From: Picochlorum sp. SENEW3 | Lineage: Eukaryota | Direction of reading: 5' to 3' | DNA: 64,000 nt | NCBI GenBank assembly: GCA_034226945.1 | Contig: CP120458.1 | Coordinates: forward strand, 62,001 to 126,000 | Shown here: positions 1 to 64,000 of the stretch, in pieces | Layout of the letters: each line of letters begins with the position of its first letter | Numbering within the stretch: position 1 is the first letter of the stretch | Made by a program: the position numbers and the translations under genes | Notes under the pieces: model-generated | What the model was told of the DNA's origin: nothing | The model's input: the letters and a program-made list of their open reading frames with translations, nothing else | Databases searched by the model: none

Positions 1-1
1 A

Positions 2-1993
2 GTGGATGAACCTGGGAACTGGCAGATGGCCTTCATGACTAAAGAACAACGAGAGGTGCTTCGGGTATGCAGCAAAATGATTTTTATTGACGCATGCCAC
101 TCTCTGAACAAAAAAGGAGACATCACGCTGACCATGATGGTGAGAGATCCATATGGCAATGGATTCCCAGTGGCCTATTGTGTGTGCTCTGGAGGAGAAA
201 CGGCTGCCAAGTGGAGGGAATTCTTGAAGGCTGTCATTGAGGCTTGTGATCTTGACCCAGACACTATCACATTTATGTTGGACAAGTCTACGGCGTGCAT
301 TGCAGCATTGAAATCCCTGAAATATCGATATGTTCTCTGCATCTTCCATGTCATGCAAGCTTGGGGCCAACACCTCAGGAGTGCTGACAGCCCTGTGAGA
401 GAAGACAGTTGTCGCAACGCAGTGCTCAAGTATGTTCGAAAGCTAAGTCTGATGACACTCGATCAGGCATTTGACCGCGAAGAGGCCTCATTCAGGGAGT
501 TTCTCCAGCGCATTGATAGCAGTGGCAAACTCCTTGCTTACTACAATTAGGAATGGTCACACATTGACGATACCTGGAGCAGACATGGCAGGCGAGATCT
601 TCGCGACATGAAATCTGATACAAACAACCTTCTCGAGAGGTTTTTCAGGAGCGTGAAGCGCGACTATTTACGTGGAATGAGGGCCAAGAGAAGGGACCTG
701 CTGATTCAAACGCTGATAAACAAAGCCACTGACTACCACATCGAAGTTCTGAAATCGAAGCTCGCAAATCGGGATGTTTCCCAAAGAGAACTGCTACAGA
801 GACAATACGATGAGGCTGTTGCTTACTTTCGAACACACAGTCGTCCAGTTGTCCTCCCAGAAACGCCAGGTTCACTTGTCTCTACTTCCTTTGGCGATGA
901 CCGAGTTCTGAGAATGCTGTGCAAAGATGGCTTGGTGCATTACTCTTGCCTGGGAGACTTAAGCTGCACATGCGACGCGAATGACGACGATATTTGCACG
1001 CACATCCAGGCACTGATGCATGGAGACAATGGAGAATGCCATCTGAACCTGGATCACATCATGGGTGCTGCAGACATTGTCCGAAGAGGACTTCAGCACG
1101 AGAATCCTGCGCCAGTCCAGAAAATGAGAGAAGATAGAACGAGCGACGAGCCCGTGGATGTCTACGAGTGCTGGCCAATCAGCTTTTATCTCACTGGAGA
1201 ATTTCCAGCAAAAGATTCAAACAAGAGACGCCTCCCATATTTTGTCAATGCCAGTGACAATATTTGCACATGCCATTGCTACAACCTGCTGTCTATATGT
1301 CCGCATCTCATAGGGCTTGGTTGTTCAAGCGAAGATGATTTGAGGGAAATCCTGAACCAGATGCAAGGCTCCCTCTCCATCAAGAAAAATAACGAGGTCA
1401 ATGAGGAATCGATCACGGCCCTGCAGGCGCAGTTGGAATTGGCACCTCACACACAAGATGACATTGCCTTGCCTAGAAGGGACGACGCATCGCGCACTAG
1501 TCAAAGGAGACACGCCAGTGGCCTCCTTTCTGACGCCATCAAAAGTATGAAAAGAGATTTTGATGCCATGGATGATCACGTGCAAATGCAATGGTTGAAC
1601 GACTTCATGTTACCTGCCGTGAATCAAATAAAAGTCTTCAAGGAGAAGCACGCTGCGAGCTCAAACAATAATTCCAGCCACGTCTCAGGATCGCGGGCGT
1701 TTGATTGCCGGGAAAATCGGTTTGTGACTCAGGTCAGGTTCTCTCGCCAGAGCTCCTCTGCTCCCAACTCGGATAACGCACTCTTCTCTGATGGTCTTGA
1801 ATATCTAGCTCAGTTTACAAGAAACACCGAAGAGGAAGAGTCGGTGGACATCGATGCCACTCCATGCCCACCACCTGCACCACCTGCTGGCCAGATTCCT
1901 CCCAATCCAGGAACTCTACCTCGGGGGACACATGTTGAGGCTACCCTCCGTAGTATCAGGGAAAATTTGCGTGACAACACCAATCGTCAATGA
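2..1993 (+). pseudogene. MULE (Mutator) DDE transposase with two SWIM zinc fingers; in-frame TAG at 548-550; 5' part lies outside the window
   Basis: ORFs 2..550 and 608..1993 are in the same frame and read YYN*EWSHIDDTWSRHGRRDLRDMKSDTNNLLERFF. MULE motifs: FIDACH, GNGFPVAY, FMLDKS, CIFHVMQAW, TNNxxE. SWIM motifs CTCDANDDDICTH and CTCHCYNLLSICPH. Confidence 0.88.
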
Positions 1994-2354
1994 TGTGAAA
2001 CGTGTAAAACATGCCTGTTGGTATTCAGGACCTGCTGGTCCTCAGGCTCGCTGGCTTGGTCCAAGAAATTCGACTCGTTCGTTCGCATCAGGGGCTCTAA
2101 AAATATAATGAATCAATACTATGTGTTATACATAATCACGCACCGTTCTCGATAATCTTGCAGATAATGGGTGGGAACCCTGTTTCGCGATCAACAACAC
2201 CATCGCGCTGTCGACGCGATGCGCTGGGCTACTCAGCCCACGGGTGGATATTACACATTATTTGATGATCTATTGTTTGTTACAATTGATACTACGTCAA
2301 GGACAGTAGGTTTTGTTGGCCAAGTAGCGTCGAGGGATTGTTGACGGTTACTAG

Positions 2355-2512
2355 CCGGGAGGGCCTCATTTGGGCCGATTTTGGCTTTGGCGGAAATGAG
2401 GCATTCCCGGCTGCAGCTGGGAGGGCCTCATTTGGGGGGCTCAAAATGGCCGATTTTGGAGGGTCCAAATCCGGCCCTGCGAGATCTATCTGGGAGGGCC
2501 GGATGGTCTGTC
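2355..2512. repeat. 158-bp transposon terminus (probable MULE TIR), copy 1
   Basis: Highly similar to 33143..33300; both end in ...TGTC. Internal iterations of GGGAGG(G/C)CCTCATTTGGG and GGCCGATTTTGG. Lies just downstream of the MULE gene. Confidence 0.75.
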
Positions 2513-2519
2513 ATCTACG

Positions 2520-2593
2520 TGTGTATCCAGTGCGAATGAGATGAGTCAAGATTGCCCCTCGATCGGGGGTTTTTAGGACCCGGGGCTAATGGG
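2520..2593. repeat. 74-bp exact direct repeat, copy 1 (copy 2 at 11239..11312)
   Basis: TGTGTATCCAGTGCG...GGGGCTAATGGG is identical at both sites. Confidence 0.9.
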
Positions 2594-3511
2594 GAATCTC
2601 TTACCCTATATAGGGTATAATTATACAAGCTTGTACAAGCTTAAGCTTGTAACCCTGCTTAAGCAGGGTTCTCCAGTCCTCACCATATGCAGGGACAAGT
2701 CAGGCCCAATCCACGCCATGAACGCCGATGTGGCTCCAAAACTGCCCACCAAATCGCCTATATGATCACATATGGCGAGCATGTCGCTCTGAATAGCCTC
2801 CAATTCGCTGCACAGAGACAAAAACATGTTGCAAAAGTCAGCCCAGGTTGAAACACAACATCGAGTTCCGCCTCTACAGGACATGATTCGGGCTGTACTC
2901 CGACAGAATGCCGCTGAAATGTGAATTTAATACCATTCAACACGGGGGAGAACCACCGTACGCACCTCTGGCTACGTTTTCGGCCCCTCTCAAACTCAAC
3001 CATCTCGGGAAATGTGCCAAGGTTGACTCGGCCACGGGTTGACCGACCCATGACTGCCGCCAAAATGACTTATTTAAACATAATATATGAATTGGAATTG
3101 CCGGAGCGAAGGTTTGGGGTGCATTCAATTTTTTTGACTTGGCCGGATTTGGTCCCCTTCAAAGGGGGCCGTCCCTATAGGGACCGTAGCTACGGTTATC
3201 ACGGCCGGCCTGTGGGGATCTCGAAACTATGCAATGCAGGGTTGCAGAGCAGGGTTTCCATTTTTGGCATAGTCGTTGCATATCGACCGGCATATTTTTG
3301 CCTCTGATCGGACGAGTTGGCATATTTGATGGCATATTCGGGGCATATTGATGCGTCTTATCAAATATACGTTTGATGGGATGACGATACATGGGTAGAT
3401 TGAAAGTTGGTTACTTTCCCATCGAAGCATGATTATGATAGGAGTATATGCCACCCTGAAGGGCCTGGCTAAGCTTGCTGAAGCTACAGCTCCCCATGTT
3501 CTAAATAGTGT

Positions 3512-5445
3512 AAAAACATTCTCGCGGGCCCCTTTTTTTGACGTGAGTCTCATGACACTTCAATCGACATAGCGATGTTTGGATGGAAAGGGCGGATGGA
3601 CCGCCCTTTCAGTTGGCCAGGTTTGTCCAAGCCCCATGGGCTGGGAACATGCATGTGCTGTAACATTCCTATGGTGAGACTGAAACCTTGTATGGTCCTT
3701 TGTATGGATTTCCAAGCGTTCTGGGTTTCTTTGAGAACCGTCCTAATTCACATGATCCTAGAAATTCCTTTGCACTACAGCAGTATAGACTGATCACTGG
3801 ATCAACATTGCATAAATGCAGTTGTCGACACGCCATCAAATCTCTATTTGCGGTTTGTCATTGCCTGATATCGATACAAATCTCCCAAATCCGTGAATCG
3901 GCTGAGCAGACCTGCGTTTCCATTGTTGGACTCACAACCCCCATTTGCAAAATATCTCTCAAGTAGGAGGGAAAGGCTTGCAATGTCACTGCTTTCATAT
4001 TCGATATCCTCTCATCCATGCGCCGCATCCACATTGATTTTGTTGTCTAAAATCAGAAAACCTGTCCATCTCGATGGCATGTTTGATCCTCATGATCAAA
4101 GGTCACAGTTCGAGAGAACCACATTGATTCTACTGCTATGAGGTTTGTATTGTTGCCCCTGTGCCAATAATGAGCAGCTATATGGGTCATCAATCCTCAC
4201 GTTCACAATTTCATATACATATGAGTCTTTGGCTAAGGCATCGCCCATCATGGCCACAACAGCACCTCACTGAGAGCCATAAGAAAGCAATATGGTGACA
4301 TGGAAGCATTTAGTCAACAGTAGCACAAACGAGCATGCTATGGACAGACAGAAATCTGAGGGAAGCATACTATGGTGACCAAAAAGTGCATGGTATCGCT
4401 GCGATACATTCATACCACAGGGATTGACGGAGATACTGATGCCCACCTTTATAGACTGTGGTGTAGATGACCTGAGGACCATCCGCACTTGCATACAATC
4501 CGCAGAAAATCGTACTGCTCACGGACATTACTTATAACAACTGTACATATGTTTCCATGATGCTTGGCATTGAAGTGTTGGCTGCTTGTTTTGGGGTGTA
4601 GTGGTTACTGTTCCATCTGACATGACTTGGCTGCATGAGCATTGCAGATAGCATCTGATTTGGCCTTCATGACATTTCTTCATGGAAGTGTCAGGATAAA
4701 TGACATTCAGGAGCAAATATCCACCAAAACATAGCAGATTGCTGTAGATTATGCTTCCACCCGGACGATGGAACCTGGGGCGTTAGCCTTGAGCAGTCAC
4801 AGCCTTGGCCCAAACTCAGGTGTCATGAATCGACAAATTTCGCCTATGAACATGCCAATTTGACCGGACGGTTGGACTCTCCATCTATGAATAATAGCAT
4901 CCCATCACAGGCTGATGTTGACCGGGAACATTACAATTCGCGTGTAGCACTATATGCTTCCCTTAGCTGCCCTCTGATACGCGTCAGGCATCGACAGAGA
5001 ATCGAGCAATCCATTTCTTCTGGAATATCAAAGCACTATAGGTGAATTGACAGCCAATACCCTGGCACAGATAGCAACCAGAGGTGCGCACGGACATTCG
5101 ACAGTTAATGGTTGGGCACATTTGGTCGCTTTGCGGCGGCGTCTAGCCACCCGGGCTTCCCATTCACCCCTATAATGTGCATCTTACTCTTTTCTGTTTA
5201 ATGCACTGTCCCAAGGGTACTCGGTTGACACGTATGAAAAGTGGCACGCTTTTTTCCCCGATTTTTTCACTAATTCGTCGCTCGCGAACGCCACGTCCCA
5301 AGTCACTTCTTGCATTCTCTGGTCCAGTCTTATATTACAATACTAGTCATTTTTATGTGCACAGTGTAATTTATCCTGCTGCAGGGAAGCGGGAATCGCG
5401 TTTGTGGTTACAGCTATATAACTTTCTTTCCCCCTAAAGGGCCCG
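3512..5445. repeat. ~1.9-kb dispersed repeat, copy 1; probably carries a decayed minus-strand gene
   Basis: Colinear with 34498..36438, with scattered substitutions and indels; the matching fragmentary ORFs are broken at different places in the two copies. Confidence 0.85.
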
Positions 5446-5728
5446 TAAACACAAAGGGGATATACTGTCCAAGTCATCAATCTTGTGTGGCCGACACACA
5501 TTTTGATTGGTTGAAATTTCAGCATAGCAATGAACTGAAGCAGCTTAATCTACTGTGCAATTAAATTTGAATCAAATAGTGTTTGGTGTTCAGAGACGCC
5601 ATTCGAACGAGTCACGAGCTTGCTGCGATTTTGTGGTCTATTGTATCGCGCGTTGTCGTTTATAAGTATTAATAAAGTTTGTTGAGGAATTTGGAGAGAT
5701 TTTCTTGGATTTTAGCGCTGTGAGAGGT

Positions 5729-6985
5729 ATGTCGCGTGGACATGCGCCAATGGACCCAGAGGTTGGTCGAGCTTCGAAGCGACTTTGCAGCGCATTCGAT
5801 GCTGTCTTGGAGCAAAACGCGCGCGATACAGCATCTATAAATCAACCAAATTCTGGTGTGAAAAGGTGGACGACGCGCGATTGGTGCCACATCTATAAAG
5901 CCGGCACCGAAAACCCTGAACAGCAGTATGAGATGCTCCACAATGGCGCTCTGGATGCCAAGGAGATGTGCCCAGAGCTCAGCAACAAGCTCCTTGGGCA
6001 GCTGCTGTTCGACTACAAGTCTACGTTTGACAAGCTGGCGCGAGCAGATGCCAGAGTGGCCTCTTTGGAGCAGGCCCAAGAGGAGGCTGCAAACAAGATG
6101 CAGCAGGTTGAGGAGGGCAAAGGGGTGGTGCAGAACTACTTGGATAATTTGGAGGTGATCATGGAAGATATACAGATGGTTTCTACAATATTTGGCAAGT
6201 TCAGTGTCGATTTCAGCGAGGCTGCTGGTACATTGGCTGCTCTGCCATTCATGAGGGATGACAGTGATGGGGTATCCCCAGCACCCCACCAGCAGGTGAC
6301 GCCTGCAACGCCCGCTGCCGGTGAGGAGTGCTTGCTAGAAATGGAGGAAATCAATAATTCAATAGAACTGGGCGTTGCGAAGAGGTTCATTGGGGGCAGT
6401 GGAGATGCTTGTGCCACCCTGATCTCTGTGACAGTTCCAGATGGAACACAAGACCAAAAGGGCAATCCCATACAAAGCGGGATGTACTACCTGAAGAAGG
6501 AACTGATTGAGATTCTTAATCGCCTTCTCCCGAGCTGGAACAAGAAGCGGGACACCAACTCGCTGGTGAGGAGGCCAAGCCTAGACTTCAACCTGCACAG
6601 GAGCGATGTGGAGCATGCAACATGGGCATTGAGTGATGCCAGCCAGAGCGAGGAGGAGTGGTTGCTCGATCACAAAAGATATGCATGCCAAAATGCATCG
6701 AAAGGTGTGTCTTTCGTGTCGGTATCAAACCTTGATGACATCATTAGCACCCTGAAGGGGCAACTCAGGAAGAAAGGCAAAGATGCAGCTGTTGTGACAT
6801 CTCATGAACAGGCGCTGGATACACTATTGTCTCATCTACAAACTATTAATACCTATCAAGAGGAAGAAGCGTTGAATATCGACATGCCGCCTGAGCAGCT
6901 GTGCAAGGTGAGGATGGACAGTAAGTTGCATAGTTTGGATCACTTGCAGCAGTGCAACATTGTTGGCTTTGCACATGCGTTGTGA
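5729..6985 (+). CDS. Hypothetical coiled-coil protein (~420 aa), probable transposon accessory gene
   Basis: Long ORF with a heptad-like stretch (ARVASLEQAQEEAANKMQQVEE). A decayed inverted paralog of its 3' end is at 14213..14550. Possible intron from ~6908. Confidence 0.6.
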   Translation: MSRGHAPMDPEVGRASKRLCSAFDAVLEQNARDTASINQPNSGVKRWTTRDWCHIYKAGTENPEQQYEMLHNGALDAKEMCPELSNKLLGQLLFDYKSTFDKLARADARVASLEQAQEEAANKMQQVEEGKGVVQNYLDNLEVIMEDIQMVSTIFGKFSVDFSEAAGTLAALPFMRDDSDGVSPAPHQQVTPATPAAGEECLLEMEEINNSIELGVAKRFIGGSGDACATLISVTVPDGTQDQKGNPIQSGMYYLKKELIEILNRLLPSWNKKRDTNSLVRRPSLDFNLHRSDVEHATWALSDASQSEEEWLLDHKRYACQNASKGVSFVSVSNLDDIISTLKGQLRKKGKDAAVVTSHEQALDTLLSHLQTINTYQEEEALNIDMPPEQLCKVRMDSKLHSLDHLQQCNIVGFAHAL

Positions 6986-8259
6986 CCATTCTCGCCACAA
7001 GGCTGGAAAATATATATCATATGTGTGTGGTAATATATTGGAATGGAGTGCAAGTCTTATTTTAATTGGAACCGCTGTATGAGCATGAATTGGGCCTTGT
7101 GCCACACATGCAGCATGATGTTTGCATGCACATGACACACTTTCTTACGGGGACGGCAGCACTGCCCTCTCCGCAGCATTCATTTGGCTTTTATACGCAT
7201 CAATATATATTATACTACCGTAATCACTTTGTATTTGCGTCCATAAGGCGGCCATCCTGGTCCTGAAAGTTGGCAGCCTTCATTGAAGTCCTGTGATGGG
7301 AGAGGGAGAGCCTGCCTGGCCATCCCTCTCTTCCACGGGGTTGCTCTGAAATTGACGTTCGTCTCCCATTGAACAGGAAAAACGCGTTTGATGGGAGACC
7401 AACGTCAATCTCCTGTGCCAGATAGGGTATTTTTCCTCATGCCAATCAAATATGATGACAGACCGGCTCCTCTGGCGCGGGTTTTCATCCGCCTAGGCTC
7501 TGAACATCGACATGACCTACATAAAATCGCACCATGCATATACCCTATATCCTGGGGACTCGCCATATGCCCTACACCGGAGTTTACCCGAGCTTGCTGC
7601 AGACAGGGAATTCAAATGCCAGATCGAAAAGTCGGGTCGCCACCCAGGCCTCTATCATATGCTAGCAGGGTGGATTCAATACTTTATCCAAATATATCAC
7701 TGACCATTATTTGCGACGCAGATTATGTCGCGAGCTCCGTATCGGCCGTGCTCCGCGCAACGACCTGCTCGAAATTTGAATTCCTTGCCATGCGCGATTG
7801 CGCGCAGGGGATCTCAACAGTCGCGGATATCGCCTAAAACCATCAATTAAATGTGTAAAAGATACCATCGGATGCTTGAGCACATGATGCTGTGCGGTTC
7901 GTCGCCGTCCGAACCGTGTCATGTCTCCACAAGAAGGCGAGCCAGGGCGGTCTACACTCGATCGAACGCTCCATCGGCTCATAATCAAGCATATTGGAGT
8001 ATTTAAGATGCCAATATGGACGCGAGAGCGGCTCGGGGCGGAGGTCGACAAGGCTGGGTGCCATTCCTGCGGTCAAAAAAGCAGGCTTTCAGAGGGTCAT
8101 GGCGGCATCGAGCCGATTTTCAACCCCGCGTTCTGCACCGATTTGGCATCGTTACAACTCAAATAGTGAATCGGGACGTATTTGACGCATCGAAACGCGC
8201 CATGGTACGCTGTGGACGGCGGAAAACCCTGCTGAAACAGCAGGCCACTCGGCAGTCCC

Positions 8260-11008
8260 TCACTGCTGATCTGGCGCATGTACCTGCACCTGCTCCGGCC
8301 TTGGGCGCGCCATGCTGTATCGAATGAGTTTATGGTACTTTGAGATGTTCCACTGTGTCAGAAATAGGCGTAGCAGGGCGATGAATGGCCGCTGGCCCAT
8401 CCTGGAAAGAACGGGTTTGAACCTCTTCATGGCAGCATTGATTTGCTCGCACGCCTCCGTGTTCTGCGTCATGCTGGCAATGTCCTTCATCTCACTTTAT
8501 AATTTAATGGAAAAACTCCTGGCACAGGCGACGTGATTCACCCAATGAAAAGCATCCACAACGAACAGAGTAAATTTGAAAAAGTCTGGTGCCCTGTTGA
8601 GGCAGTAATCCATCAATGCGCACGCGAAATCGTACACCACGACCCTCGGAGCTTTCTTGAGATAGCAGGTGAGAAATGTGAAAGGTTCATCGCGGCCCTC
8701 GGCATTTTTAATGATGAATGAAGCATATGCAACACCGTGCTGGCACATGCACGTAAACACTCCACCTGTCCTCTTCCCTGGCTTGTGGAACGCATGCTTA
8801 CAGGACGCTTTGTCCTTCTCACTCACTTTTGAGTCTTCTTTCTGTCCATCGCATGCGTATGGGGGACGGAAACGCAGTCGAGGGAGGCGGCAACAGACGC
8901 CATTCCTGAGGAAATCCCCATTCACTGCAGAGGCCTCACATGGGTGAGGAATGTCATCTCCCAGCTCGCGCTCGCCACAGTTGATCTCGGAAATCCATCT
9001 GCTTCTTTCTATGATCTCACGTAGAAAAGAAACCCACCCAATGGGGATCACAGCTCCCTCTTGGCCCGGCGCTTGCACAATCCATAGCAAATTCTTGAGG
9101 ATGGGGCCCACTTTGTCCATGACTGCCTGTCCCACCACCCTCCCCGCCTCCAGGCAGCCATCAAGGTCTATAGAAGGCTCGTAGGAGAGGTATGACGTGG
9201 TTGGGCTATCGCTCCGCAACTCCCGCAGCATGGCTTTGAATGCTTTCCTATCCACCAAAGACAGCGGCCCCTCTCTGCACGATTCGTGCACCCACGACAC
9301 AAAGTCGCCCAAATTCCACGTATCGGCGAGACTGCGTAGTCTATGGATGCCCACAAATCCCTGTGGAGTGTCCTTCGACTCGATCCAAGACTCAAAGTCC
9401 TGCACAAGCTTGATGACTTCTCGTCTCTGCCCTGCACGTCTTTCTGGTACCTCATTCGACCCTTTGCTGACATTGAAAAAGCACCGCTCGACCATCAAAT
9501 GCGGTCTTCTGATTATTTGATTGCCTTTGCGCGCCGTAAAGGACTCGGCGCTGCAAAGAGAAGCGCTGATAGACATGGAGGTGCCATCCATGATGATCAC
9601 ATCTGGGCTATCCTGGCAGATGGGGCACATCATGGCATTTGGCGGCATTGCAGCGCCACATTCTTCTCGCATACTTCTAGATATATCACTTGTATCAAAA
9701 TGAAGACAACTGGCAACGCCATACACTGCTTTGCGGAACGCATTGGCCACTAGGAAACTCTCAGTGGGCTCTATTGAATGTTTCTGATATATGCGATATC
9801 CATGCGTTCGTAGGCAGCACGTCTGCTTCGTCATCAGAGGAAGAGCAGGAAGGGTTAGGTGTGGACTCACTCTCCTCCTCTTCAGGATCCACGTCCAAGT
9901 GCAATGCCTCCCGCACCCGAGCGACGTGACGACATCGAAATGCTTTATCTGAATCGCATCGCAGACCCCTATCGCCTTGCATCCTGACGTAGCAGCCGTC
10001 CACGTAGTAGCCAGCTGTGGAGGAGTTATTATATCTGGGCTCCAGACAATTGCGAAATACGGCACAAGAGCACCGCAAATGGCCCATGGGATCAAGATCA
10101 GATTCCACCTCAACCAGCAAGTTGTGGTGGACCCTCATACTGCCCCCAGGCCCATGGCATCGAGCATCCGCGAACGCCCATTTATAATACATGTCTGACT
10201 TGACCAAAGCAGCTACTCCGGTGCCGTTGGGATCCTTGATCGCGTGACAATACCACGGCAGCGAGCCAGGTTCATGCACAAACTCCATGGCCTCCCATTC
10301 ATCCACTGGAGACTGGCAATCCCTTGTCTTGGGCGTCTTCTTTCTCCTGTTCGGACGAGACGACAAATTTGGTGGTCGCTTAAGTCTGCAACTGCTGTCA
10401 ACATGCAAAGAGGGCGGCAGAAACGGGAAGTTAGGCTTGATTTTTGGCATGCACCCATCATTGGACAAGGATTGGTAGTACTTTATCACCTTCTCCAGCA
10501 TATTTTGCATCTTCGAATCTTTCTGTGGATGACACAGCGTTAAATACTTACTGTTAGCGTGAACTAGAGCAACCACAGGCAAGGCGTGCGACTCGGCAAG
10601 CCTCTTCTGCAGCAGGGAGAAAGCAGCCTTCTTGTTGTGATATCCTTTGCTATTTCCCCTCTCGTCCTGGCTCCCTCGTCCATATATATTCTTCACCTTA
10701 ACACAATCAACCCAGAGGGGTCTATATCCCAGGATTTCAGCGACGTAGGACCTCAGACCTTGCTTCAAAAGCCTCAAGGGTATGAGCCTAAAGGCAAGCC
10801 CCAAGTTCCTGCTGGAAACCATATACATCTTGCCATCGGTCCCCAGCCACACCACCACGCCGTACAATGCCCCATAGCGTTGAATTAGAGTCTCTACGTG
10901 GTTACAGATGCGGGGAATAGCGTCCGAAAACGCCTCAGTCTCTCTCCAAAACTCCCAGACGTCCCTGTCTTTGTACAGCTCGTGTAAAGGGAGGGCCATT
11001 TCCTGCAC
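8260..11008 (-). pseudogene. KDZ (Kyakuja-Dileera-Zisupton) transposase with a SWIM-like/Cys-cluster N-terminus; frameshift near 9770 and in-frame TAA at 8497-8499
   Basis: Motifs CPIC..IIMDGTS, TGGVFTCMCQHGVAY, AEGRDEPF, VVYDFAC, VDAFHWVNH. After the stop the same frame continues as QNTEACEQIN..WN. Upstream ORF has RCSC..CRH. An acceptor-like TGTGCAG near 11003 suggests a further 5' exon. Confidence 0.85.
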
Positions 11009-11238
11009 AGAAATTGCTCAGATGCGGATAAGATAGATGAAAATATATGTTTATACCGATATAGCATCATGGGTAGAGATTGCAACAATGTGTGAGAGAG
11101 CAAAACGCACATGTATAGGACATGCTCAAACTCTCGTTCAAGGTGTAGGTCACCGTGGTGAGCGTTGCAGCACGAAGATTGCCAAAATATCTTTAAAGTG
11201 TAGATTGATTGTACATGCGAAGAATTGTGCACAGTACT

Positions 11239-11312
11239 TGTGTATCCAGTGCGAATGAGATGAGTCAAGATTGCCCCTCGATCGGGGGTTTTTAGGACCC
11301 GGGGCTAATGGG
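11239..11312. repeat. 74-bp exact direct repeat, copy 2 (candidate 5' end of the KDZ element)
   Basis: Identical to 2520..2593; ~230 bp upstream of the KDZ ORF. Confidence 0.85.
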
Positions 11313-11569
11313 TGGGGTAGGGAGCCGGGATAGGGTAGGGTATTTTGGCCGGTCGGGTATTTTAAGCGACCGGTGATCATCGGTCGTCGGTAAATCATGA
11401 TTTAGCTCGGGGTCTTAAATAAGGAGGTCTTAAATAAGACCTCTCCCAACCTCCGCCAAATTACAAAAAAATTACAAAATTAAATGAAATTTACTGTCCA
11501 ATTTAAAGAGGGATTTACTCTGAGAAAACTGTACATAAATTCAGAAAGAATTGTGAAGTGCGCTTCGAA

Positions 11570-13822
11570 ATGGGCGTCTCAAAGTATCTGGAAGAGATAA
11601 GAAAGAAAGAAACTGACTTTCTGGTCGACCTTTACGGGTGTACATTGGGAACTCCTTGTCCCTATTTACAGAACTACTTTATTCAGGAAGAGAAAAAATT
11701 GCTATTCATTGGGCAAAAATTGCATTTTTTATCACACGAATCAAAAGGTTTACCCATGAATTACAACGATTACATGCAAAAGATTTTGACACACATTAAG
11801 AGCAATGAGTTTTCAATCATCGATGGCAAAGCCGGCTCTGGCAAGACAACTTTTTCTGAAGAGATAGCAAATCTGTTCATCTCCCAAGCGGATGAGTCGG
11901 ATGGTTTGTCAATCATAATGACAGCCTCTCCACATCTTGTGGAGGAACGTCTATTCGAATATCAAGATTTTAGGGGTCAAATGTGCCTTGGACCACTCGG
12001 CTACTTACGTCACCTTGCGATCAAATGTGAGAAAAAGAGGTTTGTATTCATTTTACATGAATTCAATCGAATTCCTCATTTTATATCAGTGTTTGGACGC
12101 GCCTTTGAATCAGCATTGCAAGTACATGGGCCCAACCAGATGCATGGTGAGCTTTATCAGAACGAGATGATACAGTTCAGTGTTGTATTGCCATCAAGCG
12201 CTGAAGATTTGTCGAAACAAAGAAAAGCCTTTCCGGAAAATTTGAGAATAATTCTGACAGGTAATAAAGTTGAAGATGGCTACAGAGCCTCAATCTTTGA
12301 CGTGATGCGGGACGACGCCTTATCAAATAATAGGCTTCTAATGTCTAAGATGAAGTTTTTGTACTTAGATCACAAGCCGGCGCCCAGTAAAAAACGAGAG
12401 AGAGATGGGTCATTTGTGGAAATTCCACCAACAGAATTCGTTCCATATAATGTGATTGAAAAGAATTTTCAGTCATTGATAAAAGCAAATCTAAAATCGG
12501 AAGACTCGGACAATGTCTTGACTGCAATGGAAGAATACCTCAAATCAGCCATGAAGAATCAGACAATGAAAATGGAAAATGTCATGCCAGCAAAAAGGAT
12601 TTCTCAGTACTTCATCTATTTGCGTGACAAACAGCCAGAGATTTATCATTCAGTCATGCAAAGGTTCAAATATAAACTAGTTGGTTCGGATTATGCGTAC
12701 CCTATAATGATAATCATATCAGAATCAAAAGAATCAGAAAAAATTTCAGACTTCACTGCTGGCCGAAATTTAGCCTCATGCACAGAATTTGAGGAGTTCC
12801 GAAAAACATTGGAGGAGGAGGAGAAAAACTCTTCGTCAAATCAATCTGAGGAGGTTTCTGGGATTGATTGGTTGAAATACATTCCATGTTTTCCCACCAA
12901 CCACCCTGATCCATTATTCAAGATTGAGGAGCACTTTCAAGCCGTTGGTCCCTCAAAAGTAATTTTTACATCAGAGGAAGCAAAGGCGCAGTTTCCTGAA
13001 GAGTTAAAGAGTAGACATCTTGGAGTGAAATGGTATACTATTGGCAGGAATGACCACGGTCTCATGGAATTTCTTAAACATGCAAAAGATCCCCTCGTTC
13101 TAATCGGTTTTGAGTTGATACCAGCAAATCCATTTGCAACAAATTTGCTTTTAGATGTCCTGCTTCCCTGGTTATTTCATCATGAGAAGAAAACCATACA
13201 AAAAAGCATCAAAATCCGTCATTATATTCAATATGATTCAGGAGCACAGAAAACTGACACTGTGTTGTGCGGAGCATGCAGGCGTGGATGGCATGATTTT
13301 GTCTGCCGCGTTCTTGTCCTGGCTGAAGTGTACAAGATGGACATCAATTGTGAAAATCTAGTCTCATGCATTAAGAATGTAGAGATAGTAGATTTTCTAA
13401 TTGAAAAGATAAGACAGGCAAAAGGTATACCTACCTACCTCAATGAATTGAATGTCTTTGAGAAGGCAGAAACATGCCAAGAGTTCCAGCCAACATACCT
13501 ACTAGCAGAGGCTTTTAAAACTGAAAAAAAAATCGAACGAAATGTAGACGCCGGTTCATTGATTCAGTGTGCAATTCAATTGATTGAGATGGCCTCTATT
13601 TTTGTGTCCTTTGATCAAAAGCATAGTTCAATGTTTTCAGAAATGGTCACACAGGCTTTGTCAATTTTTGACGAGGATATCAAGGACCGCACTCAGTTTG
13701 TATTAAAGGCTTTCACCACTGAGAAGGAGAAATGCGAAACTGCAGACAAGCTCTGTATGTGGGCGGAGAGAGTTAACAAGCAAGATATGTTGCAGATTAT
13801 ACACCAAGTATCTGACATATAA
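11570..13822 (+). CDS. McrB-like AAA+ NTPase (~750 aa) with an uncharacterised C-terminal region
   Basis: Intact intronless ORF. Walker A GKAGSGKT; KKRFVFILHEFNR..SVFG (McrB-type KKYVFIIDEINR..KVFG); FPENLRIILTGN (McrB-type PENxxIIGxMN); DALSNNRL (cf. DxALRRRF). Confidence 0.75.
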   Translation: MGVSKYLEEIRKKETDFLVDLYGCTLGTPCPYLQNYFIQEEKKLLFIGQKLHFLSHESKGLPMNYNDYMQKILTHIKSNEFSIIDGKAGSGKTTFSEEIANLFISQADESDGLSIIMTASPHLVEERLFEYQDFRGQMCLGPLGYLRHLAIKCEKKRFVFILHEFNRIPHFISVFGRAFESALQVHGPNQMHGELYQNEMIQFSVVLPSSAEDLSKQRKAFPENLRIILTGNKVEDGYRASIFDVMRDDALSNNRLLMSKMKFLYLDHKPAPSKKRERDGSFVEIPPTEFVPYNVIEKNFQSLIKANLKSEDSDNVLTAMEEYLKSAMKNQTMKMENVMPAKRISQYFIYLRDKQPEIYHSVMQRFKYKLVGSDYAYPIMIIISESKESEKISDFTAGRNLASCTEFEEFRKTLEEEEKNSSSNQSEEVSGIDWLKYIPCFPTNHPDPLFKIEEHFQAVGPSKVIFTSEEAKAQFPEELKSRHLGVKWYTIGRNDHGLMEFLKHAKDPLVLIGFELIPANPFATNLLLDVLLPWLFHHEKKTIQKSIKIRHYIQYDSGAQKTDTVLCGACRRGWHDFVCRVLVLAEVYKMDINCENLVSCIKNVEIVDFLIEKIRQAKGIPTYLNELNVFEKAETCQEFQPTYLLAEAFKTEKKIERNVDAGSLIQCAIQLIEMASIFVSFDQKHSSMFSEMVTQALSIFDEDIKDRTQFVLKAFTTEKEKCETADKLCMWAERVNKQDMLQIIHQVSDI

Positions 13823-14212
13823 TAATGCCCGTCATTGTATGACGAATGTCTTGAAACATACAAATGCAAGACAGAAGATTGCATTGTCATATTCTCCTGG
13901 AGCCCTGCTTTTGTGGTGTCCAACACCGTTTTCCTATTCAACCAAAATGGGGCGTGTGGTGGTGTGCGGTGCTGGTAATTTCAACAAAACGTTGATTCCA
14001 GACAGGTCTTGTAGTGTCGTGAATGCGTCCATCGAGGGTGGTCAGAGAACCTCCTCGATGTGCACTGAGCAAGACGTGTCCCAGCATGGACATCAAACAG
14101 GTGGTCCCATGAAATGAAACTATACTAGATTTATATATATATATATCACTTGTCAACGAACAGAATGTATCTCATCAAACCCCAGATGATGATAATTCGA
14201 ATATACCCAAAT

Positions 14213-15469
14213 GATATAGATTCTTCCAGCCTTGTGGCGAGAATGGTCACAACGCATGTGGAAAGCCAACAATGTTGCACCGCTGCAACTGAACCAAACT
14301 CTCCAGCTTACTATCTATCCTCACCTTGCACAAGCTCGTCAGGCGGCATAATAGTATTCAACGCTTCTTCCTCTTGATATGTACCAACAGTTTGCATCTG
14401 AGACAACAGTGCATTCAGCTTTTGTTCATGAGATGTCACAACATCTGCATCTCAGCCTTTCTTCCTCAGTTGGCTTCAGGGTGCTAATGATGTCACCAAG
14501 GTTTGATACTGACACGAGAGGCAGTCCTTTCGATGCTTTTTGATATGCATATATGTAGCAGAGAGCTACATGCCTGCAGGAGTGGATTCTAGGAAGATTC
14601 TAGAATGAAGAGATCCCAGAGTGTTCCTCTTGTGACAAGGAGAGATCTTGAATCACTGTTCGACTGTAGATGTTCCTAGTCAGAGTCCATACCAGGGGTT
14701 TCTGCAACACCCAACGACTGTTAGCAGGTTGCCATTTCAGGAATGGCAACTCTTTCATTGTTGGCGATGGTGGAGGGAAGCTTGGCTTTCGTTGTTTCAG
14801 CAGTGGCCCTGTCCCCATCACGTTGCTGCTCTGTCCCCACTACTGACGTCCCGTAGAAACCGCATATCTCAATGTGGTCGTGCAAGCCCCCCGATGCTTC
14901 GTCCATGGCTGGCTCGTCCACTCCAACTGCAGGGGTGTGGTCAACCGCTTCTGCCTCCTCTGCAACAAAGGATCCAAGCCCAAGGATGCACTGTTGCAGG
15001 TACCGGGTCTTCTCTTGCGATGCATCGATTGCATGTTGCGATGTGATCACCAAGGGCGAAGCCATCTCGACCCCCTTTTGGGCATGGGCCCTGTTCCTGG
15101 ACAACTCACCCTCTAGCTGTGCTACTTGAGCCAGCAGGGAGGCACACCTTGACCTCTCTTCTTCGTGCATTCCCTCCATCTTTCTGCTCTTCTCATACCA
15201 CACCTTGACGTCACTGTACAGGGCAGTGATGAGCTCCGGAAAATCTCAGGAAGGCTATTTTTGGCCAAAATTTGGCCATTTTCCAGTCTTGGGTACTTCC
15301 TGGGAGGCTCCTCTTCCCGAGGTTTGAAAAATTTTCTCGGCGGTGCCGCCTTGTTTGCGCGACATGTATCATTACTCACTATATCTACATCGATTTCTTG
15401 GGTATGATCCGAATACGCGCCATCGGTGTCGTCGAACTCTTCTCTGTATGGAAACAAGGACAATCGCAC
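14213..15469 (-). pseudogene. Decayed paralog of the 5729..6985 coiled-coil gene
   Basis: 14213..14550 is a diverged reverse-complement copy of ~6680..7020. Upstream broken ORFs 15122..15469 and 14721..15203 are also coiled-coil-like. Confidence 0.55.
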
Positions 15470-15708
15470 GTGCGTTTGAGCACTATTCGAACTGTCCTGA
15501 CATTGTCAGCCAAACGATTTAAAAAGTATTCAAACATACACTGTTGCAATACCATGTACAATAATAATATACACACTACATACTATCACTCCTTTTTTTC
15601 TATGTTCCTATTACATCAGGGGCCTCAAAAAAAGAGGCCCGCGAGAATGTTTTCCTGTATCTGTTTAAAAAAGCACCGGTCGCTTAAATACCCAACCGGC
15701 CAATAATA

Positions 15709-15976
15709 TGTAAGAGCGTGCACTGAACGTCCTGAGACTAATGATTAGGTTCGGTCGGCTGACGGTCCACACCGTAGTAGAGACTGCACTATGTTGGTAT
15801 CCTGGTAACACAGGCCTTGATTATAATGTGTTACACGATGGTATATGTAGTAGAATGGTAGATAATCTTATGAGTCCTCGAGTATAGACTCTGGTTCATG
15901 GTTATATTGTGTAATCTTCTTGGTAGATTGATTCCTTAATAAGAGAGTGCCTTGAGGCATCATCTGTGCTGTTACA
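15709..15976 (-). repeat. Gypsy-1 3' LTR
   Basis: Identical to 20936..21203. Confidence 0.97.
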
Positions 15977-15988
15977 GTTCTCCCCCAT

Positions 15989-18900
15989 TTAGTTGGATAC
16001 TCGTCTCGAGTATTGTTTGAGTAACTCGTGTACTTCGTCAACTCCATATCTGAGCTTTAATTCAACTTCGGGAACTGCTTCTTCTTGTGGTGACGATTCA
16101 TGGTACTTCACCTTGTAGATCTGGTTTTGATTCTCATCAGTAATGATGTCTGTGATTTCTCTGATCTTTGGATACGTAGTATTCTTTCTCACTGGGTGAT
16201 CATATCTCTGTAACCACTCCACATTGACAGTAGGGTGCATCTTCTTGACGTATTTATATTCGTCTTTCAATTCAATACTTTCCCAATTCAATCTTACTGC
16301 GTTAGAGCCAATCAACTCTGTAACAACTACAGGGCCAATGTATCTGGAAAACAGCTTTGCTTGCCCTGGTCCCAAGCGTTGTCTAAAGTTCTTTGTACTC
16401 ACATATACTTTATCTCCGACTTGAATATCATGGTCTCTTCTTCGAGCTCCAATGACTTCTTTTTGTCTTCGCTGAGCTTCTTCCAAATGTGCTTGCGCCA
16501 TTTGTATAGCTGATTGAATCCTCAATAATATTTCATTCACATCCTCTCTGTCTGATACCATTAATTGTGATGCGTTTGCAAATGGGTATACTGGATGTCT
16601 TCCATAATTCAAGAAGAATGGTGTAGTCTGAGTACTGGTACTCACTGCACTGTTCAATGCAAATTCCACCAATGGTAAGTATTTCTCCCAATCCTGAATA
16701 TTGTTCGCACAGTATGCTCTCAACATATCAATGATACTTCTGTTTGCTCTCTCAGTCTGTCCATCTGATTGTGGATGAAAGGCTGTAGTATGAGACAACT
16801 TTGTCCCAAACACGTCCATCATTGCATGATAGAATTCTCCAGTAAATGTAGATGCTCGATCAGTTATGATCCTTTTCGGCATTCCATGTAACTTGAATAT
16901 CGTATCGATAAACGCTTCTACTATTCTTTTAGTAGATAATCCCTCTTTCTGTATAGGTACTGTCCTGACCATCTTTGATAATCTGTCAACAAAAACCAGA
17001 ATGCTGTCATGCTTCGTTTCCTCATTCTTAGGAAATCCTGAAACCAAATCCATAGTAATTTCTTCCCATCTGTACTTTGGTGTGGGTAATGGTTGAGCCT
17101 TGCCATAAGGCTTCTGGTTAATATTCTTCGATTTACTGCATACTTCACAGTGTCGTACCACATCCTCAACGTCCTGTCTCATATTTGTCCAATAAAAGAA
17201 TGTTTGCATGGCTTGCAATAGCCTGTCTCTTCCAATATGTCCAAAAGCGTTATGTATTTCTGTAATTAACTCAGTCCTCAACTGCGATGTATTCTGTGAT
17301 ACTGCCAATATGACCTGAGGAAGCTTATTAGGCTGCACGATTCTGAGTAATCCATGTTCAAAGATGACTTGATCAGGGTCAATCTTATCATGTTGCTCCA
17401 GAACTCTGCTCCTAAAATCTCCATTCTTAGTCAATACATATTCTCGCAAATATTTTGTCCATGCTTGATCATCATACGTCGGCGTGACTTGACTTGCCAC
17501 GTTCTGCAATATGAAAGGAACGGCATTTGGATCTTCCAATGACACTCCAATACTGTGGCATAGTTCTGTTCTATACCAATCTGGTTCCATATCTTCAGCA
17601 AATTCTTGTTTGTCCATAATGTGCATAATTGTCACATCGATAAGCTTTCCATTTTCGAAAGTTTGTAAGGTATTCACTCTCTCCCCCATTCTAGAAAGAG
17701 CGTCCGCGACTCTGTTCTGTTTACCAGTAATGTAGGAAATAACCAAGCCTTGCCCATACTCAGCTAGTACTTCCAACCAACCCAGTTCTTTTCTACCAGG
17801 TGTCTTCAAGGTTCTCAAATGAGTAACTGCGCGGTTATCTGTATATAAAGTTACTCCACCTTTAGCTCCAAGTAAGTAATGTCGCCATTCTCGTAGCGCT
17901 GCGACCAATGCCAAAATTTCCTTTTCAAACACTTGATACTTTCGCTGTGTGTCTCCAAATTTCTTTGATAAGAACTCAATAGGCTGTAAACCTTTTCCAA
18001 AATCTTGCATAAGCACTGCTCCTAGTGCAACATCTGATGCATCTGTGTGCACCACATACAGCAATTTCGGATCTGCAATCCTCAATGTTGGTGCTGAAGT
18101 CAGCTTCAACTTGATGTTCTGAAATTCTCGATCACATTCGTCCGTCCAGACAAATGGTACGTCATCTTTAAGCAATTCTGACAAGTGACAAACTTGAGCG
18201 GAGTAATCCCTGATGAAACGACGATAGTAATTCGCCAATCCCAGAAATGATCGTAATGTAGGGATATTATGAGGCACTGGAAAGTTCTGTACAGCTTCTA
18301 TCTTCTTTGGGTTTACCCTGATACCGTCCGCTGTAACTATTTGTCCTAAGAATAACACTTCATCCTGAAAGAATGAGCACTTCTTCTCTTGCAAATACAA
18401 TTCATGTTCCTTCAATGTTTGGAAAATCCGATCCAGATGCTCTTTATGCTCTTTCCTTGTACGCGAAAATACTAATATATCGTCCAAATAAACGACAACA
18501 AATCCAGCGTCAATATGCTTACGTAGTATACTGTTCATATTCCGTTGAAATGCAGATGGTGCGTTTGTCAAACCAAACGGCAATACCTTCCATTGATAAC
18601 TTCCATCTGGCGTTCTGAAACTTGTCTTGTGTACGTCCTTGTCCTTAATTCTGAATTGCCAATAACCTGATGCTAGATCCAAGGACGAGAAGTATTTGGC
18701 TCCTCGTAGCCTCTTCAATAATGCCTGTATGTTCGGCAAGGGAAATTTGTCTTCCACTGTAATCTTGTTTAATGCTCGATAATCCACACACATGCGTAAT
18801 GATCCGTCTTTCTTCTTCACAAATAATACTTGGCTTCCATAAGGTGACTTTGAAGGTTCTATTAAACCTCTCTTCAATAATTCCTTGACTTCGTGATCCA

Positions 18901-19834
18901 ACTGGTCTTGTTCTTTAGGTGCCAGCAACCTCATTCTTGCACACGGGATCTTTGATCCTTCTTCCGTTCGTATTTCGACATCATATTTACCTCTGTATTT
19001 GGGTAGAGTCGTAGGTGTGCCATTAATAAAGAGACTCTGATATTTTCTCTTCAGGTCTTCCATTTCTCTCGCGACGTATCTGGTAGACGTCAATGTTTCT
19101 TCTGTTGCTGCTTCTTGCACAACACATAGATAGACTTCATCTTCTTTCTCATTCAGCCAATTCTCATATCCAGTTTCGATCTGTTCCATTGTAATCAGGT
19201 TGTTCAGGAATCCGTCGTGTGAGATATTCCGATCTCCAATTTGTATAACTCTGGCTTCTGGTTCGCCTTTCTTGTTCATTTTAGTATAACTCACTTCTGA
19301 GGGACTCACAACTTTCTCTTCACCTTGCTTGCATAACCAATCATAACCCAGGATAACATCATAGCTTTGCAAGTCAATAACCAACAACGATAACATCTCT
19401 CGCACATGCGGTGTGCCTCCATTTTTCCTGGCCTTTTGCTGCACCGTAGGTAACATAATTTCCACTGTAGCTTCCTGATTAACGGGTTCTTCTCCATGAA
19501 TACTAATAATCTTTGACGAACGTCGACTTTCCTTGACAACCAAATCAAGCAAATCCACCAGTCCTTTTGATATAAAGCTGCGACTTGCTCCTGTATCCAC
19601 TAAGATTCGGACGTCTGTTCCGTTAATCTTGCCCATAACAATTGGTAAATGACCTTGTTTTACTTGCTTTGCAGATGTGTTTTCGATTAACCTGTGTACC
19701 GCTTCATGATCTAACGCGTTGATAACTTCTTGCCAATCAAATTCCTCACCAGCTTGTTTCTGGGGACTCTGAGGTGTGTCATCACCTACTGGCTCATGGC
19801 AGAGGTCCCTTCGTCGTTTTCCTGATCCTCGATG
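15989..19834 (-). CDS. pol: Gypsy-1 Pol (protease, RT, RNase H, integrase, degenerate chromodomain-like tail)
   Basis: LVDTGAS, YLDD, TDAS, HHCC (HNAFGH..CEVC), D-D-E, RYIGP. The frame is open from 19834 and overlaps the end of gag in the -1 frame. Confidence 0.95.
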   Translation of the reverse strand, partial: HRGSGKRRRDLCHEPVGDDTPQSPQKQAGEEFDWQEVINALDHEAVHRLIENTSAKQVKQGHLPIVMGKINGTDVRILVDTGASRSFISKGLVDLLDLVVKESRRSSKIISIHGEEPVNQEATVEIMLPTVQQKARKNGGTPHVREMLSLLVIDLQSYDVILGYDWLCKQGEEKVVSPSEVSYTKMNKKGEPEARVIQIGDRNISHDGFLNNLITMEQIETGYENWLNEKEDEVYLCVVQEAATEETLTSTRYVAREMEDLKRKYQSLFINGTPTTLPKYRGKYDVEIRTEEGSKIPCARMRLLAPKEQDQLDHEVKELLKRGLIEPSKSPYGSQVLFVKKKDGSLRMCVDYRALNKITVEDKFPLPNIQALLKRLRGAKYFSSLDLASGYWQFRIKDKDVHKTSFRTPDGSYQWKVLPFGLTNAPSAFQRNMNSILRKHIDAGFVVVYLDDILVFSRTRKEHKEHLDRIFQTLKEHELYLQEKKCSFFQDEVLFLGQIVTADGIRVNPKKIEAVQNFPVPHNIPTLRSFLGLANYYRRFIRDYSAQVCHLSELLKDDVPFVWTDECDREFQNIKLKLTSAPTLRIADPKLLYVVHTDASDVALGAVLMQDFGKGLQPIEFLSKKFGDTQRKYQVFEKEILALVAALREWRHYLLGAKGGVTLYTDNRAVTHLRTLKTPGRKELGWLEVLAEYGQGLVISYITGKQNRVADALSRMGERVNTLQTFENGKLIDVTIMHIMDKQEFAEDMEPDWYRTELCHSIGVSLEDPNAVPFILQNVASQVTPTYDDQAWTKYLREYVLTKNGDFRSRVLEQHDKIDPDQVIFEHGLLRIVQPNKLPQVILAVSQNTSQLRTELITEIHNAFGHIGRDRLLQAMQTFFYWTNMRQDVEDVVRHCEVCSKSKNINQKPYGKAQPLPTPKYRWEEITMDLVSGFPKNEETKHDSILVFVDRLSKMVRTVPIQKEGLSTKRIVEAFIDTIFKLHGMPKRIITDRASTFTGEFYHAMMDVFGTKLSHTTAFHPQSDGQTERANRSIIDMLRAYCANNIQDWEKYLPLVEFALNSAVSTSTQTTPFFLNYGRHPVYPFANASQLMVSDREDVNEILLRIQSAIQMAQAHLEEAQRRQKEVIGARRRDHDIQVGDKVYVSTKNFRQRLGPGQAKLFSRYIGPVVVTELIGSNAVRLNWESIELKDEYKYVKKMHPTVNVEWLQRYDHPVRKNTTYPKIREITDIITDENQNQIYKVKYHESSPQEEAVPEVELKLRYGVDEVHELLKQYSRRVSN

Positions 19835-20802
19835 TTATTAAATCGGTGATTGTTACCTTTCTTCTTCTGATGATATTCTTCTTCGTTATCATCATGCTTG
19901 TTGTTGTTGTTCTTATTCTGATGATGAGGCTTTCCTTTCCATTTTCCTTTTCCTTTAAATCCATTCCGATTTCCTTGGTTATATCCATATTGATTATTGC
20001 GATTACCTTGATTAGAGTACCGCATAAGGTTGACTTGTTCGTTCGGACCTTGCGACCTTCCTTCTAAGGAGATGTGACTGTCCACTTCCCCAATCCTTGA
20101 TAGTAAATATTGCCTTAATTCCTGGTACATCTGTTCTGGTGTACTCGCAGAGAAGTCATAATTACGCTTCTGAAAGAATTTTCCAACATGCGGGTAAACC
20201 TTTCCATACAGCTTTGGTGTGAAAACTCCCAAATGCTTCTGTCCAATGATAGCTGAGCCACAATATCTAACCACACGGTCGTATGTTTGTTCGAACCGAT
20301 GGTAGAATGCTACAATTCCTTCATTAGCACCTTGTTTCATTGCTGAGTACTGTTGATACAGCATTGCGGCATAGCCAACCCCCATTTGGTCTCTGAGAAA
20401 TATCTCCTTGGCTTCTTCCCAAGTTACAAAGGATCCTGAATCCGTCCTGAGTAGCATACCAATCCGTGGAGGAACAGCATTAAGGAATAATTGCGTATAA
20501 ACCGTTTGAGTAGTCATTTCCTGTGGAAGTATGAATATTTGTGCTGCCAACAGATGTTCTACAGACAATAGCCATTCTGCCTGAGAGGTATGTGCTGGTT
20601 GTTTTTCCCAACGATATTCTCGAGTCAAAGTTGCTGCCAGTTCCTTATATTTAAAGGTCAATGCTGCCTGCTGTGAGGTCAGTGAGGATATTCCACCCAC
20701 TGGCACTGAGGGCTCTGAACCATTTTCCGAGTGAAAATCAGCGAATTCTTCACCATTTCCTTCTTCTTCTGCGCGCCTTCGCGCTGCTCTTGTTGTAGCC
20801 AT
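19786..20802 (-). CDS. gag: Gypsy-1 Gag
   Basis: 338-aa ORF upstream of pol; MKQGANEGIVAFYHRF retrotransposon gag motif; basic, Asn-rich C-terminus. Confidence 0.88.
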   Translation of the reverse strand: MATTRAARRRAEEEGNGEEFADFHSENGSEPSVPVGGISSLTSQQAALTFKYKELAATLTREYRWEKQPAHTSQAEWLLSVEHLLAAQIFILPQEMTTQTVYTQLFLNAVPPRIGMLLRTDSGSFVTWEEAKEIFLRDQMGVGYAAMLYQQYSAMKQGANEGIVAFYHRFEQTYDRVVRYCGSAIIGQKHLGVFTPKLYGKVYPHVGKFFQKRNYDFSASTPEQMYQELRQYLLSRIGEVDSHISLEGRSQGPNEQVNLMRYSNQGNRNNQYGYNQGNRNGFKGKGKWKGKPHHQNKNNNNKHDDNEEEYHQKKKGNNHRFNNIEDQENDEGTSAMSQ

Positions 20803-20935
20803 GTCAATTATTGCTGAGGTCTTGATGCAAAGAGGAGCTACCGCACTGTCCCAGTCCGCGTCACGTCAATACCGTGAGATCTCGATTCCTCACGCCAAAT
20901 CCACGGGATTTATACGAAATAGAGCTGAAACCACT

Positions 20936-21203
20936 TGTAAGAGCGTGCACTGAACGTCCTGAGACTAATGATTAGGTTCGGTCGGCTGACGGTCCACACC
21001 GTAGTAGAGACTGCACTATGTTGGTATCCTGGTAACACAGGCCTTGATTATAATGTGTTACACGATGGTATATGTAGTAGAATGGTAGATAATCTTATGA
21101 GTCCTCGAGTATAGACTCTGGTTCATGGTTATATTGTGTAATCTTCTTGGTAGATTGATTCCTTAATAAGAGAGTGCCTTGAGGCATCATCTGTGCTGTT
21201 ACA
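20936..21203 (-). repeat. Gypsy-1 5' LTR
   Basis: Identical to 15709..15976. Confidence 0.97.
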
Positions 21204-21497
21204 TAATAATAATCCCTAATCCCCCTGCGCAGGGCATGCCCGGTCCCCCGACCATTTGACGGTAAACCACTAGACCTTTTCAGGGGGTCTTAGATAATAG
21301 AAAAGAATCTGGATCTCTAGCTAGAGAAGATCTGTGGGGATTTCCCTGAGCCTGTAAACTATACCGTAGTGACGAAAAATATAGTTTCGATAAGTAAAAA
21401 AATCCAGAAGGTCGGATATTAATTCGATAATAATTAACTCATTTAATAATAGCAACAAATTGGTAAGTGGTTGACGCTAAGGCCCGCTACCGCTAAC

Positions 21498-24400
21498 ATG
21501 TCATCTAGACCTGCACCAGGTATTTTTCCAGTTCCTCAACCTCGGACTGCTTTCGGGAACGCGGTCAACAAGGAGGGAATCGAGCATGAAGATCCAAACA
21601 CCCCACTAATTCTATTGCAAGAAAATTTTGATAACTCAGCATCGCATGGAGCATCTCCAATTTTCTCACGTGAACACACGATTGTGGACAAGAGGAGATT
21701 TGATAAGTATCCATTTAACGCAAAATATTGTCGAATATATCTCACAGAAGACCCTCAAATATCGAAAATGCATTTCGAAGGATGCCAGGTACTGGAGTAT
21801 TCGGATGACGGGCACGGCATTCGGATTAAACAGAAACATAAAGAGGAATATTATGATATAAGGAATTCAGTTGTTAACTCCCTCATGTTTAATTTCACTG
21901 CACGACCTGGTGGGTATCATAAGCATGGCACTGGTTGGAAAAATTCCATGACTTATTTTGGTCCTCTGTCTCTTATACTAACTTCAAGTGTGGATCCAAA
22001 AACAGGTATTCAAGAGACTTGTGTTGGGCTCTTTGGGCCTGCAATCAAGATTGAAGATCAAATTGACAAAATGCAAAACATTGCCTTCGTATTTGACAAG
22101 ATCAACGAATTTGTGGACACATATGAAAGCACGAGTGATCGGACCTATGAAAAATACATAAAGTTTCTTCAGGAGAATCACAGCCCATGGGTAGCGGATT
22201 GGGAACACCATGGTTACATTTTTGAGCAAGGAGGCAGAGAGGGAAGTCACCACAGCTTGTACATCCCATTCACTGTTCTCCTCGAAAAATCCCTGTCCAT
22301 TGGAAACATCAGCCCGAATGAGGAACAATGGAACGAAACAGGATTGAGCATCTACACATTCTTATGGAAGGATGAGGAGCACACACAAAAATACCTTACA
22401 AAAGCATTTGCTTTCTCTCCCTGCAAGTTCAAAATCAAGAATAGCAAAATATTCTATTATTTTGAAAAGAAAAGAAAGAGTGAACGTGAAGAGCATGATG
22501 TACGTCATTGTTTGCAAGATCAATCATTTATTCATTAAGTATTAAGGATGCATATTTCTGTTTGTTTGTAGTTGCAAGAGAACCTTGAGAGAAGTTATCG
22601 ATTCATGCATTCTGACATTGAAAGGGTATTGAGAAATGAAATACCTGTCGAGAATAATGAAGAGGGACTCAAAGCGTTGCCTTACTTAAGGTTCTATGAA
22701 AGACATTTCACGAAGAGTGGTGGTAGGGACGGAAATTTCATGGAGATATTTGTACAGGTGAGTGTTTCTGTTGCACATAAGTCACTTAAAATTGCACTAA
22801 GTGTCTACATGGCATATATGTATCTACGTAGGATAACCTGCTCAACCACGACCCTGTAAGTGGCCAGGAGGAAATTGTGGACGTTCCAAATGAAAACAAA
22901 AAAACCAAAAAAACCAAAAAAAACAAAAAAAGCAACGCTTTGATAAGGTGTGTACCATGAAAATTATTAATATTGTTATTAATAATCGATTCAAAAACCT
23001 CTTCGATGTCCACTATTCATGAATCCTTTTCTTTGACGGGTATGTAGTTATATTAAATCGAGGAAGAAAAAATATCCAACCGCCGAGTTGACGCTACCAA
23101 ACGCCTCCTCTGCAGATGAGAAGAGTTTTTTGGAGATGCGGTCACTCGCAGTTCGATTAAACGAAGTGATAATAAAAGAAGGAAAGGAAAAACCGGGCAC
23201 CAAAATGCAACAGGAGTATAAAACATGGCCTTCCATATCTTTTTACAAGGGAAACAGGCTAATCCAAAGAAAGCAATTATCTGAGGTATCTATCAAAGAG
23301 GGTGGGACCACATGGAGTCTCGAGCAAATTTGGGACGCTGTACGCATTTAAAATGTTCTCAAGTTGTGGCGACGATACAATCATATTTTGGTTTGTACTT
23401 CAGGTTTTGAGGGAATTCTACGAGGTAGGAAGAAAAAAACGCACGACTCACGGAGCAAACGAAGACTTCTTTGGTATTGGTACCTGGGCAGGTTACAATT
23501 CAGGAGGACTTCGCGCACCATCTGTCGAAGGAGATGCTTTGGCTAAACAAATTGAAAACAAAAAGACTCTTATCCAGAATCAAATCAAGACAGGAAAGGA
23601 GAACACAGCGCTGCTATATAAAGCTTTCAAAAAGCTTGTGGAAGTGGGCAACACAGAGGGTGCACGATTGGACTTCGATTGTGAAGCCTTCGTAAAGCAA
23701 GTGCACGATTGGCCAGAAGGAAACCAGGTACCAGGTACCACATGGAAGAGAGTGCATTTGTTGCATGTGCCGAACGATTCAACTAATGCTGCCCCTCTTT
23801 TCACACACCAGCTTCGCTTACTGGAACTTTTTGGCTTTTTCAGGTATGATATTTGCATTCATGACAAGCAGATGATGAAAGATTTGAACAGGAAACAAAT
23901 CTTGCAGATTTGATGCAATTCTGTTGGACATAAACGGAGAGAATATACACGATATTAAAGATCCAAAAGTACGATTTAGCAAAGCTGATGAATATTGCAA
24001 GCAAATCTTGATAGAAAATGCCAATCTTGTCTGGAAGAACGAATTTGCCCCCAAGAAATTCAGGACATGGTACCTGAAGCAATGGCAAGGGGAAGCACAG
24101 CTGGACAAACTCCGTAAGGAATGGGAGGCAGGAGAGTGTCAGAATTGCGAAGGTCAGCGCCACCCACCAGAGGAGTGTCCCATCCATCTGCTGAGAGAGC
24201 ACGGCCTCGAGGAGGCTCAGGAGCAGGGAAGCGGGTCCTGTGCCTTGACAGCAATTGGATACCATCTCAGGTGCGTTTTGTTTTGCCACTGCGTGTCAGA
24301 TTCAGCGTGTAAGATGCCGTTGAAGGTTTGTTTAAATCATACCACATCAAAACACAAGAGGTCATGTTATCCCACCTTCCCCGTGCAGGATGATGTCAGT

Positions 24401-27400
24401 CTCCGTTGTCTGTAGAGCCTTGCCTAAGGGCCCAGAGATGGTGAAAGCTCTGCGGAAAGCCACTGTGCGTCATCTTCGGCAAAACCGTGACAAATATCAA
24501 GAAGGATTCGTGAAAGACAAGCAGTTGCTGAACATGGTGAGAGACAAGGCTTTCAAAAAATTGGACTTGAAAAAACTCAGTGAATCAGTCTTATCACACC
24601 TTGAAGGCCACGTGGATTGGGTTGTTAATGACTGCTTCTTGCAGGCGTTACTGGACGTCTTGACTCAAACTTTGAAACAGACATGCAAAATACGCATCTA
24701 CAACATGTGTTGCGCAGAAAAGCATGAGAAGCCATTCCAGGAGATTGTCATGGAGTCGAGTGGTTCTGGCAGTGTCATCACTTTTCCAGTGTTGTATTGC
24801 GGCGACCAGCGCTACGCTGCAGCAAAACCACCCAGTCCACCTGAAGGGAGATATTACTTGTCGCAAAGTGCTCAAGGAATTCAACCAAAGCCTATCGATG
24901 AGACAGATGCCATGTCTGACTTGGTTGCCGACCTGCTTTTAGGGTGTGCTGAATGTAAAGGTCAGTACCACATGCCAGAGAAGTGTCCCATCCATCTGCT
25001 GAGAGAGCACGGCCTCGAGGAGGCTCAGGAGCAGGGAAGCGGGTCCTGTGCCTTGACAGCAATTGGATACCATCTCAGGTGCGTTTTGTTTTGCCACTGC
25101 GTGTCAGATTCAGCGTGTAAGATGCCGTTGAAGGTTTGTTTAAATCATACCACATCAAAACACAAGAGGTCATGTTATCCCACCTTCCCCATGCAGGATG
25201 ATGTCAGTCTCCGTTGTCTGTAGAGCCTTGCCTAAGGGCCCAGAGATGGTGAAAGCTCTGCGGAAAGCCACTGTGCGTCATCTTCGGCAAAACCGTGACA
25301 AATATCAAGAAGGATTCGTGAAAGACAAGCAGTTGCTGAACATGGTGAGAGACAAGGCTTTCAAAAAATTGGACTTGGAAAAACTCAGTGAATCAGTCTT
25401 ATCACACCTTGAAGGCCACGTGGATTGGGTTGTTAATGACTGCTTCTTGCAGGCGTTACTGGACGTCTTGACTCAAACTTTGAAACAGACATGCAAAATA
25501 CGCATCTACAACATGTGTTGCGCAGAAAAGCATGAGAAGCCATTCCAGGAGATTGTCATGGAGTCGAGTGGTTCTGGCAGTGTCATCACTTTTCCAGTGT
25601 TGTATTGCGGCGACCAGCGCTACGCTGCAGCAAAACCACCCAGTCCACCTGAAGGGAGATATTACTTGTCGCAAAGTGCTCAAGGAATTCAACCAAAGCC
25701 TATCGATGAGACAGATGCCATGTCTGACTTGGTTGCCGACCTGCTTTTAGGGTGTGCTGAATGTAAAGGTCAGTACCACATGCCAGAGAAGTGTCCCATC
25801 CATCTGCTGAGAGAGCACGGCCTCGAGGAGGCTCAGGAGCAGGGAAGCGGGTCCTGTGCCTTGACAGCAATTGGATACCATCTCAGGTGCGTTTTGTTTT
25901 GCCACTGCGTGTCAGATTCAGCGTGTAAGATGCCGTTGAAGGTTTGTTTAAATCATACCACATCAAAACACAAGAGGTCATGTTATCCCACCTTCCCCGT
26001 GCAGGATGATGTCAGTCTCCGTTGTCTGTAGAGCCTTGCCTAAGGGCCCAGAGATGGTGAAAGCTCTGCGGAAAGCCACTGTGCGTCATCTTCGGCAAAA
26101 CCGTGACAAATATCAAGAAGGATTCGTGAAAGACAAGCAGTTGCTGAACATGGTGAGAGACAAGGCTTTCAAAAAATTGGACTTGAAAAAACTCAGTGAA
26201 TCAGTCTTATCACACCTTGAAGGCCACGTGGATTGGGTTGTTAATGACTGCTTCTTGCAGGCGTTACTGGACGTCTTGACTCAAACTTTGAAACAGACAT
26301 GCAAAATACGCATCTACAACATGTGTTGCGCAGAAAAGCATGAGAAGCCATTCCAGGAGATTGTCATGGAGTCGAGTGGTTCTGGCAGTGTCATCACTTT
26401 TCCAGTGTTGTATTGCGGCGACCAGCGCTACGCTGCAGCAAAACCACCCAGTCCACCTGAAGGGAGATATTACTTGTCGCAAAGTGCTCAAGGAATTCAA
26501 CCAAAGCCTATCGATGAGACAGATGCCATGTCTGACTTGGTTGCCGACCTGCTTTTAGGGTGTGCTGAATGTAAAGGTCAGTACCACATGCCAGAGAAGT
26601 GTCCCATCCATCTGCTGAGAGAGCACGGCCTCGAGGAGGCTCAGGAGCAGGGAAGCGGGTCCTGTGCCTTGACAGCAATTGGATACCATCTCAGGTGCGT
26701 TTTGTTTTGCCACTGCGTGTGAGATTCAGCGTGTAAGATGCCGTTGAAGGTTTGTTTAAATCATACCACATCAAAACACAAGAGGTCATCTAATCATGGC
26801 CACGTCTGGGGTTTGTAGACGGTATAGAGTACCTGTAATGGTTCACCCTATGGTGTGAACATCCTTAAGAACTTATTACAGTATCAATGTTACCATCTGT
26901 GTTACTTTTTGCAGGAGAATGGTCAGAGATGAACCTGTTGTCGATCAATGGCTGAAAAACCTACAAGGTCTGAACCTGGATTCCATGATTGGCAAACTTT
27001 CAGAATTATTTGAAGTCGTGCATATGAAAATTTTCACCAGGCATTACATCTTGCAATCAAGCGGAGAGCCTGCTTATGCGGACGCATTGCCGATAAAGTC
27101 TGTACCAGAGAACCCTGTCATGGCTGCAGGACAAAATAATTGGATTTGTCTTCCACTAGTCAGTCGCAACTTCCAGTATTCACCTTGTAAGGTGGTAGAT
27201 AACAAGTCATTCACACAATCATTCTATTATTCACTGTCCCATGGTGAAGACAATTTCCTTAAGGGTAAACTCATAGCTGTTGAGGCATCCAAGGATTTTC
27301 AATCTGCCATCCTGAACATGATGCAGAAGACGCTTCCACAGAAGTGCCAAATTTGTTTATTACCAAAGGAATCTGACCACAGTAGCGATGTTTGCTGGCA

Positions 27401-28269
27401 GCAGTGTTTGCAATATCTTGGTGTGGAAATAACTGGTGGGAAGAAGGAATCCTTTGAAAACGCTCTCTACTGCATCTTCAGGTATGGCAAAATTACTGAC
27501 CACCGCACTTAATATTTCCCCTAGATTTATTTTATTTATTGCATAAATGATGTATTTATATTGCAGGCAAATGGGGCTGGGTGGCATGCTGGGGACCAGT
27601 GATCATGGTTCAGAATTGTTCAAAAAAGCTGCTAATAAGTATACAGCAAACCAGAAAAAGGAACTCAAACGAAAAGTTTCCAGAAAAGTTGAGGACGACA
27701 AACGAAATAAAATATTGGAATATGCTGAGTTTCTGACATATATCCTACAAGAGAACTGTTGTATACATGTATACAAGCAATCCTCTACAAAGGTGTTAAA
27801 GAAGGAAAATGAATACCGGTCAGTGAATGCTATCAAAAGCAAGAAGACGATAGTGTTTCCCTGCGTGCAAGAAGGAGATATGTTCAGAGTCTTTCAACCT
27901 ATGTCAGGATTGCACGCAGATAGTCCAGAGTTTTGTTTTGTTCAGCACTCTGGAGGAGACAGACGTAGCCTTAAGAAGATATGGCGAGTCTGTGACGATC
28001 AAAAAGATTATATATCAACCATTAACCGATTATATGGTGCACTCAAGGAGGATGGACAAGACTTCTCAAACGATAGATCTCCAAACACCCATCCTAACAA
28101 AAAGCATAAGTCTTTTGTGACAGCCACGACTAGACCCGTTGATAAAAAGTTTCAGCAAGATCAAAATCTCCGAAAGGCACTTCGTGATGTTTTGGCTACG
28201 TACAAAGCAGATTCGCCTGAAAATAATCATTTGGTGGAGCAGATTGAAGTGCTATTAGATAGGTATTAA
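21498..28269 (+). CDS. Multi-exon MORC-like GHKL ATPase fused to ~5 zinc-knuckle + OTU-like modules
   Basis: GHKL boxes QENFDNS, YSDDGHG, GYHKHGTGWKNS and ETCVGLFG (cf. MORC ELxDN, DDGxG, GxYGNGFKTS, SIGLLS); S5-like FYKGNRLI. GT-AG introns join the ORF pieces in frame, e.g. 22500-22571, 23844-23907, 24271-24415, 27481-27566. Confidence 0.7.
24167..26789 (+). repeat. Intragenic tandem array of an 808-bp unit (~3.25 copies): 663-bp exon + 145-bp intron
   Basis: ORF starts 24390, 25198 and 26006 are 808 bp apart; units differ by only a few SNPs. Confidence 0.95.
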
Positions 28270-29164
28270 GGACATTCACCACACACACACGACATCTCCA
28301 CCAAGAGACTGTGGGCCCCTCCACAGCCAAAGGAATTAATTAATCACATATTTTTTGTTGTTAGAGTCTTCTACATGAGCATGAACGGGCTGTCTGAAAT
28401 GAAATTCAACAGCTTTCTAAAAAACTACTAACATCACACAGCATTGATGCTGTACACTTACAAGAAACTCACCAATCAACACAGGCTAAACAACATAGGA
28501 TGGTGGGCCTACGCCAGCTGCTTGAGCATGTGCTTCGCAGGATGGTTCTGTTGCATCATCAATTTCTGGTATATCATAAATTACAGGTATTAAAACCATC
28601 GCCTGGGCTGAGGGGAAGCAGGGGTGAATGAGGAAGGAATCACTGCATCGGTGCTCAACCTCACGAACTTTCCCATGGGAACCTTCCATGTCCCATGCAG
28701 TTGTGAGGATACTCTCAGTTGGTGCAATGGCTGAGGATCAAGATTTGCAGCAAGGGTCGAATCGAGACGCAAAATCTCCCATCAAGAGCTCCCATGGCAG
28801 AAGTTTCTTTGAGGACATCCCATTCAAAGAAATTGGATCCTTGCGAAATTGTTGTTAACACGGGTTTTGACACACCAACAACCCCAAACAAGAGGACAGC
28901 TTTCAGGTGATGGTTTCTTTCTTTTTTCCTTCGCACTCATTCTCGACAGTTCCATAGTATGTAAACAATGTTACAAAGAGCTTTTGAAGCATAAGTTGTG
29001 GTACGCTCTTGTGGAACTACTATTGCTTGATGCTTTGCAGCATGCCGTTTCAGACGCGTCAGCATCATTTGCATCGAGGTCACGCGCATGGGAAACTAGG
29101 CTAAAAACTATACCCGCCGGTGGGCCGACCAGGTATCCGTCGGGTCACCTCATCGAGTGACACT

Positions 29165-29747
29165 TAGAGTTGGGCGATAGCGTGGTCCGGAATTTACACG
29201 CTATCGACCGATAGCGTGGTTTTGTCAATATCATCGGTCAAATTGACATTTGATGGGAAGTTATAGATTAGATCGATAGCGTCACACGCTATCGCCAAGC
29301 TATCGCCACGAAATATGACGTTGCATTAGCTTTTCATTGAATGTTAAGTTCTTATACCATAATAATGATAGTTTGGTGTACCCTGGTCGAAGTTACAGCA
29401 ACGATAGACCAGATATACAGCACTGGAGAGTCCATATCACTTCAGTCATCCCCACGTTGACTGCCACCTACTGGACGAGTTTTTGGGCTTGATAAGGCAT
29501 TCTGAGAGACCAGAGAGGCTTTTCTAGAGAATTGCTGTCACCGGCAGCATTCTGATAGTCTTCTGATATGGAAATGGTGGGACATGGAAATTCAGTGTAC
29601 AATGCCATATTTGGTCTTCTCCTACCATCTCATCAAAAGAACTCTTTGATGGGAGTCCCAAAAAATCACACGCTATCGGTCCAAAATTTCCACGCTATGC
29701 TATCGTAGCATAGCGTGGATGGGCGATAGCGTGAAATCCCAACTCTA
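29165..29747. mobile_element. hAT-type MITE (583 bp)
   Basis: TIRs TAGAGTTGGG / CCCAACTCTA; 8-bp TSD GTGACACT (29157..29164, 29748..29755); many subterminal CGATAGCGTG/CACGCTATCG repeats. Confidence 0.93.
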
Positions 29748-29783
29748 GTGACACTCGCGTGGCTTTCGTTTGTGCGGCCCGCA

Positions 29784-31613
29784 ATGGCAGCAGAAATGGC
29801 TTTAAAATATTTAAAACATCGCAACAAAACGCTCGAAAGTGCACGAGAGGCCAAGGAGCGGCGCAGAACCGGCCTCCCGGGAGCCCATTGTTACACGCGT
29901 TCTCGAGTTTCACTGCGTGCAATTAAACGCTCTTCGCCCGTTTCATACTACTAAAGTCAGTTAATAACTGATATATTTGCAGCCTCATGAATCTGGAGTA
30001 TCGTGTAGCGCATATGCCGGGGCATTTGGAAGACCCCGATGTTCGTCGCGACTTCCAGCGCCGCACGCGGAAAATGGAGGCTGTAATGAAGAAATGGGAG
30101 AGAGAGATATCGAAATTGATCCGCAAAGGCTTACACGAGATGTCTCGTGAGCACAAGCGGCTGTTCAGCAAAGATGAAAGGGGCCTGGTGAGCATCCCTG
30201 ACTTTTTGGGTGTTTTGACCTGGCCGGACCACAAATCCACGGTAATTCGCAGCTCTTTGTATCAAAATGGTATGTATGATTGTATGAACGTGTAGTGGTG
30301 GCCACGATCGAGGCCTGTGGGTAGCACAAGCCCACACCAAGGTGTTCATGTTGTGGGTGACCTGCTAGCTTCTGTGCAGGTTTGAGAAAGGAGTATGCCG
30401 AGCGAGTTGCGAGCGAATGCGAGTCTCTCCACCGATATCATTGCGATTTGCAGTGTAACATTCATCAAGAACGGTTTGTCATGGTGGATCAAGGGGTAAA
30501 GGATGATGAGGAAACTCTGAAGGCTCTGATTGACATCAAGGTCCATAAGCTGAGAGAGCACGCTAAGAGGGCAATGAAAGAGGCTGCAACGGAGACTAAT
30601 AGAGGTATGTGAATTTCTATTATCTTGATAGCAGCTTGCAGATACGGAATCAAGGCCAAACAGGGTTGAGGGCTGCACTAGACTGCTAGCCCATTGTGGC
30701 CTGCCTGAGATGAGATGAAATGAGTCTCTCACAAAGCATTCGTCTTCTTGCTGCAGTTCTTTCCTCTACAGATATCCATGTTGCCGTTACTAGCGCCACT
30801 AAGTTGCACATTAGACAATCGGAATGCGATGGTGGGTGTGAAAGGTGCACATTGGCAAGGCAACATGCATCATGGCCAGAGCAAGTTCCCTTCATTTGCT
30901 ATTCTGCCTTATCCAAGGCTCAAATAAACATACTAATAGAGCATTTTCGTCGCCTTGACAAAGATTTGTGGTACGAAACCAAGGGAATTGAACAAGAGGA
31001 AGAGGAGGGGGCAGGCATCATGACTCAGGTAGCAGAGGACATGGGAAGACATGGCCCTGACCCGCACCATATCCGAAGAACGTTTGAGGCTTATTTTGAT
31101 GATAGGCATAATTCATTCAGTGCGCCCTCGGACCGGCATGCGCCGCAACAAGACGGCAGAGGAAGTGACAACCTGCACCTGGGTGCAGATGTGGTTCTCC
31201 CAGCAGCTGGTGGAGGTACGGCCCCCATGGAGCTCGCGCTGGGATTGCATCCCGAACAGAACGAAGTATTAAATGATTTTGTAGAGGGGTCGATGGATAT
31301 CAATGCGGTTGCAACCCAAGAAATGGCACCTGTGAGTGCTGAACAGCATCCTGCTGCAGGTAACATCCATGCTGGACAGCATGCCCCACCATCTATCGAG
31401 AGAGCGCTACCATCTGGCCCGGAGGAGAACATTATAATTGATGGAAGTGTAGAGCAAGTTACTGCCCTCAATCCGCGCGGCGGGGATCGTGACCAGCTTG
31501 AAGAGGCTGAGCCATCACTTGCCACTGCAGAACAGGTAGCACCCAGGGGGCGAGGAAGGCCACGTGGTAGCCTCACAAAGAGGCGTGGTAGGCTCAAAAA
31601 ACGAAAACAATAG
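29784..31613 (+). CDS. Probable multi-exon gene ending in an AT-hook and basic NLS; exon structure uncertain
   Basis: Successive plus-strand ORFs separated by GT..AG gaps; C-terminus PRGRGRPRGSLTKRRGRLKKRKQ. Confidence 0.5.
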
Positions 31614-33031
31614 AATCAGGGTGCTTGAATGACCTGTGCTCTCCTAAAGGATGGGAGGAACGCATCTCATGCGCCAGAACGACTTGGGGTAGTTGGGCAA
31701 GGTGATGAGAAGGCGAGAAATGTGCGAGGTTTGGCCATGACCTGCTCCACAGCGAATGCCCAATTGAATCTAAATTAATTTTATATTTCATTGATGCGGC
31801 AATGCGTGGTTAGATCTTCTCCACGGGAATTTCAGAACTTGAACGCACATTTCCAACATCGGAGAACGTGTCAGTGACGGGGCGTCTGCCTTGTCCTGGT
31901 ATTGAGGGCGCAAGAATTTAGATTCATAATACTAAAAGATGTCATCGCAATTATCCCGCACCAATATGTGCGCCAGCAGAGGCAGTTCTCGTCAGGTGGG
32001 GGATCTCCATGCCTGTTTTGCGACATGTTGTCGTCTTTTGGGCACGCATGCAAGGAACGCAATTCAATAATACGCGTCTCCAAAGGATCTTTATTAAAAA
32101 CTTAATCTAAATTTGGGATCTGATGCGAGGTTCGGGTTCGCTGTGACGCGACATTGCTCGGAGAGTTGGATGGAGCAATATCAGCCCCGAGAGCACAGGT
32201 TGCACAATTGATGTTCATCACAAGCATCAATATCCAAACCATGCTCTCGCGCACCCAAATATGGCTTGGAGACTTTGTCCAGTACTTCGCCCAGGTAGTG
32301 CTCCGACAGAACCTCTAGGTATTCATGCATTTCTCTCTCCGAGTCACTTAATGTCACTTCGAAAACCACGGCATTCTCGAGCTTGTCTTTGGATATAAAC
32401 ATGACCAACCCCAGGGCGGAGCGCCCGAGTCTACCTGCAAGAGCTCCGAGACCTGCATAAGATGCAGTCTCAACATCATGAGATCCTTGCAGTGCTTTGG
32501 AAGCGCCTCTGGCCCTACTCCGTCGCTCAGCTCGTAAATATCCATCGGGATGACTCGGTCCTCATTTGATATACCAGCCTTTGGAAGAATTATTGCTGAT
32601 GGGCGCGCAACAATATATGGATACCTCTCATGTGGTACAAATCCATGAGAGCACAAGACATACTCTGGCAGTTCACTCAGTGAGACAAAGTCGTTTCCAT
32701 TGGGCACAGCGATCCCCGCCTTGTCCTTCAAGAACCACCTCAGATAAACGTGCAAATTGTCGTTTGTGAATGCTGAAATCGGCTTGTGGTGCTTGTGCGC
32801 CTGCCGCAACCGTCTGTAATATGGCTTCATAGAAATGGTGAAAATATCTGCCACTTCCACTCTGCAACTCATGAGCTCAGAGTGCAGATCTGGTCCGAGA
32901 ACTTCAAATATAGTGTTGTTAGAGTCACGAACATTCCAGGGAACGATACAAAGATCCCTGAGTTGCCTATCTTGGGTCTCTGACCATGAACTGGGGCGCT
33001 CGATCCCCGTCTCTTCTAAATGTTCAGTCAT
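31594..33031 (-). pseudogene. Degenerate YqaJ/lambda-exonuclease-like gene with a Cys-rich tail; frameshift near 32410
   Basis: CSHGFVPHERYPYIVARPSAII resembles YqaJ CGLxxHPxYPYLGASPDGLV; downstream VMFISK..VFEV..LSEHYLGEVLDKV resembles the YqaJ C-terminal helix. The catalytic Asp is absent. Confidence 0.45.
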
Positions 33032-33142
33032 GGCGAATCTTAAAAACGATTATATGATAGTAATCACCGATAATATTTATCTGTCGCAATGCTTTGTAGC
33101 GTACGGAGATTTTACGCGGGATTCGAAATTTGAACTCCCTAT

Positions 33143-33300
33143 CCGGGAGGCCCTCATTTGGGCCGATTTTGGCTTTTGGGGAAATGAGGGATTCCCGGCT
33201 GTAGCTGGGAGGCCCTCATTTGGGGGGCTCAAAATGGCCGATTTTGGAGGGTCCAAATCCGGGCCTGCGAGATCTATCTGGGAGGCCCGGATCGTATGTC
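33143..33300. repeat. 158-bp transposon terminus, copy 2
   Basis: Same length as and highly similar to 2355..2512; abuts the Gypsy-2 LTR. Confidence 0.75.
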
Positions 33301-33528
33301 TGTTAGCTATTCATTTGCAATAGCTTGAGCTCAGACTGCTTGGGCAGGAACTCAATGATATAGGTTCAGAACACGTGTGTGCGTTCTATCACTTTAGATG
33401 TTAGTACAAGTTACAATAGTTACTTGCTTATATATCTTCGTTGACTGTTATTGTCGTCGCAATGCTTATATACCTTGGCAACCATCATGAGTAAATGGCT
33501 GTTCTAATTTAGATGATTTAAGACGTAA

Positions 33529-34313
33529 GGGCGGATCAACTCGATTGTGGGTTTTCTATTAGTGACTTCCAAAAAATCCTATGGGGGAGCGGGGCGTCTT
33601 TTAATAATTGATAATTTGATAAAGGTGCCAATCTGGCATCCAATCGCCTCTTAAAACCTCTGAATCAATGCGTATGCATATCCTAGTGCACAAACATAAC
33701 AAACATGGTCGCTTGGCTGATCCTGTGTGGAGGAATCTTGCCTGGATCACTGTCCATAACATGTCCTCTGTACGAGCCTTGTGCCCCAAAGCCCCGGCGA
33801 ATTTTGCGAGGTTCATCATCCCCAAATACTCTCATGATACATCAAGATAGACAGCATCTGCATTTGGCATTCGATTTCTCGCCAGATACGAGAGAGATGT
33901 CGACACAGTGCAAAATTCAAGCATCCTCTGACCATGTCCTTTCCATTCAATGTGATTTCAGCTGTTTCCTTCGCCTCAAACCCAATTTGTTGGTTCAATA
34001 TCTCAAAAAGGCGTCCAATATGTTTTATGCTTGGAATATCCTTGGAAATGGACCCACTTCGGGTTGTCTCTGTGACAGATCTGAAGCTGAGGTGCAGATC
34101 CAGGCTCTGCCGTATTCTATCATTATTGAGGCTTGCCCCGGGTACCTAATGACATTTGTCGGCGTGTAGGATGTTTGAATGCATCGCAAGGGTTGGTTAA
34201 AGCCCACGTAGAGTGGATTTGGCTCAAATTATCACTTTACAAAATCAGGTCCAATTCTGAGAAAATCCTATGGGCGGGGCTAATAGAAAACCCACAATCG
34301 AGTTGATCCGCCC
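33529..34313. mobile_element. PIF/Harbinger (Tourist-like) non-autonomous element, 785 bp
   Basis: Perfect 34-bp TIR GGGCGGATCAACTCGATTGTGGGTTTTCTATTAG; TAA TSD (33526..33528, 34314..34316); removing it restores the LTR end AGACGTAACA. Confidence 0.93.
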
Positions 34314-34497
34314 TAACATTCTTCCCTAACTTCAAATGCAAACGTCCACGCTTTGCTAAAGACAATGAGAAGTGACAATCCACAGGAAAAGAAAACCTTG
34401 TTGGAAAAAGAAGACCATATGGATGTCTGGAATGAATTTTTAATTGCTGTGCATTCTTCCTATGCAACAGAGAATGATGTCCACACTCATTCAAAAC

Positions 34498-36438
34498 AAA
34501 AACATTCTCGCGGGCCCCTTTTTTTGACGTGAGTCTCATGACACTTCAATCGACATAGGGATGTTTGGATGGAAAGGGCGGATGAACCGCCCTTTCAGTT
34601 GGCCAGGTTTGTCCAAGCCCCATGCGCTGGGAACATGCATGTACTGTAACATTCCTGTGGTGAGACTGAAACCTTGTATGGTCCTTTGTATGGATTTCCA
34701 AGCGTTCTGGGTTTCTTTGACAACCGTCCTAATTCACAGGATCCTAGAAATTCCTTTGCACTACAGCAGTATAGACTGATCACTGTATCAACTGGCATTG
34801 CATAAATGCAGTTGTCGACACACCCACAATCTTCATTTGCGACTTGCCATGGCCTGCTATCGATACAAATCTCCCAAATCCGTGTATCGGCTGAGCAGAC
34901 CTGCGTTTCCATTCTTGGACTCACATCCCCCATTTGCAAAATATCTCTCAAGTAGGAGGGAAAAGCTACCTATGTTACTGCTTTCATATTCGATATCCTC
35001 TCGTACATGCGCTGCATCCACATTGATTCTGTCTAAAATCAGAATACACGCGAATCTCGATGGCATGCTTGATCCTCATAATCAAATGTCACAGTTCGAG
35101 AGAACCACATTAATTCTATTGCTACGAGGTTTGGATTGTTGCCCCCGTGCCAATAATGAGCAGCTATATCGGCCATCAATCCTCTCATTCACAACTTCAT
35201 ATACATATGAGTCTGTGGCTAAGGCATCGCGCATCATGGCCACAGCAGCACCTCACTGAGAGCCATAAGAAAGCAATATGGTGACATGCAAGCATTTTAG
35301 CGGACAGCAGAAACGAGCTTGCTATGGACCGACAGAAGTCCGAAGGACGTATACTCTGGTGATCAACAAGTGCATGATACGGCTGCGATATATTCGTACC
35401 ACAGGAATTGAAGGAGATACTGACGCCCTGACCTTCATGGGGATTTGACTGGCGTAGATGGCCTCATGACCATCAGCACTTGCAAATAATCCGCGGAAAA
35501 TCGTACTGCTCACGGACATTACTTGTCACAACTGTACATATGTTTCCATGATGCTTGGTATTGAAGTGTTGGCTGCTTGTTTTGTGGCGTAGTCGTCACT
35601 GTTCCATCTGACATATGACTTGGCTGCATAAGCATTACAGGTAGCATCTGATTTGGCCTTTATGACATTTCCACATGGAAGTGTCAGGATAAATGACATT
35701 CAGGAGCAAATATGCACCAAAACATAGCAGATTGCTGTAGATTATGCTTCCACCCGGGCGATGGAACCTGGGGCAGTTAGCCTTGAGCAGTAACAGCCTT
35801 GGCCCAAACTCAGGTGTCATGAATCGACGAATTTCGCCTATGACCATGCCAATTTGACCGGACGGTTGGACACTCTATCTATGAATAAGAGCATCCCATC
35901 ACAGGCTGATGTTGACCGGGAACATTACAATTCGCGTGTAGCACGATATGCTTCCCTTAGCTGCCCTCTGATACGCGTCAGGCATCGACAGAGAATCCAG
36001 CAATCCATTTCTTCTTGACTATCAAAGCACTATAGATCAATTAAAAGCCAATACCCTGGCACAGAGAGCAACCAGAGGTGCGCACGGACATTCGACAGTT
36101 AATGGTTGGGCACATTTGGTCGCTTTGCGGCGGCGTCTAGCCACCCGGGCTTGCCATCCACCCCTATAATGTGCATCTTACTCTTTTCTATTTAATGCAC
36201 TGTCCCAAGGGTACTCGGTTGACACGTATGAAAAGTGGCACGCTTTTTTTCCCGATTTTTTCACGAATTCGTCGCTCGCGAACGCCACGTCACAAGGCAC
36301 TTCTTGGCTTCTCTGGTCCAGTCTTATAATGTATTAATAGTCAGTTTTATGTGCACAGTGTAATTTATCCTGCTGCAGGGAAGCGGGAATCGCGTTTGTG
36401 GTTACATCTATATAAAGTTATTCCCCCCTGTAGGCCCG
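34498..36438. repeat. ~1.9-kb dispersed repeat, copy 2, inside Gypsy-2
   Basis: Colinear with 3512..5445. Confidence 0.85.
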
Positions 36439-36840
36439 AATAGATAAAAACTTCAACTGGAGAATACCTGTAAAGGATGGATAACAAGGGAGAGAGATGA
36501 GCCATTGACCAACAAAAGAAGGCGTCCCCTCTGATGTGACAAGGCAACCAATCATCCAAAATCATGACAGAAAAGAAAAGTGAACGGGGCCAGCGTTCAT
36601 ATGTTAGTGTCGACACAGAGAGATAGTTGCAACAGAGATCAGAAAGAAGACTCAATTCGAGTTTCAGATGCATTTAATAGTAGTACTCAACAAAGGAGCA
36701 TGATCTCAGAATAATAATAAGAAGCGCTTTCTTTTTTTTCGGAGTTCAGAAACTAACTCGATTTAATGACGTCTTAGAGAACTGTAGTCTCTTGAAGTTG
36801 TTGCATTCTTATGCGTTGATGAATAAAAGATTCCATGAAC

Positions 36841-39800
36841 TCAGGTCACTGGAATTCTAGTCGCTTGTCTTTTCGACGGATCACGGGGTACAACTTGTCT
36901 TGATTGATGTTGCTCATTTTGTTTTTCCCAACGTGATTTCTTATTTGAATCGTTCGATTTTCTTGACAGAGAACGTTTCTTGCGACGGACAACTTCTTTA
37001 TGAGGAACCTCTTTACCTTGATGATCTTGATCTTTATGGCGATCACTCGAGTTCATCTCACCTGTTTTGAGCACAGACTTGGGTCTGGCATCAATGCTCG
37101 CTTTAGCAGCAAATAATTTCTGGACTTGTTCATTGAAAAAGTCCGCACCAGCATGAAGCAAAATCAAATTTTCGGTGCATTGCATGGTCGTACCATCAGT
37201 AAGACGAACCGTATACCAGTCTTGTTGTTTGACCTGGCGATGAGCAACAATGGCTTGCATTTCAAAGCACTTTGGGGCTTTATCAGTATTATACCTGCGA
37301 AACCATTTGATATGTAACACTGGTCGAGCACGACGCATTGTCTGGATCAACTCCAAGTCTAATTTGGATTTAGGAGTGCCAGAATCACACAAATCAGTCC
37401 AAAATATGAGAGCTGTGTTTGGCGAAAGCATACGCTGAATAGTAAAAGGACCAATGAAACGTGGAATGAGCTTTGGCAACTTAATTGCAGATCCCAGATG
37501 CAAATATTTCACATTCAAAAGAACACGATCACCTGGCTTAAAGTTGTGCTTTTGGAATTTTCGTTGACCCGACACAATCTTTGTCATTTGATAATGGTCT
37601 AAAGCCTCTCTGGCTTGTATCTGTGCTGCTTGAATGTTCTGTAATCGAGTCAGCACACCTGTATTATGAGGATCAAGAAGTAATTGGCGCTCAAATTCCA
37701 TAGGAAAGACTAATTCACGACCATGATTCAGAAAGAATGGGGAATGCTTCGTTCCTGTATTCACCGACGAATTCAACGCAAATTCAATCATAGTGAGCTT
37801 ATCAGCCCAATTTTGCGCATGACGAGTATCATTATCGGAAGGATGCATAAGACAGCGCAATTTATTTAGGATGAGCCTATTATATCGTTCCACTTGACCA
37901 TTTCCTGCTGGATGATATGACGTTGTACGGCTCACTTGGATTTGGAAACACACATTCAGGCGAGCAGAAAAGTCATTCACGAATTCACTACCTCTATCCG
38001 AAATGAAACGATGCGATATCCCAAAACGCTTGAAAACATGATGAAAATACAGGTCAGCAATCTTGGCACCAGTTAACCCTTTCTTGGAGGTAGCGACAAC
38101 GACCACGAATTTGGTCAGACTGTCAACAAACACAACAATACAATCCACTATCTCCACATGACCAGAAACCGACAGTTCGACAGCTGGAAAACCTGAACAA
38201 ACGTCCATATGCACTGTATGAAAGGGATGTGGAGGTACTGGCAAAGCCTGAGCATTATTAAACGGCTTCTGAGTACTGTCCTTGGCACACTGGCACACAT
38301 GACAACGCGAGACAAACAAATGACACTCATGAAGATGATGCTTCCAATAAAAATGACGACTTAATCTGGCTTTTGTTTCCTGGTGTGCTCCATGAACACA
38401 CTGCTCATGAAACTGGCGAAGAATATTCTGTCTGAGAGCATCAGTCTGTGGGCAATTAGGAATGATGGTGACCTCACGACCTCGATATTCGCCTCTCAGC
38501 AGTCCATTTTCCAATCGACAACTTCTGGGGTCGATTTTACGACACAGACGACTACATGTGCTGTAAGGTGCTCGTTGAGGTTCAAGCACACAACGCAACA
38601 AAACAGATGTCCAGGGATCTTCCGAGTACGACTTCCGAATCGTATCACACATAAACTGAATTGGATCAGCCAGCTCGTTGGGCTGTTCCGACACTGCGAG
38701 CAAATGATGAGGCTCGACATCTGAGGAGGGTAGAGTCTGTGCCTGATGCACCCCATTCGGCAATCTGGATAAAGGATCAGCGACCTTGTTCTTGGCACCT
38801 GGCAAATGACGAATAATTAATTGCCCATCTCGATACTGAGATAGCACTTGCAGGTAGCCAACTTCTCTTCGGCCCTTGAGAAGTTCTCGTTGTGTGAGCA
38901 TACGAGCGGCTGCGGCGTTATCTGTTTCGACAATGACCTGAGGGGATTGTGTAAGGAATTTGGCCCACTGTTTGAGACAATACACAATAGCTAAAGTCTC
39001 CTTCTCACAAATACCATATCTCGCTTCTGTATCAGTGAACTTGTGGGACAAATACTCTATGGGCTGCCAGCCTCTACCTGTGGGATTCTGCATCAAAACA
39101 GCAACGAGGGCTAAATCACTGGCATCACATTGAATCAAAAACGGCTGAGTGGGCTCTGGCACAGCGAGAACAGGCGGACTGGTAATCAGCTTCTTCAATG
39201 TTTCAAAGGCTATTTGAGCTTGTGCAGACCACACCAGCGTTTTACCTTTCAGCAGCTCGGAGAGAGTGGCGGCAATCTTTGCATAGCCTTGGCAAAACCG
39301 TCGATAAAAGTTTGTGAGACCCAAAACTGAAAGTAATTGAGATAGGTTCTCTGGAGGCTTCAATTGCTGGATGGCTTGCACCTTCTGAGGGGTAACTTCT
39401 ATTCCATCGGCAGAAATAACATGTCCAAGCCATTCCAAACGCTCAAAGAAAAAGAAACACTTGCTCGAATTCAAATAGAACTGATACTGACGGAGACGGT
39501 CGAACAGAATTCGTAAAAGTTCAAGATGGCGTGGGACACAGTCAGTACCTATGAACATGTCATCCATATAGAAGAACACTTCACCGGTGGCAAGCAGATC
39601 CCCTAAAATCGAGGCCAAACGCCTAGAGAAATGACCTGGTGCTACTCGAAGTCCAAATGGTAGCACTTTAAACATGAACCGACCTATCGGCGTGATGAAA
39701 GATGACAGTTCCATAGACTGACGATCTTGCAATCGGAGTTGCCAATACCCACTGGCACAGTCAAGCGAGCTGAGAACCTTGCGATGGCGAATCTTGCTGA

Positions 39801-40857
39801 GGAGATATTGAATAGGTGGCAAATCCGAAGCTTGATCCACGATGAGCTTATTAATCGCACGATAATCAACTACCATGCGCATGGAGCCATCCTTCTTCTT
39901 GACAAACAAAACATGGCTCCCAAAAGCAGATGTACTAGGTACAATGAATCCTTCTTTCAACAGCTCGTCAACTTTTTGTCTAAGAAAAGCCTCCTCTTCT
40001 GCTGTAGGCCATTTAAAGTATGTTTTAGGCGGTTGAGCGCCTTCTTTCAAAGACAATTTCACATCAAAACCTGGTCTTCGCGGCGGCAATGGCGGTAAAC
40101 CCTGAACAAAGATATCTTGATTGCTATGCAAGAAATTCGTTAGTCTCGTATCATTCAAACCGACATGAAATTGTGATTTGGGAGAAGAATCAGGCAATTC
40201 AACATTCCCAACAAAGGGGTATGGAGGACCCTGATAATTCAATGTGCAGCAATATTCGACTTGGTCTGCGTTATTGTGCCACAGATCAACCAGCTCGTCT
40301 TCTTCCATGACCATGGCGCAAAGCGTCAAGCGACGTGATGTGGCATCAGGCGAAGGCAAAGATACGGAGGAAGTACTAGAAACTGTTAATGTAGCAATAC
40401 CTTCTGGCAGCGGTATGTGGATGCCTTGACTATCCCAGCGGCCATTACGCTTCAATATCGATTCTAGCCAACCAAAAGGAAGTATTATATCATAAGGACC
40501 TGTAGGATGAATGTAAAAATACGTAGCTTGCGTGATTCTGTTGGATTGGCCATTGATCAGCACATCATAATGCAATGTCAAGTCACAGGCTTTGGTGATG
40601 CTGGGTCCAAAATCTTTTGTAACTGTGGACAACTGAATCGGTGAGATTTGCTGCAAAGGAAAGCCATACTTAGTAACAAAATCAGCCGACATCAATGGAT
40701 ATGGTGTCGTGCACCCTGAATCAATAAGGACTTGTGCAGGATGTCCCTCACAAAACGCAATAAAAGTGGATGCTCGTGGCGAGTGCGACATGGAATGCAA
40801 ACATATTGGAAGGATTTCAGCGGACTGGCCCGTGTCTGTTTCAGAACAGCCCCTCAC
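36841..40857 (-). CDS. pol: Gypsy-2 Pol (PR, RT, RNase H, integrase, chromodomain-like tail)
   Basis: LIDSGCT, YMDD, CDASD, HEQCVH..CHVC, SDRG, GQVER, RFIGPF, AIVAHR..WYTVR. Confidence 0.95.
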   Translation of the reverse strand: MRGCSETDTGQSAEILPICLHSMSHSPRASTFIAFCEGHPAQVLIDSGCTTPYPLMSADFVTKYGFPLQQISPIQLSTVTKDFGPSITKACDLTLHYDVLINGQSNRITQATYFYIHPTGPYDIILPFGWLESILKRNGRWDSQGIHIPLPEGIATLTVSSTSSVSLPSPDATSRRLTLCAMVMEEDELVDLWHNNADQVEYCCTLNYQGPPYPFVGNVELPDSSPKSQFHVGLNDTRLTNFLHSNQDIFVQGLPPLPPRRPGFDVKLSLKEGAQPPKTYFKWPTAEEEAFLRQKVDELLKEGFIVPSTSAFGSHVLFVKKKDGSMRMVVDYRAINKLIVDQASDLPPIQYLLSKIRHRKVLSSLDCASGYWQLRLQDRQSMELSSFITPIGRFMFKVLPFGLRVAPGHFSRRLASILGDLLATGEVFFYMDDMFIGTDCVPRHLELLRILFDRLRQYQFYLNSSKCFFFFERLEWLGHVISADGIEVTPQKVQAIQQLKPPENLSQLLSVLGLTNFYRRFCQGYAKIAATLSELLKGKTLVWSAQAQIAFETLKKLITSPPVLAVPEPTQPFLIQCDASDLALVAVLMQNPTGRGWQPIEYLSHKFTDTEARYGICEKETLAIVYCLKQWAKFLTQSPQVIVETDNAAAARMLTQRELLKGRREVGYLQVLSQYRDGQLIIRHLPGAKNKVADPLSRLPNGVHQAQTLPSSDVEPHHLLAVSEQPNELADPIQFMCDTIRKSYSEDPWTSVLLRCVLEPQRAPYSTCSRLCRKIDPRSCRLENGLLRGEYRGREVTIIPNCPQTDALRQNILRQFHEQCVHGAHQETKARLSRHFYWKHHLHECHLFVSRCHVCQCAKDSTQKPFNNAQALPVPPHPFHTVHMDVCSGFPAVELSVSGHVEIVDCIVVFVDSLTKFVVVVATSKKGLTGAKIADLYFHHVFKRFGISHRFISDRGSEFVNDFSARLNVCFQIQVSRTTSYHPAGNGQVERYNRLILNKLRCLMHPSDNDTRHAQNWADKLTMIEFALNSSVNTGTKHSPFFLNHGRELVFPMEFERQLLLDPHNTGVLTRLQNIQAAQIQAREALDHYQMTKIVSGQRKFQKHNFKPGDRVLLNVKYLHLGSAIKLPKLIPRFIGPFTIQRMLSPNTALIFWTDLCDSGTPKSKLDLELIQTMRRARPVLHIKWFRRYNTDKAPKCFEMQAIVAHRQVKQQDWYTVRLTDGTTMQCTENLILLHAGADFFNEQVQKLFAAKASIDARPKSVLKTGEMNSSDRHKDQDHQGKEVPHKEVVRRKKRSLSRKSNDSNKKSRWEKQNEQHQSRQVVPRDPSKRQATRIPVT

Positions 40858-42167
40858 TGAAAATTTTGATAATAGCCTTGTACTGGTTGTTGTAGTACCT
40901 GTTGTCCTTGTACTGGCATAGGCATCAGTGGCGCAACCTGGTTGACAAAGTGCTGCGGATTCCCATAGCCACCTTGAGGCGCAACGTGTTGCGGCGGTGT
41001 ACCAAAAGAGTTCTGATAATTATTACCGCGATTCCCGAAATTGCGAGATGGGTGACCACCCCCACCTCGGCCATATCGTCTGTTGGGACCTCGATCTTGG
41101 CCAGGACCTGGATTGCGGCCCCCTCTGTGTCTGAAAGCAGGAATACCATAGGAATGCTCCTGATCCCAGCCCCCAGATCTGGCAGGCTTATGCCTCCAAG
41201 GACCACCCTTGTTCGGCTGTTTCGGAACACGAGTAGAATTATAACCTGGCGTCGTCCTCTGGTTCGGTGCTTTAGACTGGCCTTGGTATCGCCTTGCTTT
41301 CCCCTTTCCTAGGGGCGAAACTTGTGCAACAGCAAAACACGGATCAGGTGCCGTATTGGGCTCAAACCCAGTGGCATACGTCTTGTTTTTGATCACCTCA
41401 GCACGACGCTCCAATTCTGCAAAAATATCCTCGATATCCGGAGAGCTTGGGTATCCCTGGGCTTCCAAATATGCCCGCAGATAAGATCGAGCATACGGGT
41501 TCAATTTCGACAGAAGATCTGTGACCAAGATCCGATCAAGAGAAAGGTCAGGGAACACAGCTGTAAACACATCCCGGTAACCAGCCAGGAAGAGCACCAT
41601 GTCCTCGTCATCCGCCTGCTTCATATCAGCCATCTTGACCATGAGACGTCCTTGATAACCATGACCATTCAAGAATTCCATCAGCTTGCGGGCTGTCTCG
41701 CCCCAGGCATCCCAATCTTCGTTGCCTGAGTTGGCCTCCTGGGCGTCTTTGAACCAAGTCAAGACGCGGTCCGCATGCACGAACGCTTTTGCTTGTTGCA
41801 ACATGTGAACGAAGTCTTCACAACTCACAGGAAGAGCCTGAGACCATCGAATGCTCCGACGAGTCCACAAAGCAGCGCCCAAAGGATCCGTTTTGGGATC
41901 TGGAGGCAGATCTGGAAGCCCTTTTCCCAGCTTGGACCTCTCAATGGGGCTGCACGAGCGGATCGGCGGCACCGAGACATTTTGGACATGCCCCGAATTA
42001 TCTTGGACCTCTCCATTGGCTTGCGGCGGCGAGACCGGCGGCGGCTGGCCACGGTTTTCCTCTGCCCCTGGAGGTGCCATACGACCTCCTGTCACCTCCC
42101 GGCGACGCGGGTTGGACAAATTGCTTTGATTACTTCTGGTATTAGCCATAGTACCAATAAAACGCAC
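40854..42167 (-). CDS. gag: Gypsy-2 Gag
   Basis: 437-aa ORF directly upstream of pol; MKQADDEDMVLFL gag-like motif; RGG/Gln-rich tail. Confidence 0.85.
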   Translation of the reverse strand: MRFIGTMANTRSNQSNLSNPRRREVTGGRMAPPGAEENRGQPPPVSPPQANGEVQDNSGHVQNVSVPPIRSCSPIERSKLGKGLPDLPPDPKTDPLGAALWTRRSIRWSQALPVSCEDFVHMLQQAKAFVHADRVLTWFKDAQEANSGNEDWDAWGETARKLMEFLNGHGYQGRLMVKMADMKQADDEDMVLFLAGYRDVFTAVFPDLSLDRILVTDLLSKLNPYARSYLRAYLEAQGYPSSPDIEDIFAELERRAEVIKNKTYATGFEPNTAPDPCFAVAQVSPLGKGKARRYQGQSKAPNQRTTPGYNSTRVPKQPNKGGPWRHKPARSGGWDQEHSYGIPAFRHRGGRNPGPGQDRGPNRRYGRGGGGHPSRNFGNRGNNYQNSFGTPPQHVAPQGGYGNPQHFVNQVAPLMPMPVQGQQVLQQPVQGYYQNFQ

Positions 42168-42326
42168 TGTGTTTTGGTATGATCACCAAATGTTAGCTGT
42201 TGATTTGCAATAGCTTGAGCTCAGACTGCTTGGGCAGGAACTCAATGATATATAGGTTCAGAACACGTGTGTGCGTTCTATCACTTTAGATGTTAGTACA
42301 AGTTACAATAGTTACTTGCTTATATA

Positions 42327-42926
42327 ATTAATTAGTGTGGGTTACAGCACCAGCCTGGGAGTTCCCGCTCAATGGAGGGACTAGATCGACCGATCGAATC
42401 CGTCCATTGGGGGCCCTGCTCCAGACATCATTGGCAATAGAAGGAATGAAGATAAAACTATAAGAACAACCAAAAAGGGCAAAATTTCGACTCAAATCAA
42501 CTCGAGATACAACTCCACCTGTGATTAACCCACTGACACAGGGAGGAGAAGAGTGTCGCAGCAACTCTAGCAGGTAAAACTGTCATAAACGACCTTGATC
42601 CAGAGCACTGTAAGAGCACACATTTCCAGCGAGGAGTATCCATTCAAAGAAAGCAGATGCATCACATGTTCATAATATTGAGATAGATGACCAATGTAAG
42701 AGAGTGTAATGGAAGACAGTCCAATAGAATGTTCCTGAAACATACAAATGCAAGATAGAAGAGCACTGTCATATTCTCCCGGAGCCCTGCTCTTGTGGTG
42801 TCCAACACCGGGAGGTTTGAAAACGAAGCAATCACCAGACCAGCCACTAGGATTGCTTATGTATGATAAATGTCACATAATCTGCTGGTTACACGGGTTC
42901 ACCCAAAACCCGGCAGAAAAAAAAAA
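42327..42926 (+). mobile_element. ~600-bp poly(A)-tailed insertion in the Gypsy-2 5' LTR (probable retroposed SINE/LINE fragment)
   Basis: Absent from the other LTR; ends in A10 (42917..42926); flanked by duplicated TATATA. Confidence 0.65.
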
Positions 42927-43047
42927 TATATATATCTTCGTTGACTGTTATTGTCGTCGTAATGCTTATATACCTTGGCAACCATCATGAGTAAATGGCT
43001 GTTCTAATTTAGATGATTTAAGACGTAACAGATCCTACTGGGGCTCC

Positions 43048-44451
43048 TTATTCCTCTTGTATTTCAATTCGACTCTCGTTAGAAGAGCAGTAAGCGATAA
43101 TCTTTTCCTTCACATCTTGCCAGCTGTGCAAGTTCGACTTGGGAGAGTCAGCACCAGGCTTCCAGTATATAATCCAGACGTCTTCTCTGTCAGCATAATT
43201 CTTTGAGCCACCATTTTGTTTCCTAGTACTTTGCTTGAATCTCCTGTAGGTGTTGAATGTCCTCTTTCCACCTGGGACAGCATAGAACAAAATATGTTCA
43301 TGACCAAATTCTGGAACATCCTTTCTTACAACCTTTTTGGGGCATTTTGTCTTCCAGATTATGTGGTTGATCTCCTCGAACCCTCGCTCTTGGAATTCTC
43401 GAAGGCATGTCAACACTTGGCTAGGAGGAATACAGAGAAAAATGCTGCCACCATCGATGACCTGTTCCCTGGCCGAGTCAAACCAACATCCCTTCGGAGC
43501 CACCGACGTCCTGCATACCAACAGTTCAACCCCGTCTTTATTAGATCTTGGCACCCATCTTTCTAAAGGTCTGAAAGCCTTCTTTGCCTCCGGATCCCCG
43601 CAATTAGGATCCAAGTTTTCCTTTGATAGTTGGGGCCTTCCATGTTTCTCTTTCCTTGGAGCACTCTGTTTGCAATACTGATGCATCTTCATTTGCTTGC
43701 CTTTCTTTGACTCGTCAAGATACAAACTGTATCCAAACTTAAAGGCATTTTGGTTGATTTCAAACCCACATGACCTGCGCCCCATCTCTCTTGCAACCCG
43801 TGCCGTAAGAGAGCTGCCCAGGAAAAAGTCACACACCATATCACCAGGCGCTGATCCAATGCCAATCATACGCTCCAGGAGCTTTCTCGGTAACTGGTTC
43901 TTGTTCTTCACTTGTCCTGGCTGGTACTCCCGTTGGATCTCCCAGACGTCTCCAAATTCTTTCAATTGCTCTGAAACTTTCCATGCAGGTTCATCTACCC
44001 CAGGCTTCTCATAAAATAGAATATGGTAGTGAGAGGAGACAAACTTTTGTGTGGTCCACACCCCAAAGTTGTACTTCCAAATTATGTGGCTGACCTCCTG
44101 TAGGCCATGCTTTTCCAAGGCCTCCAGCACATCTGCGAGCCGAGAATAGCCGCTCACGATAAATATCCTTCCCCCTGGTCTAAGGACCCGAGCAGCTTGC
44201 TTGACCCATTCTTCCGTAAAGCAGCCATAGTCATCGGCATCAACCTCGACATACCCCTCAACGACGTTGCCCTCGTTCCTGTTATAATGCTTGTGCAGCG
44301 ATTCTCCTTGGATGCCATATGGAGGATCTGTAACTATAAGGTCAATTGAATTGTCGTCGAGCTGATCCTTTGCGCCAATGCGGCAGTCCACGTTGAAGAA
44401 CGTCTCGCCTCTCTGACTTGGGGGAATTGCACGTGAGCGTTTTCGGTTCAT
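43048..44451 (-). CDS. Bacterial-type beta-class DNA N6-adenine/N4-cytosine methyltransferase with a degenerate duplicated C-terminal domain
   Basis: IDLIVTDPPY, RVLRPGG, HIIWKY, HYHILFYEK, DVWEI, CDFFLGS, GFEIN, with DPPY preceding the SAM motif. The second half repeats GGSIF/NHIIWK/HEHILFY/EDVWII. Intronless. Confidence 0.9.
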   Translation of the reverse strand: MNRKRSRAIPPSQRGETFFNVDCRIGAKDQLDDNSIDLIVTDPPYGIQGESLHKHYNRNEGNVVEGYVEVDADDYGCFTEEWVKQAARVLRPGGRIFIVSGYSRLADVLEALEKHGLQEVSHIIWKYNFGVWTTQKFVSSHYHILFYEKPGVDEPAWKVSEQLKEFGDVWEIQREYQPGQVKNKNQLPRKLLERMIGIGSAPGDMVCDFFLGSSLTARVAREMGRRSCGFEINQNAFKFGYSLYLDESKKGKQMKMHQYCKQSAPRKEKHGRPQLSKENLDPNCGDPEAKKAFRPLERWVPRSNKDGVELLVCRTSVAPKGCWFDSAREQVIDGGSIFLCIPPSQVLTCLREFQERGFEEINHIIWKTKCPKKVVRKDVPEFGHEHILFYAVPGGKRTFNTYRRFKQSTRKQNGGSKNYADREDVWIIYWKPGADSPKSNLHSWQDVKEKIIAYCSSNESRIEIQEE

Positions 44452-44853
44452 GGTCGACAAGATCTTACTAAGCAAAAGAATAAAACTTTCATGTATTTAT
44501 AATATTCCCAGCACTCAAGCGACACCATATATGATTGAGAACCAAAGATTGCCGGGCTGGGAAATTGCCGTTGTTAACGTAACACGGGGATTTAAATTCC
44601 AGCAATCTCATGATATGGTGTCGGTAGATTGTGCTGTTCGAAGGGAGTCACAAATTGTTCGCTGTAACAAAGAATCATCTGTCCAAGACGTGTCCCGACC
44701 GAACCTGGGGAGAGTGGAATTCACACAAGTATATGGGAGGTTCGCTGCGTCCCACATACCCATCGTCACTCTATTCACTCATCGTGATTCCATATATTCA
44801 ATATTAATAACCCAAAATAGTAGTTCGTTCATTGTTGTAAATCAATCTCAAAG

Positions 44854-46200
<1,347 letters not shown>

Positions 46201-46420
46201 ATTTGATGGGGTGTTTGCTTGCATGTCTCTTGCATATACATGAGTGCTTGCATGAAGATATTTTTTGTGTACATCAACATGTAACAAAAAGACTTTTACA
46301 AGACGAGATGGTGGCTGAAACATTGTTGATTAAGACATTATTCATTGGAAATCATTTGCGACAGATAGCCTATGATTATTGGTCACAAACAGGGTCCATA
46401 CCTGTCTGGAGTTTCAGTTC

Positions 46421-48667
46421 TCAGCGGGATGTGTACACCTTGGTTGAACTAATACTGAGCTCGGCAGCGTCTGCTTTCGTTTCCTGATTTGCTGCCAAAG
46501 CTTGCCCACTGCCACCACTGGGGCCACTACCTAGAAAAACTGACATTTCCTTGAGTTCTTTGACGATTTCTGCAAACATTGGACGGTCATATGGATTTTG
46601 GGACCAGCATAAAGTCATCAGAGTCACATATTCATCAAAATATGTGCACTCTTTCCCGGCACTGTCATGGACCTCCCAAAAGTTTGGAACAGGTGGTCTT
46701 GCACCATCACGCACCAATGTGACAATATCCCAGTGTTTCACATCTGGCCAAGGTGTTGACCGAGTAAGCATCTCCCACATCACGATGCCAAATGCATACA
46801 CATCGGACTCTTTCGAATATCCTTCCCCTCCAAGAGTTTCTGGCGCCAGCCACCTGGGATTGTGGGCAGTGCCAAGACTACTTCCAGTTGTTCCTTCGAC
46901 CAAACTGCTCAAATTGAAATCACAAATTTTAACACGATAGTCCGCATCTACTAAAATATTGCTGCTTCTAAGATCACAGTGGACGATTGGCTTGGATCTA
47001 GAGTGAAGATACAGTATTCCAGTTGCTGCATCAATCATCATTTTCAAACACATCTCCCAGGTTGGCAGAAACTTGTCCTCTACTCTAGCAGATTTGAGCA
47101 GATTGCATAGACTTCCCTTTTCGCAGAATTCTGACACAATACCGGGAGGTTCAGAGCATATTCCTATAAATTGTACAATGTTTGGATGCCGCAGTGATGA
47201 TAAGATGTCTGCTTCAGTTTCTAGGATGGACATCGTTGTTTCCTCGTTGCGCTTCTCGATTTGTGACTCTAGCACAGCAGCAGATGAATCAGGATGCCAA
47301 TTCGTCAGAACTTTCACAGCAACAGGTGTCTCGTTCCATACTGCCCTGTAAACCTTGCCAAATGCTCCCTGACCGATGCATTCACAGATCTCCATCGTGG
47401 AAAAGTCTATGTTGTATTCTGTTATAGTTGAACCTGATTCTTTCCTTGTTGATAGATCTCTCAGTGATAATCCTCTGTCTTCCATGTGAGTATAACTAGG
47501 TTTTTTATATATTGAAGAATGATCTGAGTCTTTCACTTTCCTACTCTCTTTGTTCTCTGAAACGACCTCCCTAGTCGTTGAAATTGCCATTGTGCCAAGA
47601 GAAGCAGTGGCGGCAGTAGCCATGGGACCCATTGAATGAGTCGATACTTTATTTGTATCACTGTTGGAAGAAAATCCTGGTTTCCATGAAGCCCCGTGCT
47701 TGAGAATATCTGATGTTGAGAGCACACTCTCATTTCTTGGTGCTTCTACTTTTCCTCTAGGATTCTCAGACATGCAAGCACTGTGGTTAGAATCTAGCTT
47801 GGTTCGAGATCCTATATATCTTTGTGCGGATGGACGCTGACTAATATCAGTCCGCGACCTCGATTGCATTCTACTTCTTCTTCCTGCTTCTACATCACTG
47901 CCTGAATCTGCAACGCCCCGTCTGCGGGACCTACAGTACCAGCAGAATATCACAAGAGACGAAAGAACGAGTATCCCACCAACACTACATGCGACAGCGA
48001 TAATGATTGCCGTGGTCCTACTTGTTCCACTTCCTTCTGTCGAGTTCTCAGGGGATCCTTGGACATCTCCAGCATCAGGCACAAATATTGTGTTGGCTGG
48101 AGGGGCTGCAATGCCAATTGGATCTACAATATCATTTGTATCAGGTACTGGAGGTGGTTCCCCAGTCTCCGGAGAGGGAGGCGGTGAGAGCACCAATGGA
48201 GAAGGAGGAGGAGGAAAAGGAGGTGGTGGAAAAGGAGGTGGTGGAGACAGTGCTGGTGAGACGGGTATCAAAATTGGCTGTGGCTCTGGTGGCTGCGGTG
48301 CGACAATACTATCATCTATTGGAGTAAATGGAGGACTATCGCCGACAGGCTGTACATCGTACTCGTACTCTATTGGTATGATCGTCGGCTTGCTACCTTC
48401 CTGAGGACCTGGCTCGGAAGGTGCCGCTGGGGGACTGTCATTCGAGTCATTGCCCCCTCCAAATCCTACAGATATACATTAAATGTGTTAACAATGTTAG
48501 TAAATCGCACAGCTCCGCGATGTGACCCCATCAAGCCCCATTTACAGTCCAACCAACCTACCTCCGAAGAAGAAGTCAACCACGTCGTCTAGGAAGCCTG
48601 CAGACGCGTTCCTTGCGCACGACAATAATATGCAGCAAAGGAGCAATCTTTTTATCAGACCTCTCAT
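46421..48667 (-). CDS. Single-pass membrane TKL/Raf-like protein kinase with signal peptide and Pro-rich ectodomain (exons 48667-48562, 48465-46421)
   Basis: MRGLIKRLLLCILLSCARNASA; poly-Pro; TM AIIIAVACSVGGILVLSSLVIFCW; GQGAFG, VAVK, HCDLRSSN, DFN, WLAPE. Confidence 0.9.
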
Positions 48668-48875
48668 ACTTTTCCAATTTTGGGTCTCACTGGAGCATAA
48701 AACCCCACCCACACTTTCACGACCTCAGCAGATGGCTAGGATCACAGCAGCTGTGAATATCAACCAACTACTTGCAGGCACTGCCAATGTCTTGTCATCG
48801 ATTGAAACTATTACTACTAGTGTTTTTCACATGGTGAGTAAGCATCCAATTACATATATATCATCATCATCATCG

Positions 48876-49913
48876 CTATCCAGTCTGCTGACTCTTTCTT
48901 GACACTGTTCTTGCTTGGAACCCAGCCTTGATTGCAGACACAGTCCTTGATGCACCACATTGCTGACACCTCAAAAACATGATTCTAGTAGATGAATCCC
49001 TATCCAAAAGGGTATCCGGAGATTTGCAACTATTGCAGAGCACATACTCGTTCATGTATCTCCTCAAGCACCCCTCAAATGCTTTGGGCAAGAATCTGCC
49101 CTTCAAAATCAACCGCTGCTGCCCATCCAATGACCCAGATGTACCCAACTCTGCCAAAAGATACGCCTGTAGATGCTCAGGATTCCTATTCATACTTCGT
49201 GCCAAATCCATAAAATTCGAAAAGACAGTCTTCTTTGTCCCCTCCCTAGCAACCTGGGGAGGCTTGAGTGTTGTCCTCCGCCTCTCACCAGTCAGCTCTG
49301 GATTATTCTCCTTCAATATTCCAAACACCCGATCTAACAACTCCTCATACTTGTAATCTCTATCCGAACCATCCCAAGGAAGCCCCCCAGAAGACTTTCC
49401 TTGCTCCCCAGAAGCACCACCCTCTGGCCCAAATTCCTCATCTGTCCTTGTCTTTGACTTTTTCTTCTTCTTCTTCTTCCCCAGGCTAAGATTCAAATCA
49501 TCAAGCCCCAAGTCATCGTCTCCTTCCTTGACATCATCAGCAAACTTGATGGATTTCTTCTTCTTCTTCTTCTTACCAAACTCGAGAGATGCACCCACAT
49601 CAACCTCCTCCTCCTCACCTGCTTTCTGAGAATCATCCAGTCCCTTCTCATCCTCATTATTATTATTCACTGCATCGTAAAATATGAGTGTAAAATTGCC
49701 TAAAGAACTCCATGGGTCTCTTCCCAGACTCCAAATTTGACAAATACGTACCCGTCAACTCTGCAACCTTGTCTGCAACCTGTTCCACTTCCTGCACAGA
49801 TATAAGATGTCGAAAAAATAGTATGCAATTGACTAATAATACCAACAGCTCAAGAGCAGATTCAGCATAAGAAAGAAGGAGGATTTCTGACCGACATGAG
49901 AACGCACCGCCAT
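48876..49913 (-). CDS. EIF2S2: Translation initiation factor eIF2 beta subunit (two short 5' exons inferred)
   Basis: Poly-Lys boxes, YEELLDRVF, LAELGTSGSLDG, C2-C2 zinc finger CNSCK..CQQCG. Confidence 0.93.
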
Positions 49914-50341
49914 CCTACTCAAGTACTTTGAACAGACTCAAATGTATTTATGAAGACCGATAACAGGGCCTTGAATAGATATTGCTGTGTAAGAAGACTA
50001 TCCAGGTACAATAATATCGAATATACACTGTATATTACGAGTATGGCAGTCGTATTCATTCCCATAGTCCACTGCTATTGTTGTTCATCTACTAATCAGC
50101 ACAGGTCCGATGAAGCGTATCCATTGATGGGTCTCTTGAGCATAACACACAGAAGGAAGACGACGATTGTCAAAGGCCATCTGTCTCTACTAGAGAATCA
50201 TAATAGAGACAATGAGTGCCCCTATGTGCATGATTGAACTTTAATTATATCTAAAGCACCCAAGGAATATGTCAAATGGCTGATCAACACCTCGATTTTG
50301 GCAGATCATTGCCAGTGAGCAGGTTGAGCTCAACTTGTCCC

Positions 50342-53300
50342 ATGGCATTGGTGGTGTTGCTGCTTACTCTTCTCTTGGTGGTTGTGGATGCATCATCAGG
50401 ATCCAAGGGAGTGGTTGTGGATCTGCAGGCTTCATGGGGATCTACATCACTGCTGCACGAGGCTGCAGAGTTTCTGGTAGGTGATGTACTTGGTATTATT
50501 GTCTTGCACCCTGAAGCATTCTTTGGCTTTGAGAATTCATCCGAGTGTCTAGATATGAATTAATGGTACATATGCATATGCAGGGCGATGGCTCAGGGGC
50601 GGATGGATTCTTCGACGTGGTTCGAGAGTGGAGGAGGAGGACAAGTGCTGCTCACCAGCGAGGAACATCATCTTGCTCCGGTGCAGGTGATACACTGGAT
50701 GGTGCTTGCTGCTCTTCTATGCTGCAAGAATTTCTCGGTGACATACTTTCTCATGGTCAGATGTATCGCATGAGCATGGTGGCCCTTGCCTCCAGGCAGT
50801 ATTCTCCCAGACTGGAGACCTTTCGGCAGTTGTCAGAGGGGTGGTTTGGTCCAGACAAGGCATGCTGCTGGGTGGTCGTGAATGGGAAAACTGCAATTAC
50901 AACTGTGGATGAACTAGAAAAGAGTATTGATCTTGCATTGGAACATGGCGGTGAGACAAAGGAAAAGGTTCTGGACATTGATCATGTATTCAGCAGAAAG
51001 GATGGCAAGGCTACTGTGACGTTGTACGGCCCGCTGGATTCAGTGTGTTCTCACAAGATGCATGATTATATTGTGGATACTATTCTTGGCAAGAAACGTG
51101 GAAACGTATCGTACCTGTGGAGGCCTATTCCATACAGTGGTGTTGCTTGCCAAGACGAGTTTTCATGCAGTCAGCTGGGAACGGACAAAAACATGTCCAT
51201 TCCTGGATACGGGGTGGATTTAGCGATCAAAAATATGGAGTACAATGCGAGAGATTCCTCCGAAGAAAAGGACTCCTCGGGTGCTTTGGACTCTTCACAG
51301 TCCACACCTGGGTTTGACACTCAAACGTTGGTTGAGAGGTATCCCAAACATAGGATGGAACTGGAATCATTCGCGTCCCATCTGAGCAAATCATCGTCAC
51401 AGAAAGAAAGCAGTGGTATAAAAGTGTGGGATTTGAACGATATTGGAATCCAGACTGTGGAAAAGGTGTTCAATGCCAAAGATGGGCTCTCTGTGCTTCG
51501 GGATGTCGCACAGAATTTTCCCAGCCTGGTTGAGATGATATCCAAGGTGCCCGTATCCAAAGATACAAGAAGACAGATAAAATCACTATCATCATATTTA
51601 AGCCCAGATGCAGAGGCATTATTTGTGAACGGATTGTCAATTTCTTTGGGTGATTTGAACTGGCATGCAATACTGGATGTGCTCCGCAGTGAATCTGAGT
51701 TTCTGCTCAAGCTGCACTCATTAGGCATCGCATCTGGAAACATCCCAGAAATTATGAAGTTGCGAAATGGACACGGGGGCCAGGAGGACGAAGGACGAGG
51801 AGAAAGTTTCCGATTGGACTTTCAGCCAGAGAATCATGTCTTCTGGATGAGCAACGTCGAAGAGGACGAATCCTTCGAAGGTTTACCATCACGATTGAGC
51901 AATTTACTACAGCCTGCATTTATGGGGCAAGTTCCAGCAGTGAGGAGGAATATTTTTACCGCATTTTTCGTGGTGGATGTGGGCAGCAGGGGTGGTGCCA
52001 TGTCACTCTTGACTGCAAAAGGCCTTCTAGACCAAGGCCTTCCTGTAAGAATTGGCATTATTCCGGTGGGACACAAGGAAAATGTGGAGAATACGTCTCG
52101 GGATCTTACAAATATATTCACGGCTCTAGGATTGAATATGGGAGGTCGCCAAGCATGCAGCCTGTTTGCTGCTTCGGCAGCAGCTATGACGCAGAAAGGT
52201 TGGGATATGGAAGACAATTACCCAGAAGCGATGTATAACGCTCTTATGAAGCAGTTAAAGCCAAAGTGGAAGAATATGTCGGATAAATTTGACGGTATTG
52301 CGCCAAAAGCCTTTGCAGGCTTCCTGAGAGAATCCAAGAATGCCGTAGCAGAATCTGTGGCATCCTTCTTGAAAGAAGCGAGCGCGCAAGTCAAGGGGCT
52401 TGGAATCCAAGATTTCCCTGAGGCAGGGGGCATTATGATCTTTAATGGGGCCCTGCATCATGTTGATTCGGCTCCAATGTGGCGCCCCGTGTTGATCAAT
52501 GCCTGGCAGGCTGAAGTTGCTTCAATTCAACGGCTCATCTATGAGAATCGGTTATCTGATTCGTCTAAGGATTTATTAGGAGACATACTTTTGATACATG
52601 GCGCTATTCCTCGATTCAATTCGAGGATATTATCAAAGCCCTCATTGCTAGGAGATGGGGAGGCAGACAATAGTCCTCAGAGAGCTATTGACTTTGCCAA
52701 TGTGTCAAGCACCTTGGATCTCATTGAGAGTATGGAGCTAGCCTATTTCAGCCAAATGGCTCTCGTGAATGACAAGATTCAGAACTTCCCGATAACGCAC
52801 TGGGTCATTGTGAATCCATCATCTGATGCTGGGCGAGCGCTGATGTCTGAAGCCCTATCACACGAGTTTGCTGATTCCAGAATAGGTGTCGTGGTCAATC
52901 TGGAGGACCCATCTTGCTCGAATGACACAGTTTCAGAACTTGATGCTTTCTTGCTAGGGTTATCCCTCGGTCCTCCAGAGAAAGCCTCCGAAGCAGATTA
53001 CTTTGACATGTTGGCCTCGATATCTTCGGCATCAGCTGCGAATCTTGCGAATGGTAGATTGCCTGGTATAATTCCAGAAGAGGTTTTCCCAAACCCGGAA
53101 AGTCTCAAGAACTTTTTGAGGGACGTAAGAGGATCAAAATATCTTGAAAAACATTGTCGATTCGTCAGAGACCATTTGGGCCTGCCCAAGGGCATTTCTG
53201 GTGTCCTAACCAATGGCAGATTTTTGGAACAAAGGTTTGCTGGGGATATTGTCGCAAAAGACTTTAGAATTCTTGATCAGGTTGCAGAGACCAAATTTTT

Positions 53301-55461
53301 CGCGACCAGAAAGCTATTGAATATCTTGAAATCGACATTGCCTGCAGATGGTAGACTCAACACTATTGCTGCTCTGTCATCGAGTGTCATCATGGCCCAT
53401 ACATCTGGAAAGGTGCGTTTGTATGTGTATCAAGGTCTCCGATGATTTGAGACTAAAAAATCTTGTGTGTGTTGTCATACAGGATGCATCACAGTCATCC
53501 CAAGTGCTGGAGCTGTTTGATAGGACGGCTGACAACATCAAGGTTGTTGAGAGGTCACTATTCGAATTCGATACTGCTCCATTGCAGGTGCAGGCAATCT
53601 TTGATCCACTCAGCAAGGTATCTCAGCAAATATCTCCAATTCTCGTGTATTTGAAAGAATCCCTGCATGCGAATATTGAAGTCATTTTGCACCCGAAACA
53701 AGGCTACTCAGATTTGCCTCTGAAGAATTATTACAGATATGTCATGCCCAGTACTCACAGTATCAGCTCAGACAATTCTCCCAAGGCCATATTTTCGTCG
53801 TTACCCCTCCATGATACTTTGACGCTAGGCATGGATGTCCCAGAAATGTGGTTGGTCAGTCCTGTGCACTGCAAGCATGATTTGGACAATATTCAGTTGG
53901 CCAGTCTCCCAGCAACAGAAAAGAACCTTGTTGCTACTTTTAAATTAGATTCAATCCTCGTAACAGGGATGTGTGTGGATTTTTCTGCGTTAGAAAGTGG
54001 TAGAAATGCTCAGATACATCCACGAGGAGTTCAACTGACTCTTGGAACGCCTGACAAGCCTGCAAAGTCTGACACCCTGGTGATGAGTAATCTGGGCTAT
54101 TTTCAACTAAAAGCAAGCCCAGGTATCTGGGACTTGCGTCTGGCTCCAGGGAGATCAGAAGAAATATACAACATCAAAAAAGTAACAGGAAGATCTGAAT
54201 TCTCTCTGATGACAAGCTCAGCGGCCATGAGGGATAATGCAGCAATCATACCAGTGGCATCCTTTTCTGGAGAGCATCTACTGCTTCTGCTACGCCCAAA
54301 CAAGGGACACGACGGAGAAGATGTCCTAGATGTCAAGGGTAGTCCCTCAGTGTCTGCAGGAAATCAAGATGATAGAATACACGTTTTCACCGTGGCTTCC
54401 GGTCATATGTACGAGCGATTGCAGAAAATAATGATACTGTCAGCCATCAAGAGATCCAGCAGGCGAATCAAATTTTGGTTCATTGAAAACTACATGAGCC
54501 CTCAAATGAAGGATTTTGTACCACACATGGCTCGCCAGTATGGCTTTGATTACGAGTGCGTTTCTTTAATGTTCGAATCATCTTTTCTGGTGTATGTATA
54601 TGATACATATTAGATGGTGGATAGCGAGTGATGATGATCCGTAAGCACCACCTCACATTGTATTCCCATGTATGCAGGTTTGTGACATATAAATGGCCAT
54701 CATGGCTCCACAAGCAGTCTGAGAAACAGCGCATCATATGGGCCTACAAAATCTTATTCTTAGACGTCTTGTTTCCGCTTGGACTGAAAAAAGTCATCTT
54801 TTGTGACTCTGATCAAGTGATCAGGACAGATTTGGCAGAGCTCTGGGACTACAACCTCCATGGAGCTCCCTATGGATATACGCCGTTCTGCGACAATAAC
54901 AAGGACATGGATGGCTTTAGATTCTGGAAGCAAGGATTCTGGGAAAATCATCTTCAGGGAAAGGCATACCACATCTCAGCTCTCTATGTCGTCGACTTGG
55001 AGAGATTCAGGTCCATGGCAGCAGGCGATCAATTGCGAGTCATCTATGACCAGCTCTCCAAGGACCCCAACTCGCTATCAAACCTGGACCAGGACCTTCC
55101 AAACTTTGCCCAGCATCAAGTGCCCATCGCCAGCCTCCCTCAAGAGTGGCTGTGGTGTGAAACATGGTGTGGCAATGCAACTAGAACAAGAGCCAAGACA
55201 ATTGATCTCTGCAACAACCCATTAACCAAAGAACCAAAACTTCAGAGTGCCAGGCGCATCATCGCAGAGTGGCCAGATCTCAATAGAGAAGCTGAAGAGT
55301 TCACAGCGAGAGTAGATGCATATCTCGACGGAGCAATGACAGAAGAAGAGCTCTCTTCGTCTGACAGCAGTCGATTCATGGTCAATCTCAAGCCCATGGT
55401 TGAAGGATCTTTCCCAATCAAAAACGAGGCCCATCCGAGAATAGATCATTCTGAATTATAA
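50342..55461 (+). CDS. UGGT: UDP-glucose:glycoprotein glucosyltransferase (4 exons)
   Basis: Signal peptide; [64 protein letters not shown]-retention-like HSEL. Confidence 0.95.
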
Positions 55462-55497
55462 TTATTGATATTGTGAATACATTCAGAAGTAGACAAG

Positions 55498-56165
55498 ATG
55501 CTGAACGTATCAGTCAGTCGCACGCAGCCCAGGTTGTCGAATTTGACAATTGGAGCAAACAAACGATGCCATTGCATCATCAGTTGCTCCATCCAGGACC
55601 AAGGAAAACAGACGAGTAAAAAATCAGCTGGGATTCTCTCTGTGCTTGGCCTTGGGGCATTAAAAGCCAAGGCAACTCTGACAACCATGGCCCTTCGTGC
55701 CTGTCAGGATACCGATGCGGATGCTATTAATGCCCAAATCAAAGAGAATGTGAAATCATTGAGGATGTTGGCTCTTGTCATGCCATTCGCTGCCGTCAGT
55801 GGAAGCACAGATACGTTTTTTATCATTACAAAGGCTGTTGCGTCGTTTATCAAGGTGCGTGGGTCTGTGGGTCTCTCTTTTGCTCATGATGACATCATCA
55901 GATATAGAGGAATGTTCTGCAGTTGTATCTGTTGCTCTTGTTTGTGAGAGTGTTGCTGAGTTGGTTCCCTACGTTTACCTGGTGGGAGCAGCAGCCTTGG
56001 CTTGCTCTTAGACAGGTGACGGATCCGTACTTGAAATTGTTCTCTGGGTTGGTGCCACCGTTGTTGGGAACGATTGATCTGACTCCATTGTTCGGGTTCT
56101 TCATCTTGCAATTCTTGGGAGGGGCGTTGGATGTTGCTGATGATGAGACGAGGTTCTGGAGTTGA
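55498..56165 (+). CDS. ylmG: YGGT/YlmG family plastid membrane protein (intron ~55855-55922)
   Basis: LFVRVLLSWFP..LRQVTDPYLKLFSGLVPPLLGTIDLTPL; transit-peptide-like N-terminus. Confidence 0.88.
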
Positions 56166-56302
56166 TATGGGGCAGTTTTACATCATATCCACAAAAGTGT
56201 AGAGGCTTGTTACATTAATTTATAATAATATTATGGTTGGAACATGTGTATGTTATATTTGTACATCAACGAGAGAGAGAAATACATGTGATGTGTCATG
56301 AT

Positions 56303-56999
56303 TTACAGAATCGAGCCTCTCATTTCAGAGAGATCATTGGTCCGCTCGTTTGCATTCATGAGCATTGTGATGGCCTTCTCCTGGTCCATTGGACTGTTCT
56401 GCGTGGAATCAGTATCTTCCCATACCACTCTGGAGGTTTGGGCTTGGGATTCTCGGACGAGATATCCAGCTACGCTGTCACGCCGAGAACAGAACCTTGG
56501 CAACTGATTCTTTTTCCATTCCCCAGTCAAGTCATACGGTGTGAGCTTTCCAAGTTTGCAGCGCTCCTTGGAGGAGCTGTATGCAAATGTCTTGCACGAT
56601 CCATTTTCAACACATTTATTGAAACAATCTGCAAGGCTTTGAATGCCTCTTAACTTTTTGAATGTCCCACGATTTACAGTGTACCCATCGAAAACAACAG
56701 CAAGCCCATCTGACCTAGTGTCTCCACCCAAAAGTTCTGGATTGGTATTTTTCATTGTGACAGAGCACTTTTTACCCAGTGGTCGAGCCATGGCAAGGCC
56801 TGTTGATTGTCCTGCATGTTACCGATGGATGAATTCATTGCATTCAGAAAGATGTTGACTGATGGAAAATACTCCCATGTTCTCATGCAGAAGGCGTGTT
56901 CGCATTCTTCATCGACTACATACCTGGTCTCATGTCAGAATTGGACGCCATCATGGCGAGCAATAACGCTCCGACGAGGGGCAGTTTCAAAAAAGTCAT
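56303..56999 (-). CDS. Small secreted protein with a PAN/apple-like Cys pattern
   Basis: Exon 1 MTFLKLPLVGALLLAMMAS; DCFNKCVENGSCKTFAY..RCKL. Confidence 0.6.
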
Positions 57000-57293
57000 G
57001 TTCAACAAAAAGACAGCAAGGATCGATGAGTGAACTGTCAAGTATTATTTGATGCTTCTCAGACTTTTGTCTCAATAAAGCACGATTTATTCATGTATTT
57101 TTATTGTTTTTTACTACAAGTACACTGTACATTGACATATTGTGTGTAGCGCGTACAATCAAGACAGACACTGAGCTGCCACTCTGGGTTCCAAGTCACA
57201 TTCTGCTGCATGTATACTTGAAGGTGGAATTGGCCCACACTCCTACAGAAGGTACCGTCCAGATTGCAAACATCCATTTAATCCAGAATACAT

Positions 57294-59760
57294 TCATAAA
57301 GAGGCTTTTCTGATTTCCATCTTTGCAATGGTTTCCAGGTGGACATTGTCTGGGCCATCGGCCAACCTTAGTGTTCTGGCAGCACTCCAAATGCTGGCGA
57401 GAGGAAACTTGTCAGACACACCTGCACCTCCAAATACCTGAATGATTCTATCGACAACACCAAGAACTGCTGAGGGTGTATGGACCTTCGCGATGGAAAT
57501 GGCGGAGCGCGCTGCTTTTGACCCAACAGCATCAAGAGCTGTGGCAGCATTGTGGACAACAAGCCTCGCCGCATCCAAGTCAATCCTGCACCTTGCAAGA
57601 TCTGCACGAATCAACTGATGCTCATAAAACATCTTCCCAAAAGATTTTCTCTCGTGTATTCTATCTAAACAGAGAGAGATTGCTCGTTCTCCCATCCCCA
57701 GTAATCTCATGCAATGGTGCAAGCGGCCAGGACCCAAGCGGCCTTGGGCTATCTCAAAGCCACGACCTTCGCCCAAGATGATATTCTCTTTCGGCACTCG
57801 AACATTCTTAAAATTCATTTCTGCATGGCCATGTGGCGCGTCATCGTATCCAAAAACCGTCAAGGGTTTGATATTGACAATGTTCTCATTCGGCATTGGC
57901 ACAAGTACCATTGACTCCTGCTTATGCACTGGGCCGTTAAAGGTCGTCTTGCCCATGAAAATAGCCACTCTGCATCTCGGATCACAAGCACCTGATATCC
58001 ACCACTTAAGTCCGTTTAAAATATACTCATTTGACCTTTGGTCAAAGCAAATGGATGATTGGATATTCGTAGCATCTGAAGACGCAACATTTTGCTCCGT
58101 CATGGCAAAACATGACCTCATGTCACCTCTCAGAAGTGGAAGTAGCCATTCCTTCTGCTGCGTGATATTTCCATACCTCGCGAGTACTTCCATGTTGCCC
58201 GTGTCAGGGGCTGAGCAATTGAAGATCTCAGATGCCCACACAGAATGTCCCATCACCTCTGCAAATTTGGCATATGAAGCATTGGTCAACCTGGGACCAC
58301 CCAAGAGGATTCGCTCCTCATCAGATACTGATATGAATCGTAAGAACGAATCAACTATCTCAGCCAAGTCTGGTGCAATCCACAGATTCCACAGTCCTTG
58401 CCTCTTGGCTTCCACTTTCAACTCTTCCTGAACAGGATGAATGGACCATCTCTCATCTGATGCCGCATGCTCGATCAGTACAGATTCTACAGGAAGCACA
58501 TTAGCTCTCATAAATGTCATCAAATTGTCTAGTAAATGCGTCGCCTCTATTGATGACTTTCCCATGTAAATGGTGTCAGAATGAAACACGTAATCATCAA
58601 AGCAGGGCCCTCTATCGCCCATCAATCTCAGGGCTATCCCGGCCAATGCCCTAATATTTTCCTCCGAAGCCAACACTGCTGCTTCGTCGCTGGAAGCATT
58701 CCCTTGCTGGGCTCGAGCCCTCACCCCTGCCAGAATACTAGCCAGTCTGAAAAGAGACAGTGACACATAAAAATTCCAATCAGCATTTCCCGGACGCTGT
58801 ATCCCCCTTTCATGACAATATACTTGTATATATTCATCAATTGAAGGAATACCAGCTGGGCGAGGATTCTTGGGCATCGATAGCTGTGGAATGGCATCAT
58901 GGGGAATGTAGTATGGCAAGCAACTGTAGGCCAAGTCACACAAGGGGTCCCCCAACGTAGAGAGCTCCCAATCGAGCACTGCGACTACCTTTCTTGTACT
59001 TTGATCAAATATGAGATTATCTAATCGAAAATCACCGTGAGCGAGATGCGAGACCGATGGAGGTTGTCTACCCTTCATTGTAGCCTCATGCTGCCGAAGC
59101 AGATTACAGAGTTGCCTCATCATCACTGCTATCGCGCCCCCTTGGCCCTCATCTCGCTGCGATTTCATAAATTGCCTATTCCAAACATCAATTTGTCTCC
59201 CTGTATACCCATCTGCACGCCCATACTGTCGCAGACCAACTCTAGAGGGATCAATCGAATGCAACCTTGCAAGAACCCTGGCCATCTCAAAATAAATCTC
59301 GCGGCGACCACGCTCATCATCGACATCTCTCAGATCACTATATGTATAAATCTTCCCTTTGACAAACGACATGAGGTAAAATGGTGTACCTAGCACATGC
59401 GACTCGTTGCACAAAGCAATTGGCTCTGGAACAGGAAAACCAAGAGGAAACAAACAGCAGAGAACCTGATACTCTCTTTCGATAGCATGGGCTGATGGAA
59501 GAATGGGAGGGGGAGGCTTCTTACGTAGCACAAGTTGCCTCTCTCCGCCATTGATGCTCACAAAAAAGGTGGGGTTGGACTGCCCATGGTGAAATTTGGT
59601 GCATTCAATGTGCTCCACTTCAATGCCACCCAGGCTGCGCTCACTGATCGTCCTCAAATACCCCACCAATAGTTCCTATTTACGACAAATAAAGTACGTT
59701 TGTGAGAATAAAAGACAGATATTCGCGATATTCTGTTGCCAAGATCACCTACCGAGTCAT
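57294..59760 (-). CDS. IBR3: Acyl-CoA dehydrogenase ACAD10/11 (IBR3-like): APH kinase-like + ACAD domains, peroxisomal-type C-terminus
   Basis: GQSNPTF, HGDFRLDN, LDWELSTLG, FNCSAPDTGNMEVL, AQGRLGPGRLHHCMR, C-terminal ASL. Confidence 0.93.
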
Positions 59761-59882
59761 GTCGGGATTTCGACAGCTCAACCAAATCCTCCTTCATCTG
59801 AGCATCTTATTACCGATTGTTACACAGTTTCATTTCAAATTAGTCTTATAAAATACGTTTTTAGCATTGTTCAGATGATTAA

Positions 59883-61160
59883 TTAATGCCTATCCATTTG
59901 TCTCAGAGTCACAGCAGCTGCTGGGTCAATCTTGTTCAGTTCCACAAAGATCCAGTACTTGAACAATGAATCCAACACCACAGGGACAGTGGCGACAAAC
60001 AAGTGAAGGCCATCTTGTTGTGCATGGAGTCCATAGTGATGGCTCAGTAAGCTCAATGCAGCAGTCCATCCCTCTTCAGAATGGTATCCCAGGAGGGTAT
60101 CTGTTACTAGAATGATGATGAAGGCCTTGGCAGTATCTGACAGCCCTGTGAACACTCTCCCTATTGTACGGAACAAAATGGCTCTAGGTGAATTGTCTCG
60201 AACCAAGAGTATGAAAAATATCACCGCAGAGGTGCTGTCAGACACAACATTCAACAACGCCCTTTTATTCTCCTTCTTCTTCTGGTCTGCGAATGCTACA
60301 GCCTCTTGATGCAAGTGCTGCAAGAGATCCTCATCATTCAATTCTGGTGCCTGGCCCAAGGACGCTGCCATTCTCAATTTTATTTCTTCTCTATGCATTG
60401 CTTCCGCGCCTTCGACCTTTTGCTCTGCAGAAAGAGCAAATGCATTCGGATCAATCTCCTGGGCAAAACTCCACAGAGGTTGAGCCACCATGCGACTGAC
60501 AGCAAAGCCCACCGCCAGGGGAACACCGATCAAAACCCCAGCATATCGAAGTGACTCTCTAGACTCGTATTGATTCGTGATGGCTTCCACAAACACCCTC
60601 TCCTCTGCTTCCTTCTCTCCCAACGCTACTCTATTATAAATACCAGTTGGATCCACAATCGGGCGGAGGTACTCATCCCTCACCTTGGACCTCTCCCCTC
60701 TCCTTGACCTACGCCGTCTAATCACCGCTTCTCGAAGCTCTGCGACTTCCTCACTATCATCCAAATCAGCTACCGCCGGATTGCCACTCCAGTCGTCCCA
60801 GTCCTCCTCCAGGCCTGCTGACCACTCTTCGATGGCCTTTGCTCTCCTTCGATCTGTGTTCCCGTCCCCATTTTTAGTGTCTTTCGAACTCGTTGGAGAA
60901 GGCTGTACATCCTTAGGACCCTGTGTTAAGCCAAGCCATCGCCGAACGTCATCCTGAAATTCCCCTCCTTCTGGACCTCCACTCGCCCGACAATTCAATA
61001 GTTCTCCCCTTTGTCGTGACTGACATACGTCAATTGTTAAATATCTTGCAAAACCGGCCTTTGATAGGTTCAGATGGACCATAGTCCCTCGAACGTGTGT
61101 CTGCCCTGGTTGTCCATGCCAGGACTGAGGCGCACTCTGAACGGCCGATCTTGCCACCAT
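59883..61160 (-). CDS. Nuclear-encoded CemA/Ycf10-like plastid envelope proton-extrusion protein
   Basis: GLSDTAKAFIIILVTDTLLGYHSEEGW, FVATVPVVLDSLFKYWIF. Confidence 0.88.
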   Translation of the reverse strand: MVARSAVQSAPQSWHGQPGQTHVRGTMVHLNLSKAGFARYLTIDVCQSRQRGELLNCRASGGPEGGEFQDDVRRWLGLTQGPKDVQPSPTSSKDTKNGDGNTDRRRAKAIEEWSAGLEEDWDDWSGNPAVADLDDSEEVAELREAVIRRRRSRRGERSKVRDEYLRPIVDPTGIYNRVALGEKEAEERVFVEAITNQYESRESLRYAGVLIGVPLAVGFAVSRMVAQPLWSFAQEIDPNAFALSAEQKVEGAEAMHREEIKLRMAASLGQAPELNDEDLLQHLHQEAVAFADQKKKENKRALLNVVSDSTSAVIFFILLVRDNSPRAILFRTIGRVFTGLSDTAKAFIIILVTDTLLGYHSEEGWTAALSLLSHHYGLHAQQDGLHLFVATVPVVLDSLFKYWIFVELNKIDPAAAVTLRQMDRH

Positions 61161-61738
61161 TAGTACAGTCAAAATAATGTAATTAAACTATTGCATCAGT
61201 TTATGAGGAAGAGACTGCTCATGTAAATCCTCCTATGCTGGGGCTCTACTTCTGGGCATGGATGCCTCTCAGTATGCTTTTTGAACCCTCAGCCTTTCCA
61301 CAGCTAAGACTTGCAGGCTGATGGTATTATTCCTGGGTGATCACGTGTCCATTGATGATGATATAGTCTTTGACATTACTGCATTTGAATTGTTTGGGTA
61401 TTTCATCGAGTCTTCCTTTTCTCCTCCTGGTGCTGTTCAACTGAGAACATGAATGAGACAGTGCTCAATGCACCAATGTACATTCCATTCTCATGGAGCG
61501 ATGTATGGAACGATGCCCGCAAGAGATCACGCCATGTAGGGGACATATCCGTAGATTTACGAGTGTGGAAAGGGCAATGCGCAGATCATGCATCTTCTCA
61601 GAAGAGTCTGCTGTGGGTTCCTCAGTGAGGCAGGATGAGGTTGGATCACAAAATGAACACCACCGCCCTCGAGTACAATGAGGCTTCATGCAGGTCTGCA
61701 TAGAATTTATTTGTATATTTCTAGAGACTTAATGAACC

Positions 61739-62704
61739 ATGGGCGTACTCTGTGGATGGAATCCATGGATCCGAAAGGCTCCAGTCGAATGTACTGACAA
61801 GGTGGTCGCATCAGAGCAACGCATGCCGATGCAGTCTCAGTGTAGAATATCATATACTAGTAGTAATAGTATTAGCATAGGATCAGGCTTGAACTCCAGG
61901 AAGAGGGGCACACGGATGCCTTCTTCTGGGTTGTTGAGGGGAGTTGCAAGCAGTAGACAAAAGCCTCGTCATCATGGGCTTGCTCGATCTGAGGCCACAG
62001 AAAGTGATACAAGGCCTGTAGACACTGATATACAGCATCAAGAGACCCAGTCTGGTGAGGAAGAGGTCTCGCTTGAGAAGCAAGGCAAGAGGCTGGCCCT
62101 CCTGAAGGCACAAAAATCTTGTTCTGTTGCAATCGAGGAGCTTGATAAGCCAATTGGTATGTCGTTTTACATGATGGGATATCGGTAGTATATTCAGTAT
62201 GTATATTTCATCTGGCAATGCAATGCAGGCACCTACATGACACTTCCTGCCAGTCAATACAGTGTCCTAGATGCAAGGAAAATTGAGAGAATAGATGAGG
62301 ATACATTCAGGTGCTATGTTGGGGGCTTTAAATTCATGAGTTTCATTGTAGAGCCCGTGCTGACGCTCTCTGTGGTGGTGGGAGATCGAGGGCCAACAGT
62401 CAGGCTGCTTGAGACAGAGCTGCAGGGATCCAAGGCAGCCCTGGAAGCAAATAAAAAGTTTACAGCCACCATGCAAAATATAGTTCAATGGCAAGAAGAT
62501 GAAGAGGGCTCAAAATGTATCAGTAGTGACACAGCTTTAGAGGTCACCCTAGAGGTCCCTGGCTGGTTTGTGTTTCCAGTGTCAGTTGTGGAACAGTCTG
62601 GCAGTGCTGTGATGCGTAAAGTCCTCGAAACCGCCGTTCCCAGGTTTTTGAAGCAACTAGAGTCCGACTATGCTCTGTGGTCACAGGGAGAGGAGCGATT
62701 ATAA
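61739..62704 (+). CDS. DUF1997 family (plastid-type) protein, intron ~62157-62228
   Basis: YMTLPASQYSVLDARKIERIDEDTFRCYV..VPRFLKQLESDY. Confidence 0.8.
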
Positions 62705-62846
62705 TTCTGTTCTATGCTTGTAATCATCTGAAGAATTCTTTCGAAAGAAATCTGTTCATTTTTTGAATCGCGAATTCCCAAAACCCAAGGCATTGTACTA
62801 TGCGCTTTGTATTTCAAATACTACTACATTCAATAATAGTGGATTA

Positions 62847-63691
62847 ATGAGAGACGAGAGAATGAACGAGGACGCCATTCGCTGCATAGGACGAACGGCA
62901 CGTGGACCAGTCTCGGCGGACGCCACGCAGTTGGAGTCTGGAACTCCCTTGGAAAATCCTGCTGATGGATGCCGGGTGTGTCGAATCTGTTGGGTTTCTC
63001 TGGAAAAAGATGATCCAGATGTGGTGAGCCCTTGTCGATGCAAAGGAAGCATGGTGCGCACTGTTGTTTCAAGAGCCCAGACTTCTACTGTCTGGATGTC
63101 TCATGCTATTGCCATTCACATTTGGATTGCGTGATGGTGCAGGAGTATATTCATATAGACTGTTTGAAAGCATGGCAAGATCAACTGTGTCGTATGAAGG
63201 GGAAGAATCCCTTGTACTGTGATGTATGCCACCAAGCATACACTGTGAATGCAAGGCTACTGCACCATCGTGTTCGCCGGATAGTCATGTCGATGACGCA
63301 CAGCCGAATTGCGCCGCTTATAGCAATCATATTTCGAGCAGCACAGCATTATGTTGTCTCCCTCTCATTGATGAACGGGCTGGAGACTGCTCTGACGAGC
63401 ATGGCATCCAGTGCATCCTCTTGGAGGAGGGGTATCTCTGGGGAACACGGCACAAACGTGCTCAAGGCCATTACTGGTATATCTGTGATCAATATAGTCG
63501 TGTCAAGGACACTGAATGGGGTATTGGATCTCGTCTGTGCTCCATTCAAGGCTATTAAACGGTTCTATGAGGGATTTGTGGCCTCCTGGCCAAGGAGGCT
63601 TGTGATCGTCGGGGTGGGGCGGGAGATCTCGTCGTCCAGATCTCATCGGATCGCAGGTCAATCGAATTCGCCATCTTCAATTGAAAACTGA
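62847..63691 (+). CDS. RING-CH (RINGv) E3 ligase-like protein, intron ~63054-63142
   Basis: CRICW..SPCRCKGSM|EYIHIDCLKAWQ..CDVC. Confidence 0.82.
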
Positions 63692-64000
63692 CGCATTATT
63701 GGATATACTATTTCAAAATTGTTCTCTTGAAGGATATCGTATCCCTTGGATACGCGCAAGCTGCCTGGAATAGACCTGTGCTACAAAGTCTTGAATCATT
63801 TTTTGAATGGTCTTTGAGCAGGCAAGAACGACACAGGGCCAGCGTCGCATGGCCCTGCCTATTCATAGTGCTACTAGATATGCCAGAAGAACATTCTTGG
63901 TGTCTGGGAGATTTGGTCGGTGTGTGCAGGCTGGCTCTGAGCAGAAGAGAAATCTCCCAGTCAGTGGCGAGCAGATGTCAGGAATGTCACGTGTCTGTAA

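Follow-up and report, generated by a model that had tools for sequence, protein, structure and literature searches.

Results

Mobile elements of the locus

The 64-kb window analyzed here comes from the nuclear genome of Picochlorum sp. SENEW3. Positions 1-43031 of this window are a mosaic of mutually independent mobile elements, which include two Ty3/gypsy LTR retrotransposons, two MITEs (one hAT-like and one PIF-like), and a SINE-like retroposon, together with a dead KDZ transposase and a fragment of a MULE. Three intact and transcribed genes were present among these elements. One encodes an AAA+-like NTPase of 751 aa; the other two are spliced and encode a GHKL protein of 1,912 aa and an AT-hook protein. 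A DNA methyltransferase (MTase) gene is located at the right border.

The first retrotransposon (RT1, 15709-21203, minus strand) is young and intact, with 268-bp LTRs (15709-15976 and 20936-21203) that are 100% identical, the target-site duplication (TSD) TAATA, and a gag-pol frame (15989-20865, minus strand) containing PR, RT, RNase H, INT, and gag domains (Pfam). Its insertion point adjoins the right copy of a 31-nt inverted repeat (see below), and RT1-like transcripts (95-99% similar) were present in two marine metatranscriptome runs. The second retrotransposon (RT2, 33301-43031, minus strand) has LTRs at 33301-33529 and 42191-43031 and a complete gag-pol set at 36841-42182 (minus strand; Pfam); its flanks, ATGTC and GATCC, form no TSD. 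A PIF-like MITE (33530-34313, TSD TAA) is inserted in the 3' LTR of RT2, and a SINE-like retroposon with a poly-A tail (42327-42926) in the 5' LTR. The span 11341-44451 had been described from the sequence alone as nested DNA transposons. The two full gag-pol sets with their LTR pairs confirmed that it is rich in transposons; however, this wording is misleading because LTR retrotransposons make up approximately 15 kb of the 33-kb span.

A fragment of the SINE-like family (13844-13928, unstranded) showed a 91% match to 42727-42810. This multi-copy family was abundant in the RNA runs, with a depth over the fragment of 1,157 in X3 and 75-141 in X5/X6. Repeat C (3512-5443, unstranded) has a second copy within RT2 (34498-36437) that is 92% identical (self-BLAST and repeat search). 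The hAT-like MITE (583 bp, 29165-29747, unstranded) has the TIR TAGAGTTGGG and the 8-bp TSD GTGACACT, and its insertion is polymorphic; two runs contained the empty-site joint 29155>29747, namely X6 and the DNA run X1 (depth 58.8). Since at least five unrelated TE classes of differing age are present, the locus fits serial insertion.

The MULE transposase fragment (2-547, plus strand) is open at the left end of the window, approximately 11 kb outside the 33-kb span, and matched Pfam MULE (1.1e-6; 29.4 bits vs a cutoff of 27.6) and a ZSWIM1-3 RNaseH-like domain (1.2e-8). The KDZ-family transposase pseudogene (8263-10999, minus strand) is immediately to the left of the span. Its own match to Pfam KDZ (2.2e-4) is below the cutoff, and it was assigned through its relatives P0134 and P0135, both with PF18758. 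Both transposase calls of the sequence-only reading hold. In a tblastn comparison with P0134, the N-terminal part was 72% identical with a 30-aa deletion, approximately 140 aa were absent, and the C-terminal part was 99% identical and carried an in-frame stop (8497-8499). The window holds only this one, broken copy of a KDZ transposase.

An inverted repeat of approximately 380 bp (arms 6661-7044 and 14195-14569, unstranded, ~86% identical) has both the KDZ pseudogene and the NTPase gene between its arms. Its arm ends have no TSD and its outer ends are ragged. The left arm and ORF 5666-6985 overlap, so that a partial gene duplication is a possible origin of the repeat. The NTPase gene is also bracketed by a 31-nt inverted pair (11345-11375 and 15674-15703, unstranded; 29 of 31 positions match), which leaves the KDZ gene outside; its copies were the sole two matches in the window (0-0.02 expected by shuffling). 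Inverted pairs at the ends of the GHKL, AT-hook, and MTase genes did not exceed shuffled controls. Therefore, the claim that most of the genes sit next to TIR-like ends applies to the NTPase gene only. No TIR/TSD-bounded unit around the whole gene set was found in the window.

Genes among the elements

The NTPase gene (11570-13822, plus strand; ORF 11507-13822) is unspliced and transcribed, with a cDNA-like contig at 11500-14003 that contains no gaps. The public model P0001 (Picochlorum sp. SENEW3, 485 aa, 99% identical) maps to 12350-13819 and is without the NTPase core. Its locus tag is an n2 tag; according to the genome report, n2 haplotype sequences are given only for chr04, 06, and 09-10 (PMC11092101). 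The protein has the Walker A motif GKAGSGKTT and the conserved motifs VFILHExNR, RIILTGN, and ALxNNRL. It resembles McrB in its AAA+-type core and in the NR that follows Walker B (HExNR here); DExNR is the AAA_5 group form of Walker B plus NR. McrB chains were also the PDB matches running from Walker A to Walker B. However, their E-values were only 0.1-0.27, which is not significant, and, unlike McrB, the best profile matches were RuvB-like (hhalign probability of 83%) and Lon AAA+ (79.5%) proteins. In a further difference from McrB, there is no McrC-like nuclease near the gene. We would classify this P-loop protein as AAA+ at best, for which the previous label "McrB-like" appears too specific. 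Only four distant relatives were found among 5.8 billion proteins, the nearest with 38% identity, and the protein forms a cluster of one sequence.

The GHKL gene (CDS 21495-28269, plus strand; transcript ~21393-28808) has 11 exons and encodes a protein with an N-terminal GHKL ATPase. Its introns are located at 22500-22571, 22756-22829, 22946-23045 (inferred), 23340-23403, 23841-23904, 24268-24385, 25076-25193 and 25884-26001 (both inferred by repeat), 26692-26911, and 27479-27563. GT..AG joints were present in run X3, and the spliced frame is open for 1,912 codons. The GHKL-type ATPase ORF (21453-22538) scored 0.97 to HATPase_c_3 clusters in the Atlas and had hhalign P values of 0.002-0.056 to all four GHKL groups (control, 0.07-0.79). 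The protein itself had no Pfam match. It resembles MORC/paraMORC ATPases in its HATPase_c_3 neighbors and in the N-box (ExxDNS), DDGHG, and GTGxKN motifs, which are kept across a three-sequence family. In contrast to these ATPases, it is without a CW finger (no Pfam match to CW or another zinc finger on any exon) or an annotated coiled coil, and has a tail of 1,500 aa in which a 230-aa module is present in triplicate. This module corresponds to a tandem 808-bp unit (24150-26795, plus strand; ~3.3 copies, 99% identical; a 690-nt exon and a 118-nt intron per unit) and is a recent in-frame triplication; the DNA contig depth over it was 169.8 vs ~68 in the flanks. The module had been read as OTU, giving a "MORC-OTU" protein. 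The GHKL-type ATPase was retained in our analysis, whereas OTU had no match in Pfam, PHROGs, or PDB sequences. Among 1.84 billion representatives, the GHKL ORF had three matches, one of which is a repeat artefact and two of which are credible. AlphaFold models of the NTPase and GHKL proteins had pLDDT values of 39 and 38, respectively.

The AT-hook gene (29987-31613, plus strand; ~454 aa) has three exons (introns 30269-30378 and 30603-30754). Its joints were found in X3, the second joint also in X5, and the spliced ORF was recovered. The motif PRGRGRPRG closes ORF 30714-31613 (C terminus PRGRGRPRG...KKRKQ), in agreement with the previous AT-hook call. The 231-aa ORF at 32354-33049 (minus strand), the likeliest origin of the "YqaJ-like" call, had nothing in Pfam or PHROGs, and its best PDB match (E 0.13) was unrelated; YqaJ had no match in Pfam, PHROGs, or PDB sequences.

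In run X3, the NTPase, GHKL, and AT-hook genes were each represented by a separate cDNA contig, with GT..AG joints and, in one case, an unspliced 2.5-kb contig. All three reading frames are unbroken, and their codon usage is similar to that of adjacent housekeeping genes (KL 0.08-0.11 vs 0.03-0.16).

Depth and copy number

The DNA contig depth in X1 was ~68 over both the NTPase and GHKL genes, equal to that of neighboring unique contigs, and also ~68 in the interior of RT1. There was no sign of extra copies of the NTPase and GHKL genes in contig depth, which is not equivalent to copy number (a caveat of the tool). DNA contigs break at 11344 and 28808. The depth of the 11.4-28.8 kb block (~68), compared with 130.7 for contig 29747-31096 and 58.8 for the MITE-empty allele, is haploid-like and hints that this block is present on one homologue only, like a mobile or recently inserted unit. 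Protein database searches revealed no second copy of the NTPase, MTase, or GHKL protein, and relatives in viruses were likewise not found.

Discussion

We consider it somewhat probable (roughly 55%) that this locus is an island of TE accumulation with lineage-restricted genes, possibly a repeat-rich rearrangement site or centromere, and that the MTase is separate from it. The island may have arisen in an otherwise compact, repeat-poor genome as unrelated elements inserted independently and many times, in some cases very recently, and the three lineage-restricted genes would have survived between them. We propose that the genes are neighbors owing to a region permissive for insertions and novel genes, for example a repeat-rich rearrangement breakpoint or pericentromere, rather than through joint movement or action as a unit; no functional link was found among them. 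From their family membership, the NTPase and GHKL proteins are inferred to work on DNA or chromatin, and, together with the AT-hook protein, they may do so in the nucleus.

TEs account for 4.99% of the P. SENEW3 genome and cluster in a few regions (PMC11092101, PMC12636532), and the centromeres described to date in green algae are regions enriched in transposons (PMC12636532). The locus is similar to the centromeres of Chlorella, Coccomyxa, and Chlamydomonas and to the repeat-rich right arms of chr04 and chr06 of P. SENEW3 in that nested LTR and other TEs extend over tens of kb of a compact genome. However, it differs in housing three expressed genes that are not recognizable as TE genes. Three observations count against simple accumulation. 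Two inverted-repeat pairs bracket the NTPase gene beside a KDZ gene. The three genes have next to no relatives (four for the NTPase and two credible ones for the GHKL ORF), a pattern that would be uncommon among regular host genes but is characteristic of selfish or conflict genes. Finally, the haploid-like depth of the 11.4-28.8 kb block hints at its presence on one homologue, as expected of a mobile or recently inserted unit.

The first of these observations could mean that 6661-14569 was once a KDZ element, bounded by the ~380-bp inverted repeats and carrying the transposase and the NTPase gene as a passenger, which died and was later hit by other insertions. At least one more KDZ copy exists, represented by P0134. 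Precedents are also available; Cryptococcus KDZ1 carries three genes, with TIRs of 236 bp and a TSD of 8 bp, and KDZ elements elsewhere have long TIRs and extra ORFs (PMC11343200) or TET/JBP cargo (PMC12730594). As in KDZ1 and the fungal TET/JBP-carrying elements, a transposase with a Cys-rich N terminus adjoins an unrelated gene within long inverted repeats. In contrast to them, this locus yielded no 8-bp TSD, its transposase is broken, and the putative passenger would be an AAA+-like NTPase in place of TET/JBP. The arms are only 86% identical, yet the KDZ C terminus is 99% identical to its relative. Moreover, the outer ends are ragged, the overlap with ORF 5666-6985 is consistent with partial gene duplication, the NTPase appears to be single-copy (one cluster member), and its own 31-nt pair excludes the KDZ gene. 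We regard this explanation as unlikely.

Eukaryotic MORCs silence TEs. A still less likely explanation is that the three are host genome-defense genes in pericentromeric, TE-rich chromatin, with a MORC-like GHKL compaction ATPase working alongside the AAA+ NTPase and the AT-hook DNA binder; their rapid evolution would then stem from conflict with transposons. Each of the three genes is well transcribed, two are spliced in the manner of host genes, their codon usage is that of their housekeeping neighbors, and the recent module triplication fits an arms race. However, MORC-specific features were not found, there was no sign of interaction among the proteins, and no orthologs in other algae were detected in the databases searched; none of the four relatives of the NTPase or three matches of the GHKL ORF has an algal name.

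The sequence-only reading proposed that the block, or large parts of it, consists of one or a few giant DNA transposons with cargo, mobilized by MULE/KDZ transposases, in which the NTPase, GHKL, AT-hook, and methylase genes serve as a toolkit for altering chromatin or DNA to escape host silencing. Its inventory was accurate for the TE-rich span and for the NTPase, GHKL, AT-hook, MTase, KDZ, and MULE genes, but not for OTU, YqaJ (two of the six domain calls), or McrB specificity. The proposal itself gains from the extreme rarity and patchiness of the genes, for which neither vertically inherited algal orthologs nor synteny away from TEs came to light, the NTPase inverted repeats, the nearby transposase genes, the haploid-like depth with its contig breaks, and the plausibility of all four products as DNA or chromatin actors. 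On the other hand, termini or a TSD in common were not found, the transposases are one fragment and one pseudogene, nearly half of the span is retrotransposon, and the MTase lies past a complete LTR element and abuts GAPDH. Because only the NTPase gene is between inverted repeats, no TIR/TSD unit encloses the set, the KDZ gene is broken, and contig depth shows no sign of extra copies, the cargo toolkit is largely unsupported, and we consider it the most improbable of these explanations.

The MTase ORF (43048-44451, minus strand, 467 aa from the first Met; ORF to 44496) starts 17 bp beyond the last LTR of RT2 and is divergent from GAPDH (45154-46200). It encodes a beta-class N6-adenine/N4-cytosine DNA MTase, as the previous amino-MTase call had stated, with the DPPY motif and strong matches to Pfam N6_N4 (1.9e-42), PADLOC MTase_II (3.1e-97), and CcrM and further PDB MTases. 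No restriction partner was found within the 64-kb window. The N6_N4_Mtase domain, with DPPY before the SAM-binding motif, is shared with beta-class type II and orphan MTases (CcrM, M.RsrI, M.MboII, and DpnA). The relatives are prokaryotic (72 loci in Bacteria and Archaea, 43-55% identity), with nothing above 57% identity among the 120 matches listed. Unlike prokaryotic beta-class MTases, this gene is on a eukaryotic nuclear chromosome beside GAPDH. Under the island interpretation, it would be a separate prokaryote-derived gene that arrived by horizontal transfer and belongs to no element, and its product is presumably an orphan adenine methylase. The protein also carries a C-terminal degenerate half-repeat of the MTase domain, which is shared with a few relatives, one of which is named Planctomycetia.

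Genomic setting

A protein search with the NTPase ORF (751 aa, 11570-13822, plus strand) gave as its top match a 99% identical protein named ‘hypothetical protein PSENEW3n2_00000623 [Picochlorum sp. SENEW3]’. Therefore, the window is nuclear DNA of a trebouxiophyte picoalga. In the sections of the genome description used here (PMC11092101), TEs account for 4.99% of the 13.75-Mb genome (LTR elements, 0.81%; DNA transposons, 0.35%), twelve centromeric regions are set by Hi-C, and alternative ‘n2’ sequences are given for chr04, 06, and 09-10 only. The n2 locus tag of the matching protein suggests that the window lies on chr04, 06, or 09-10. Telomeric repeats and tRNA genes were not found in the window. 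From 43 kb rightwards, it carries mostly intron-poor housekeeping genes, namely GAPDH, a protein kinase, eIF2-beta, UGGT, an APH/acyl-CoA dehydrogenase, and a CemA-like protein.

The 33-kb span at 11341-44451 had been read from the sequence as giant MULE/KDZ-mobilised DNA transposons that carry a restriction-modification/chromatin toolkit. That observation was partly right, whereas most of the interpretation found no support. Approximately 15 kb of the span is retrotransposon, and the mobile elements of the window represent five or more unrelated classes that differ in age. The simplest explanation is an island where TEs accumulated and where three expressed, lineage-restricted genes are found, with an orphan DNA methylase gene, acquired horizontally, at its border. 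The products of the three genes probably bind or remodel DNA or chromatin. The present analysis maps in detail a TE island, of which the 13.75-Mb genome of this model picoalga has few, and provides three corrected or new gene models.

Genes of the island

Public runs were aligned to window positions 11401-31400. Run X1 behaves as DNA, and X3, which shares its coded organism and sample with X1, behaves as cDNA with GT..AG joints; X5 and X6 are marine metatranscriptomes. The NTPase, GHKL, and AT-hook genes are all transcribed, and the latter two are also spliced. X5/X6 gave no RNA cover over the NTPase gene or over most of the GHKL gene, which we do not read as silence.

The NTPase ORF was covered by a single unspliced X3 contig (11500-14003) with no gaps, and this cDNA-like contig supports the full 751 aa. 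In the public 485-aa model, the start lies beyond the P-loop core, so that the catalytic domain is missing, and 5 residues are removed as well. Pfam matches were at the P-loop level only (nSTAND3, 8.3e-5; AAA_5, 0.015-0.036 on two relatives). A profile of the five-sequence family matched a RuvB-like protein at 83% (P 8.7e-6) and a Lon AAA+ protein at 79.5% in hhalign, with matches that span Walker A to Walker B and control P values of 0.29-0.87. The McrB-like assignment of the sequence-only reading reduces to AAA+-like at best. McrB chains in the PDB matched only at E 0.1-0.27, and no McrC-type or nuclease match was detected by Pfam or PADLOC in the ORFs around the gene. McrB has a GTP-specific signature after sensor 1, and an N-x-x-x-[DE] motif in the NTPase alignment was noted by eye only. 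We consider the protein to be AAA+-like, with no demonstrated McrB-specific affinity. A PDB sequence search with the single protein gave no match, and the AlphaFold2 model from the five-sequence alignment was unusable (pLDDT 38.1 for GHKL exon 1 from a three-sequence alignment, likewise unusable, and 39.2 for the NTPase). Four distant relatives were found among 5.8 billion proteins, and the profile recovered one 1.6-kb contig without gene context from metagenomes.

The GHKL gene (21495-28269, plus strand) has 11 exons, joined at eight sites seen in X3 (seven tabulated and one from contig piece offsets) and at two inferred by repeat symmetry. Splicing yields an open frame of 1,912 codons. An 808-bp tandem repeat at 24150-26795 comprises approximately 3.3 units that are 99% identical. 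Since each unit corresponds to one 690-nt exon and one 118-nt intron, a 230-aa module has been triplicated in frame, and recently. DNA depth over the repeat was 169.8, approximately 2.5 times the value of ~68 beside it.

We accept the N-terminal domain of the 1,912-aa protein as a predicted GHKL domain. In the Atlas, the ORF was placed among HATPase_c_3 clusters at 0.97, and its ten best hits with a family assignment all fell into a single family or clan (10/10). The ORF itself had no Pfam match. It had three matches among 1.84 billion representative proteins, one of which is a repeat artefact; in one of the two credible relatives (P0129), HATPase_c_3 was found at 1.5e-4, below the cutoff. The ExxDNS, DDGHG, and GTGxKN columns are invariant in the three sequences of the family (3/3). 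The four GHKL groups compared (MutL, HtpG, histidine kinase, and TopoVI-B) aligned at these motif positions in hhalign, all with P 0.002-0.056 against 0.07-0.79 for the control family, but with match probabilities of only 1-13%. Searches of the PDB with the single sequence and the profile gave no match, and nothing above 38% identity to the 1,912-aa protein was present in the protein library searched. For the earlier MORC call, the support extends to GHKL (Atlas, motifs, and hhalign), and the protein is at most a candidate MORC. MORC ATPases also have an S5-fold transducer domain behind the GHKL domain and a CW zinc finger or coiled coil; the ORFs covering the exons had no Pfam match to a CW or zinc-finger domain. 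The OTU call, which concerned the triplicated module, was not borne out: the repeat-unit and C-terminal ORFs had no Pfam match at E<=10 and no PHROGs match, and PDB matches were to unrelated calcium-binding proteins only (E>=0.11). These searches used unspliced ORFs, in which the candidate domain is split by an intron. A GSGSC motif is present, and no His motif was seen. The NTPase and GHKL families are very rare and merit structural follow-up.

The AT-hook gene (29987-31613, plus strand) has two introns, and one of its joints was also seen in X5. Its spliced ORF ends in PRGRGRPRG...KKRKQ and contains, at the C-terminus, one R-G-R-P core with basic flanks, PRGRGRPRGSLTKRRGRLKKRKQ, as had been proposed; the protein is a predicted DNA binder. 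The sole X1 contig at 29747-31096 differs from the window by 14 letters and 5 gaps, and X3, from the same sample, agrees with the window at some of these positions. These mismatches between runs indicate that the AT-hook gene region exists as two diverged alleles or copies. The genome is reported with about 7 SNPs per 100 kb.

A YqaJ-like gene, for which the ORF at 32354-33049 is the likeliest source, was not recovered: no YqaJ match was obtained with Pfam (sets of 20, 25, 16, and 56 ORFs), PHROGs (16 ORFs), or the PDB (ORF 32357-33049), in scans of ORFs of at least 70 aa or, between some sub-regions, of at least 100-150 aa only.

The DNA amino-methyltransferase call was confirmed. The ORF (43048-44451, minus strand) is intact, lies beside GAPDH, and has a degenerate half-repeat at its C-terminus. 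Its N6_N4_Mtase domain scored 146 bits in Pfam (cutoff, 26.7) and 3.1e-97 for PADLOC MTase_II; DPPY and DFFLGSS are present, and CcrM and RsrI were among the PDB matches. As a prediction, the assignment to the beta-class N6A/N4C DNA methyltransferases is secure. In the window, PADLOC matched this gene and otherwise gave P-loop-level matches only. The relatives are prokaryotic (72 loci of Bacteria and Archaea, 43-55% identity). Among the best 120 of 2,444 database matches, none exceeded 57% identity and none had an algal name; therefore, the ORF is seemingly absent from the public protein sets searched, and it seems to be unannotated. Horizontal transfer is its likely origin. With an intact gene for a prokaryote-type DNA adenine/cytosine methylase, this green-algal nucleus offers a testable case of such transfer, and the predicted enzyme could mark DNA with 6mA or 4mC.

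Is the island one mobile unit?

The genes had been described as lying next to TIR-like ends. This applies to the NTPase gene, which is bracketed by a 31-nt inverted pair (11345-11375 / 15674-15703) that is unique in the window. It does not extend to the GHKL gene, the AT-hook gene, or the methyltransferase gene, for which no inverted pair exceeded shuffled controls. A second inverted repeat of ~380 bp and 86% identity (6661-7044 / 14195-14569) encloses the NTPase gene together with a KDZ transposase pseudogene (8263-10999, minus strand), which lies to the left of the span. Two relatives of this transposase, P0134 and P0135, carry the Pfam KDZ domain (PF18758), and P0134 implies a second KDZ copy. 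Relative to P0134, the window copy is damaged by a 30-aa deletion, the loss of ~140 residues, and an in-frame stop; identity is 72% over the N-terminal part and 99% over the C-terminal part. This mosaic points to exchange between KDZ copies by recombination or gene conversion. At 2681-2773 there is another, weak fragment of a KDZ N-terminus, and a MULE transposase domain extends past the left end of the window.

A rival explanation, which we consider less probable than the island reading, is that the NTPase gene may be a passenger of a KDZ transposon. In Cryptococcus KDZ1, as described in PMC11343200, extra ORFs lie between 236-bp TIRs, with an 8-bp TSD, and the ~380-bp repeat bracketing a KDZ pseudogene and the NTPase gene resembles this layout. 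However, of the features of a KDZ element (an intact transposase, TIRs, and an 8-bp TSD), the transposase is broken and the inverted repeat is present with ragged ends and no target-site duplication. Depth in X1 was ~68 across the NTPase gene, the interior of LTR element 1, and the GHKL gene, with no excess suggesting extra copies. Contig depth does not equal copy number, but values of 130.7 for the contig at 29747-31096 and 58.8 for the empty allele of a hAT-like MITE indicate that ~68 may be the haploid depth. DNA contigs break at 11344 and 28808. These observations hint that the 11.4-28.8 kb block may be present on one homologue only. Relatives of the NTPase or GHKL families were not found in the viral contigs scanned, which weakly disfavors an endogenous-virus origin. 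Codon usage and GC3 did not separate the island genes from the neighboring housekeeping genes.

A more ambitious reading combines these points. Positions 11344-28808, or more of the island, would be a recently arrived mobile or introgressed unit on one homologue that brought an undescribed AAA+ ‘HExNR’ family and the GHKL family; the NTPase would be a KDZ passenger; and both NTPases and the AT-hook protein, perhaps with the methyltransferase, would form a chromatin/DNA-modification module of a new eukaryotic cargo element. We regard this combination as quite improbable and prefer the TE-accumulation island. A linked mobile ‘chromatin toolkit’ would, if true, be a novel kind of selfish element in eukaryotes, a claim that the evidence here does not support.

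Mobile elements

Two Ty3/gypsy elements occupy the island on the minus strand, and both encode RT, RNase H, and integrase. The two 268-bp LTRs of LTR element 1 (15709-21203) are 100% identical, and the element has the full Ty3/gypsy gene set and TAATA as its target-site duplication; Pfam matched protease and gag in this element only. LTR element 2 (33301-43031) has an LTR pair, a PBS-like tract, and a purine-rich tract, and its flanks, ATGTC and GATCC, show no target-site duplication. Both of its LTRs were invaded: the 3' LTR contains a 785-bp PIF/Harbinger-like MITE (terminal inverted repeats of 34 nt; TAA duplication), and the 5' LTR contains a 600-bp poly-A-tailed SINE-like retroposon (42327-42926). 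A fragment of the same SINE-like family (13844-13928) directly follows the NTPase gene and is very deep in RNA-type runs (1,157 in X3).

Short repeats also recur in the window. Repeats A (2351-2512 / 33139-33300) and B (2516-2593 / 11235-11312) have sharp common boundaries and adjoin different elements (LTR element 2 and the KDZ upstream region). The filler sequence between repeat A and repeat C (3512-5443 / 34498-36437) is unrelated in the two copies.

The hAT-like MITE (29165-29747, 583 bp) has the TIR TAGAGTTGGG and the 8-bp duplication GTGACACT. Position 29155 is joined straight to 29747 in a DNA contig of X1 and in a contig of X6; therefore, the insertion is polymorphic. The DNA run contains the filled as well as the empty allele, and the empty one recurs in the marine metatranscriptome, which suggests recent transposition.

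Several elements of the island thus appear to have been recently active: the polymorphic MITE, and the Ty3/gypsy element with identical LTRs and marine transcripts. LTR element 1 is represented by transcripts of 95-99% likeness in two marine metatranscriptomes. Contigs from these runs connect the internal 3' end across an LTR to the internal 5' end (‘goes back 5227’), and could represent LTR circles, tandems, or an assembly artefact.

Follow-up and report, generated by a model that had tools for sequence, protein, structure and literature searches.

A transcribed McrB-like AAA+ gene of Picochlorum sp. SENEW3 that probably belongs to an alga-restricted family with a conserved variant active site

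Introduction

Why an intact gene for a McrB-like AAA+ protein lies in a transposon island of the alga Picochlorum sp. SENEW3, where it came from, and whether its NTPase can still work are the questions raised by this locus. McrB-type AAA+ GTPases are understood almost solely as the bacterial McrBC restriction motor; McrB is overwhelmingly prokaryotic, is GTP-specific, and hydrolyzes nucleotide in a hexamer under stimulation by a partner. The textbook view is that the McrB clade as a whole is of old prokaryotic descent (Iyer 2004, as quoted in a passage of PMC9877351), and the Navigators (NAV/UNC-53) are described as a eukaryotic branch of the McrB family in a passage of the same source that quotes Iyer et al. 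2004. No report linking Picochlorum with McrB was found in the literature that was searched. An earlier, sequence-only reading of the locus described an intronless gene between inverted repeats, and proposed that it was prokaryote- or virus-derived and carried as cargo of a transposable element (TE). That reading was followed up by computational analysis of the window, the term used here for the whole 64,000-nucleotide stretch of DNA.

Results

The gene is intact and transcribed

11570..13822, plus strand: complete coding sequence of the McrB-like AAA+ protein (P0001), 750 amino acids plus stop
11451..14253, plus strand: possible transcript span, from two overlapping contigs of run X2 (depth 661 and 529) with no joint

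The reading frame is uninterrupted from its ATG and has no internal stop, as the earlier reading had stated, and the stop-to-stop frame begins at 11507. An open frame of 750 codons at 39 % G+C is far beyond chance. The protein is collinear with a 743-aa relative (P0003) over residues 13-493, and the contigs assembled from the sequencing runs span the coding sequence without any joint; no splice joint is present. The description of the gene as intronless is true but does not set it apart here, as each of the host genes in the window, for a kinase, an acyl-CoA dehydrogenase and a methylase, consists of one ORF too. In terms of composition, the G+C content of the gene is 39 %, compared to 46-49 % for the host genes in the window and 41 % for LTR retrotransposon 1, and its GC3 of 0.41 falls within that of the host genes. 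Nothing was found in the window by Rfam or tRNA scans. The only annotation of the locus is a shortened 'hypothetical protein' of 485/490 amino acids, a single sequence that is present on two contigs; the N-terminal half was missed by the annotation pipelines.

The gene is transcribed, and its transcript levels in a published TPM table are high. Table St9 of PMC12198440 gives TPM values of 471-494 (control) and 709-754 (herbicide-treated) for PSENEW3_00000623, values that refer to the annotated 3′ 1473 nt only, and a TPM of 2-4 for the left neighbor, 622. The locus numbers match because the CDS lengths implied by the read and transcript counts of the table, 1473 nt for gene 623 and 1815 nt for gene 642, equal Met261-to-stop of the P0001 ORF and the 604-aa paralogue P0030, respectively. 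Run X2 appears to be RNA, judging from its uneven depth and from a GT..AG joint elsewhere in the stretch; its contigs do not show true RNA ends, and the span listed above is a candidate. A marine metatranscriptome run (X6) and run X5 contained TE pieces or tiny perfect fragments only, and are uninformative on habitat or expression.

The N-terminal half resembles McrB

11570..12679, plus strand: N-terminal extension, AAA+ alpha/beta core and helical lid, residues 1-370 (AF2, VIA-align, hhalign)

Sequence profile, profile-profile comparison and predicted structure agree on McrB (E. coli K-12 b4346; PDB 6hz4 and 6ut6) as the best match, and support the assignment of residues ~1-370 to a divergent AAA+ NTPase of the McrB clade, as the sequence-only reading had proposed. 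When a family profile that consisted of P0001 and its 28 relatives was compared to the PDB, the best match was E. coli McrB (E 3.1e-7, Walker A to sensor 1); the second match, NLRC4, covered the P-loop only, and NAIP appeared too. The comparison of the family with E. coli McrB by hhalign resulted in 96.6 % (E 6e-10) over 146 columns with ~25 % identity. The AlphaFold model, with an AF2 pLDDT of 84-95 across residues 20-180, gave McrB at all of the ranks 1-5 in Foldseek. In VIA-align, the Z values for E. coli McrB were 16.2 (241 residues aligned, model 30-361) and 14.9, followed by T. gammatolerans McrB (12.7), NorQ (11.6) and dynein (11.5). The N-terminal extension is part of this likeness, aligning from model residue 30 on with McrB from residue 165 on. 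The dynein and MoxR-type chains lie ~4-5 Z below E. coli McrB, and the eukaryotic dynein, midasin and RNF213 fragments that had been named as the competing assignment were not the best matches. The language-model neighbors of residues 1-370 were all AAA_5 clusters from phages and bacteria (0.94).

The HMM search suggested at the outset gave a divided result, in that the family profile picks McrB but P0001 itself has no match to Pfam AAA_5 (PF07728; gathering cut-off 22 bits) at E <= 1. Weak AAA_5 matches were obtained for 5 of 16 relatives, and only that of P0020 was above the cut-off (23.5 bits). The Pfam matches of P0001 are weak and limited to the P-loop; the best is nSTAND3 with 22.8 bits, compared to a gathering cut-off of 27.2, and extends over profile positions 6-52 of 155 (query 79-124). 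Similarly, nSTAND3, NACHT or NB-ARC is the best Pfam match in 13 of 16 relatives, again over the P-loop only. Among the PADLOC/NCBIfam models, weak matches at the level of the P-loop were found for PDC-S73 in 15 of 29 members (best E 1.8e-7), for mad8 in 13 and for the McrB model in one.

Active-site motifs are kept in order and altered in key residues

11825..11848, plus strand: Walker A GKAGSGKT, residues 86-93, aligned with McrB GPPGVGKT
12044..12070, plus strand: Walker B variant VFILHEFNR, residues 159-167, aligned with McrB IFIIDEINR
12245..12277, plus strand: sensor-1 strand and signature region, LRIILTGNKVED, residues 226-236, aligned with McrB VYIIGLMNTA(D)
12311..12334, plus strand: DDALSNNR, residues 248-255, counterpart of McrB D343-YALRRR349

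The motifs were compared with the E. coli McrB sequence taken from locus L002, in which the corresponding positions are D279/E280/N282/R283, N333..D336 and D343-YAL-RRR349. The order of the motifs and the altered key residues (HEFNR, NKVED, SNNR) are as they had been read from the sequence. Walker A follows the pattern GxxGxGK[ST], with G86, G89, G91 and K92 invariant in 17 relatives. Walker B departs from the pattern hhhhDE, as P0001 has His163 at the position of the Mg-binding Asp (McrB D279); the column contains His in 22, Asn in 3 and Asp in 3 of 28 rows. The Glu next to it (Glu164) is found in 27 of the 28 rows, and the Asn/Arg pair that follows (N166 and R167; McrB N282 and R283) in all of them. 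At sensor 1, N232 is invariant and equivalent to McrB N333, and the spacing to the acidic residue is NxxxD compared to NxxD (N333..D336) in McrB: P0001 reads N-K-V-E-D, with Glu at +3 and D236 at +4 of N232. Many relatives have an acidic residue at +3/+4, and some have none (e.g. NPPRGG). In the last motif, D248, A250, L251, N254 and R255 are invariant (17 relatives), and anchoring the motif alignment on D-x-A-L places N253 and N254 at McrB R348 and R349, and R255 one position later. The roles of the McrB residues, including R348 and R349 as a trans-acting sensor-2/arginine-finger pair, are those given in a section of PMC6624300, and a section of PMC11090510 describes the Nx(xx)D signature as the sensor-1 Asn plus an Asp contacted by McrC.

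On the motif alignment, three McrB hallmarks are altered or absent, namely the Asp of Walker B, the pair of arginines and a neighboring McrC. The substitutions are typical of the family and the catalytic residues on either side of them are invariant, which indicates purifying selection on this particular site. The conservation of Glu164, N166, R167, N232 and R255 argues for a site that would be working but altered.

The C-terminal region has few relatives and is not McrC-like

12680..13819, plus strand: C-terminal region without assignable fold, residues 371-750 (Pfam, relatives search, AF2)

The C-terminus of ~400 residues had been called unassigned, and no family match was found for it: its ~380 residues gave nothing beyond noise against Pfam at E <= 10, and the region was matched by P0002 and P0003 only among 1.84 billion representatives. 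Residues 372-500 form a conserved alpha/beta module that P0001 shares with P0003 only, and the remainder is a helical tail. Structure prediction for this part was carried out as had been suggested, with residues 366-750 folded alone, and gave a pLDDT of 44 that is too poor for a fold search. The language-model neighbors of the region hint at ankyrin with scores of only 0.83-0.85, and BLASTP of the region against the ankyrin paralogue P0015 gave no match. A PD-(D/E)xK nuclease reading and a TIR-like reading of the conserved 'IFTSEEAK' stretch were both rejected, as P0003 does not retain the acidic residues in question and no profile lends support. Consistent with the earlier observation that the window has no McrC-like partner, no McrC (DUF2357 plus PD-(D/E)xK) was detected among 65 window ORFs scanned against Pfam (>= 200 aa across the window, >= 110 aa in 1-34 kb). 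The C-terminus itself is not McrC-like, with a probability of 0.7 % against E. coli McrC in hhalign.

Relatives are few, and those with a name are mainly from Picochlorum

An exhaustive search of the 1.84 billion representatives resulted in only 28 relatives of P0001. The named ones are from Picochlorum SENEW3, BPE23 and renovo, with the single exception of a small contig labeled as a Sulfitobacter MAG, a member of the 90 % cluster of relative P0011. This contig is likely mis-binned because it is only 4.1 kb long. Paralogues of P0001 occur in three Picochlorum genomes with 20-30 % identity, which does not point to a recent burst, and ankyrin repeats were found by Pfam in 2 of 16 relatives scanned. 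A word-seeded homologue search with the family alignment returned two already known matches and nothing new, and a metagenome scan gave one 1.6-kb locus (L001) without usable context. Scans of 2.9 million viral contigs, 50,697 phage records and 185,579 prokaryotic species genomes detected no relative; these scans were pattern-seeded and may miss distant ones. When viral proteins were compared by structure, the top matches were generic CobS/MoxR-like ATPases with E-values weaker than that of McrB.

The phylogeny called for by the sequence-only reading was partly informative. P0001 and P0003 group together (support 97/96) and separately from the remaining Picochlorum paralogues, but the base of the family and the polarity of the Asp-to-His change were not resolved. 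With E. coli McrB as outgroup, the McrB branch is ~10 substitutions per site long and 10 of 16 inner branches are open.

A transposon island surrounds the gene

6679..7026, no strand assigned: left arm of a 350-nt inverted repeat, the 3′ end of ORF 5666-6985
8263..10999, minus strand: KDZ (Kyakuja-Dileera-Zisupton) transposase pseudogene (Pfam KDZ E 2e-4; tblastn with P0035)
11341..11375, no strand assigned: left arm of a 36-nt inverted repeat, with an 8-bp hairpin (DNA fold -8.3 kcal/mol, z -3.5)
13844..13928, no strand assigned: 85-nt fragment of a ~600-nt poly(A)-tailed retroposon family, 22 nt past the P0001 stop
14205..14552, no strand assigned: right arm of the 350-nt inverted repeat, a truncated inverted copy of the 3′ end of ORF 5666-6985
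15674..15708, no strand assigned: right arm of the 36-nt inverted repeat, abutting an LTR retrotransposon, with a weaker hairpin (z -1.1)
15709..21203, minus strand: Ty3-type LTR retrotransposon, intact-looking, right neighbor (LTRs, TSD, PR-RT-RH-INT domains)

The P0001 gene is located inside a transposon island of more than 40 kb in a TE-poor genome. Two pairs of inverted repeats do enclose it, as the earlier reading had it, but the arms of the 350-nt pair (86 % identical) do not represent transposon termini: in one of them a 439-codon ORF (5666-6985) has its 3′ end, and the other is a truncated inverted copy of this end. The 36-nt arms are 92 % identical and lie about the gene in the geometry proper to terminal inverted repeats (TIRs). 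They show no visible target-site duplication, and the right one is abutted by the LTR insertion; the arms as typed have one occurrence in 64 kb when up to 3 mismatches are allowed. The 85-nt retroposon fragment has 91 % identity to the stretch 42727-42810, itself part of an insertion within an LTR, and loose ends in X2 and X6 show it in other genomic contexts.

Both neighboring transposases had been described as broken, which is correct for the left one only. The KDZ pseudogene is divergent from the P0001 gene, ~570 nt upstream of it, and multi-copy in the genome, with a depth of 200-315 in run X1. It consists of two frames with an in-frame stop at 8497, past which a 99 %-identical 822-aa Picochlorum KDZ protein (P0035) continues to 8263. 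Five nucleotides at 10031-10035 are absent from other KDZ copies, and their removal did not merge the two frames. The right neighbor is the intact-looking Ty3-type element, which has 268-nt LTRs that are 100 % identical, a TSD (TAATA), a 1281-codon open pol frame and a gag frame.

Copy number and flanks were assessed by the depth of a DNA-like run (X1), in which the gene is a single unitig (11344-13996, 0 differences) with a depth of 67.7 compared to a single-copy baseline of ~69, and the KDZ side has a depth of 200-380, 3-5 times deeper than the gene; copy number is reflected only poorly by the depth of contigs, and these values are indicative. On this contig-level evidence the gene is single-copy and the KDZ flank multi-copy, and other KDZ copies would lack the gene because its unitig has single-copy depth and KDZ is 3-5 times deeper. 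No second copy of the gene is present in the 64-kb window, and a search for TIRs of a KDZ unit with the gene inside was negative. The G+C content and GC3 of KDZ are 51-52 % and 0.57-0.59, compared to 39 % and 0.41 for the gene.

Discussion

Overall, the reading that we favor, and hold to be probable, is that of a single-copy, transcribed nuclear Picochlorum gene for a McrB-clade AAA+ protein with a conserved variant site, a member of an alga-restricted family. The proposal that the gene is transposon cargo, either of the adjacent KDZ transposon or of a 4.4-kb unit (11341-15708) bounded by the 36-nt arms, is in our view unlikely. Its location in a TE island 570 nt from a divergent KDZ transposase gene, the TIR geometry of the arms, and a low G+C close to that of LTR retrotransposon 1 would all fit with carriage, and a part of PMC12730594 reports KDZ elements adjoining second genes (TET/JBP in fungi) that are thought to co-mobilize. 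However, the gene has single-copy depth next to a KDZ side of 200-380, one copy in the window and one protein sequence, and a composition far from that of KDZ; neither TIRs around a gene-including KDZ unit nor a target-site duplication at the arms was seen, the arms occur once in the window, and the divergence of the paralogues does not suggest a recent burst. It is quite improbable, moreover, that the gene encodes a catalytically dead scaffold or is decaying, with an ORF that survives by chance or as a nucleotide-binding adaptor. In favor of such a state, P0001 has other residues in place of the Mg-binding Asp and, by motif alignment, of the two McrB arginines, and the TE-island location and an N-terminal half unrecognized by annotation pipelines are in line with it, but the substitutions are the rule in the family and stand beside invariant catalytic residues, the length of the open frame at this G+C is beyond chance, and the transcript levels are high.

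That the gene was transferred horizontally in recent time, from a bacterium, phage or giant virus and either within the genus Picochlorum or shortly before it arose, is very unlikely. The overwhelmingly prokaryotic distribution of McrB, the phage and bacterial AAA_5 clusters among the language-model neighbors, the Sulfitobacter label in the P0011 cluster and a prokaryote-type N6/N4 DNA methylase gene 29 kb away would be expected from such a transfer. Against it, the pattern-seeded viral, phage and prokaryotic scans were empty, the viral structural matches were generic and weaker than McrB, the identity to E. coli McrB is ~25 % over 146 columns with a very long McrB branch, and the Sulfitobacter contig, at 4.1 kb, is likely mis-binned. 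With only 28 relatives, of which the named ones are from Picochlorum apart from this contig, a prokaryote- or virus-derived gene is unsupported as a recent event, and neither recent cross-kingdom transfer nor transposon cargo is supported by our data. That P0001 is a STAND/NLR-type NTPase (nSTAND3/NACHT-like) rather than an AAA+ protein is less credible still and highly improbable: the top Pfam matches of P0001 and of 13 of 16 relatives, NLRC4 and NAIP in the PDB profile search, and the NLR-like layout of an NTPase followed by ankyrin repeats point in this direction, but all the STAND matches are P-loop only (up to 52 of 155) and at or below cut-offs, while McrB is matched over the whole stretch between Walker A and sensor 1 and, by structure, across the lid as well, and the post-Walker B motif is the E-x-N-R of McrB.

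The favored McrB-clade assignment can be compared with known systems. On the motif alignment, P0001 shows the same succession as McrB: Walker A, Walker B-E-x-N-R, the sensor-1 Asn with an acidic residue after it, and D-x-A-L with an Arg after it. It differs in having His for Asp279, NxxxD for NxxD and SNN-R for R347-R348-R349, in the lack of the N-terminal DNA-reading domain and the presence of a 380-aa C-terminal extension, and in being eukaryotic and monocistronic with no nearby McrC gene. The Navigators likewise have a McrB-clade AAA+ domain in a eukaryotic protein without McrC, joined to other domains; however, they belong to animals and carry this domain C-terminally, behind CH and coiled-coil regions, and none is among the 28 relatives of P0001, so that any kinship is remote. 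We know of no case in which nucleotide hydrolysis by Navigators has been shown. MoxR/NorQ/CbbQ and the dynein/midasin AAA_5 proteins share the helix-2-insert AAA+ fold (Z 11-12; weak AAA_5 matches in 5 of 16 relatives), but lie 4-5 Z below E. coli McrB, without an E-x-N-R match, and P0001 has no VWA partner. The STAND/NLR proteins (nSTAND3, NACHT) are similar in the NTPase followed by a variable or ankyrin C-terminus and in lineage-specific paralogy, an analogy that suggests a sensor-like role; the similarity is in the P-loop only, whereas the core and lid of P0001 are of the AAA+ McrB type. Like the KDZ passenger genes of fungi (TET/JBP), the P0001 gene adjoins a KDZ transposase, but by contig depth it is not co-amplified, and no element boundaries that surround both were found.

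The active site keeps the Walker A Lys, Glu164, the Asn166/Arg167 pair that positions the Glu in McrB, and Asn232; the Mg-binding Asp is replaced by His163 and the two trans-acting arginines of McrB apparently by one (R255). In the proposed mechanism, the NTPase module may bind GTP or ATP and form a ring or switch-like oligomer as McrB does, and without McrC it would act as a slow nucleotide-gated switch or remodeler, with the C-terminal region picking the target or partner. The paralogue family appears to be small, old and alga-restricted, with a constant NTPase module and C-termini that are probably exchanged between members: an orphan alpha/beta module and helical tail in P0001, and ankyrin repeats in two paralogues. 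The position in the TE island would then be where fast-evolving, lineage-specific genes sit in a compact genome, and not a sign of KDZ carriage.

A further reading, which is speculative and which we regard as doubtful, is that Picochlorum and related marine eukaryotes have turned the McrB motor into a stand-alone, McrC-less sensor family with interchangeable target-binding C-termini, an AAA+-based counterpart of the NLR/STAND immune receptors, that guards a very compact genome against viruses or the transposons around it. The constant, nucleotide-gated module would be slowed by the His-for-Asp Walker B and the single arginine, and the sensing C-termini would be ankyrin or orphan domains.

The family is invisible in current annotation because the gene model covers the last 485/490 residues and misses the NTPase half. 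On the favored reading, it would be a second, independent eukaryotic McrB-type family that is well expressed and has no McrC, in which the catalytic network is kept and a conserved His stands in place of the metal-binding Asp. The Picochlorum family may thus represent a natural experiment on the McrB module without its activator.

The open reading frame and its public gene model

The McrB-like AAA+ gene lies in a stop-to-stop open frame at 11507-13822 (+), whose first ATG, at 11570, gives a product of 750 residues (P0001). The G+C content of the DNA here is 39 %, at which stops would make up about 6 % of random codons, so the frame is too long to be due to chance. The top database match of P0001 was 'hypothetical protein PSENEW3n2_00000623 [Picochlorum sp. 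SENEW3]' (485 aa), which corresponds to residues 261-750 and is identical to them apart from a 5-residue gap. Because this public model begins at Met261 (12350-13822 versus 11570-13822 for the full ORF; its length would be 490 aa according to the expression table), the whole NTPase domain is missing from it, and the family has consequently been annotated only as 'hypothetical protein'.

Identity of the N-terminal half

In Pfam, P0001 matched P-loop models only, all below threshold (nSTAND3 leading with 22.8 bits at residues 68-114, followed by NACHT and NB-ARC), and AAA_5 was not among them. Run exhaustively against 1.84 billion representative proteins, phmmer returned 28 relatives, 24 of them with E <= 1e-10, and the part common to all 28 was residues ~16-265. 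When the profile of the family (29 sequences) was compared with all PDB sequences, E. coli McrB ranked first (6hz4_A, E 3.1e-7), with an alignment that extends from upstream of Walker A through the sensor-1 strand; the next matches, NLRC4 and NAIP, covered the P-loop only. Comparison of the family with the E. coli K-12 mcrB product by hhalign gave a probability of 96.6 % (E 6e-10, 146 columns).

An AlphaFold2 model of P0001 built with the family alignment had a mean pLDDT of 68, with residues 20-180 at 84-95. Foldseek searches of the PDB with this model placed McrB chains at all of ranks 1-5 (E 3e-6 to 2e-5), with dynein behind them (3e-5). The VIA-align Z scores were 16.2 (241 residues, rmsd 5.5, model residues 30-361) and 14.9 for E. 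coli McrB, 12.7 for T. gammatolerans McrB, 11.6 for NorQ and 11.5 for dynein, and the protein-language-model neighbours of residues 1-370 were exclusively AAA_5 clusters (score 0.94). Since McrB ranks first in the profile, Foldseek and VIA-align comparisons, and the language-model neighbours are AAA_5 clusters, the best matches are not fragments of eukaryotic dynein, midasin or RNF213. The McrB-like assignment made in the sequence-only reading is thus borne out, and the N-terminal half shows an McrB-type AAA+ fold in these comparisons.

The nucleotide-binding site

All of the motifs listed in that reading were found in P0001.

Motifs of P0001 and residues aligned with McrB
Residues 86-93: Walker A, GKAGSGKT
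Residues 158-167: Walker B motif, FVFILHEFNR
Residues 225-236: sensor-1 region, LRIILTGNKVED
Residues 248-255: counterpart of McrB D343-YALRRR349, DDALSNNR
McrB D279: P0001 H163
McrB E280: P0001 E164
McrB N282: P0001 N166
McrB R283: P0001 R167
McrB N333: P0001 N232

As described in passages of PMC6624300, D279 of McrB binds Mg2+, and E280, oriented by N282 and R283, activates the water; N333 is sensor 1, D336 connects to N333 and to McrC, and two residues that act in trans, R348 and R349, supply sensor 2 and the arginine finger. Of the 28 family rows that cover the Walker B Asp column, 22 have His at this position, 3 have Asn and 3 have Asp; Glu comes next in 27 rows, and N-R is present in all 28. 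Residues N232, D248, A250, L251, N254 and R255 are invariant in a 17-sequence alignment. With D-x-A-L as the anchor, S-N-N-R of P0001 lies opposite R347-R348-R349-F of McrB, so that the lone invariant Arg falls one position beyond the McrB finger. The Nx(xx)D signature, which a passage of PMC11090510 calls universal among McrB GTPases and whose Asp contacts McrC, corresponds to N-K-V-E-D in P0001 and is variable across the relatives. Judged by these alignments, the catalytic site is a conserved variant of the McrB site; our reading is that it has been altered yet is under selection, rather than decayed, and it may hydrolyse GTP, ATP or neither.

The C-terminal half

Residues ~371-750 have no Pfam match, in agreement with the earlier description of this region as unassigned. 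Among the 1.84 billion representatives, they match only P0001's own annotated model and P0003, a 743-aa relative whose similarity to this region ends at residue 493. A module at ~372-500 is conserved between the two proteins and includes DYAYPIMII, WLKYIPCFP and IFxSxEAK. In the full-length model, residues 431-520 have pLDDT values of 70-88 and the helical tail is below 50, while residues 366-750 modelled in isolation reached 44. In comparison with E. coli McrC, the region is not McrC-like (hhalign probability 0.7 %). Ankyrin repeats are present at the C-terminus of two paralogues (P0012 and P0015); for P0001 itself, ankyrin was a weak language-model lead that was unconfirmed by Pfam or BLASTP.

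Genomic setting

The gene is located in a transposon island that exceeds 40 kb in length (1-43 kb of the window).

Features of the island
2-547: MULE transposase fragment
5666-6985: multi-copy 439-codon ORF
10999-8263, minus: KDZ (Kyakuja-Dileera-Zisupton) transposase pseudogene
11570-13822, plus: P0001 gene, between the KDZ pseudogene and the Ty3-type element
15709-21203: Ty3-type LTR retrotransposon; 268-nt LTRs 100 % identical, TSD TAATA, gag and pol frames open
24133-26856: four tandem 808-bp units, 95-99 % identical, the last ~79 %
33301-43028: second LTR retrotransposon, its 5' LTR bearing a ~600-nt poly(A) retroposon
42327-42928: ~600-nt poly(A)-tailed retroposon, inserted in that 5' LTR

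According to a passage of PMC11092101, the share of transposable elements in the SENEW3 nuclear genome is only 4.99 % (DNA transposons 0.35 %), with a few localised repeat-rich regions, and on this account the island is an exception; it could be one of the described repeat-rich arms or a putative centromere. The Ty3-type element appears to have inserted very recently, or to be a sole copy; its depth in X1, a DNA-like public run, is single-copy. The overlapping open frames (256-295 codons) across the 808-bp units had no Pfam match. An 85-nt fragment of the ~600-nt retroposon family lies at 13844-13928, 22 nt past the P0001 stop codon, and the family occurs in other contexts in contigs of run X2 and of the marine metatranscriptome X6. 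A 1.9-kb repeat is present in two copies (3512-5443 and 34498-36437, 92 % identical); GT..AG joints inside it, at which X2 skips 281 nt (5081-5363) and X6 skips 217 nt, point to a transposon gene that is transcribed and spliced.

Beyond 43 kb, the gene content is ordinary (DNA methylase, GAPDH, kinase, eIF2-beta/eIF5-type factor, UGGT, acyl-CoA dehydrogenase, CemA). The prokaryote-type N6/N4 DNA methyltransferase gene (43048-44496, minus; Pfam N6_N4_Mtase E 2e-42) stands at the border, 29 kb from the P0001 gene.

Inverted repeats and the possibility of transposon cargo

The gene was previously read as cargo of a transposable element between inverted repeats. Two arm pairs do flank it; the 350-nt pair (6679-7026 and 14205-14552, 86 % identical) consists of the 3' end of the 5666-6985 ORF and an inverted, truncated duplicate of that end. 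The 36-nt arms (11341-11375 and 15674-15708, 92 % identical) have a TIR-like geometry and enclose the gene in a 4.4-kb unit, which favours the cargo explanation, but no target duplication is visible at them. The left arm forms an 8-bp hairpin, and the right arm is adjoined directly by the LTR insertion. Short degenerate TAGGG/CCCTAA-like repeats are mirrored just beyond the arms, at 11313-11343 and 21209-21235; TAGGG/CCCTA words reach their window maximum in the 11-kb bin (5). These repeats may be remnants of a telomere-like sequence or may belong to longer element ends.

Contigs of four public runs were compared with 5000-22000. The X1 contig set amounts to 13.3 Mb, and its longest records reach 246 kb. 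A single X1 unitig spans the gene (11344-13996, 0 differences); its depth of 67.7 is on a par with that of the LTR-element interior (69.1) and of the unique flank on the right (69.3), against totals of 200-380 with many variant letters over the KDZ side (5000-11236), a comparison that is indicative only, contig depth not being a copy number (tool warning). Depth over 14639-15772 totals 250-418. The X1 result fits with the one copy in the window and with one protein sequence on two contigs. GC3 also differs strongly (0.57-0.59 for KDZ versus 0.41 for the gene). In view of these differences in depth and composition, carriage as cargo is unlikely and the claim is not supported.

Family and origin

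The named relatives are P0030 of Picochlorum sp. SENEW3 (locus 642), P0005 and P0012 of sp. BPE23, and P0019 of P. renovo. The P0011 cluster has one member on a 4.1-kb contig labelled Sulfitobacter MAG, and the remaining relatives looked up (20 in all) are environmental sequences. In a maximum-likelihood tree, P0001 and P0003 paired (support 97/96) separately from the other Picochlorum paralogues, and McrB was on a very long branch with the basal order not settled. Pattern-seeded scans, which may miss distant relatives, found none in IMG/VR viral contigs, GenBank phages or 185,579 prokaryotic species (one genome each), and the viral structural matches were generic CobS/MoxR-like ATPases. The proposed prokaryotic or viral derivation therefore found no backing in these scans, and a recent transfer is not supported. 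Eukaryotic McrB-family AAA+ domains have already been described in Navigators, as stated in a passage of PMC9877351 quoting Iyer et al. 2004. The P0001 family is small and alga-centred, with variable C-termini. The P0030 paralogue lies outside the window, farther downstream on this chromosome at a distance of ~19 annotated genes. As noted before, no McrC-like partner is present in the window, among the 65 ORFs scanned against Pfam.

Expression

The gene is transcribed.

TPM of PSENEW3_00000623, three replicates (St9 of PMC12198440); values concern the annotated 3' part of the gene only
Atrazine: 710, 711, 749
Glyphosate: 723, 709, 754
Control: 494, 490, 471

In the same supplementary table, TPM was 2-4 for locus 622 and 236-335 for locus 642, the P0030 paralogue, which is well transcribed too. 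Locus numbers were checked through the implied CDS length (raw reads / raw transcripts x 75 nt), which was 1473 nt for 623, equal to Met261-to-stop of the P0001 ORF, and 1815 nt for 642, equal to 604 aa plus stop. X2, from the same sample as X1, is probably RNA because of its very uneven depth and the GT..AG joint at 5081-5363. Two of its contigs, at 11451-13522 (depth 661) and at 13493-14253 (depth 529), cover the gene and show no joint; if X2 is RNA, the NTPase half would be in the same unspliced transcript as the 3' part.

P0001 may act as a nucleotide-dependent oligomeric switch or remodeller, with the C-terminus as its putative specificity part, and a role in genome defence is possible. 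The P0001 gene is a genuine, mis-annotated and unusual member of a known superfamily.

Follow-up and report, generated by a model that had tools for sequence, protein, structure and literature searches.

In animals, plants and apicomplexans, MORC ATPases act in transposon silencing and chromatin compaction, at sites set by their tails. Proteins of the MORC2, MORC3 and MORC4 type are the nearest eukaryotic counterparts of the gene described here. According to the passages cited, the MORC family is a composite module of a GHKL and an S5 domain, in which the S5 fold supplies a conserved basic residue [PMC2292703, PMC3417536], and a MORC-specific signature motif separates MORCs from paraMORCs [Iyer et al. 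2008, PMC2292703]. Prokaryotic and viral proteins with the HATPase_c_3 domain (PF13589; MORC/paraMORC class) are described in passages of the same source as intron-less, about 200-450 aa or more in length, and tied to restriction systems [PMC2292703].

The gene described here lies on the forward strand of contig CP120458.1 of Picochlorum sp. SENEW3, a small marine eukaryote, within a stretch of 64,000 nucleotides that was analysed as a whole and is referred to as the window. It resembles the prokaryotic and viral HATPase_c_3 proteins in a 94.85% profile match over the three ATP-binding boxes, but is eukaryotic, has 11 exons, encodes 1,894 aa and carries unrelated C-terminal modules. Unlike MORC2, MORC3 and MORC4, it has no Pfam-level match, and its ATPase has a conserved insertion of ~25 residues after the N-box helix. 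In place of a CW finger or coiled coil, neither of which was found, the tail carries an array of modules with CCHC knuckles. A tail of such a kind was not described in the parts of papers covered by a full-text literature search. The reading preferred here, to which we assign a probability of about one half, is that of a single resident and expressed nuclear gene whose 1,894-aa product would combine a divergent MORC-type ATPase with an array of five modules and operate by the mechanism proposed below.

Gene structure and transcripts

The 11-exon model (Table 1) predicts a single open frame, and its ends coincide exactly with the start ATG and the stop codon. All 10 introns are GT..AG, and the only stop in the 5,685-nt frame is the terminal one. 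Removal of intron 1 was validated because exon 2 aligns over its full length with the C-terminal tail of the homologue P0001, which has no interruption there (Smith-Waterman score 80; none of 2,000 shuffles reached it, the maximum being 47), whereas BLASTP gave no match between the two.

Table 1. Coordinates of the gene, its exons and repeats, and the adjacent retrotransposon in the window.
Feature	Position	Strand	Description
Ty3/gypsy retrotransposon, intact	15709-21203	-	LTRs 15709-15976 and 20936-21203, 100% identical
Gene	21498-28269	+	start ATG 21498; stop 28267-28269
Exon 1	21498-22499	+	334 aa; divergent GHKL/HATPase_c_3-type ATPase domain (predicted)
Intron 1	22500-22571	+	between exons 1 and 2
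Exon 2	22572-22757	+	62 aa; ATPase module carries on (predicted)
Exons 3-5	22832-22947, 23048-23285, 23404-23843	+	lysine-rich linker and middle region; frame-keeping GT..AG introns
RNA contig in exon 5	23630-23801
Exon 6	23908-24270	+	unique segment, first CCHC knuckle, first GSGSC Cys-loop helix
Tandem array	24133-26790	+	808-bp unit x 3.29, in frame
Unit copies	from 24133, 24941, 25749		partial copy from 26557
CCHC knuckles	24137-24178; from 24945, 25753, 26561		C-x2-C-x4-H-x4-C
First Cys-loop Cys codon	24239-24241		exon 6
Unit intron, 118 nt	24271-24388; repeated 25079-25196, 25887-26004	+	between Cys-loop helix and module body
Exons 7-9	24389-25078, 25197-25886, 26005-26694	+	three near-identical 230-aa modules
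Exon 10	26915-27481	+	diverged module 4 body, degenerate knuckle, Cys-less loop
Degenerate knuckle	near 27343		exon 10; assigned to module 5
Exon 11	27567-28269	+	diverged module 5 body, C-terminal tail, stop codon

The first-pass annotation of this DNA had proposed that an ATPase is fused to repeated zinc-knuckle modules, and the strings it quoted were all found where it had placed them. The ATPase and the modules are most likely parts of one gene, because the frame is open through ten canonical introns and Met is absent between aa 488 and 783, which leaves no start for a separate module product. RNA contigs on the gene are separate pieces mapping to exon 1, exon 5 and the repeat units. Most exons had no RNA contig, and none linked the ATPase exons with those of the modules, an absence that is uninformative given the low depth of the contigs.

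Separate pieces of RNA would also be expected if the locus held two genes, one for a short MORC-like ATPase and, downstream, one for the module array, the continuous frame being fortuitous or belonging to an alternative isoform. The relatives P0001 and P0003, known only as fragments of 392 aa and 346 aa, would fit this arrangement. However, ten consecutive canonical introns preserve one stop-free frame, the 295 codons preceding exon 7 include zero ATG, and exon 6, which holds the first knuckle and Cys loop, precedes the first Met from which the modules could start. Two genes are thus judged quite unlikely.

The N-terminal ATPase

The N-terminus is supported as a very divergent MORC-type GHKL ATPase which keeps both glycine boxes along with the Glu predicted for catalysis and the Asn predicted to bind Mg, much as the first-pass annotation had suggested. 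The three boxes are in exon 1 (N box, aa 42-46; G1 box, aa 104-107; G2 box, aa 144-149), and residues E42, D45 and N46 of the N box, D104-G105-H106-G107 of G1 and G144-T145-G146 of G2 are invariant in all three family members (the window protein, P0001 and P0003). E42 and N46 of the E-x-x-x-N pattern line up with the ELIDN stretch in 13 proteins of PF13589, and the G1 (D-x-G-x-G) and G2 (G-x-x-G-x-G) boxes align with those of the same 13. At the Asp of the DNSxDA stretch, which is conserved in 13/13 of these reference proteins, the three family members have Ser, Cys or His.

A profile built from three sequences (A1; the window protein, P0001 and P0003) matched the 13 Pfam-verified viral HATPase_c_3 proteins in hhalign at 94.85% (E 4.8e-8, 87 columns), and a control against an OTU alignment gave 0.6%. 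Only the three-sequence profile works in this comparison, as the single spliced N-terminal 735 aa scored 0.3% against the full-length viral GHKL proteins. With a plain HMM of the viral GHKL proteins, exon 1 was not among the eight top-scoring ORFs of the window. The nearest clusters in the ESM Atlas were HATPase_c_3 (score 0.96), and in a second look the top 10 places were all MORC2/3/4. P0003 matched PF13589 at 22.2 bits (E 1.5e-4), under the curated cut-off of 25 bits, and Pfam gave no match in P0001, nor any in the window protein at E up to 10. Taken together, the boxes claimed by the first-pass annotation are above chance.

Sequence searches of the PDB returned two unrelated rows for exon 1 (E 0.076 or worse), two unrelated rows for A1, and unrelated rows only for exons 4 and 5; A1 had no match in PHROGs or PADLOC at E below 0.06. 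Again unlike MORC2, MORC3 and MORC4, no S5 domain was detected by Pfam or PDB sequence match in exons 2-5 taken singly. The middle region (exons 3-5), for which Pfam and the PDB sequences gave no assignment, is the expected site of an S5-type domain.

Relatives and distribution

Among 1.84 billion representative proteins, the only relatives found were P0001 and P0003, both fragments, and a homologue search with A1 recovered P0003 alone among 2,699 candidates. A third protein, P0002, was set aside as spurious, being a tandem-repeat protein of 1,137 aa whose match was made up of 20 short stretches. Among 974 longer candidates and 332 of similar length, none scored as a homologue of the module. 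No related loci were found in metagenome contigs, a family search through viral handles gave 0/2 records, and Rfam had 0 matches on the window. The gene would add a MORC-type engine too divergent for the family libraries.

The 808-bp tandem array

Three modules arose when an 808-bp unit, composed of exon plus intron, was amplified in frame very recently. Each unit consists of 690 coding bases and a 118-base intron, and the spacing of 808 is seen three times; the 690 bases encode 230 aa in frame, which replaces the 221-aa unit of the first-pass annotation. Units 2 and 3 differ at 2/808 bases (99.75% identity). Between units 1 and 3 there are 14 differing bases, all inside 24135-24173 and hence in the first 41 bases of the unit, and the 233 bases of the partial fourth unit are identical except for 1.

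The joint between units is present in DNA contigs of two runs, X3 and X4, and k-mer depth in X3 is 170-262 over the unit versus 69 over the single-copy flank. Two metatranscriptome runs, X1 and X2, gave RNA contigs from which the 118-nt intron has been removed at its GT..AG boundaries, and the spliced joint is absent from the DNA runs X3 and X4. An RNA contig of X1 reads in the order body, knuckle, Cys loop, splice, next body, and so crosses from unit to unit. The array is a clean, datable case of domain array growth, in which a unit with its own intron was copied in frame and is spliced correctly in RNA. Tandem Repeats Finder did not report it because the longest period of that program is 500. 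The tandem DNA repeat behind modules 1-3 had also been overlooked in the first-pass annotation.

Zinc knuckles

Four modules begin with a predicted zinc knuckle of the retroviral type, with exact C-x2-C-x4-H-x4-C spacing (aa 738, 968, 1198 and 1428), so that the CxxC-x4-H-x4-C modules previously claimed are borne out in four copies. This knuckle is presumably the one that Pfam names zf-CCHC. All 4/4 occurrences of the pattern in six-frame ORFs of >=50 aa over the whole window (55,965 residues) fall in this gene. The first knuckle keeps its ligand residues, though 14/41 of the first bases of its unit differ from later units. In contrast to the usual retroviral-type knuckle, those found here are without the Gly-His pair and without a Pfam match to zf-CCHC (exons scanned at E up to 1-5), and the knuckle of module 5 is spaced C-x2-C-x7-H-x4-C.

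Module bodies and the OTU comparison

Exons 7-9 each carry, in order, a body, a linker, a CCHC knuckle and a Cys-loop helix. The GSGSC loop, whose Cys opens a predicted helix, occurs in 4/5 modules, and in module 5 this Cys is replaced by Ser. The module shows a weak likeness to OTU deubiquitinases (PF02338), namely a Gly-rich loop whose closing Cys stands where a helix begins, followed by a helix with L-R-x-x-hydrophobic-x-x-hydrophobic-x-x-N. Unlike an OTU domain, the module has Ser at both the Asp and the Asn position of the GDGNC loop, lacks a His motif, has a C-terminal half that cannot be aligned, is split by an intron and has a zinc knuckle in front.

The pattern likened to OTU in the first-pass annotation divides into two parts that behave differently. 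The GSGSC loop with the LRKATVRHLRQNRDKY helix scored 9.7 bits against the OTU profile, a score reached by 0/1,000 shuffles and so better than chance. The C-terminal half (W..LQAL..IRIYN..VLYCGDQRY) scored -1.1 bits, reached by 884/2,000 shuffles, which is chance. The Arg said to replace the catalytic His is present in modules 1-3, but its putative equivalence to the OTU His depends on the alignment of this half, which is at chance level.

That each module is an OTU fold with the Cys kept and the catalytic His lost, the array forming a ubiquitin-binding pseudo-deubiquitinase on a MORC clamp, is doubtful, though it is the strongest of the alternatives. It is favoured by hhalign, in which the module matched OTU at 55% over 56 columns comprising the Cys loop and the next helix, with an E of 1.2e-4 that is valid for one chosen family and becomes ~1 across 24,736 Pfam families. 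When 579 six-frame ORFs of the window were scored against OTU, the top four were the spliced module (9.7) and three unit ORFs (7.0-7.4), followed by 4.6. Rank 3 for the module in the ESM Atlas was a cluster with 19% OTU members (score 0.83), at the level of a lead only. However, the half with the proposed W and His motifs is the one that scores at chance, the loop has lost both Asp and Asn, and with modules 5 and 4 included in the profile the hhalign match fell to 2.5% and 7.8%. In Pfam scans of single exons at E up to 1-5, in which Cys loop and body were separate queries, OTU (cut-off 23.3 bits) had no match.

Two further diverged modules had been placed at ~26919 and ~27340. Module 5 has a weak BLASTP match to module 1 (E 0.005 over 51 residues) and scored 3.8 bits against the OTU profile (27/1,000 shuffles reach this). 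The body of module 4 has no significant similarity to module 1 and scored -0.7 bits (190/1,000 shuffles).

The position of the Cys in 4/5 modules, within a loop rich in Gly and Ser where a predicted helix begins, together with the several His residues in the body, would also be compatible with active cysteine peptidases, deubiquitinases or related enzymes, in which a non-canonical general base replaces the OTU His. Against this, there is no alignable His motif, module 5 has Ser in place of the Cys, and Pfam scans of the exons matched no protease family, and we regard activity of this kind as very unlikely. Sequence comparison of the module with the PDB gave 8 unrelated rows (E 0.11 or worse). 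Two AF2 models were poor (pLDDT 37.3 and 38.4, the latter for the module); fold comparison was impossible because of the module pLDDT of 38, and Foldseek with these models, which are too poor to inform, gave nothing at E up to 0.001.

Proposed mechanism

By analogy with other GHKL/MORC enzymes, an N-terminal dimer would close as a clamp on binding ATP. This clamp may be tethered to nucleic acid by the array of knuckles, whose avidity extra units would then raise. The globular body of the module is a candidate partner-binding adaptor, perhaps a degenerate papain/OTU-like domain, and is not a demonstrated deubiquitinase. If the module is OTU-like, a DNA clamp would be joined to ubiquitin signalling within one polypeptide; if it is not, it would represent a new fold family. 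An extended form of the proposal appears rather unlikely: a MORC architecture not described before, in which an ATP-gated clamp carries modules of a CCHC knuckle and a degenerate, catalytically silent OTU-like domain that reads ubiquitin or a ubiquitin-like protein, with an array still expanding by unequal crossing-over, the whole serving as a fast-evolving genome-defence factor within a transposon island.

Genomic setting and origin

The intact Ty3/gypsy element upstream of the gene has detected RT, RNase H, integrase and gag domains, and 294 bp lie between the end of its LTR and the start codon. The window also contains a KDZ-like element bounded by TIRs and a second LTR element, and the segment is transposon-dense. 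By codon usage and GC3, the gene is indistinguishable from host genes or transposons.

This setting, with the identical LTRs of the adjacent element, and the extremely narrow distribution of the family would suit virus- or transposon-borne cargo, or a decoy, that interferes with host MORC-type silencing. Such an origin is nevertheless most improbable. None of the repeats in the window encloses the gene as a unit, and the catalytic residues of the ATPase are kept, which is unexpected for a passive decoy. A resident cellular gene is favoured because it has ten spliceosomal introns and because neither the ATPase profile nor the module found a relative among 2.9 million viral contigs. For such a resident gene, the weakest step of the proposed mechanism, and one whose link to transposons is conjectural, is a fast-evolving role in genome surveillance, suggested because the gene lies in a transposon-dense island beside an insertion of identical-LTR age.

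Gene structure and evidence for a single gene

Exons assembled by coordinates from reading of the sequence gave an 11-exon model, the ends of which are identical to the boundaries 21498..28269 proposed in the first-pass annotation. Each of the ten introns is GT..AG, with lengths ranging from 64 to 220 nt, and the joined frame of 5,685 nt (1,894 codons) carries its sole stop at the end. Three independent checks support the model. The uninterrupted ORF of P0001, a relative of the window protein, aligns over the exon 1-exon 2 junction, and the score of exon 2 against the P0001 tail (80) was reached by 0 of 2,000 shuffles. The 118-nt intron of the repeat unit is removed in RNA contigs of both marine metatranscriptome runs, X1 and X2, and the spliced joint occurs in no DNA contig. 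There is no Met codon between aa 488 and 783, and a separate module gene could therefore not begin in exons 5-6. The RNA data bear out splicing of the unit intron, but no RNA contig bridges the ATPase part and the modules, and for this reason their fusion in one gene is well supported but not proven.

The terminal residues of P0001, ...VQV, fall exactly at the point where exon 2 passes, after ...VQ, into the GT of intron 2 (22755-22760), which suggests that the position of this intron is conserved in the source organism of P0001. An A-rich 9-10-nt microsatellite inside exon 3 (22893-22935) encodes a Lys/Thr/Asn-rich linker, and reads seem to be cut there.

Coordinates and properties of features in the window
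Feature	Position	Strand	Basis or properties
Exons 1-6	21498-22499, 22572-22757, 22832-22947, 23048-23285, 23404-23843, 23908-24270	+	coordinate assembly
Exons 7-11	24389-25078, 25197-25886, 26005-26694, 26915-27481, 27567-28269	+	coordinate assembly
808-bp tandem repeat units	starts 24133, 24941, 25749; partial 26557	+	DNA repeat
Segment between inverted repeats	6761-14472		~7.7 kb; 250-nt repeats, 83-92% complementary
Candidate KDZ transposase ORF	8497-10113	-	weak match; inside 6761-14472
754-aa ORF	11558-13822	+	weak nSTAND3 NTPase match; inside 6761-14472
Ty3/gypsy retrotransposon, intact	15709-21203	-	268-nt LTRs 100% identical; gag and pol frames open
Second LTR retrotransposon	33429-43028	-	100-nt terminal matches at 99%; pol 36841-40857
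N6/N4 DNA methylase ORF	43048-44475	-	PF01555, E 1.8e-42
Ordinary nuclear genes			GAPDH, UGGT, ACAD10-like gene, TKL-type kinase, CemA-family gene

N-terminal ATPase

When 1.84 billion representatives were searched in full with HMMER (cut-off E 0.001), three proteins were obtained, two of which are genuine relatives: P0001 (38% identity, E 9e-42) and P0003 (31%, E 6e-16), both singletons from Logan assemblies. The third, a repeat protein, was discarded. The GHKL boxes (E42, D45, N46; D104-G-H-G107; G144-T-G146 and N149) are invariant in the alignment of the three sequences. The G1-G2 region of P0003 gives a match to PF13589 (E 1.5e-4) at 22.2 bits, slightly below the cut-off of 25, and exon 1 adjoins HATPase_c_3 clusters in the ESM Atlas (score 0.96). 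The reference set comprised 13 viral proteins from 14 loci (L031 being left out as a duplicate of L027), each of which was verified as a PF13589 member with 33.9-78.4 bits. Comparison of the family profile with this set by hhalign gave 94.85% (E 4.8e-8, 87 columns over all three boxes), against 0.6% for a control comparison with an OTU alignment. The N-terminus is thus predicted to be a divergent MORC-type GHKL ATPase, as had been proposed.

No match was found for the N-terminus of the window protein in Pfam or for the N-terminal profile in PHROGs and PADLOC, and PDB sequence searches gave nothing relevant for exon 1 or for A1, the three-sequence profile. MORC membership proper requires an S5 domain, according to PMC2292703 and PMC3417536; no match to this domain was detected in Pfam or PDB sequence searches with exons 2-5 taken singly. 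Among the matches listed from full-text literature outside the subscription journals, none was found to describe the fusion of OTU or zinc-knuckle modules to a MORC or GHKL protein. The MORC-type GHKL engine is of a known kind; what is new is the tail and the narrow distribution of the family.

Tandem amplification of the modules

Each 808-bp unit is composed of 690 coding bases and the 118-nt intron, so that every copy extends the open frame by exactly 230 aa. Between units 2 and 3 only 2 of 808 bases differ; units 1 and 3 differ at 14, all inside 24135-24173, and the partial fourth unit has a single mismatch over 233 bases. An assembly artefact as the origin of the array is ruled out by the unit-to-unit joint, carried by contigs of both DNA runs (X3 and X4), and by the k-mer depth in X3, which is 170-262 over the unit and 69 in the flank. 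An RNA contig of X1 reads, in order, body, knuckle, Cys loop, splice and next body. Given the near-identical units, their joint in DNA contigs and this spliced RNA contig, the amplification took place very recently, and the copies are transcribed with correct splicing.

One X4 DNA contig departs from the module at 24585 and continues for 255 unrelated letters. The cause may be another junction, a partial paralogue at a different genomic site, or structural variation in the X4 sample.

The pattern C-x2-C-x4-H-x4-C stands at the start of each unit. Across all six-frame ORFs of the window (55,965 residues) it was found four times, each time in this gene; its ligands are retained in unit 1 though neighbouring codons have diverged. 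In modules 4 and 5, on exons 10 and 11, divergence is far greater than in modules 1-3. Module 5, with a stretched knuckle and Ser in place of Cys, matches module 1 at a BLASTP E of 0.005, and similarity of the module 4 body to module 1 is not significant.

Comparison of the modules with OTU domains

The intron splits the Cys loop from the module body, and the spliced module was compared with a locally built OTU profile. Of 21 viral loci with the GDGNCLFRA motif, 17 were scanned with Pfam (L003, L012, L015 and L016 were left out as same-length duplicates); 13 were PF02338 above cut-off, and 12 distinct domains were aligned. Spliced module 1 scored 9.7 bits (E 5.6e-5 as a single comparison, equivalent to about 1 across the whole of Pfam), a score reached by none of 1,000 module 1 shuffles (best 4.2; best of all 3,000 shuffles, 7.4). 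The spliced module and three unit ORFs were the top four among 579 six-frame ORFs of the window, and hhalign gave 55% (E 1.2e-4).

Alignment is limited to the Cys loop and the helix after it. The second half of the module, in which the first-pass annotation read the motifs W, LQAL, IRIYN and QRY for HY, scored -1.1 bits, a value that 884 of 2,000 shuffles attained. Replacement of the catalytic His by Arg is unsupported because the underlying alignment is no better than chance. Scores close to or at chance level were obtained for module 4 (-0.7 bits; 190 of 1,000 shuffles as high) and module 5 (3.8 bits; 27 of 1,000 shuffles), and their addition to the query profile lowered hhalign to 2.5-7.8%. 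Pfam detected no OTU in any exon scanned separately, the ESM Atlas placed the module at 0.83 (lead level) to a cluster with 19% OTU members, and an AF2 model of the module exon had a pLDDT of 38.4. The OTU-like pattern beats chance over the Cys loop and next helix but not over the second half; the chance that the module has an OTU fold is roughly one in three, and the label is not earned.

Possible function and origin

The conserved GHKL catalytic residues, the knuckle array, the recent expressed amplification and the transposon-dense setting were observed directly. By analogy with established GHKL/MORC biochemistry, ATP would drive N-terminal dimerisation to form a clamp. If the knuckles have the usual CCHC role, the array would tie this clamp to nucleic acid, with module copy number setting avidity. 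A role in genome surveillance is speculative. Also speculative, and disfavoured, is an origin of the gene as a viral or transposable element decoy: the gene has ten introns, no repeats in the window bracket it, and no viral relatives were found among 2.9 million viral contigs.

Genomic setting

The window is eukaryotic; alongside ordinary nuclear genes it contains intact Ty3/gypsy elements and a KDZ-like DNA transposon. The DNA runs contain 97% (X3) and 92% (X4) of the sampled words, with contigs totalling ~13 Mb, and parts of the stretch were matched at 95-99% likeness in X1 and X2, which belong to one study. These data place the gene in a marine eukaryote with a small genome.

The surroundings of the MORC-like gene are dense in transposons. 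The intact Ty3/gypsy element, which ends 294 bp upstream of the gene, was inserted very recently, given its identical LTRs and open frames. Its LTR region has the deepest coverage of the mapped stretch in both metatranscriptome runs (depth 36 and 26). The segment between inverted repeats is possibly a DNA transposon with cargo. The 3' part of the second LTR element (33139-36070) is found again at 2351-5076 with 91-97% identity, and is thus represented by a same-family fragment ~31 kb off. The methylase ORF begins 20 bp past the end of this second element.

Follow-up and report, generated by a model that had tools for sequence, protein, structure and literature searches.

What is a methyltransferase of bacterial type doing between a housekeeping gene and a retrotransposon in a green alga, and in what form did it arrive there? 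The question is raised by one gene in a 64,000-nucleotide stretch of the genome of Picochlorum sp. SENEW3, a small green alga of marine type and a genetically tractable industrial microalga (contig CP120458.1, positions 62,001 to 126,000; hereafter the window, to which all coordinates refer). The reading that we favor, with a probability of roughly 60%, is that the gene encodes a nuclear, orphan, single-chain pseudo-dimeric β-class methyltransferase, most likely specific for adenine N6, which was acquired by horizontal transfer already fused. To our knowledge, very few prokaryote-type amino-methyltransferases have become fixed in eukaryotic nuclei, and our search of the openly accessible literature found no account of this gene or of any fused β-class DNA methyltransferase.

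The gene and its two modules

The coding sequence, including the stop codon, occupies 43048..44451 on the minus strand, which also carries all the protein features given below. The frame is uninterrupted from the first ATG (MNRKRSR...) and its 467 codons are intact; the gene is intronless, while the surrounding genome is intron-bearing. Pfam assigns the 467-aa protein to PF01555 (N6_N4_Mtase; 146.3 bits vs a cut-off of 26.7, E 1.7e-42, residues 36-237) and finds no other domain in it. Motif IV (DPPY, residues 42-45; 44317..44328), unchanged across all 19 aligned two-copy proteins, precedes motif I (FLGSS, residues 210-214; 43810..43824), which is the β-class motif order as read along the ORF, is described likewise for M.BceJIV (PMC11380664) and agrees with the first-pass annotation of an intronless β-class DPPY enzyme. 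That annotation also regarded FLGSS as a departure from FxGSG, a view that does not hold up. Compared with FxGxG, the SAM-binding motif I, the window protein has F-L-G-S-S and the family has F-L-G-S-F, as do prokaryotic relatives located in restriction-modification-like cassettes, so the last glycine of FxGxG is not kept in the subfamily. With FLGSF found throughout the family, prokaryotic single-copy relatives included, FLGSS is no aberration of FxGSG and lies near the family norm, from which it differs in its last residue (GSS, vs GSF in the sister species and the family). The residues invariant across the 19 two-copy proteins are all present, including D42-P43-P44-Y45 and D208/F210/G212/S213.

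The N half (residues 17-248; 43708..44403), delimited by Pfam and the family alignment, is a complete putative catalytic module, shortened at residues 148-166 where relatives have 'RTFNT..NYxDREDVW'. It is followed by a linker (residues 251-298; 43558..43701) predicted to be disordered, with pLDDT <50 throughout; in relatives the linker is of variable length and low complexity. The C half (residues 303-467; 43051..43545) is a degenerate methyltransferase copy with neither DPPY nor motif I. An internal BLAST detects the repeat between residues 82-151 and about 335-406 (35% identity, E 6e-11), the family alignment extends it to a whole degenerate copy (GVELLVCRTSVAP aligned to SIDLIVTDPPYG), and an Atlas structural match places residues 304-467 on PF01555 models with a TM of 0.73, all in line with the earlier suggestion of a second copy devoid of DPPY and the SAM motif. 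At the position aligned with DPPY in the family alignment, the C half has 'RTSV' (residues 314-317; 43501..43512). It keeps 'RTFNTY...NYADREDVW' (residues 397-426; 43174..43263), which is lost from the N half and sits at the position of the target-recognition domain in an alignment with M.BceJIV (PMC11380664). It ends ahead of the pseudo-motif I and is about 25 aa shorter than in most relatives. The losses are complementary: 'RTFNT..NYxDREDVW' is missing from the N half, and what is missing from the C half is DPPY, the loop that follows it, 'KFVSSHYH' and motif I. To all appearances, this second copy is catalytically dead.

The N-terminus carries a basic, NLS-like patch, NRKRSR (residues 2-7; 44431..44448). 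The patch itself, noted in the first pass, is present; it may act as an NLS, which would carry the protein to the nucleus. Among two-copy relatives, 10 of 23 have an N-terminal extension with a basic patch, vs 1 of 100 among single-copy relatives.

A predicted pseudo-dimer in a single chain

The protein has the hallmarks of a single-chain pseudo-dimer, namely tandem homologous modules of which one is without catalytic and cofactor motifs. Its AlphaFold2 model has a pLDDT of 78.4 and a pTM of 0.80 despite the 48-residue disordered linker, and Foldseek matches the fold to CcrM (6pbd, E 5e-16) and M.BceJIV (8urk, E 1e-15), and also to RsrI, MboIIA and PvuII. When the two halves are submitted as separate chains, the complex prediction scores 0.80, vs 0.39 for the best of 3 controls. 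This passes a mark at which 51 of 78 solved complexes also pass, as do 2 of 108 mismatched pairs, although likeness to solved β-class homodimers known to the model may account for the result. At least 74% of contacts agree between runs, and the partner pLDDT is at least 73. On the N-half side, the predicted interface is formed by helix 105-114 with strands 118-141, and on the C-half side by their equivalents, helix 343-355 with strands 359-389; the same elements are named for the M.BceJIV dimer (PMC11380664). The C-half 'RTFNTY...NYADREDVW' segment also falls within the predicted interface. The halves are thereby predicted to pack like a β-class homodimer, and the fused design probably enables a single chain to stand in for what is usually a two-subunit enzyme.

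In the mechanism that we propose, the N half, with DPPY and the SAM motif, would do the chemistry, while the C half, having kept the dimer-interface elements and 'RTFNT..NYxDREDVW', would supply the second 'subunit' that β-class enzymes need. Labor is divided between the subunits of the EcoP15I and CcrM dimers (discussion of PMC11380664), and the fusion would hard-wire the division of labor known from EcoP15I Mod and CcrM. The window protein shares its Pfam family, motif order, DPPY and fold with the β-class homodimers (M.BceJIV 8URK, CcrM 6PBD, M.RsrI, M.MboIIA and EcoP15I Mod), but has both 'subunits' in one chain, a second module without DPPY, the post-DPPY loop and motif I, a first module without 'RTFNT..NYxDREDVW', and a basic N-terminal extension, and is encoded by a nuclear gene of a eukaryote. 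The same logic is found in PRMT7, where an active and an inactive paralogous module in one chain mimic a homodimer and the inactive C-terminal module is needed for activity (PMC10908127), and in the METTL3-METTL14 and DNMT3A-DNMT3L pairs, where an active module is joined by an inactive paralogue. PRMT7 and these pairs, whose targets are protein arginine, RNA and cytosine-C5, come from unrelated families, and the likeness lies in the design and does not stem from common ancestry. The Picochlorum protein would be a natural experiment: an obligate homodimer has become one chain, with each half losing elements that are retained in the other, so that the division of labor deduced from the EcoP15I and CcrM structures becomes testable in a single polypeptide.

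Conservation of the gene

A first alternative is that the gene is a decaying or neutral relic, its enzyme inactive or the gene silent, which we consider doubtful. A relic would fit the shortened tail of the C half, the serine in place of the family's F214, the LTR element that stands where the 3' flank should be, and the sister annotation (Picre1), which models 136 aa only. None of the sequencing runs listed as matching the stretch is on record as RNA, which has no bearing on expression either way; likewise, no MMETSP peptide of the methyltransferase is among the matches listed (best 120 rows, in which fragments under about 95 aa would rank lower). The one run suspected of being RNA (X19) covers GAPDH only and is probably DNA.

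Against decay stand the intact frame, the full set of family-invariant residues and the pattern of change in relatives. The Picre1 model is identical to the window protein at 103 of 111 positions (93%), and relatives in marine and gut metagenomes contain the gene at about 88-94% nucleotide identity. Comparison with two metagenome relatives, X5 and X6, shows 29 changed codons, 18 of them synonymous, and 31 changes, of which 19 fall at third positions (p 0.0013); the estimate is based on the 31 displayed differences, with 242 more across 42900-46300 outside the count. Within the C half, 11 changed codons are synonymous and 9 non-synonymous, so constraint is weaker there.

Base specificity and possible role

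A second alternative, which we judge unlikely, is that the target is cytosine N4, or RNA or protein, instead of DNA adenine N6. PF01555 includes both N6A and N4C enzymes, with a specificity that cannot be read from sequence alone, and the bdelloid rotifer enzyme N4CMT (8s9m) is among the fold matches. However, DPPY is the N6A form of motif IV and SPPY the N4C form (PMC8885841), and the window protein has DPPY where N4-cytosine methyltransferases have SPPY/SPPF. The PDB sequence matches are M.BceJIV, CcrM, RsrI and MboIIA, the closest solved relatives being the N6A enzymes M.BceJIV and CcrM. An RNA or protein target is further disfavored by the prokaryotic relatives, which lie in restriction-modification-like cassettes, systems that act on DNA. 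DPPY thus favors 6mA over 4mC, and of the horizontally acquired, pseudo-dimeric 6mA/4mC writer envisaged in the first pass, the pseudo-dimer is retained on the strength of the predicted packing while the 4mC option loses ground.

The rotifer N4CMT is a precedent, a horizontally acquired PF01555 enzyme fixed in a nuclear genome, and its gene is stated in the rotifer study to be absent from other sequenced eukaryotes (PMC8885841). Both it (8S9M) and the Picochlorum protein are PF01555 amino-methyltransferases encoded in a eukaryotic nuclear genome; the rotifer enzyme, whose gene has introns, writes 4mC and combines SPPY with a single catalytic module, whereas the window protein has DPPY, no introns and a seemingly dead second module. 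The Picochlorum gene would be a second independent eukaryotic case of PF01555, this time with the DPPY of adenine enzymes. An active enzyme would imply a sequence-specific 6mA motif in Picochlorum DNA, and such a motif would escape methylome studies directed at ApT or CpG. Under a broader and less likely interpretation, given below with the two-copy clade, a possible use of the 6mA writer would be to mark the alga's own chromosomes as 'self' against virus-encoded restriction enzymes like those that chloroviruses carry.

The two-copy clade and its prokaryotic relatives

Twenty-two other proteins have the same two-copy layout, at 41-52% identity to the window protein. They are rare: 14 full-length clusters and 2 fragments occur among the best 150 of 39,847 matches (in 1.84 billion representatives), and two-copy genes account for 5 of 259 loci retrieved, 4 of them distinct. 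All 23 N halves group in a single clade (SH-aLRT 99 in an 81-row tree and 98 in a 66-row tree), and in the 66-row tree the 23 C halves lie on one side of a branch with a support of 92, with subclades that mirror those of the N halves. The 81-row tree places the two-copy clade as sister to a prokaryotic single-copy clade.

These trees bear on a third alternative, close to what was first proposed, that a single-copy methyltransferase was taken directly from bacteria and then duplicated in the alga. The sister relationship is in its favor, as is the 52-58% identity of the N half to prokaryotic methyltransferases of about 320 aa. Duplication in the alga is nevertheless contradicted by the trees and by the 22 other proteins of the same layout, and the best 80 of 416 prokaryotic genome matches are all single-copy. 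Since the 23 two-copy proteins form one clade in which the C halves co-diverge with the N halves, the fusion, on phylogenetic grounds, is ancient and neither it nor the duplication took place in this alga; a direct bacterial donor is unlikely, and the alternative as a whole is very improbable.

The prokaryotic single-copy relatives (e.g. in Methanomicrobiales, Bacteroidota and Alphaproteobacteria MAGs) have FLGSF as motif I and carry 'RTFNT..NYxDREDVW', as does the C half of the window protein. In 22 of 80 prokaryotic loci, a conserved ORF of roughly 215 aa, a putative nuclease, lies directly upstream of the methyltransferase. This partner is absent from the window (tblastn) and from all two-copy loci. 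In place of the cognate nuclease of a type II restriction-modification system, the window methyltransferase has GAPDH and a Gypsy LTR as neighbors, and judged by its gene neighborhood it is an orphan.

We propose that the two-copy clade descended from type II restriction-modification methyltransferases and would now reside in eukaryote- or eukaryotic-virus-like contexts, and that the gene entered the alga from this rare clade by horizontal transfer, already fused. The members of the clade look eukaryote- or eukaryotic-virus-associated, with eukaryote-style traits. One two-copy relative lies on a long viral contig (L163, 211.6 kb, from IMG/VR) of mixed gene content, where the neighboring genes have PHROGs matches to nucleotide metabolism only; this contig could be either a giant virus or a jumbo phage. 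One further two-copy protein is labeled as coming from a Planctomycetia MAG, on a 3.6-kb contig. A broader interpretation, which we offer tentatively and regard as considerably less likely than our main reading, is that the two-copy proteins are an undescribed family of single-chain, hard-wired asymmetric N6-adenine DNA methyltransferases borne by eukaryotes and eukaryotic viruses. In Picochlorum, one member would have been domesticated in the nucleus to write 6mA at a specific motif, separately from the MT-A70/AMT1 ApT system.

The locus and residency in the algal genome

The methyltransferase gene is divergent from GAPDH (44854..46200, plus strand), which has three exons (44854-44880, about 44976-45002 and 45178-46200) separated by two short 5' introns, in agreement with an MMETSP transcript. 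The GAPDH ATG at 44854 leaves a shared intergenic region of 402 bp (44452..44853), a putative bidirectional promoter. On its other side, a spacer of 17 bp (43031..43047) separates the stop codon from the 5' LTR (42191..43030, minus strand) of a Gypsy element at 33301-43030; this LTR contains about 600 extra bases (42327-42928) compared with the other LTR. Both the divergent arrangement and the 17-bp distance are as first described. The flanks of the Gypsy-2 element, ATGTC and GATCC, differ and show no target-site duplication. An insertion 17 bp past the stop codon must have replaced the original 3' UTR. Truncation of the ORF by the insertion is ruled out, the stop codon lying before the LTR in the reading direction of the gene and the X6 relative aligning up to 43050.

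Could the methyltransferase be cargo of this retrotransposon? It lies next to the LTR and on the same strand as the element, and chlorophyte retrotransposons with adenine methyltransferases (DAM-LTR) do exist (10.64898/2026.05.21.726589). These are likewise prokaryote-type enzymes in chlorophytes tied to LTR elements, but are carried inside the element, while the window gene is single-copy and outside the LTR pair. A second copy of the Gypsy element at 2351-5076 has no methyltransferase gene, and read depth is 63 over the methyltransferase, a single-copy value, vs 300-617 over the LTR. The DAM screen in that study was reportedly built on a Pfam family different from PF01555. Together with the placement of the gene next to GAPDH in the sister annotation, this makes a cargo origin highly improbable.

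The methyltransferase gene is best read as resident in the nucleus of a Picochlorum-like trebouxiophyte green alga. The linkage to GAPDH assumed in the first pass is seen in a single 30,894-nt Logan contig from run X1, which covers 43002-46300 at a flat depth of 63 and joins the LTR edge to both the methyltransferase and GAPDH, although it may come from the same sample as the assembly. The neighborhood recurs in Picre1, where models 32505 (GAPDH) and 32506 (the methyltransferase fragment) are adjacent as judged from their consecutive numbers, not from coordinates. The composition of the gene (GC 47.2%, GC3 51.6%, RSCU r 0.70) matches that of host genes. Contamination or a chimeric assembly, suggested by a bacterial-looking intronless gene in a eukaryotic window, is barely credible in view of this contig, the Picre1 ortholog and the host-like composition. 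Among 21 long ORFs of the window searched with Pfam, every family assigned is of retrotransposon or housekeeping kind; the viral genes expected around an endogenous giant-virus element are not among them. The transposon-rich block of the window retains unannotated ORFs.

Architecture of the methyltransferase

The methyltransferase of the window is real, conserved and unusual in architecture. Read from its first ATG, the ORF (43048-44451, minus strand) is unbroken and encodes 467 residues, starting MNRKRSR. The Pfam family N6_N4_Mtase (PF01555) covers residues 36-237 (146 bits, cut-off 26.7), and the motifs stand in beta-class order, with DPPY (residues 42-45) ahead of FLGSS (residues 210-214). 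The nearest solved structures by sequence are the N6-adenine enzymes M.BceJIV (8urk), CcrM (6pbd), M.RsrI and M.MboIIA, with the rotifer N4CMT next. A structure model built with 19 relatives as input (pLDDT 78.4, pTM 0.80; residues 1-7, 52-55 and 251-298 are of low confidence) recovers the same enzymes in a fold search (CcrM, E 5e-16). The domain score, motif order and CcrM-like predicted fold bear out the assignment to beta-class DPPY enzymes in the first-pass annotation. Its remark that FLGSS is an aberrant motif I is not confirmed, because the family norm is FLGSF, in prokaryotic members and the sister alga as well. DPPY is described as pointing to adenine N6 as target (PMC8885841, excerpt), and by this motif the sequence points to the same target here.

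The C half is a second copy without DPPY or SAM motif, as had been noticed at first pass. This is confirmed by an internal repeat (residues 82-151 against about 335-406, 35% identity, E 6e-11), by the family alignment, in which the C half aligns to the whole fold, and by the structural match of residues 304-467 to PF01555 proteins (TM 0.73, Atlas's own model). In the alignment, 'GVELLVCRTSVAP', 'GFEEINHIIWK', 'HEHILFY' and 'HSWQDVKEKIIAYCSSNE' of the C half fall on 'SIDLIVTDPPYG', 'GLQEVSHIIWK', 'HYHILFY' and 'NQLPRKLLERMIGIGSAPG', respectively. The C half lacks DPPY, the 30-residue post-DPPY loop, 'KFVSSHYH' and motif I. It keeps 'RTFNTY...NYADREDVW', also found in single-copy relatives (prokaryotic proteins of ~320 aa), where it occupies the place of the target-recognition domain in M.BceJIV (PMC11380664, excerpt); in the N half a shorter stretch is substituted for this segment.

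Dimerisation is described as a defining trait of the beta class, the M.BceJIV interface being formed by a helix and strands beta4-beta6; in EcoP15I, one subunit recognises DNA and the other methylates it (PMC11380664, excerpt). Residues 1-250 and 300-467, folded as two chains, give a packing score of 0.80 (best control 0.39), a mark attained by 51 of the 78 solved complexes and by 2 of the 108 mismatched pairs; contact agreement between runs is at least 74% and partner pLDDT at least 73. The predicted interface is pseudo-symmetric, setting the N-half helix 105-114 and strands 118-141 against their C-half counterparts, helix 343-355 and strands 359-389, and in the predicted complex C-half residues 397-402 and 419-425 contact the invariant 136-141. 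The score may be owed in part to the model's memory of such dimers, and therefore the modelled pair shows likeness to a beta-class dimer, not binding.

Origin and distribution of the two-copy form

In a protein search, about 17 proteins span 91-99% of the query at 37-50% identity, while hundreds of ~320-aa matches named 'site-specific DNA-methyltransferase (adenine-specific)' cover the N half only (52-58% identity). A family profile made from 19 two-copy proteins finds 39,847 matches among 1.84 billion representatives; both halves are spanned by 14 of the best 150, and two more are two-copy fragments. Among 259 fetched loci from prokaryotic genomes, viral contigs and metagenomes, five (four distinct) carry the two-copy form, and one truncated locus comes in addition.

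A tree of 81 catalytic modules unites the 23 N halves in a single clade (SH-aLRT 99), adjoining a clade of 37 prokaryotic single-copy enzymes, and places the window's protein with the related proteins P0002, P0003/P0005 and the P0008 group (support 86). When C halves are added (66 rows), the N halves are again one clade (98), and all C halves fall together to one side of a branch (support 92); their subclades mirror those of the N halves and their branches are longer. Both trees are from a quick search, with long rows flagged. This topology speaks against a duplication inside the alga; the sequences point to one ancient duplication, followed by co-divergence of the halves.

A conserved ORF of ~215 aa lies directly upstream of the methyltransferase in 22 of 80 prokaryotic loci (e.g. 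7303-7968 in L001 and 7347-7991 in L006), with 60% identity between an alphaproteobacterial and a Bacteroidota MAG. It has no match in Pfam or PDB. We infer that it serves as nuclease in a mobile type-II cassette, probably representing an undescribed family of type-II restriction endonucleases. A D...DxK-like stretch is seen in this ORF. The partner is absent from the window and from every two-copy locus, and the alga's methyltransferase is an orphan. In two Methanoculleus loci (L033 9093-10037, L067 9122-10045), it is instead a D12-class adenine methyltransferase, following the single-copy beta-class relative, that stands next to it, a pairing reminiscent of DpnII-type two-methylase systems.

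We read the two-copy form as associated with eukaryotes or their viruses. A basic patch in the N-terminal extension occurs in 10 of 23 two-copy and 1 of 100 single-copy proteins, and three two-copy proteins have poly-N, poly-Q or poly-S linkers. The neighbour of one two-copy gene (L162) resembles eukaryotic RanGAP/RNI-type LRR proteins (Atlas feature score 0.95, a lead only), and another (L230) lies near a weak HECT match. A 211.6-kb IMG/VR contig (L163) encodes, among others, RNA ligase, an RRM protein, MORN repeats, DUF5857 and PIF1, its PHROGs matches being to nucleotide metabolism only. One member, on a 3.6-kb contig, bears the label of a Planctomycetia MAG as its source. The two-copy protein of the viral contig L163 (P0007, 8765-10477) has an extra N-terminal YAcAr/SLOG (DprA-like) domain.

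Residence in the algal genome

As first described, the methyltransferase stop codon lies 17 bp from the 5' LTR (end 43030) of a minus-strand Gypsy element (Gypsy-2, 33301-43030), and the gene is divergent from GAPDH (start 44854), which is 402 bp upstream, has two short introns and is confirmed by an MMETSP transcript. The transposon-rich block occupies 1-43030; the housekeeping stretch (43031-64000) includes a TKL kinase, eIF2-beta, UGGT, an ACAD10-like and a CemA-like gene. GAPDH is 99% identical to an MMETSP peptide and matches EukProt jgi/Picre1/32505 in all but 3 aligned residues, the next named matches being Micractinium, Chlorella and Coccomyxa; judged by these matches, the host is a trebouxiophyte.

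Linkage to GAPDH is upheld by a 30,894-nt contig of sequencing run X1, which covers both genes from 43002 to past 46300 at depth 63 (300-617 in the LTR); X1 may be the source sample, so the contig is not independent evidence. Picre1, presumably a Picochlorum species, supplies independent evidence: its 136-aa model jgi/Picre1/32506 has 103 of 111 residues identical to methyltransferase residues 103-213. Because it is numbered directly after the GAPDH model 32505, synteny is supported in this relative, with adjacency taken from the numbering. Both Picre1 models look faulty, that of GAPDH (P0127) missing 25 internal residues and that of the methyltransferase (P0303), at 136 aa, having unrelated ends, which is probably why the gene went unnoticed.

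The methyltransferase gene is also covered by metagenome contigs from marine and gut samples (X5, X6), at roughly 88-94% identity. Of the 31 displayed differences, 19 are at the third codon position (p 0.0013). Of the 29 changed codons, 18 are synonymous, the ratio of synonymous to non-synonymous being 7:2 for the N half and 11:9 for the C half. These counts leave aside 242 more differences in the compared stretch. The gene's GC (47.2%), GC3 (51.6%) and codon usage are similar to those of adjoining genes.

Proposed mechanism and comparison with known systems

The earlier interpretation is partly supported: it is retained as to enzyme class, second copy and GAPDH linkage, and revised as to motif I. 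In the proposed mechanism, a homodimeric restriction-modification methyltransferase would have been duplicated in tandem, each copy then shedding what the dimer requires just once: the N copy would retain catalysis and cofactor binding, and the C copy the interface and the 'RTFNT..NYxDREDVW' segment. Once fused, the gene would have spread among eukaryote-associated genomes and become fixed in Picochlorum beside GAPDH. Its basic N-terminus would send the enzyme to the nucleus, where adenine N6 would be methylated, as DPPY points to (PMC8885841, excerpt). As to its role, a shield for host DNA against virus-encoded restriction enzymes and a regulatory mark are both speculative.

PRMT7 offers a design parallel, its dead C-terminal module being required for activity (PMC10908127, excerpt). 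Among eukaryotes, the PF01555 gene known to have become fixed is that of the rotifer N4CMT, which is set apart by its SPPY motif, its introns and its lone module (PMC8885841, excerpt). A search of openly accessible papers turned up no description of the present gene, nor of any fused beta-class DNA methyltransferase. The retrotransposon-borne DAM enzymes of chlorophytes reportedly belong to another family. They also differ in lying inside elements (10.64898/2026.05.21.726589, excerpt).

Transposon block and other observations

The 43-kb transposon block, in an otherwise compact genome, ends exactly at the methyltransferase, and contains two Gypsy elements, a further partial copy, a KDZ-transposase-like ORF and unannotated long ORFs. 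It could be a centromere-like region, since green-algal centromeres are described as transposon-rich and tens of kb long (PMC12633428, excerpt). The Gypsy element at 15709-21203 looks like a very recent insertion; its 268-bp LTRs (15709-15976, 20936-21203) are 100% identical and its gag and pol ORFs intact. At 24133-26856, an 808-bp unit is repeated four times in tandem (79-95% identical), each encoding a 238-277-aa ORF without Pfam match. The right LTR of Gypsy-2 contains about 600 bases (42327-42928) missing from the left, the flanks (ATGTC, 33296-33300; GATCC, 43031-43035) show no target-site duplication, and the 162 bases to the left of the element (33139-33300) recur at 2351-2512, adjoining another copy. 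Nested insertion, recombination or a segmental duplication of 31 kb is suggested by this pattern. UGGT (UDP-glucose:glycoprotein glucosyltransferase, 50545-55461) is split across three adjoining ORFs, an arrangement indicative of introns or frame changes.
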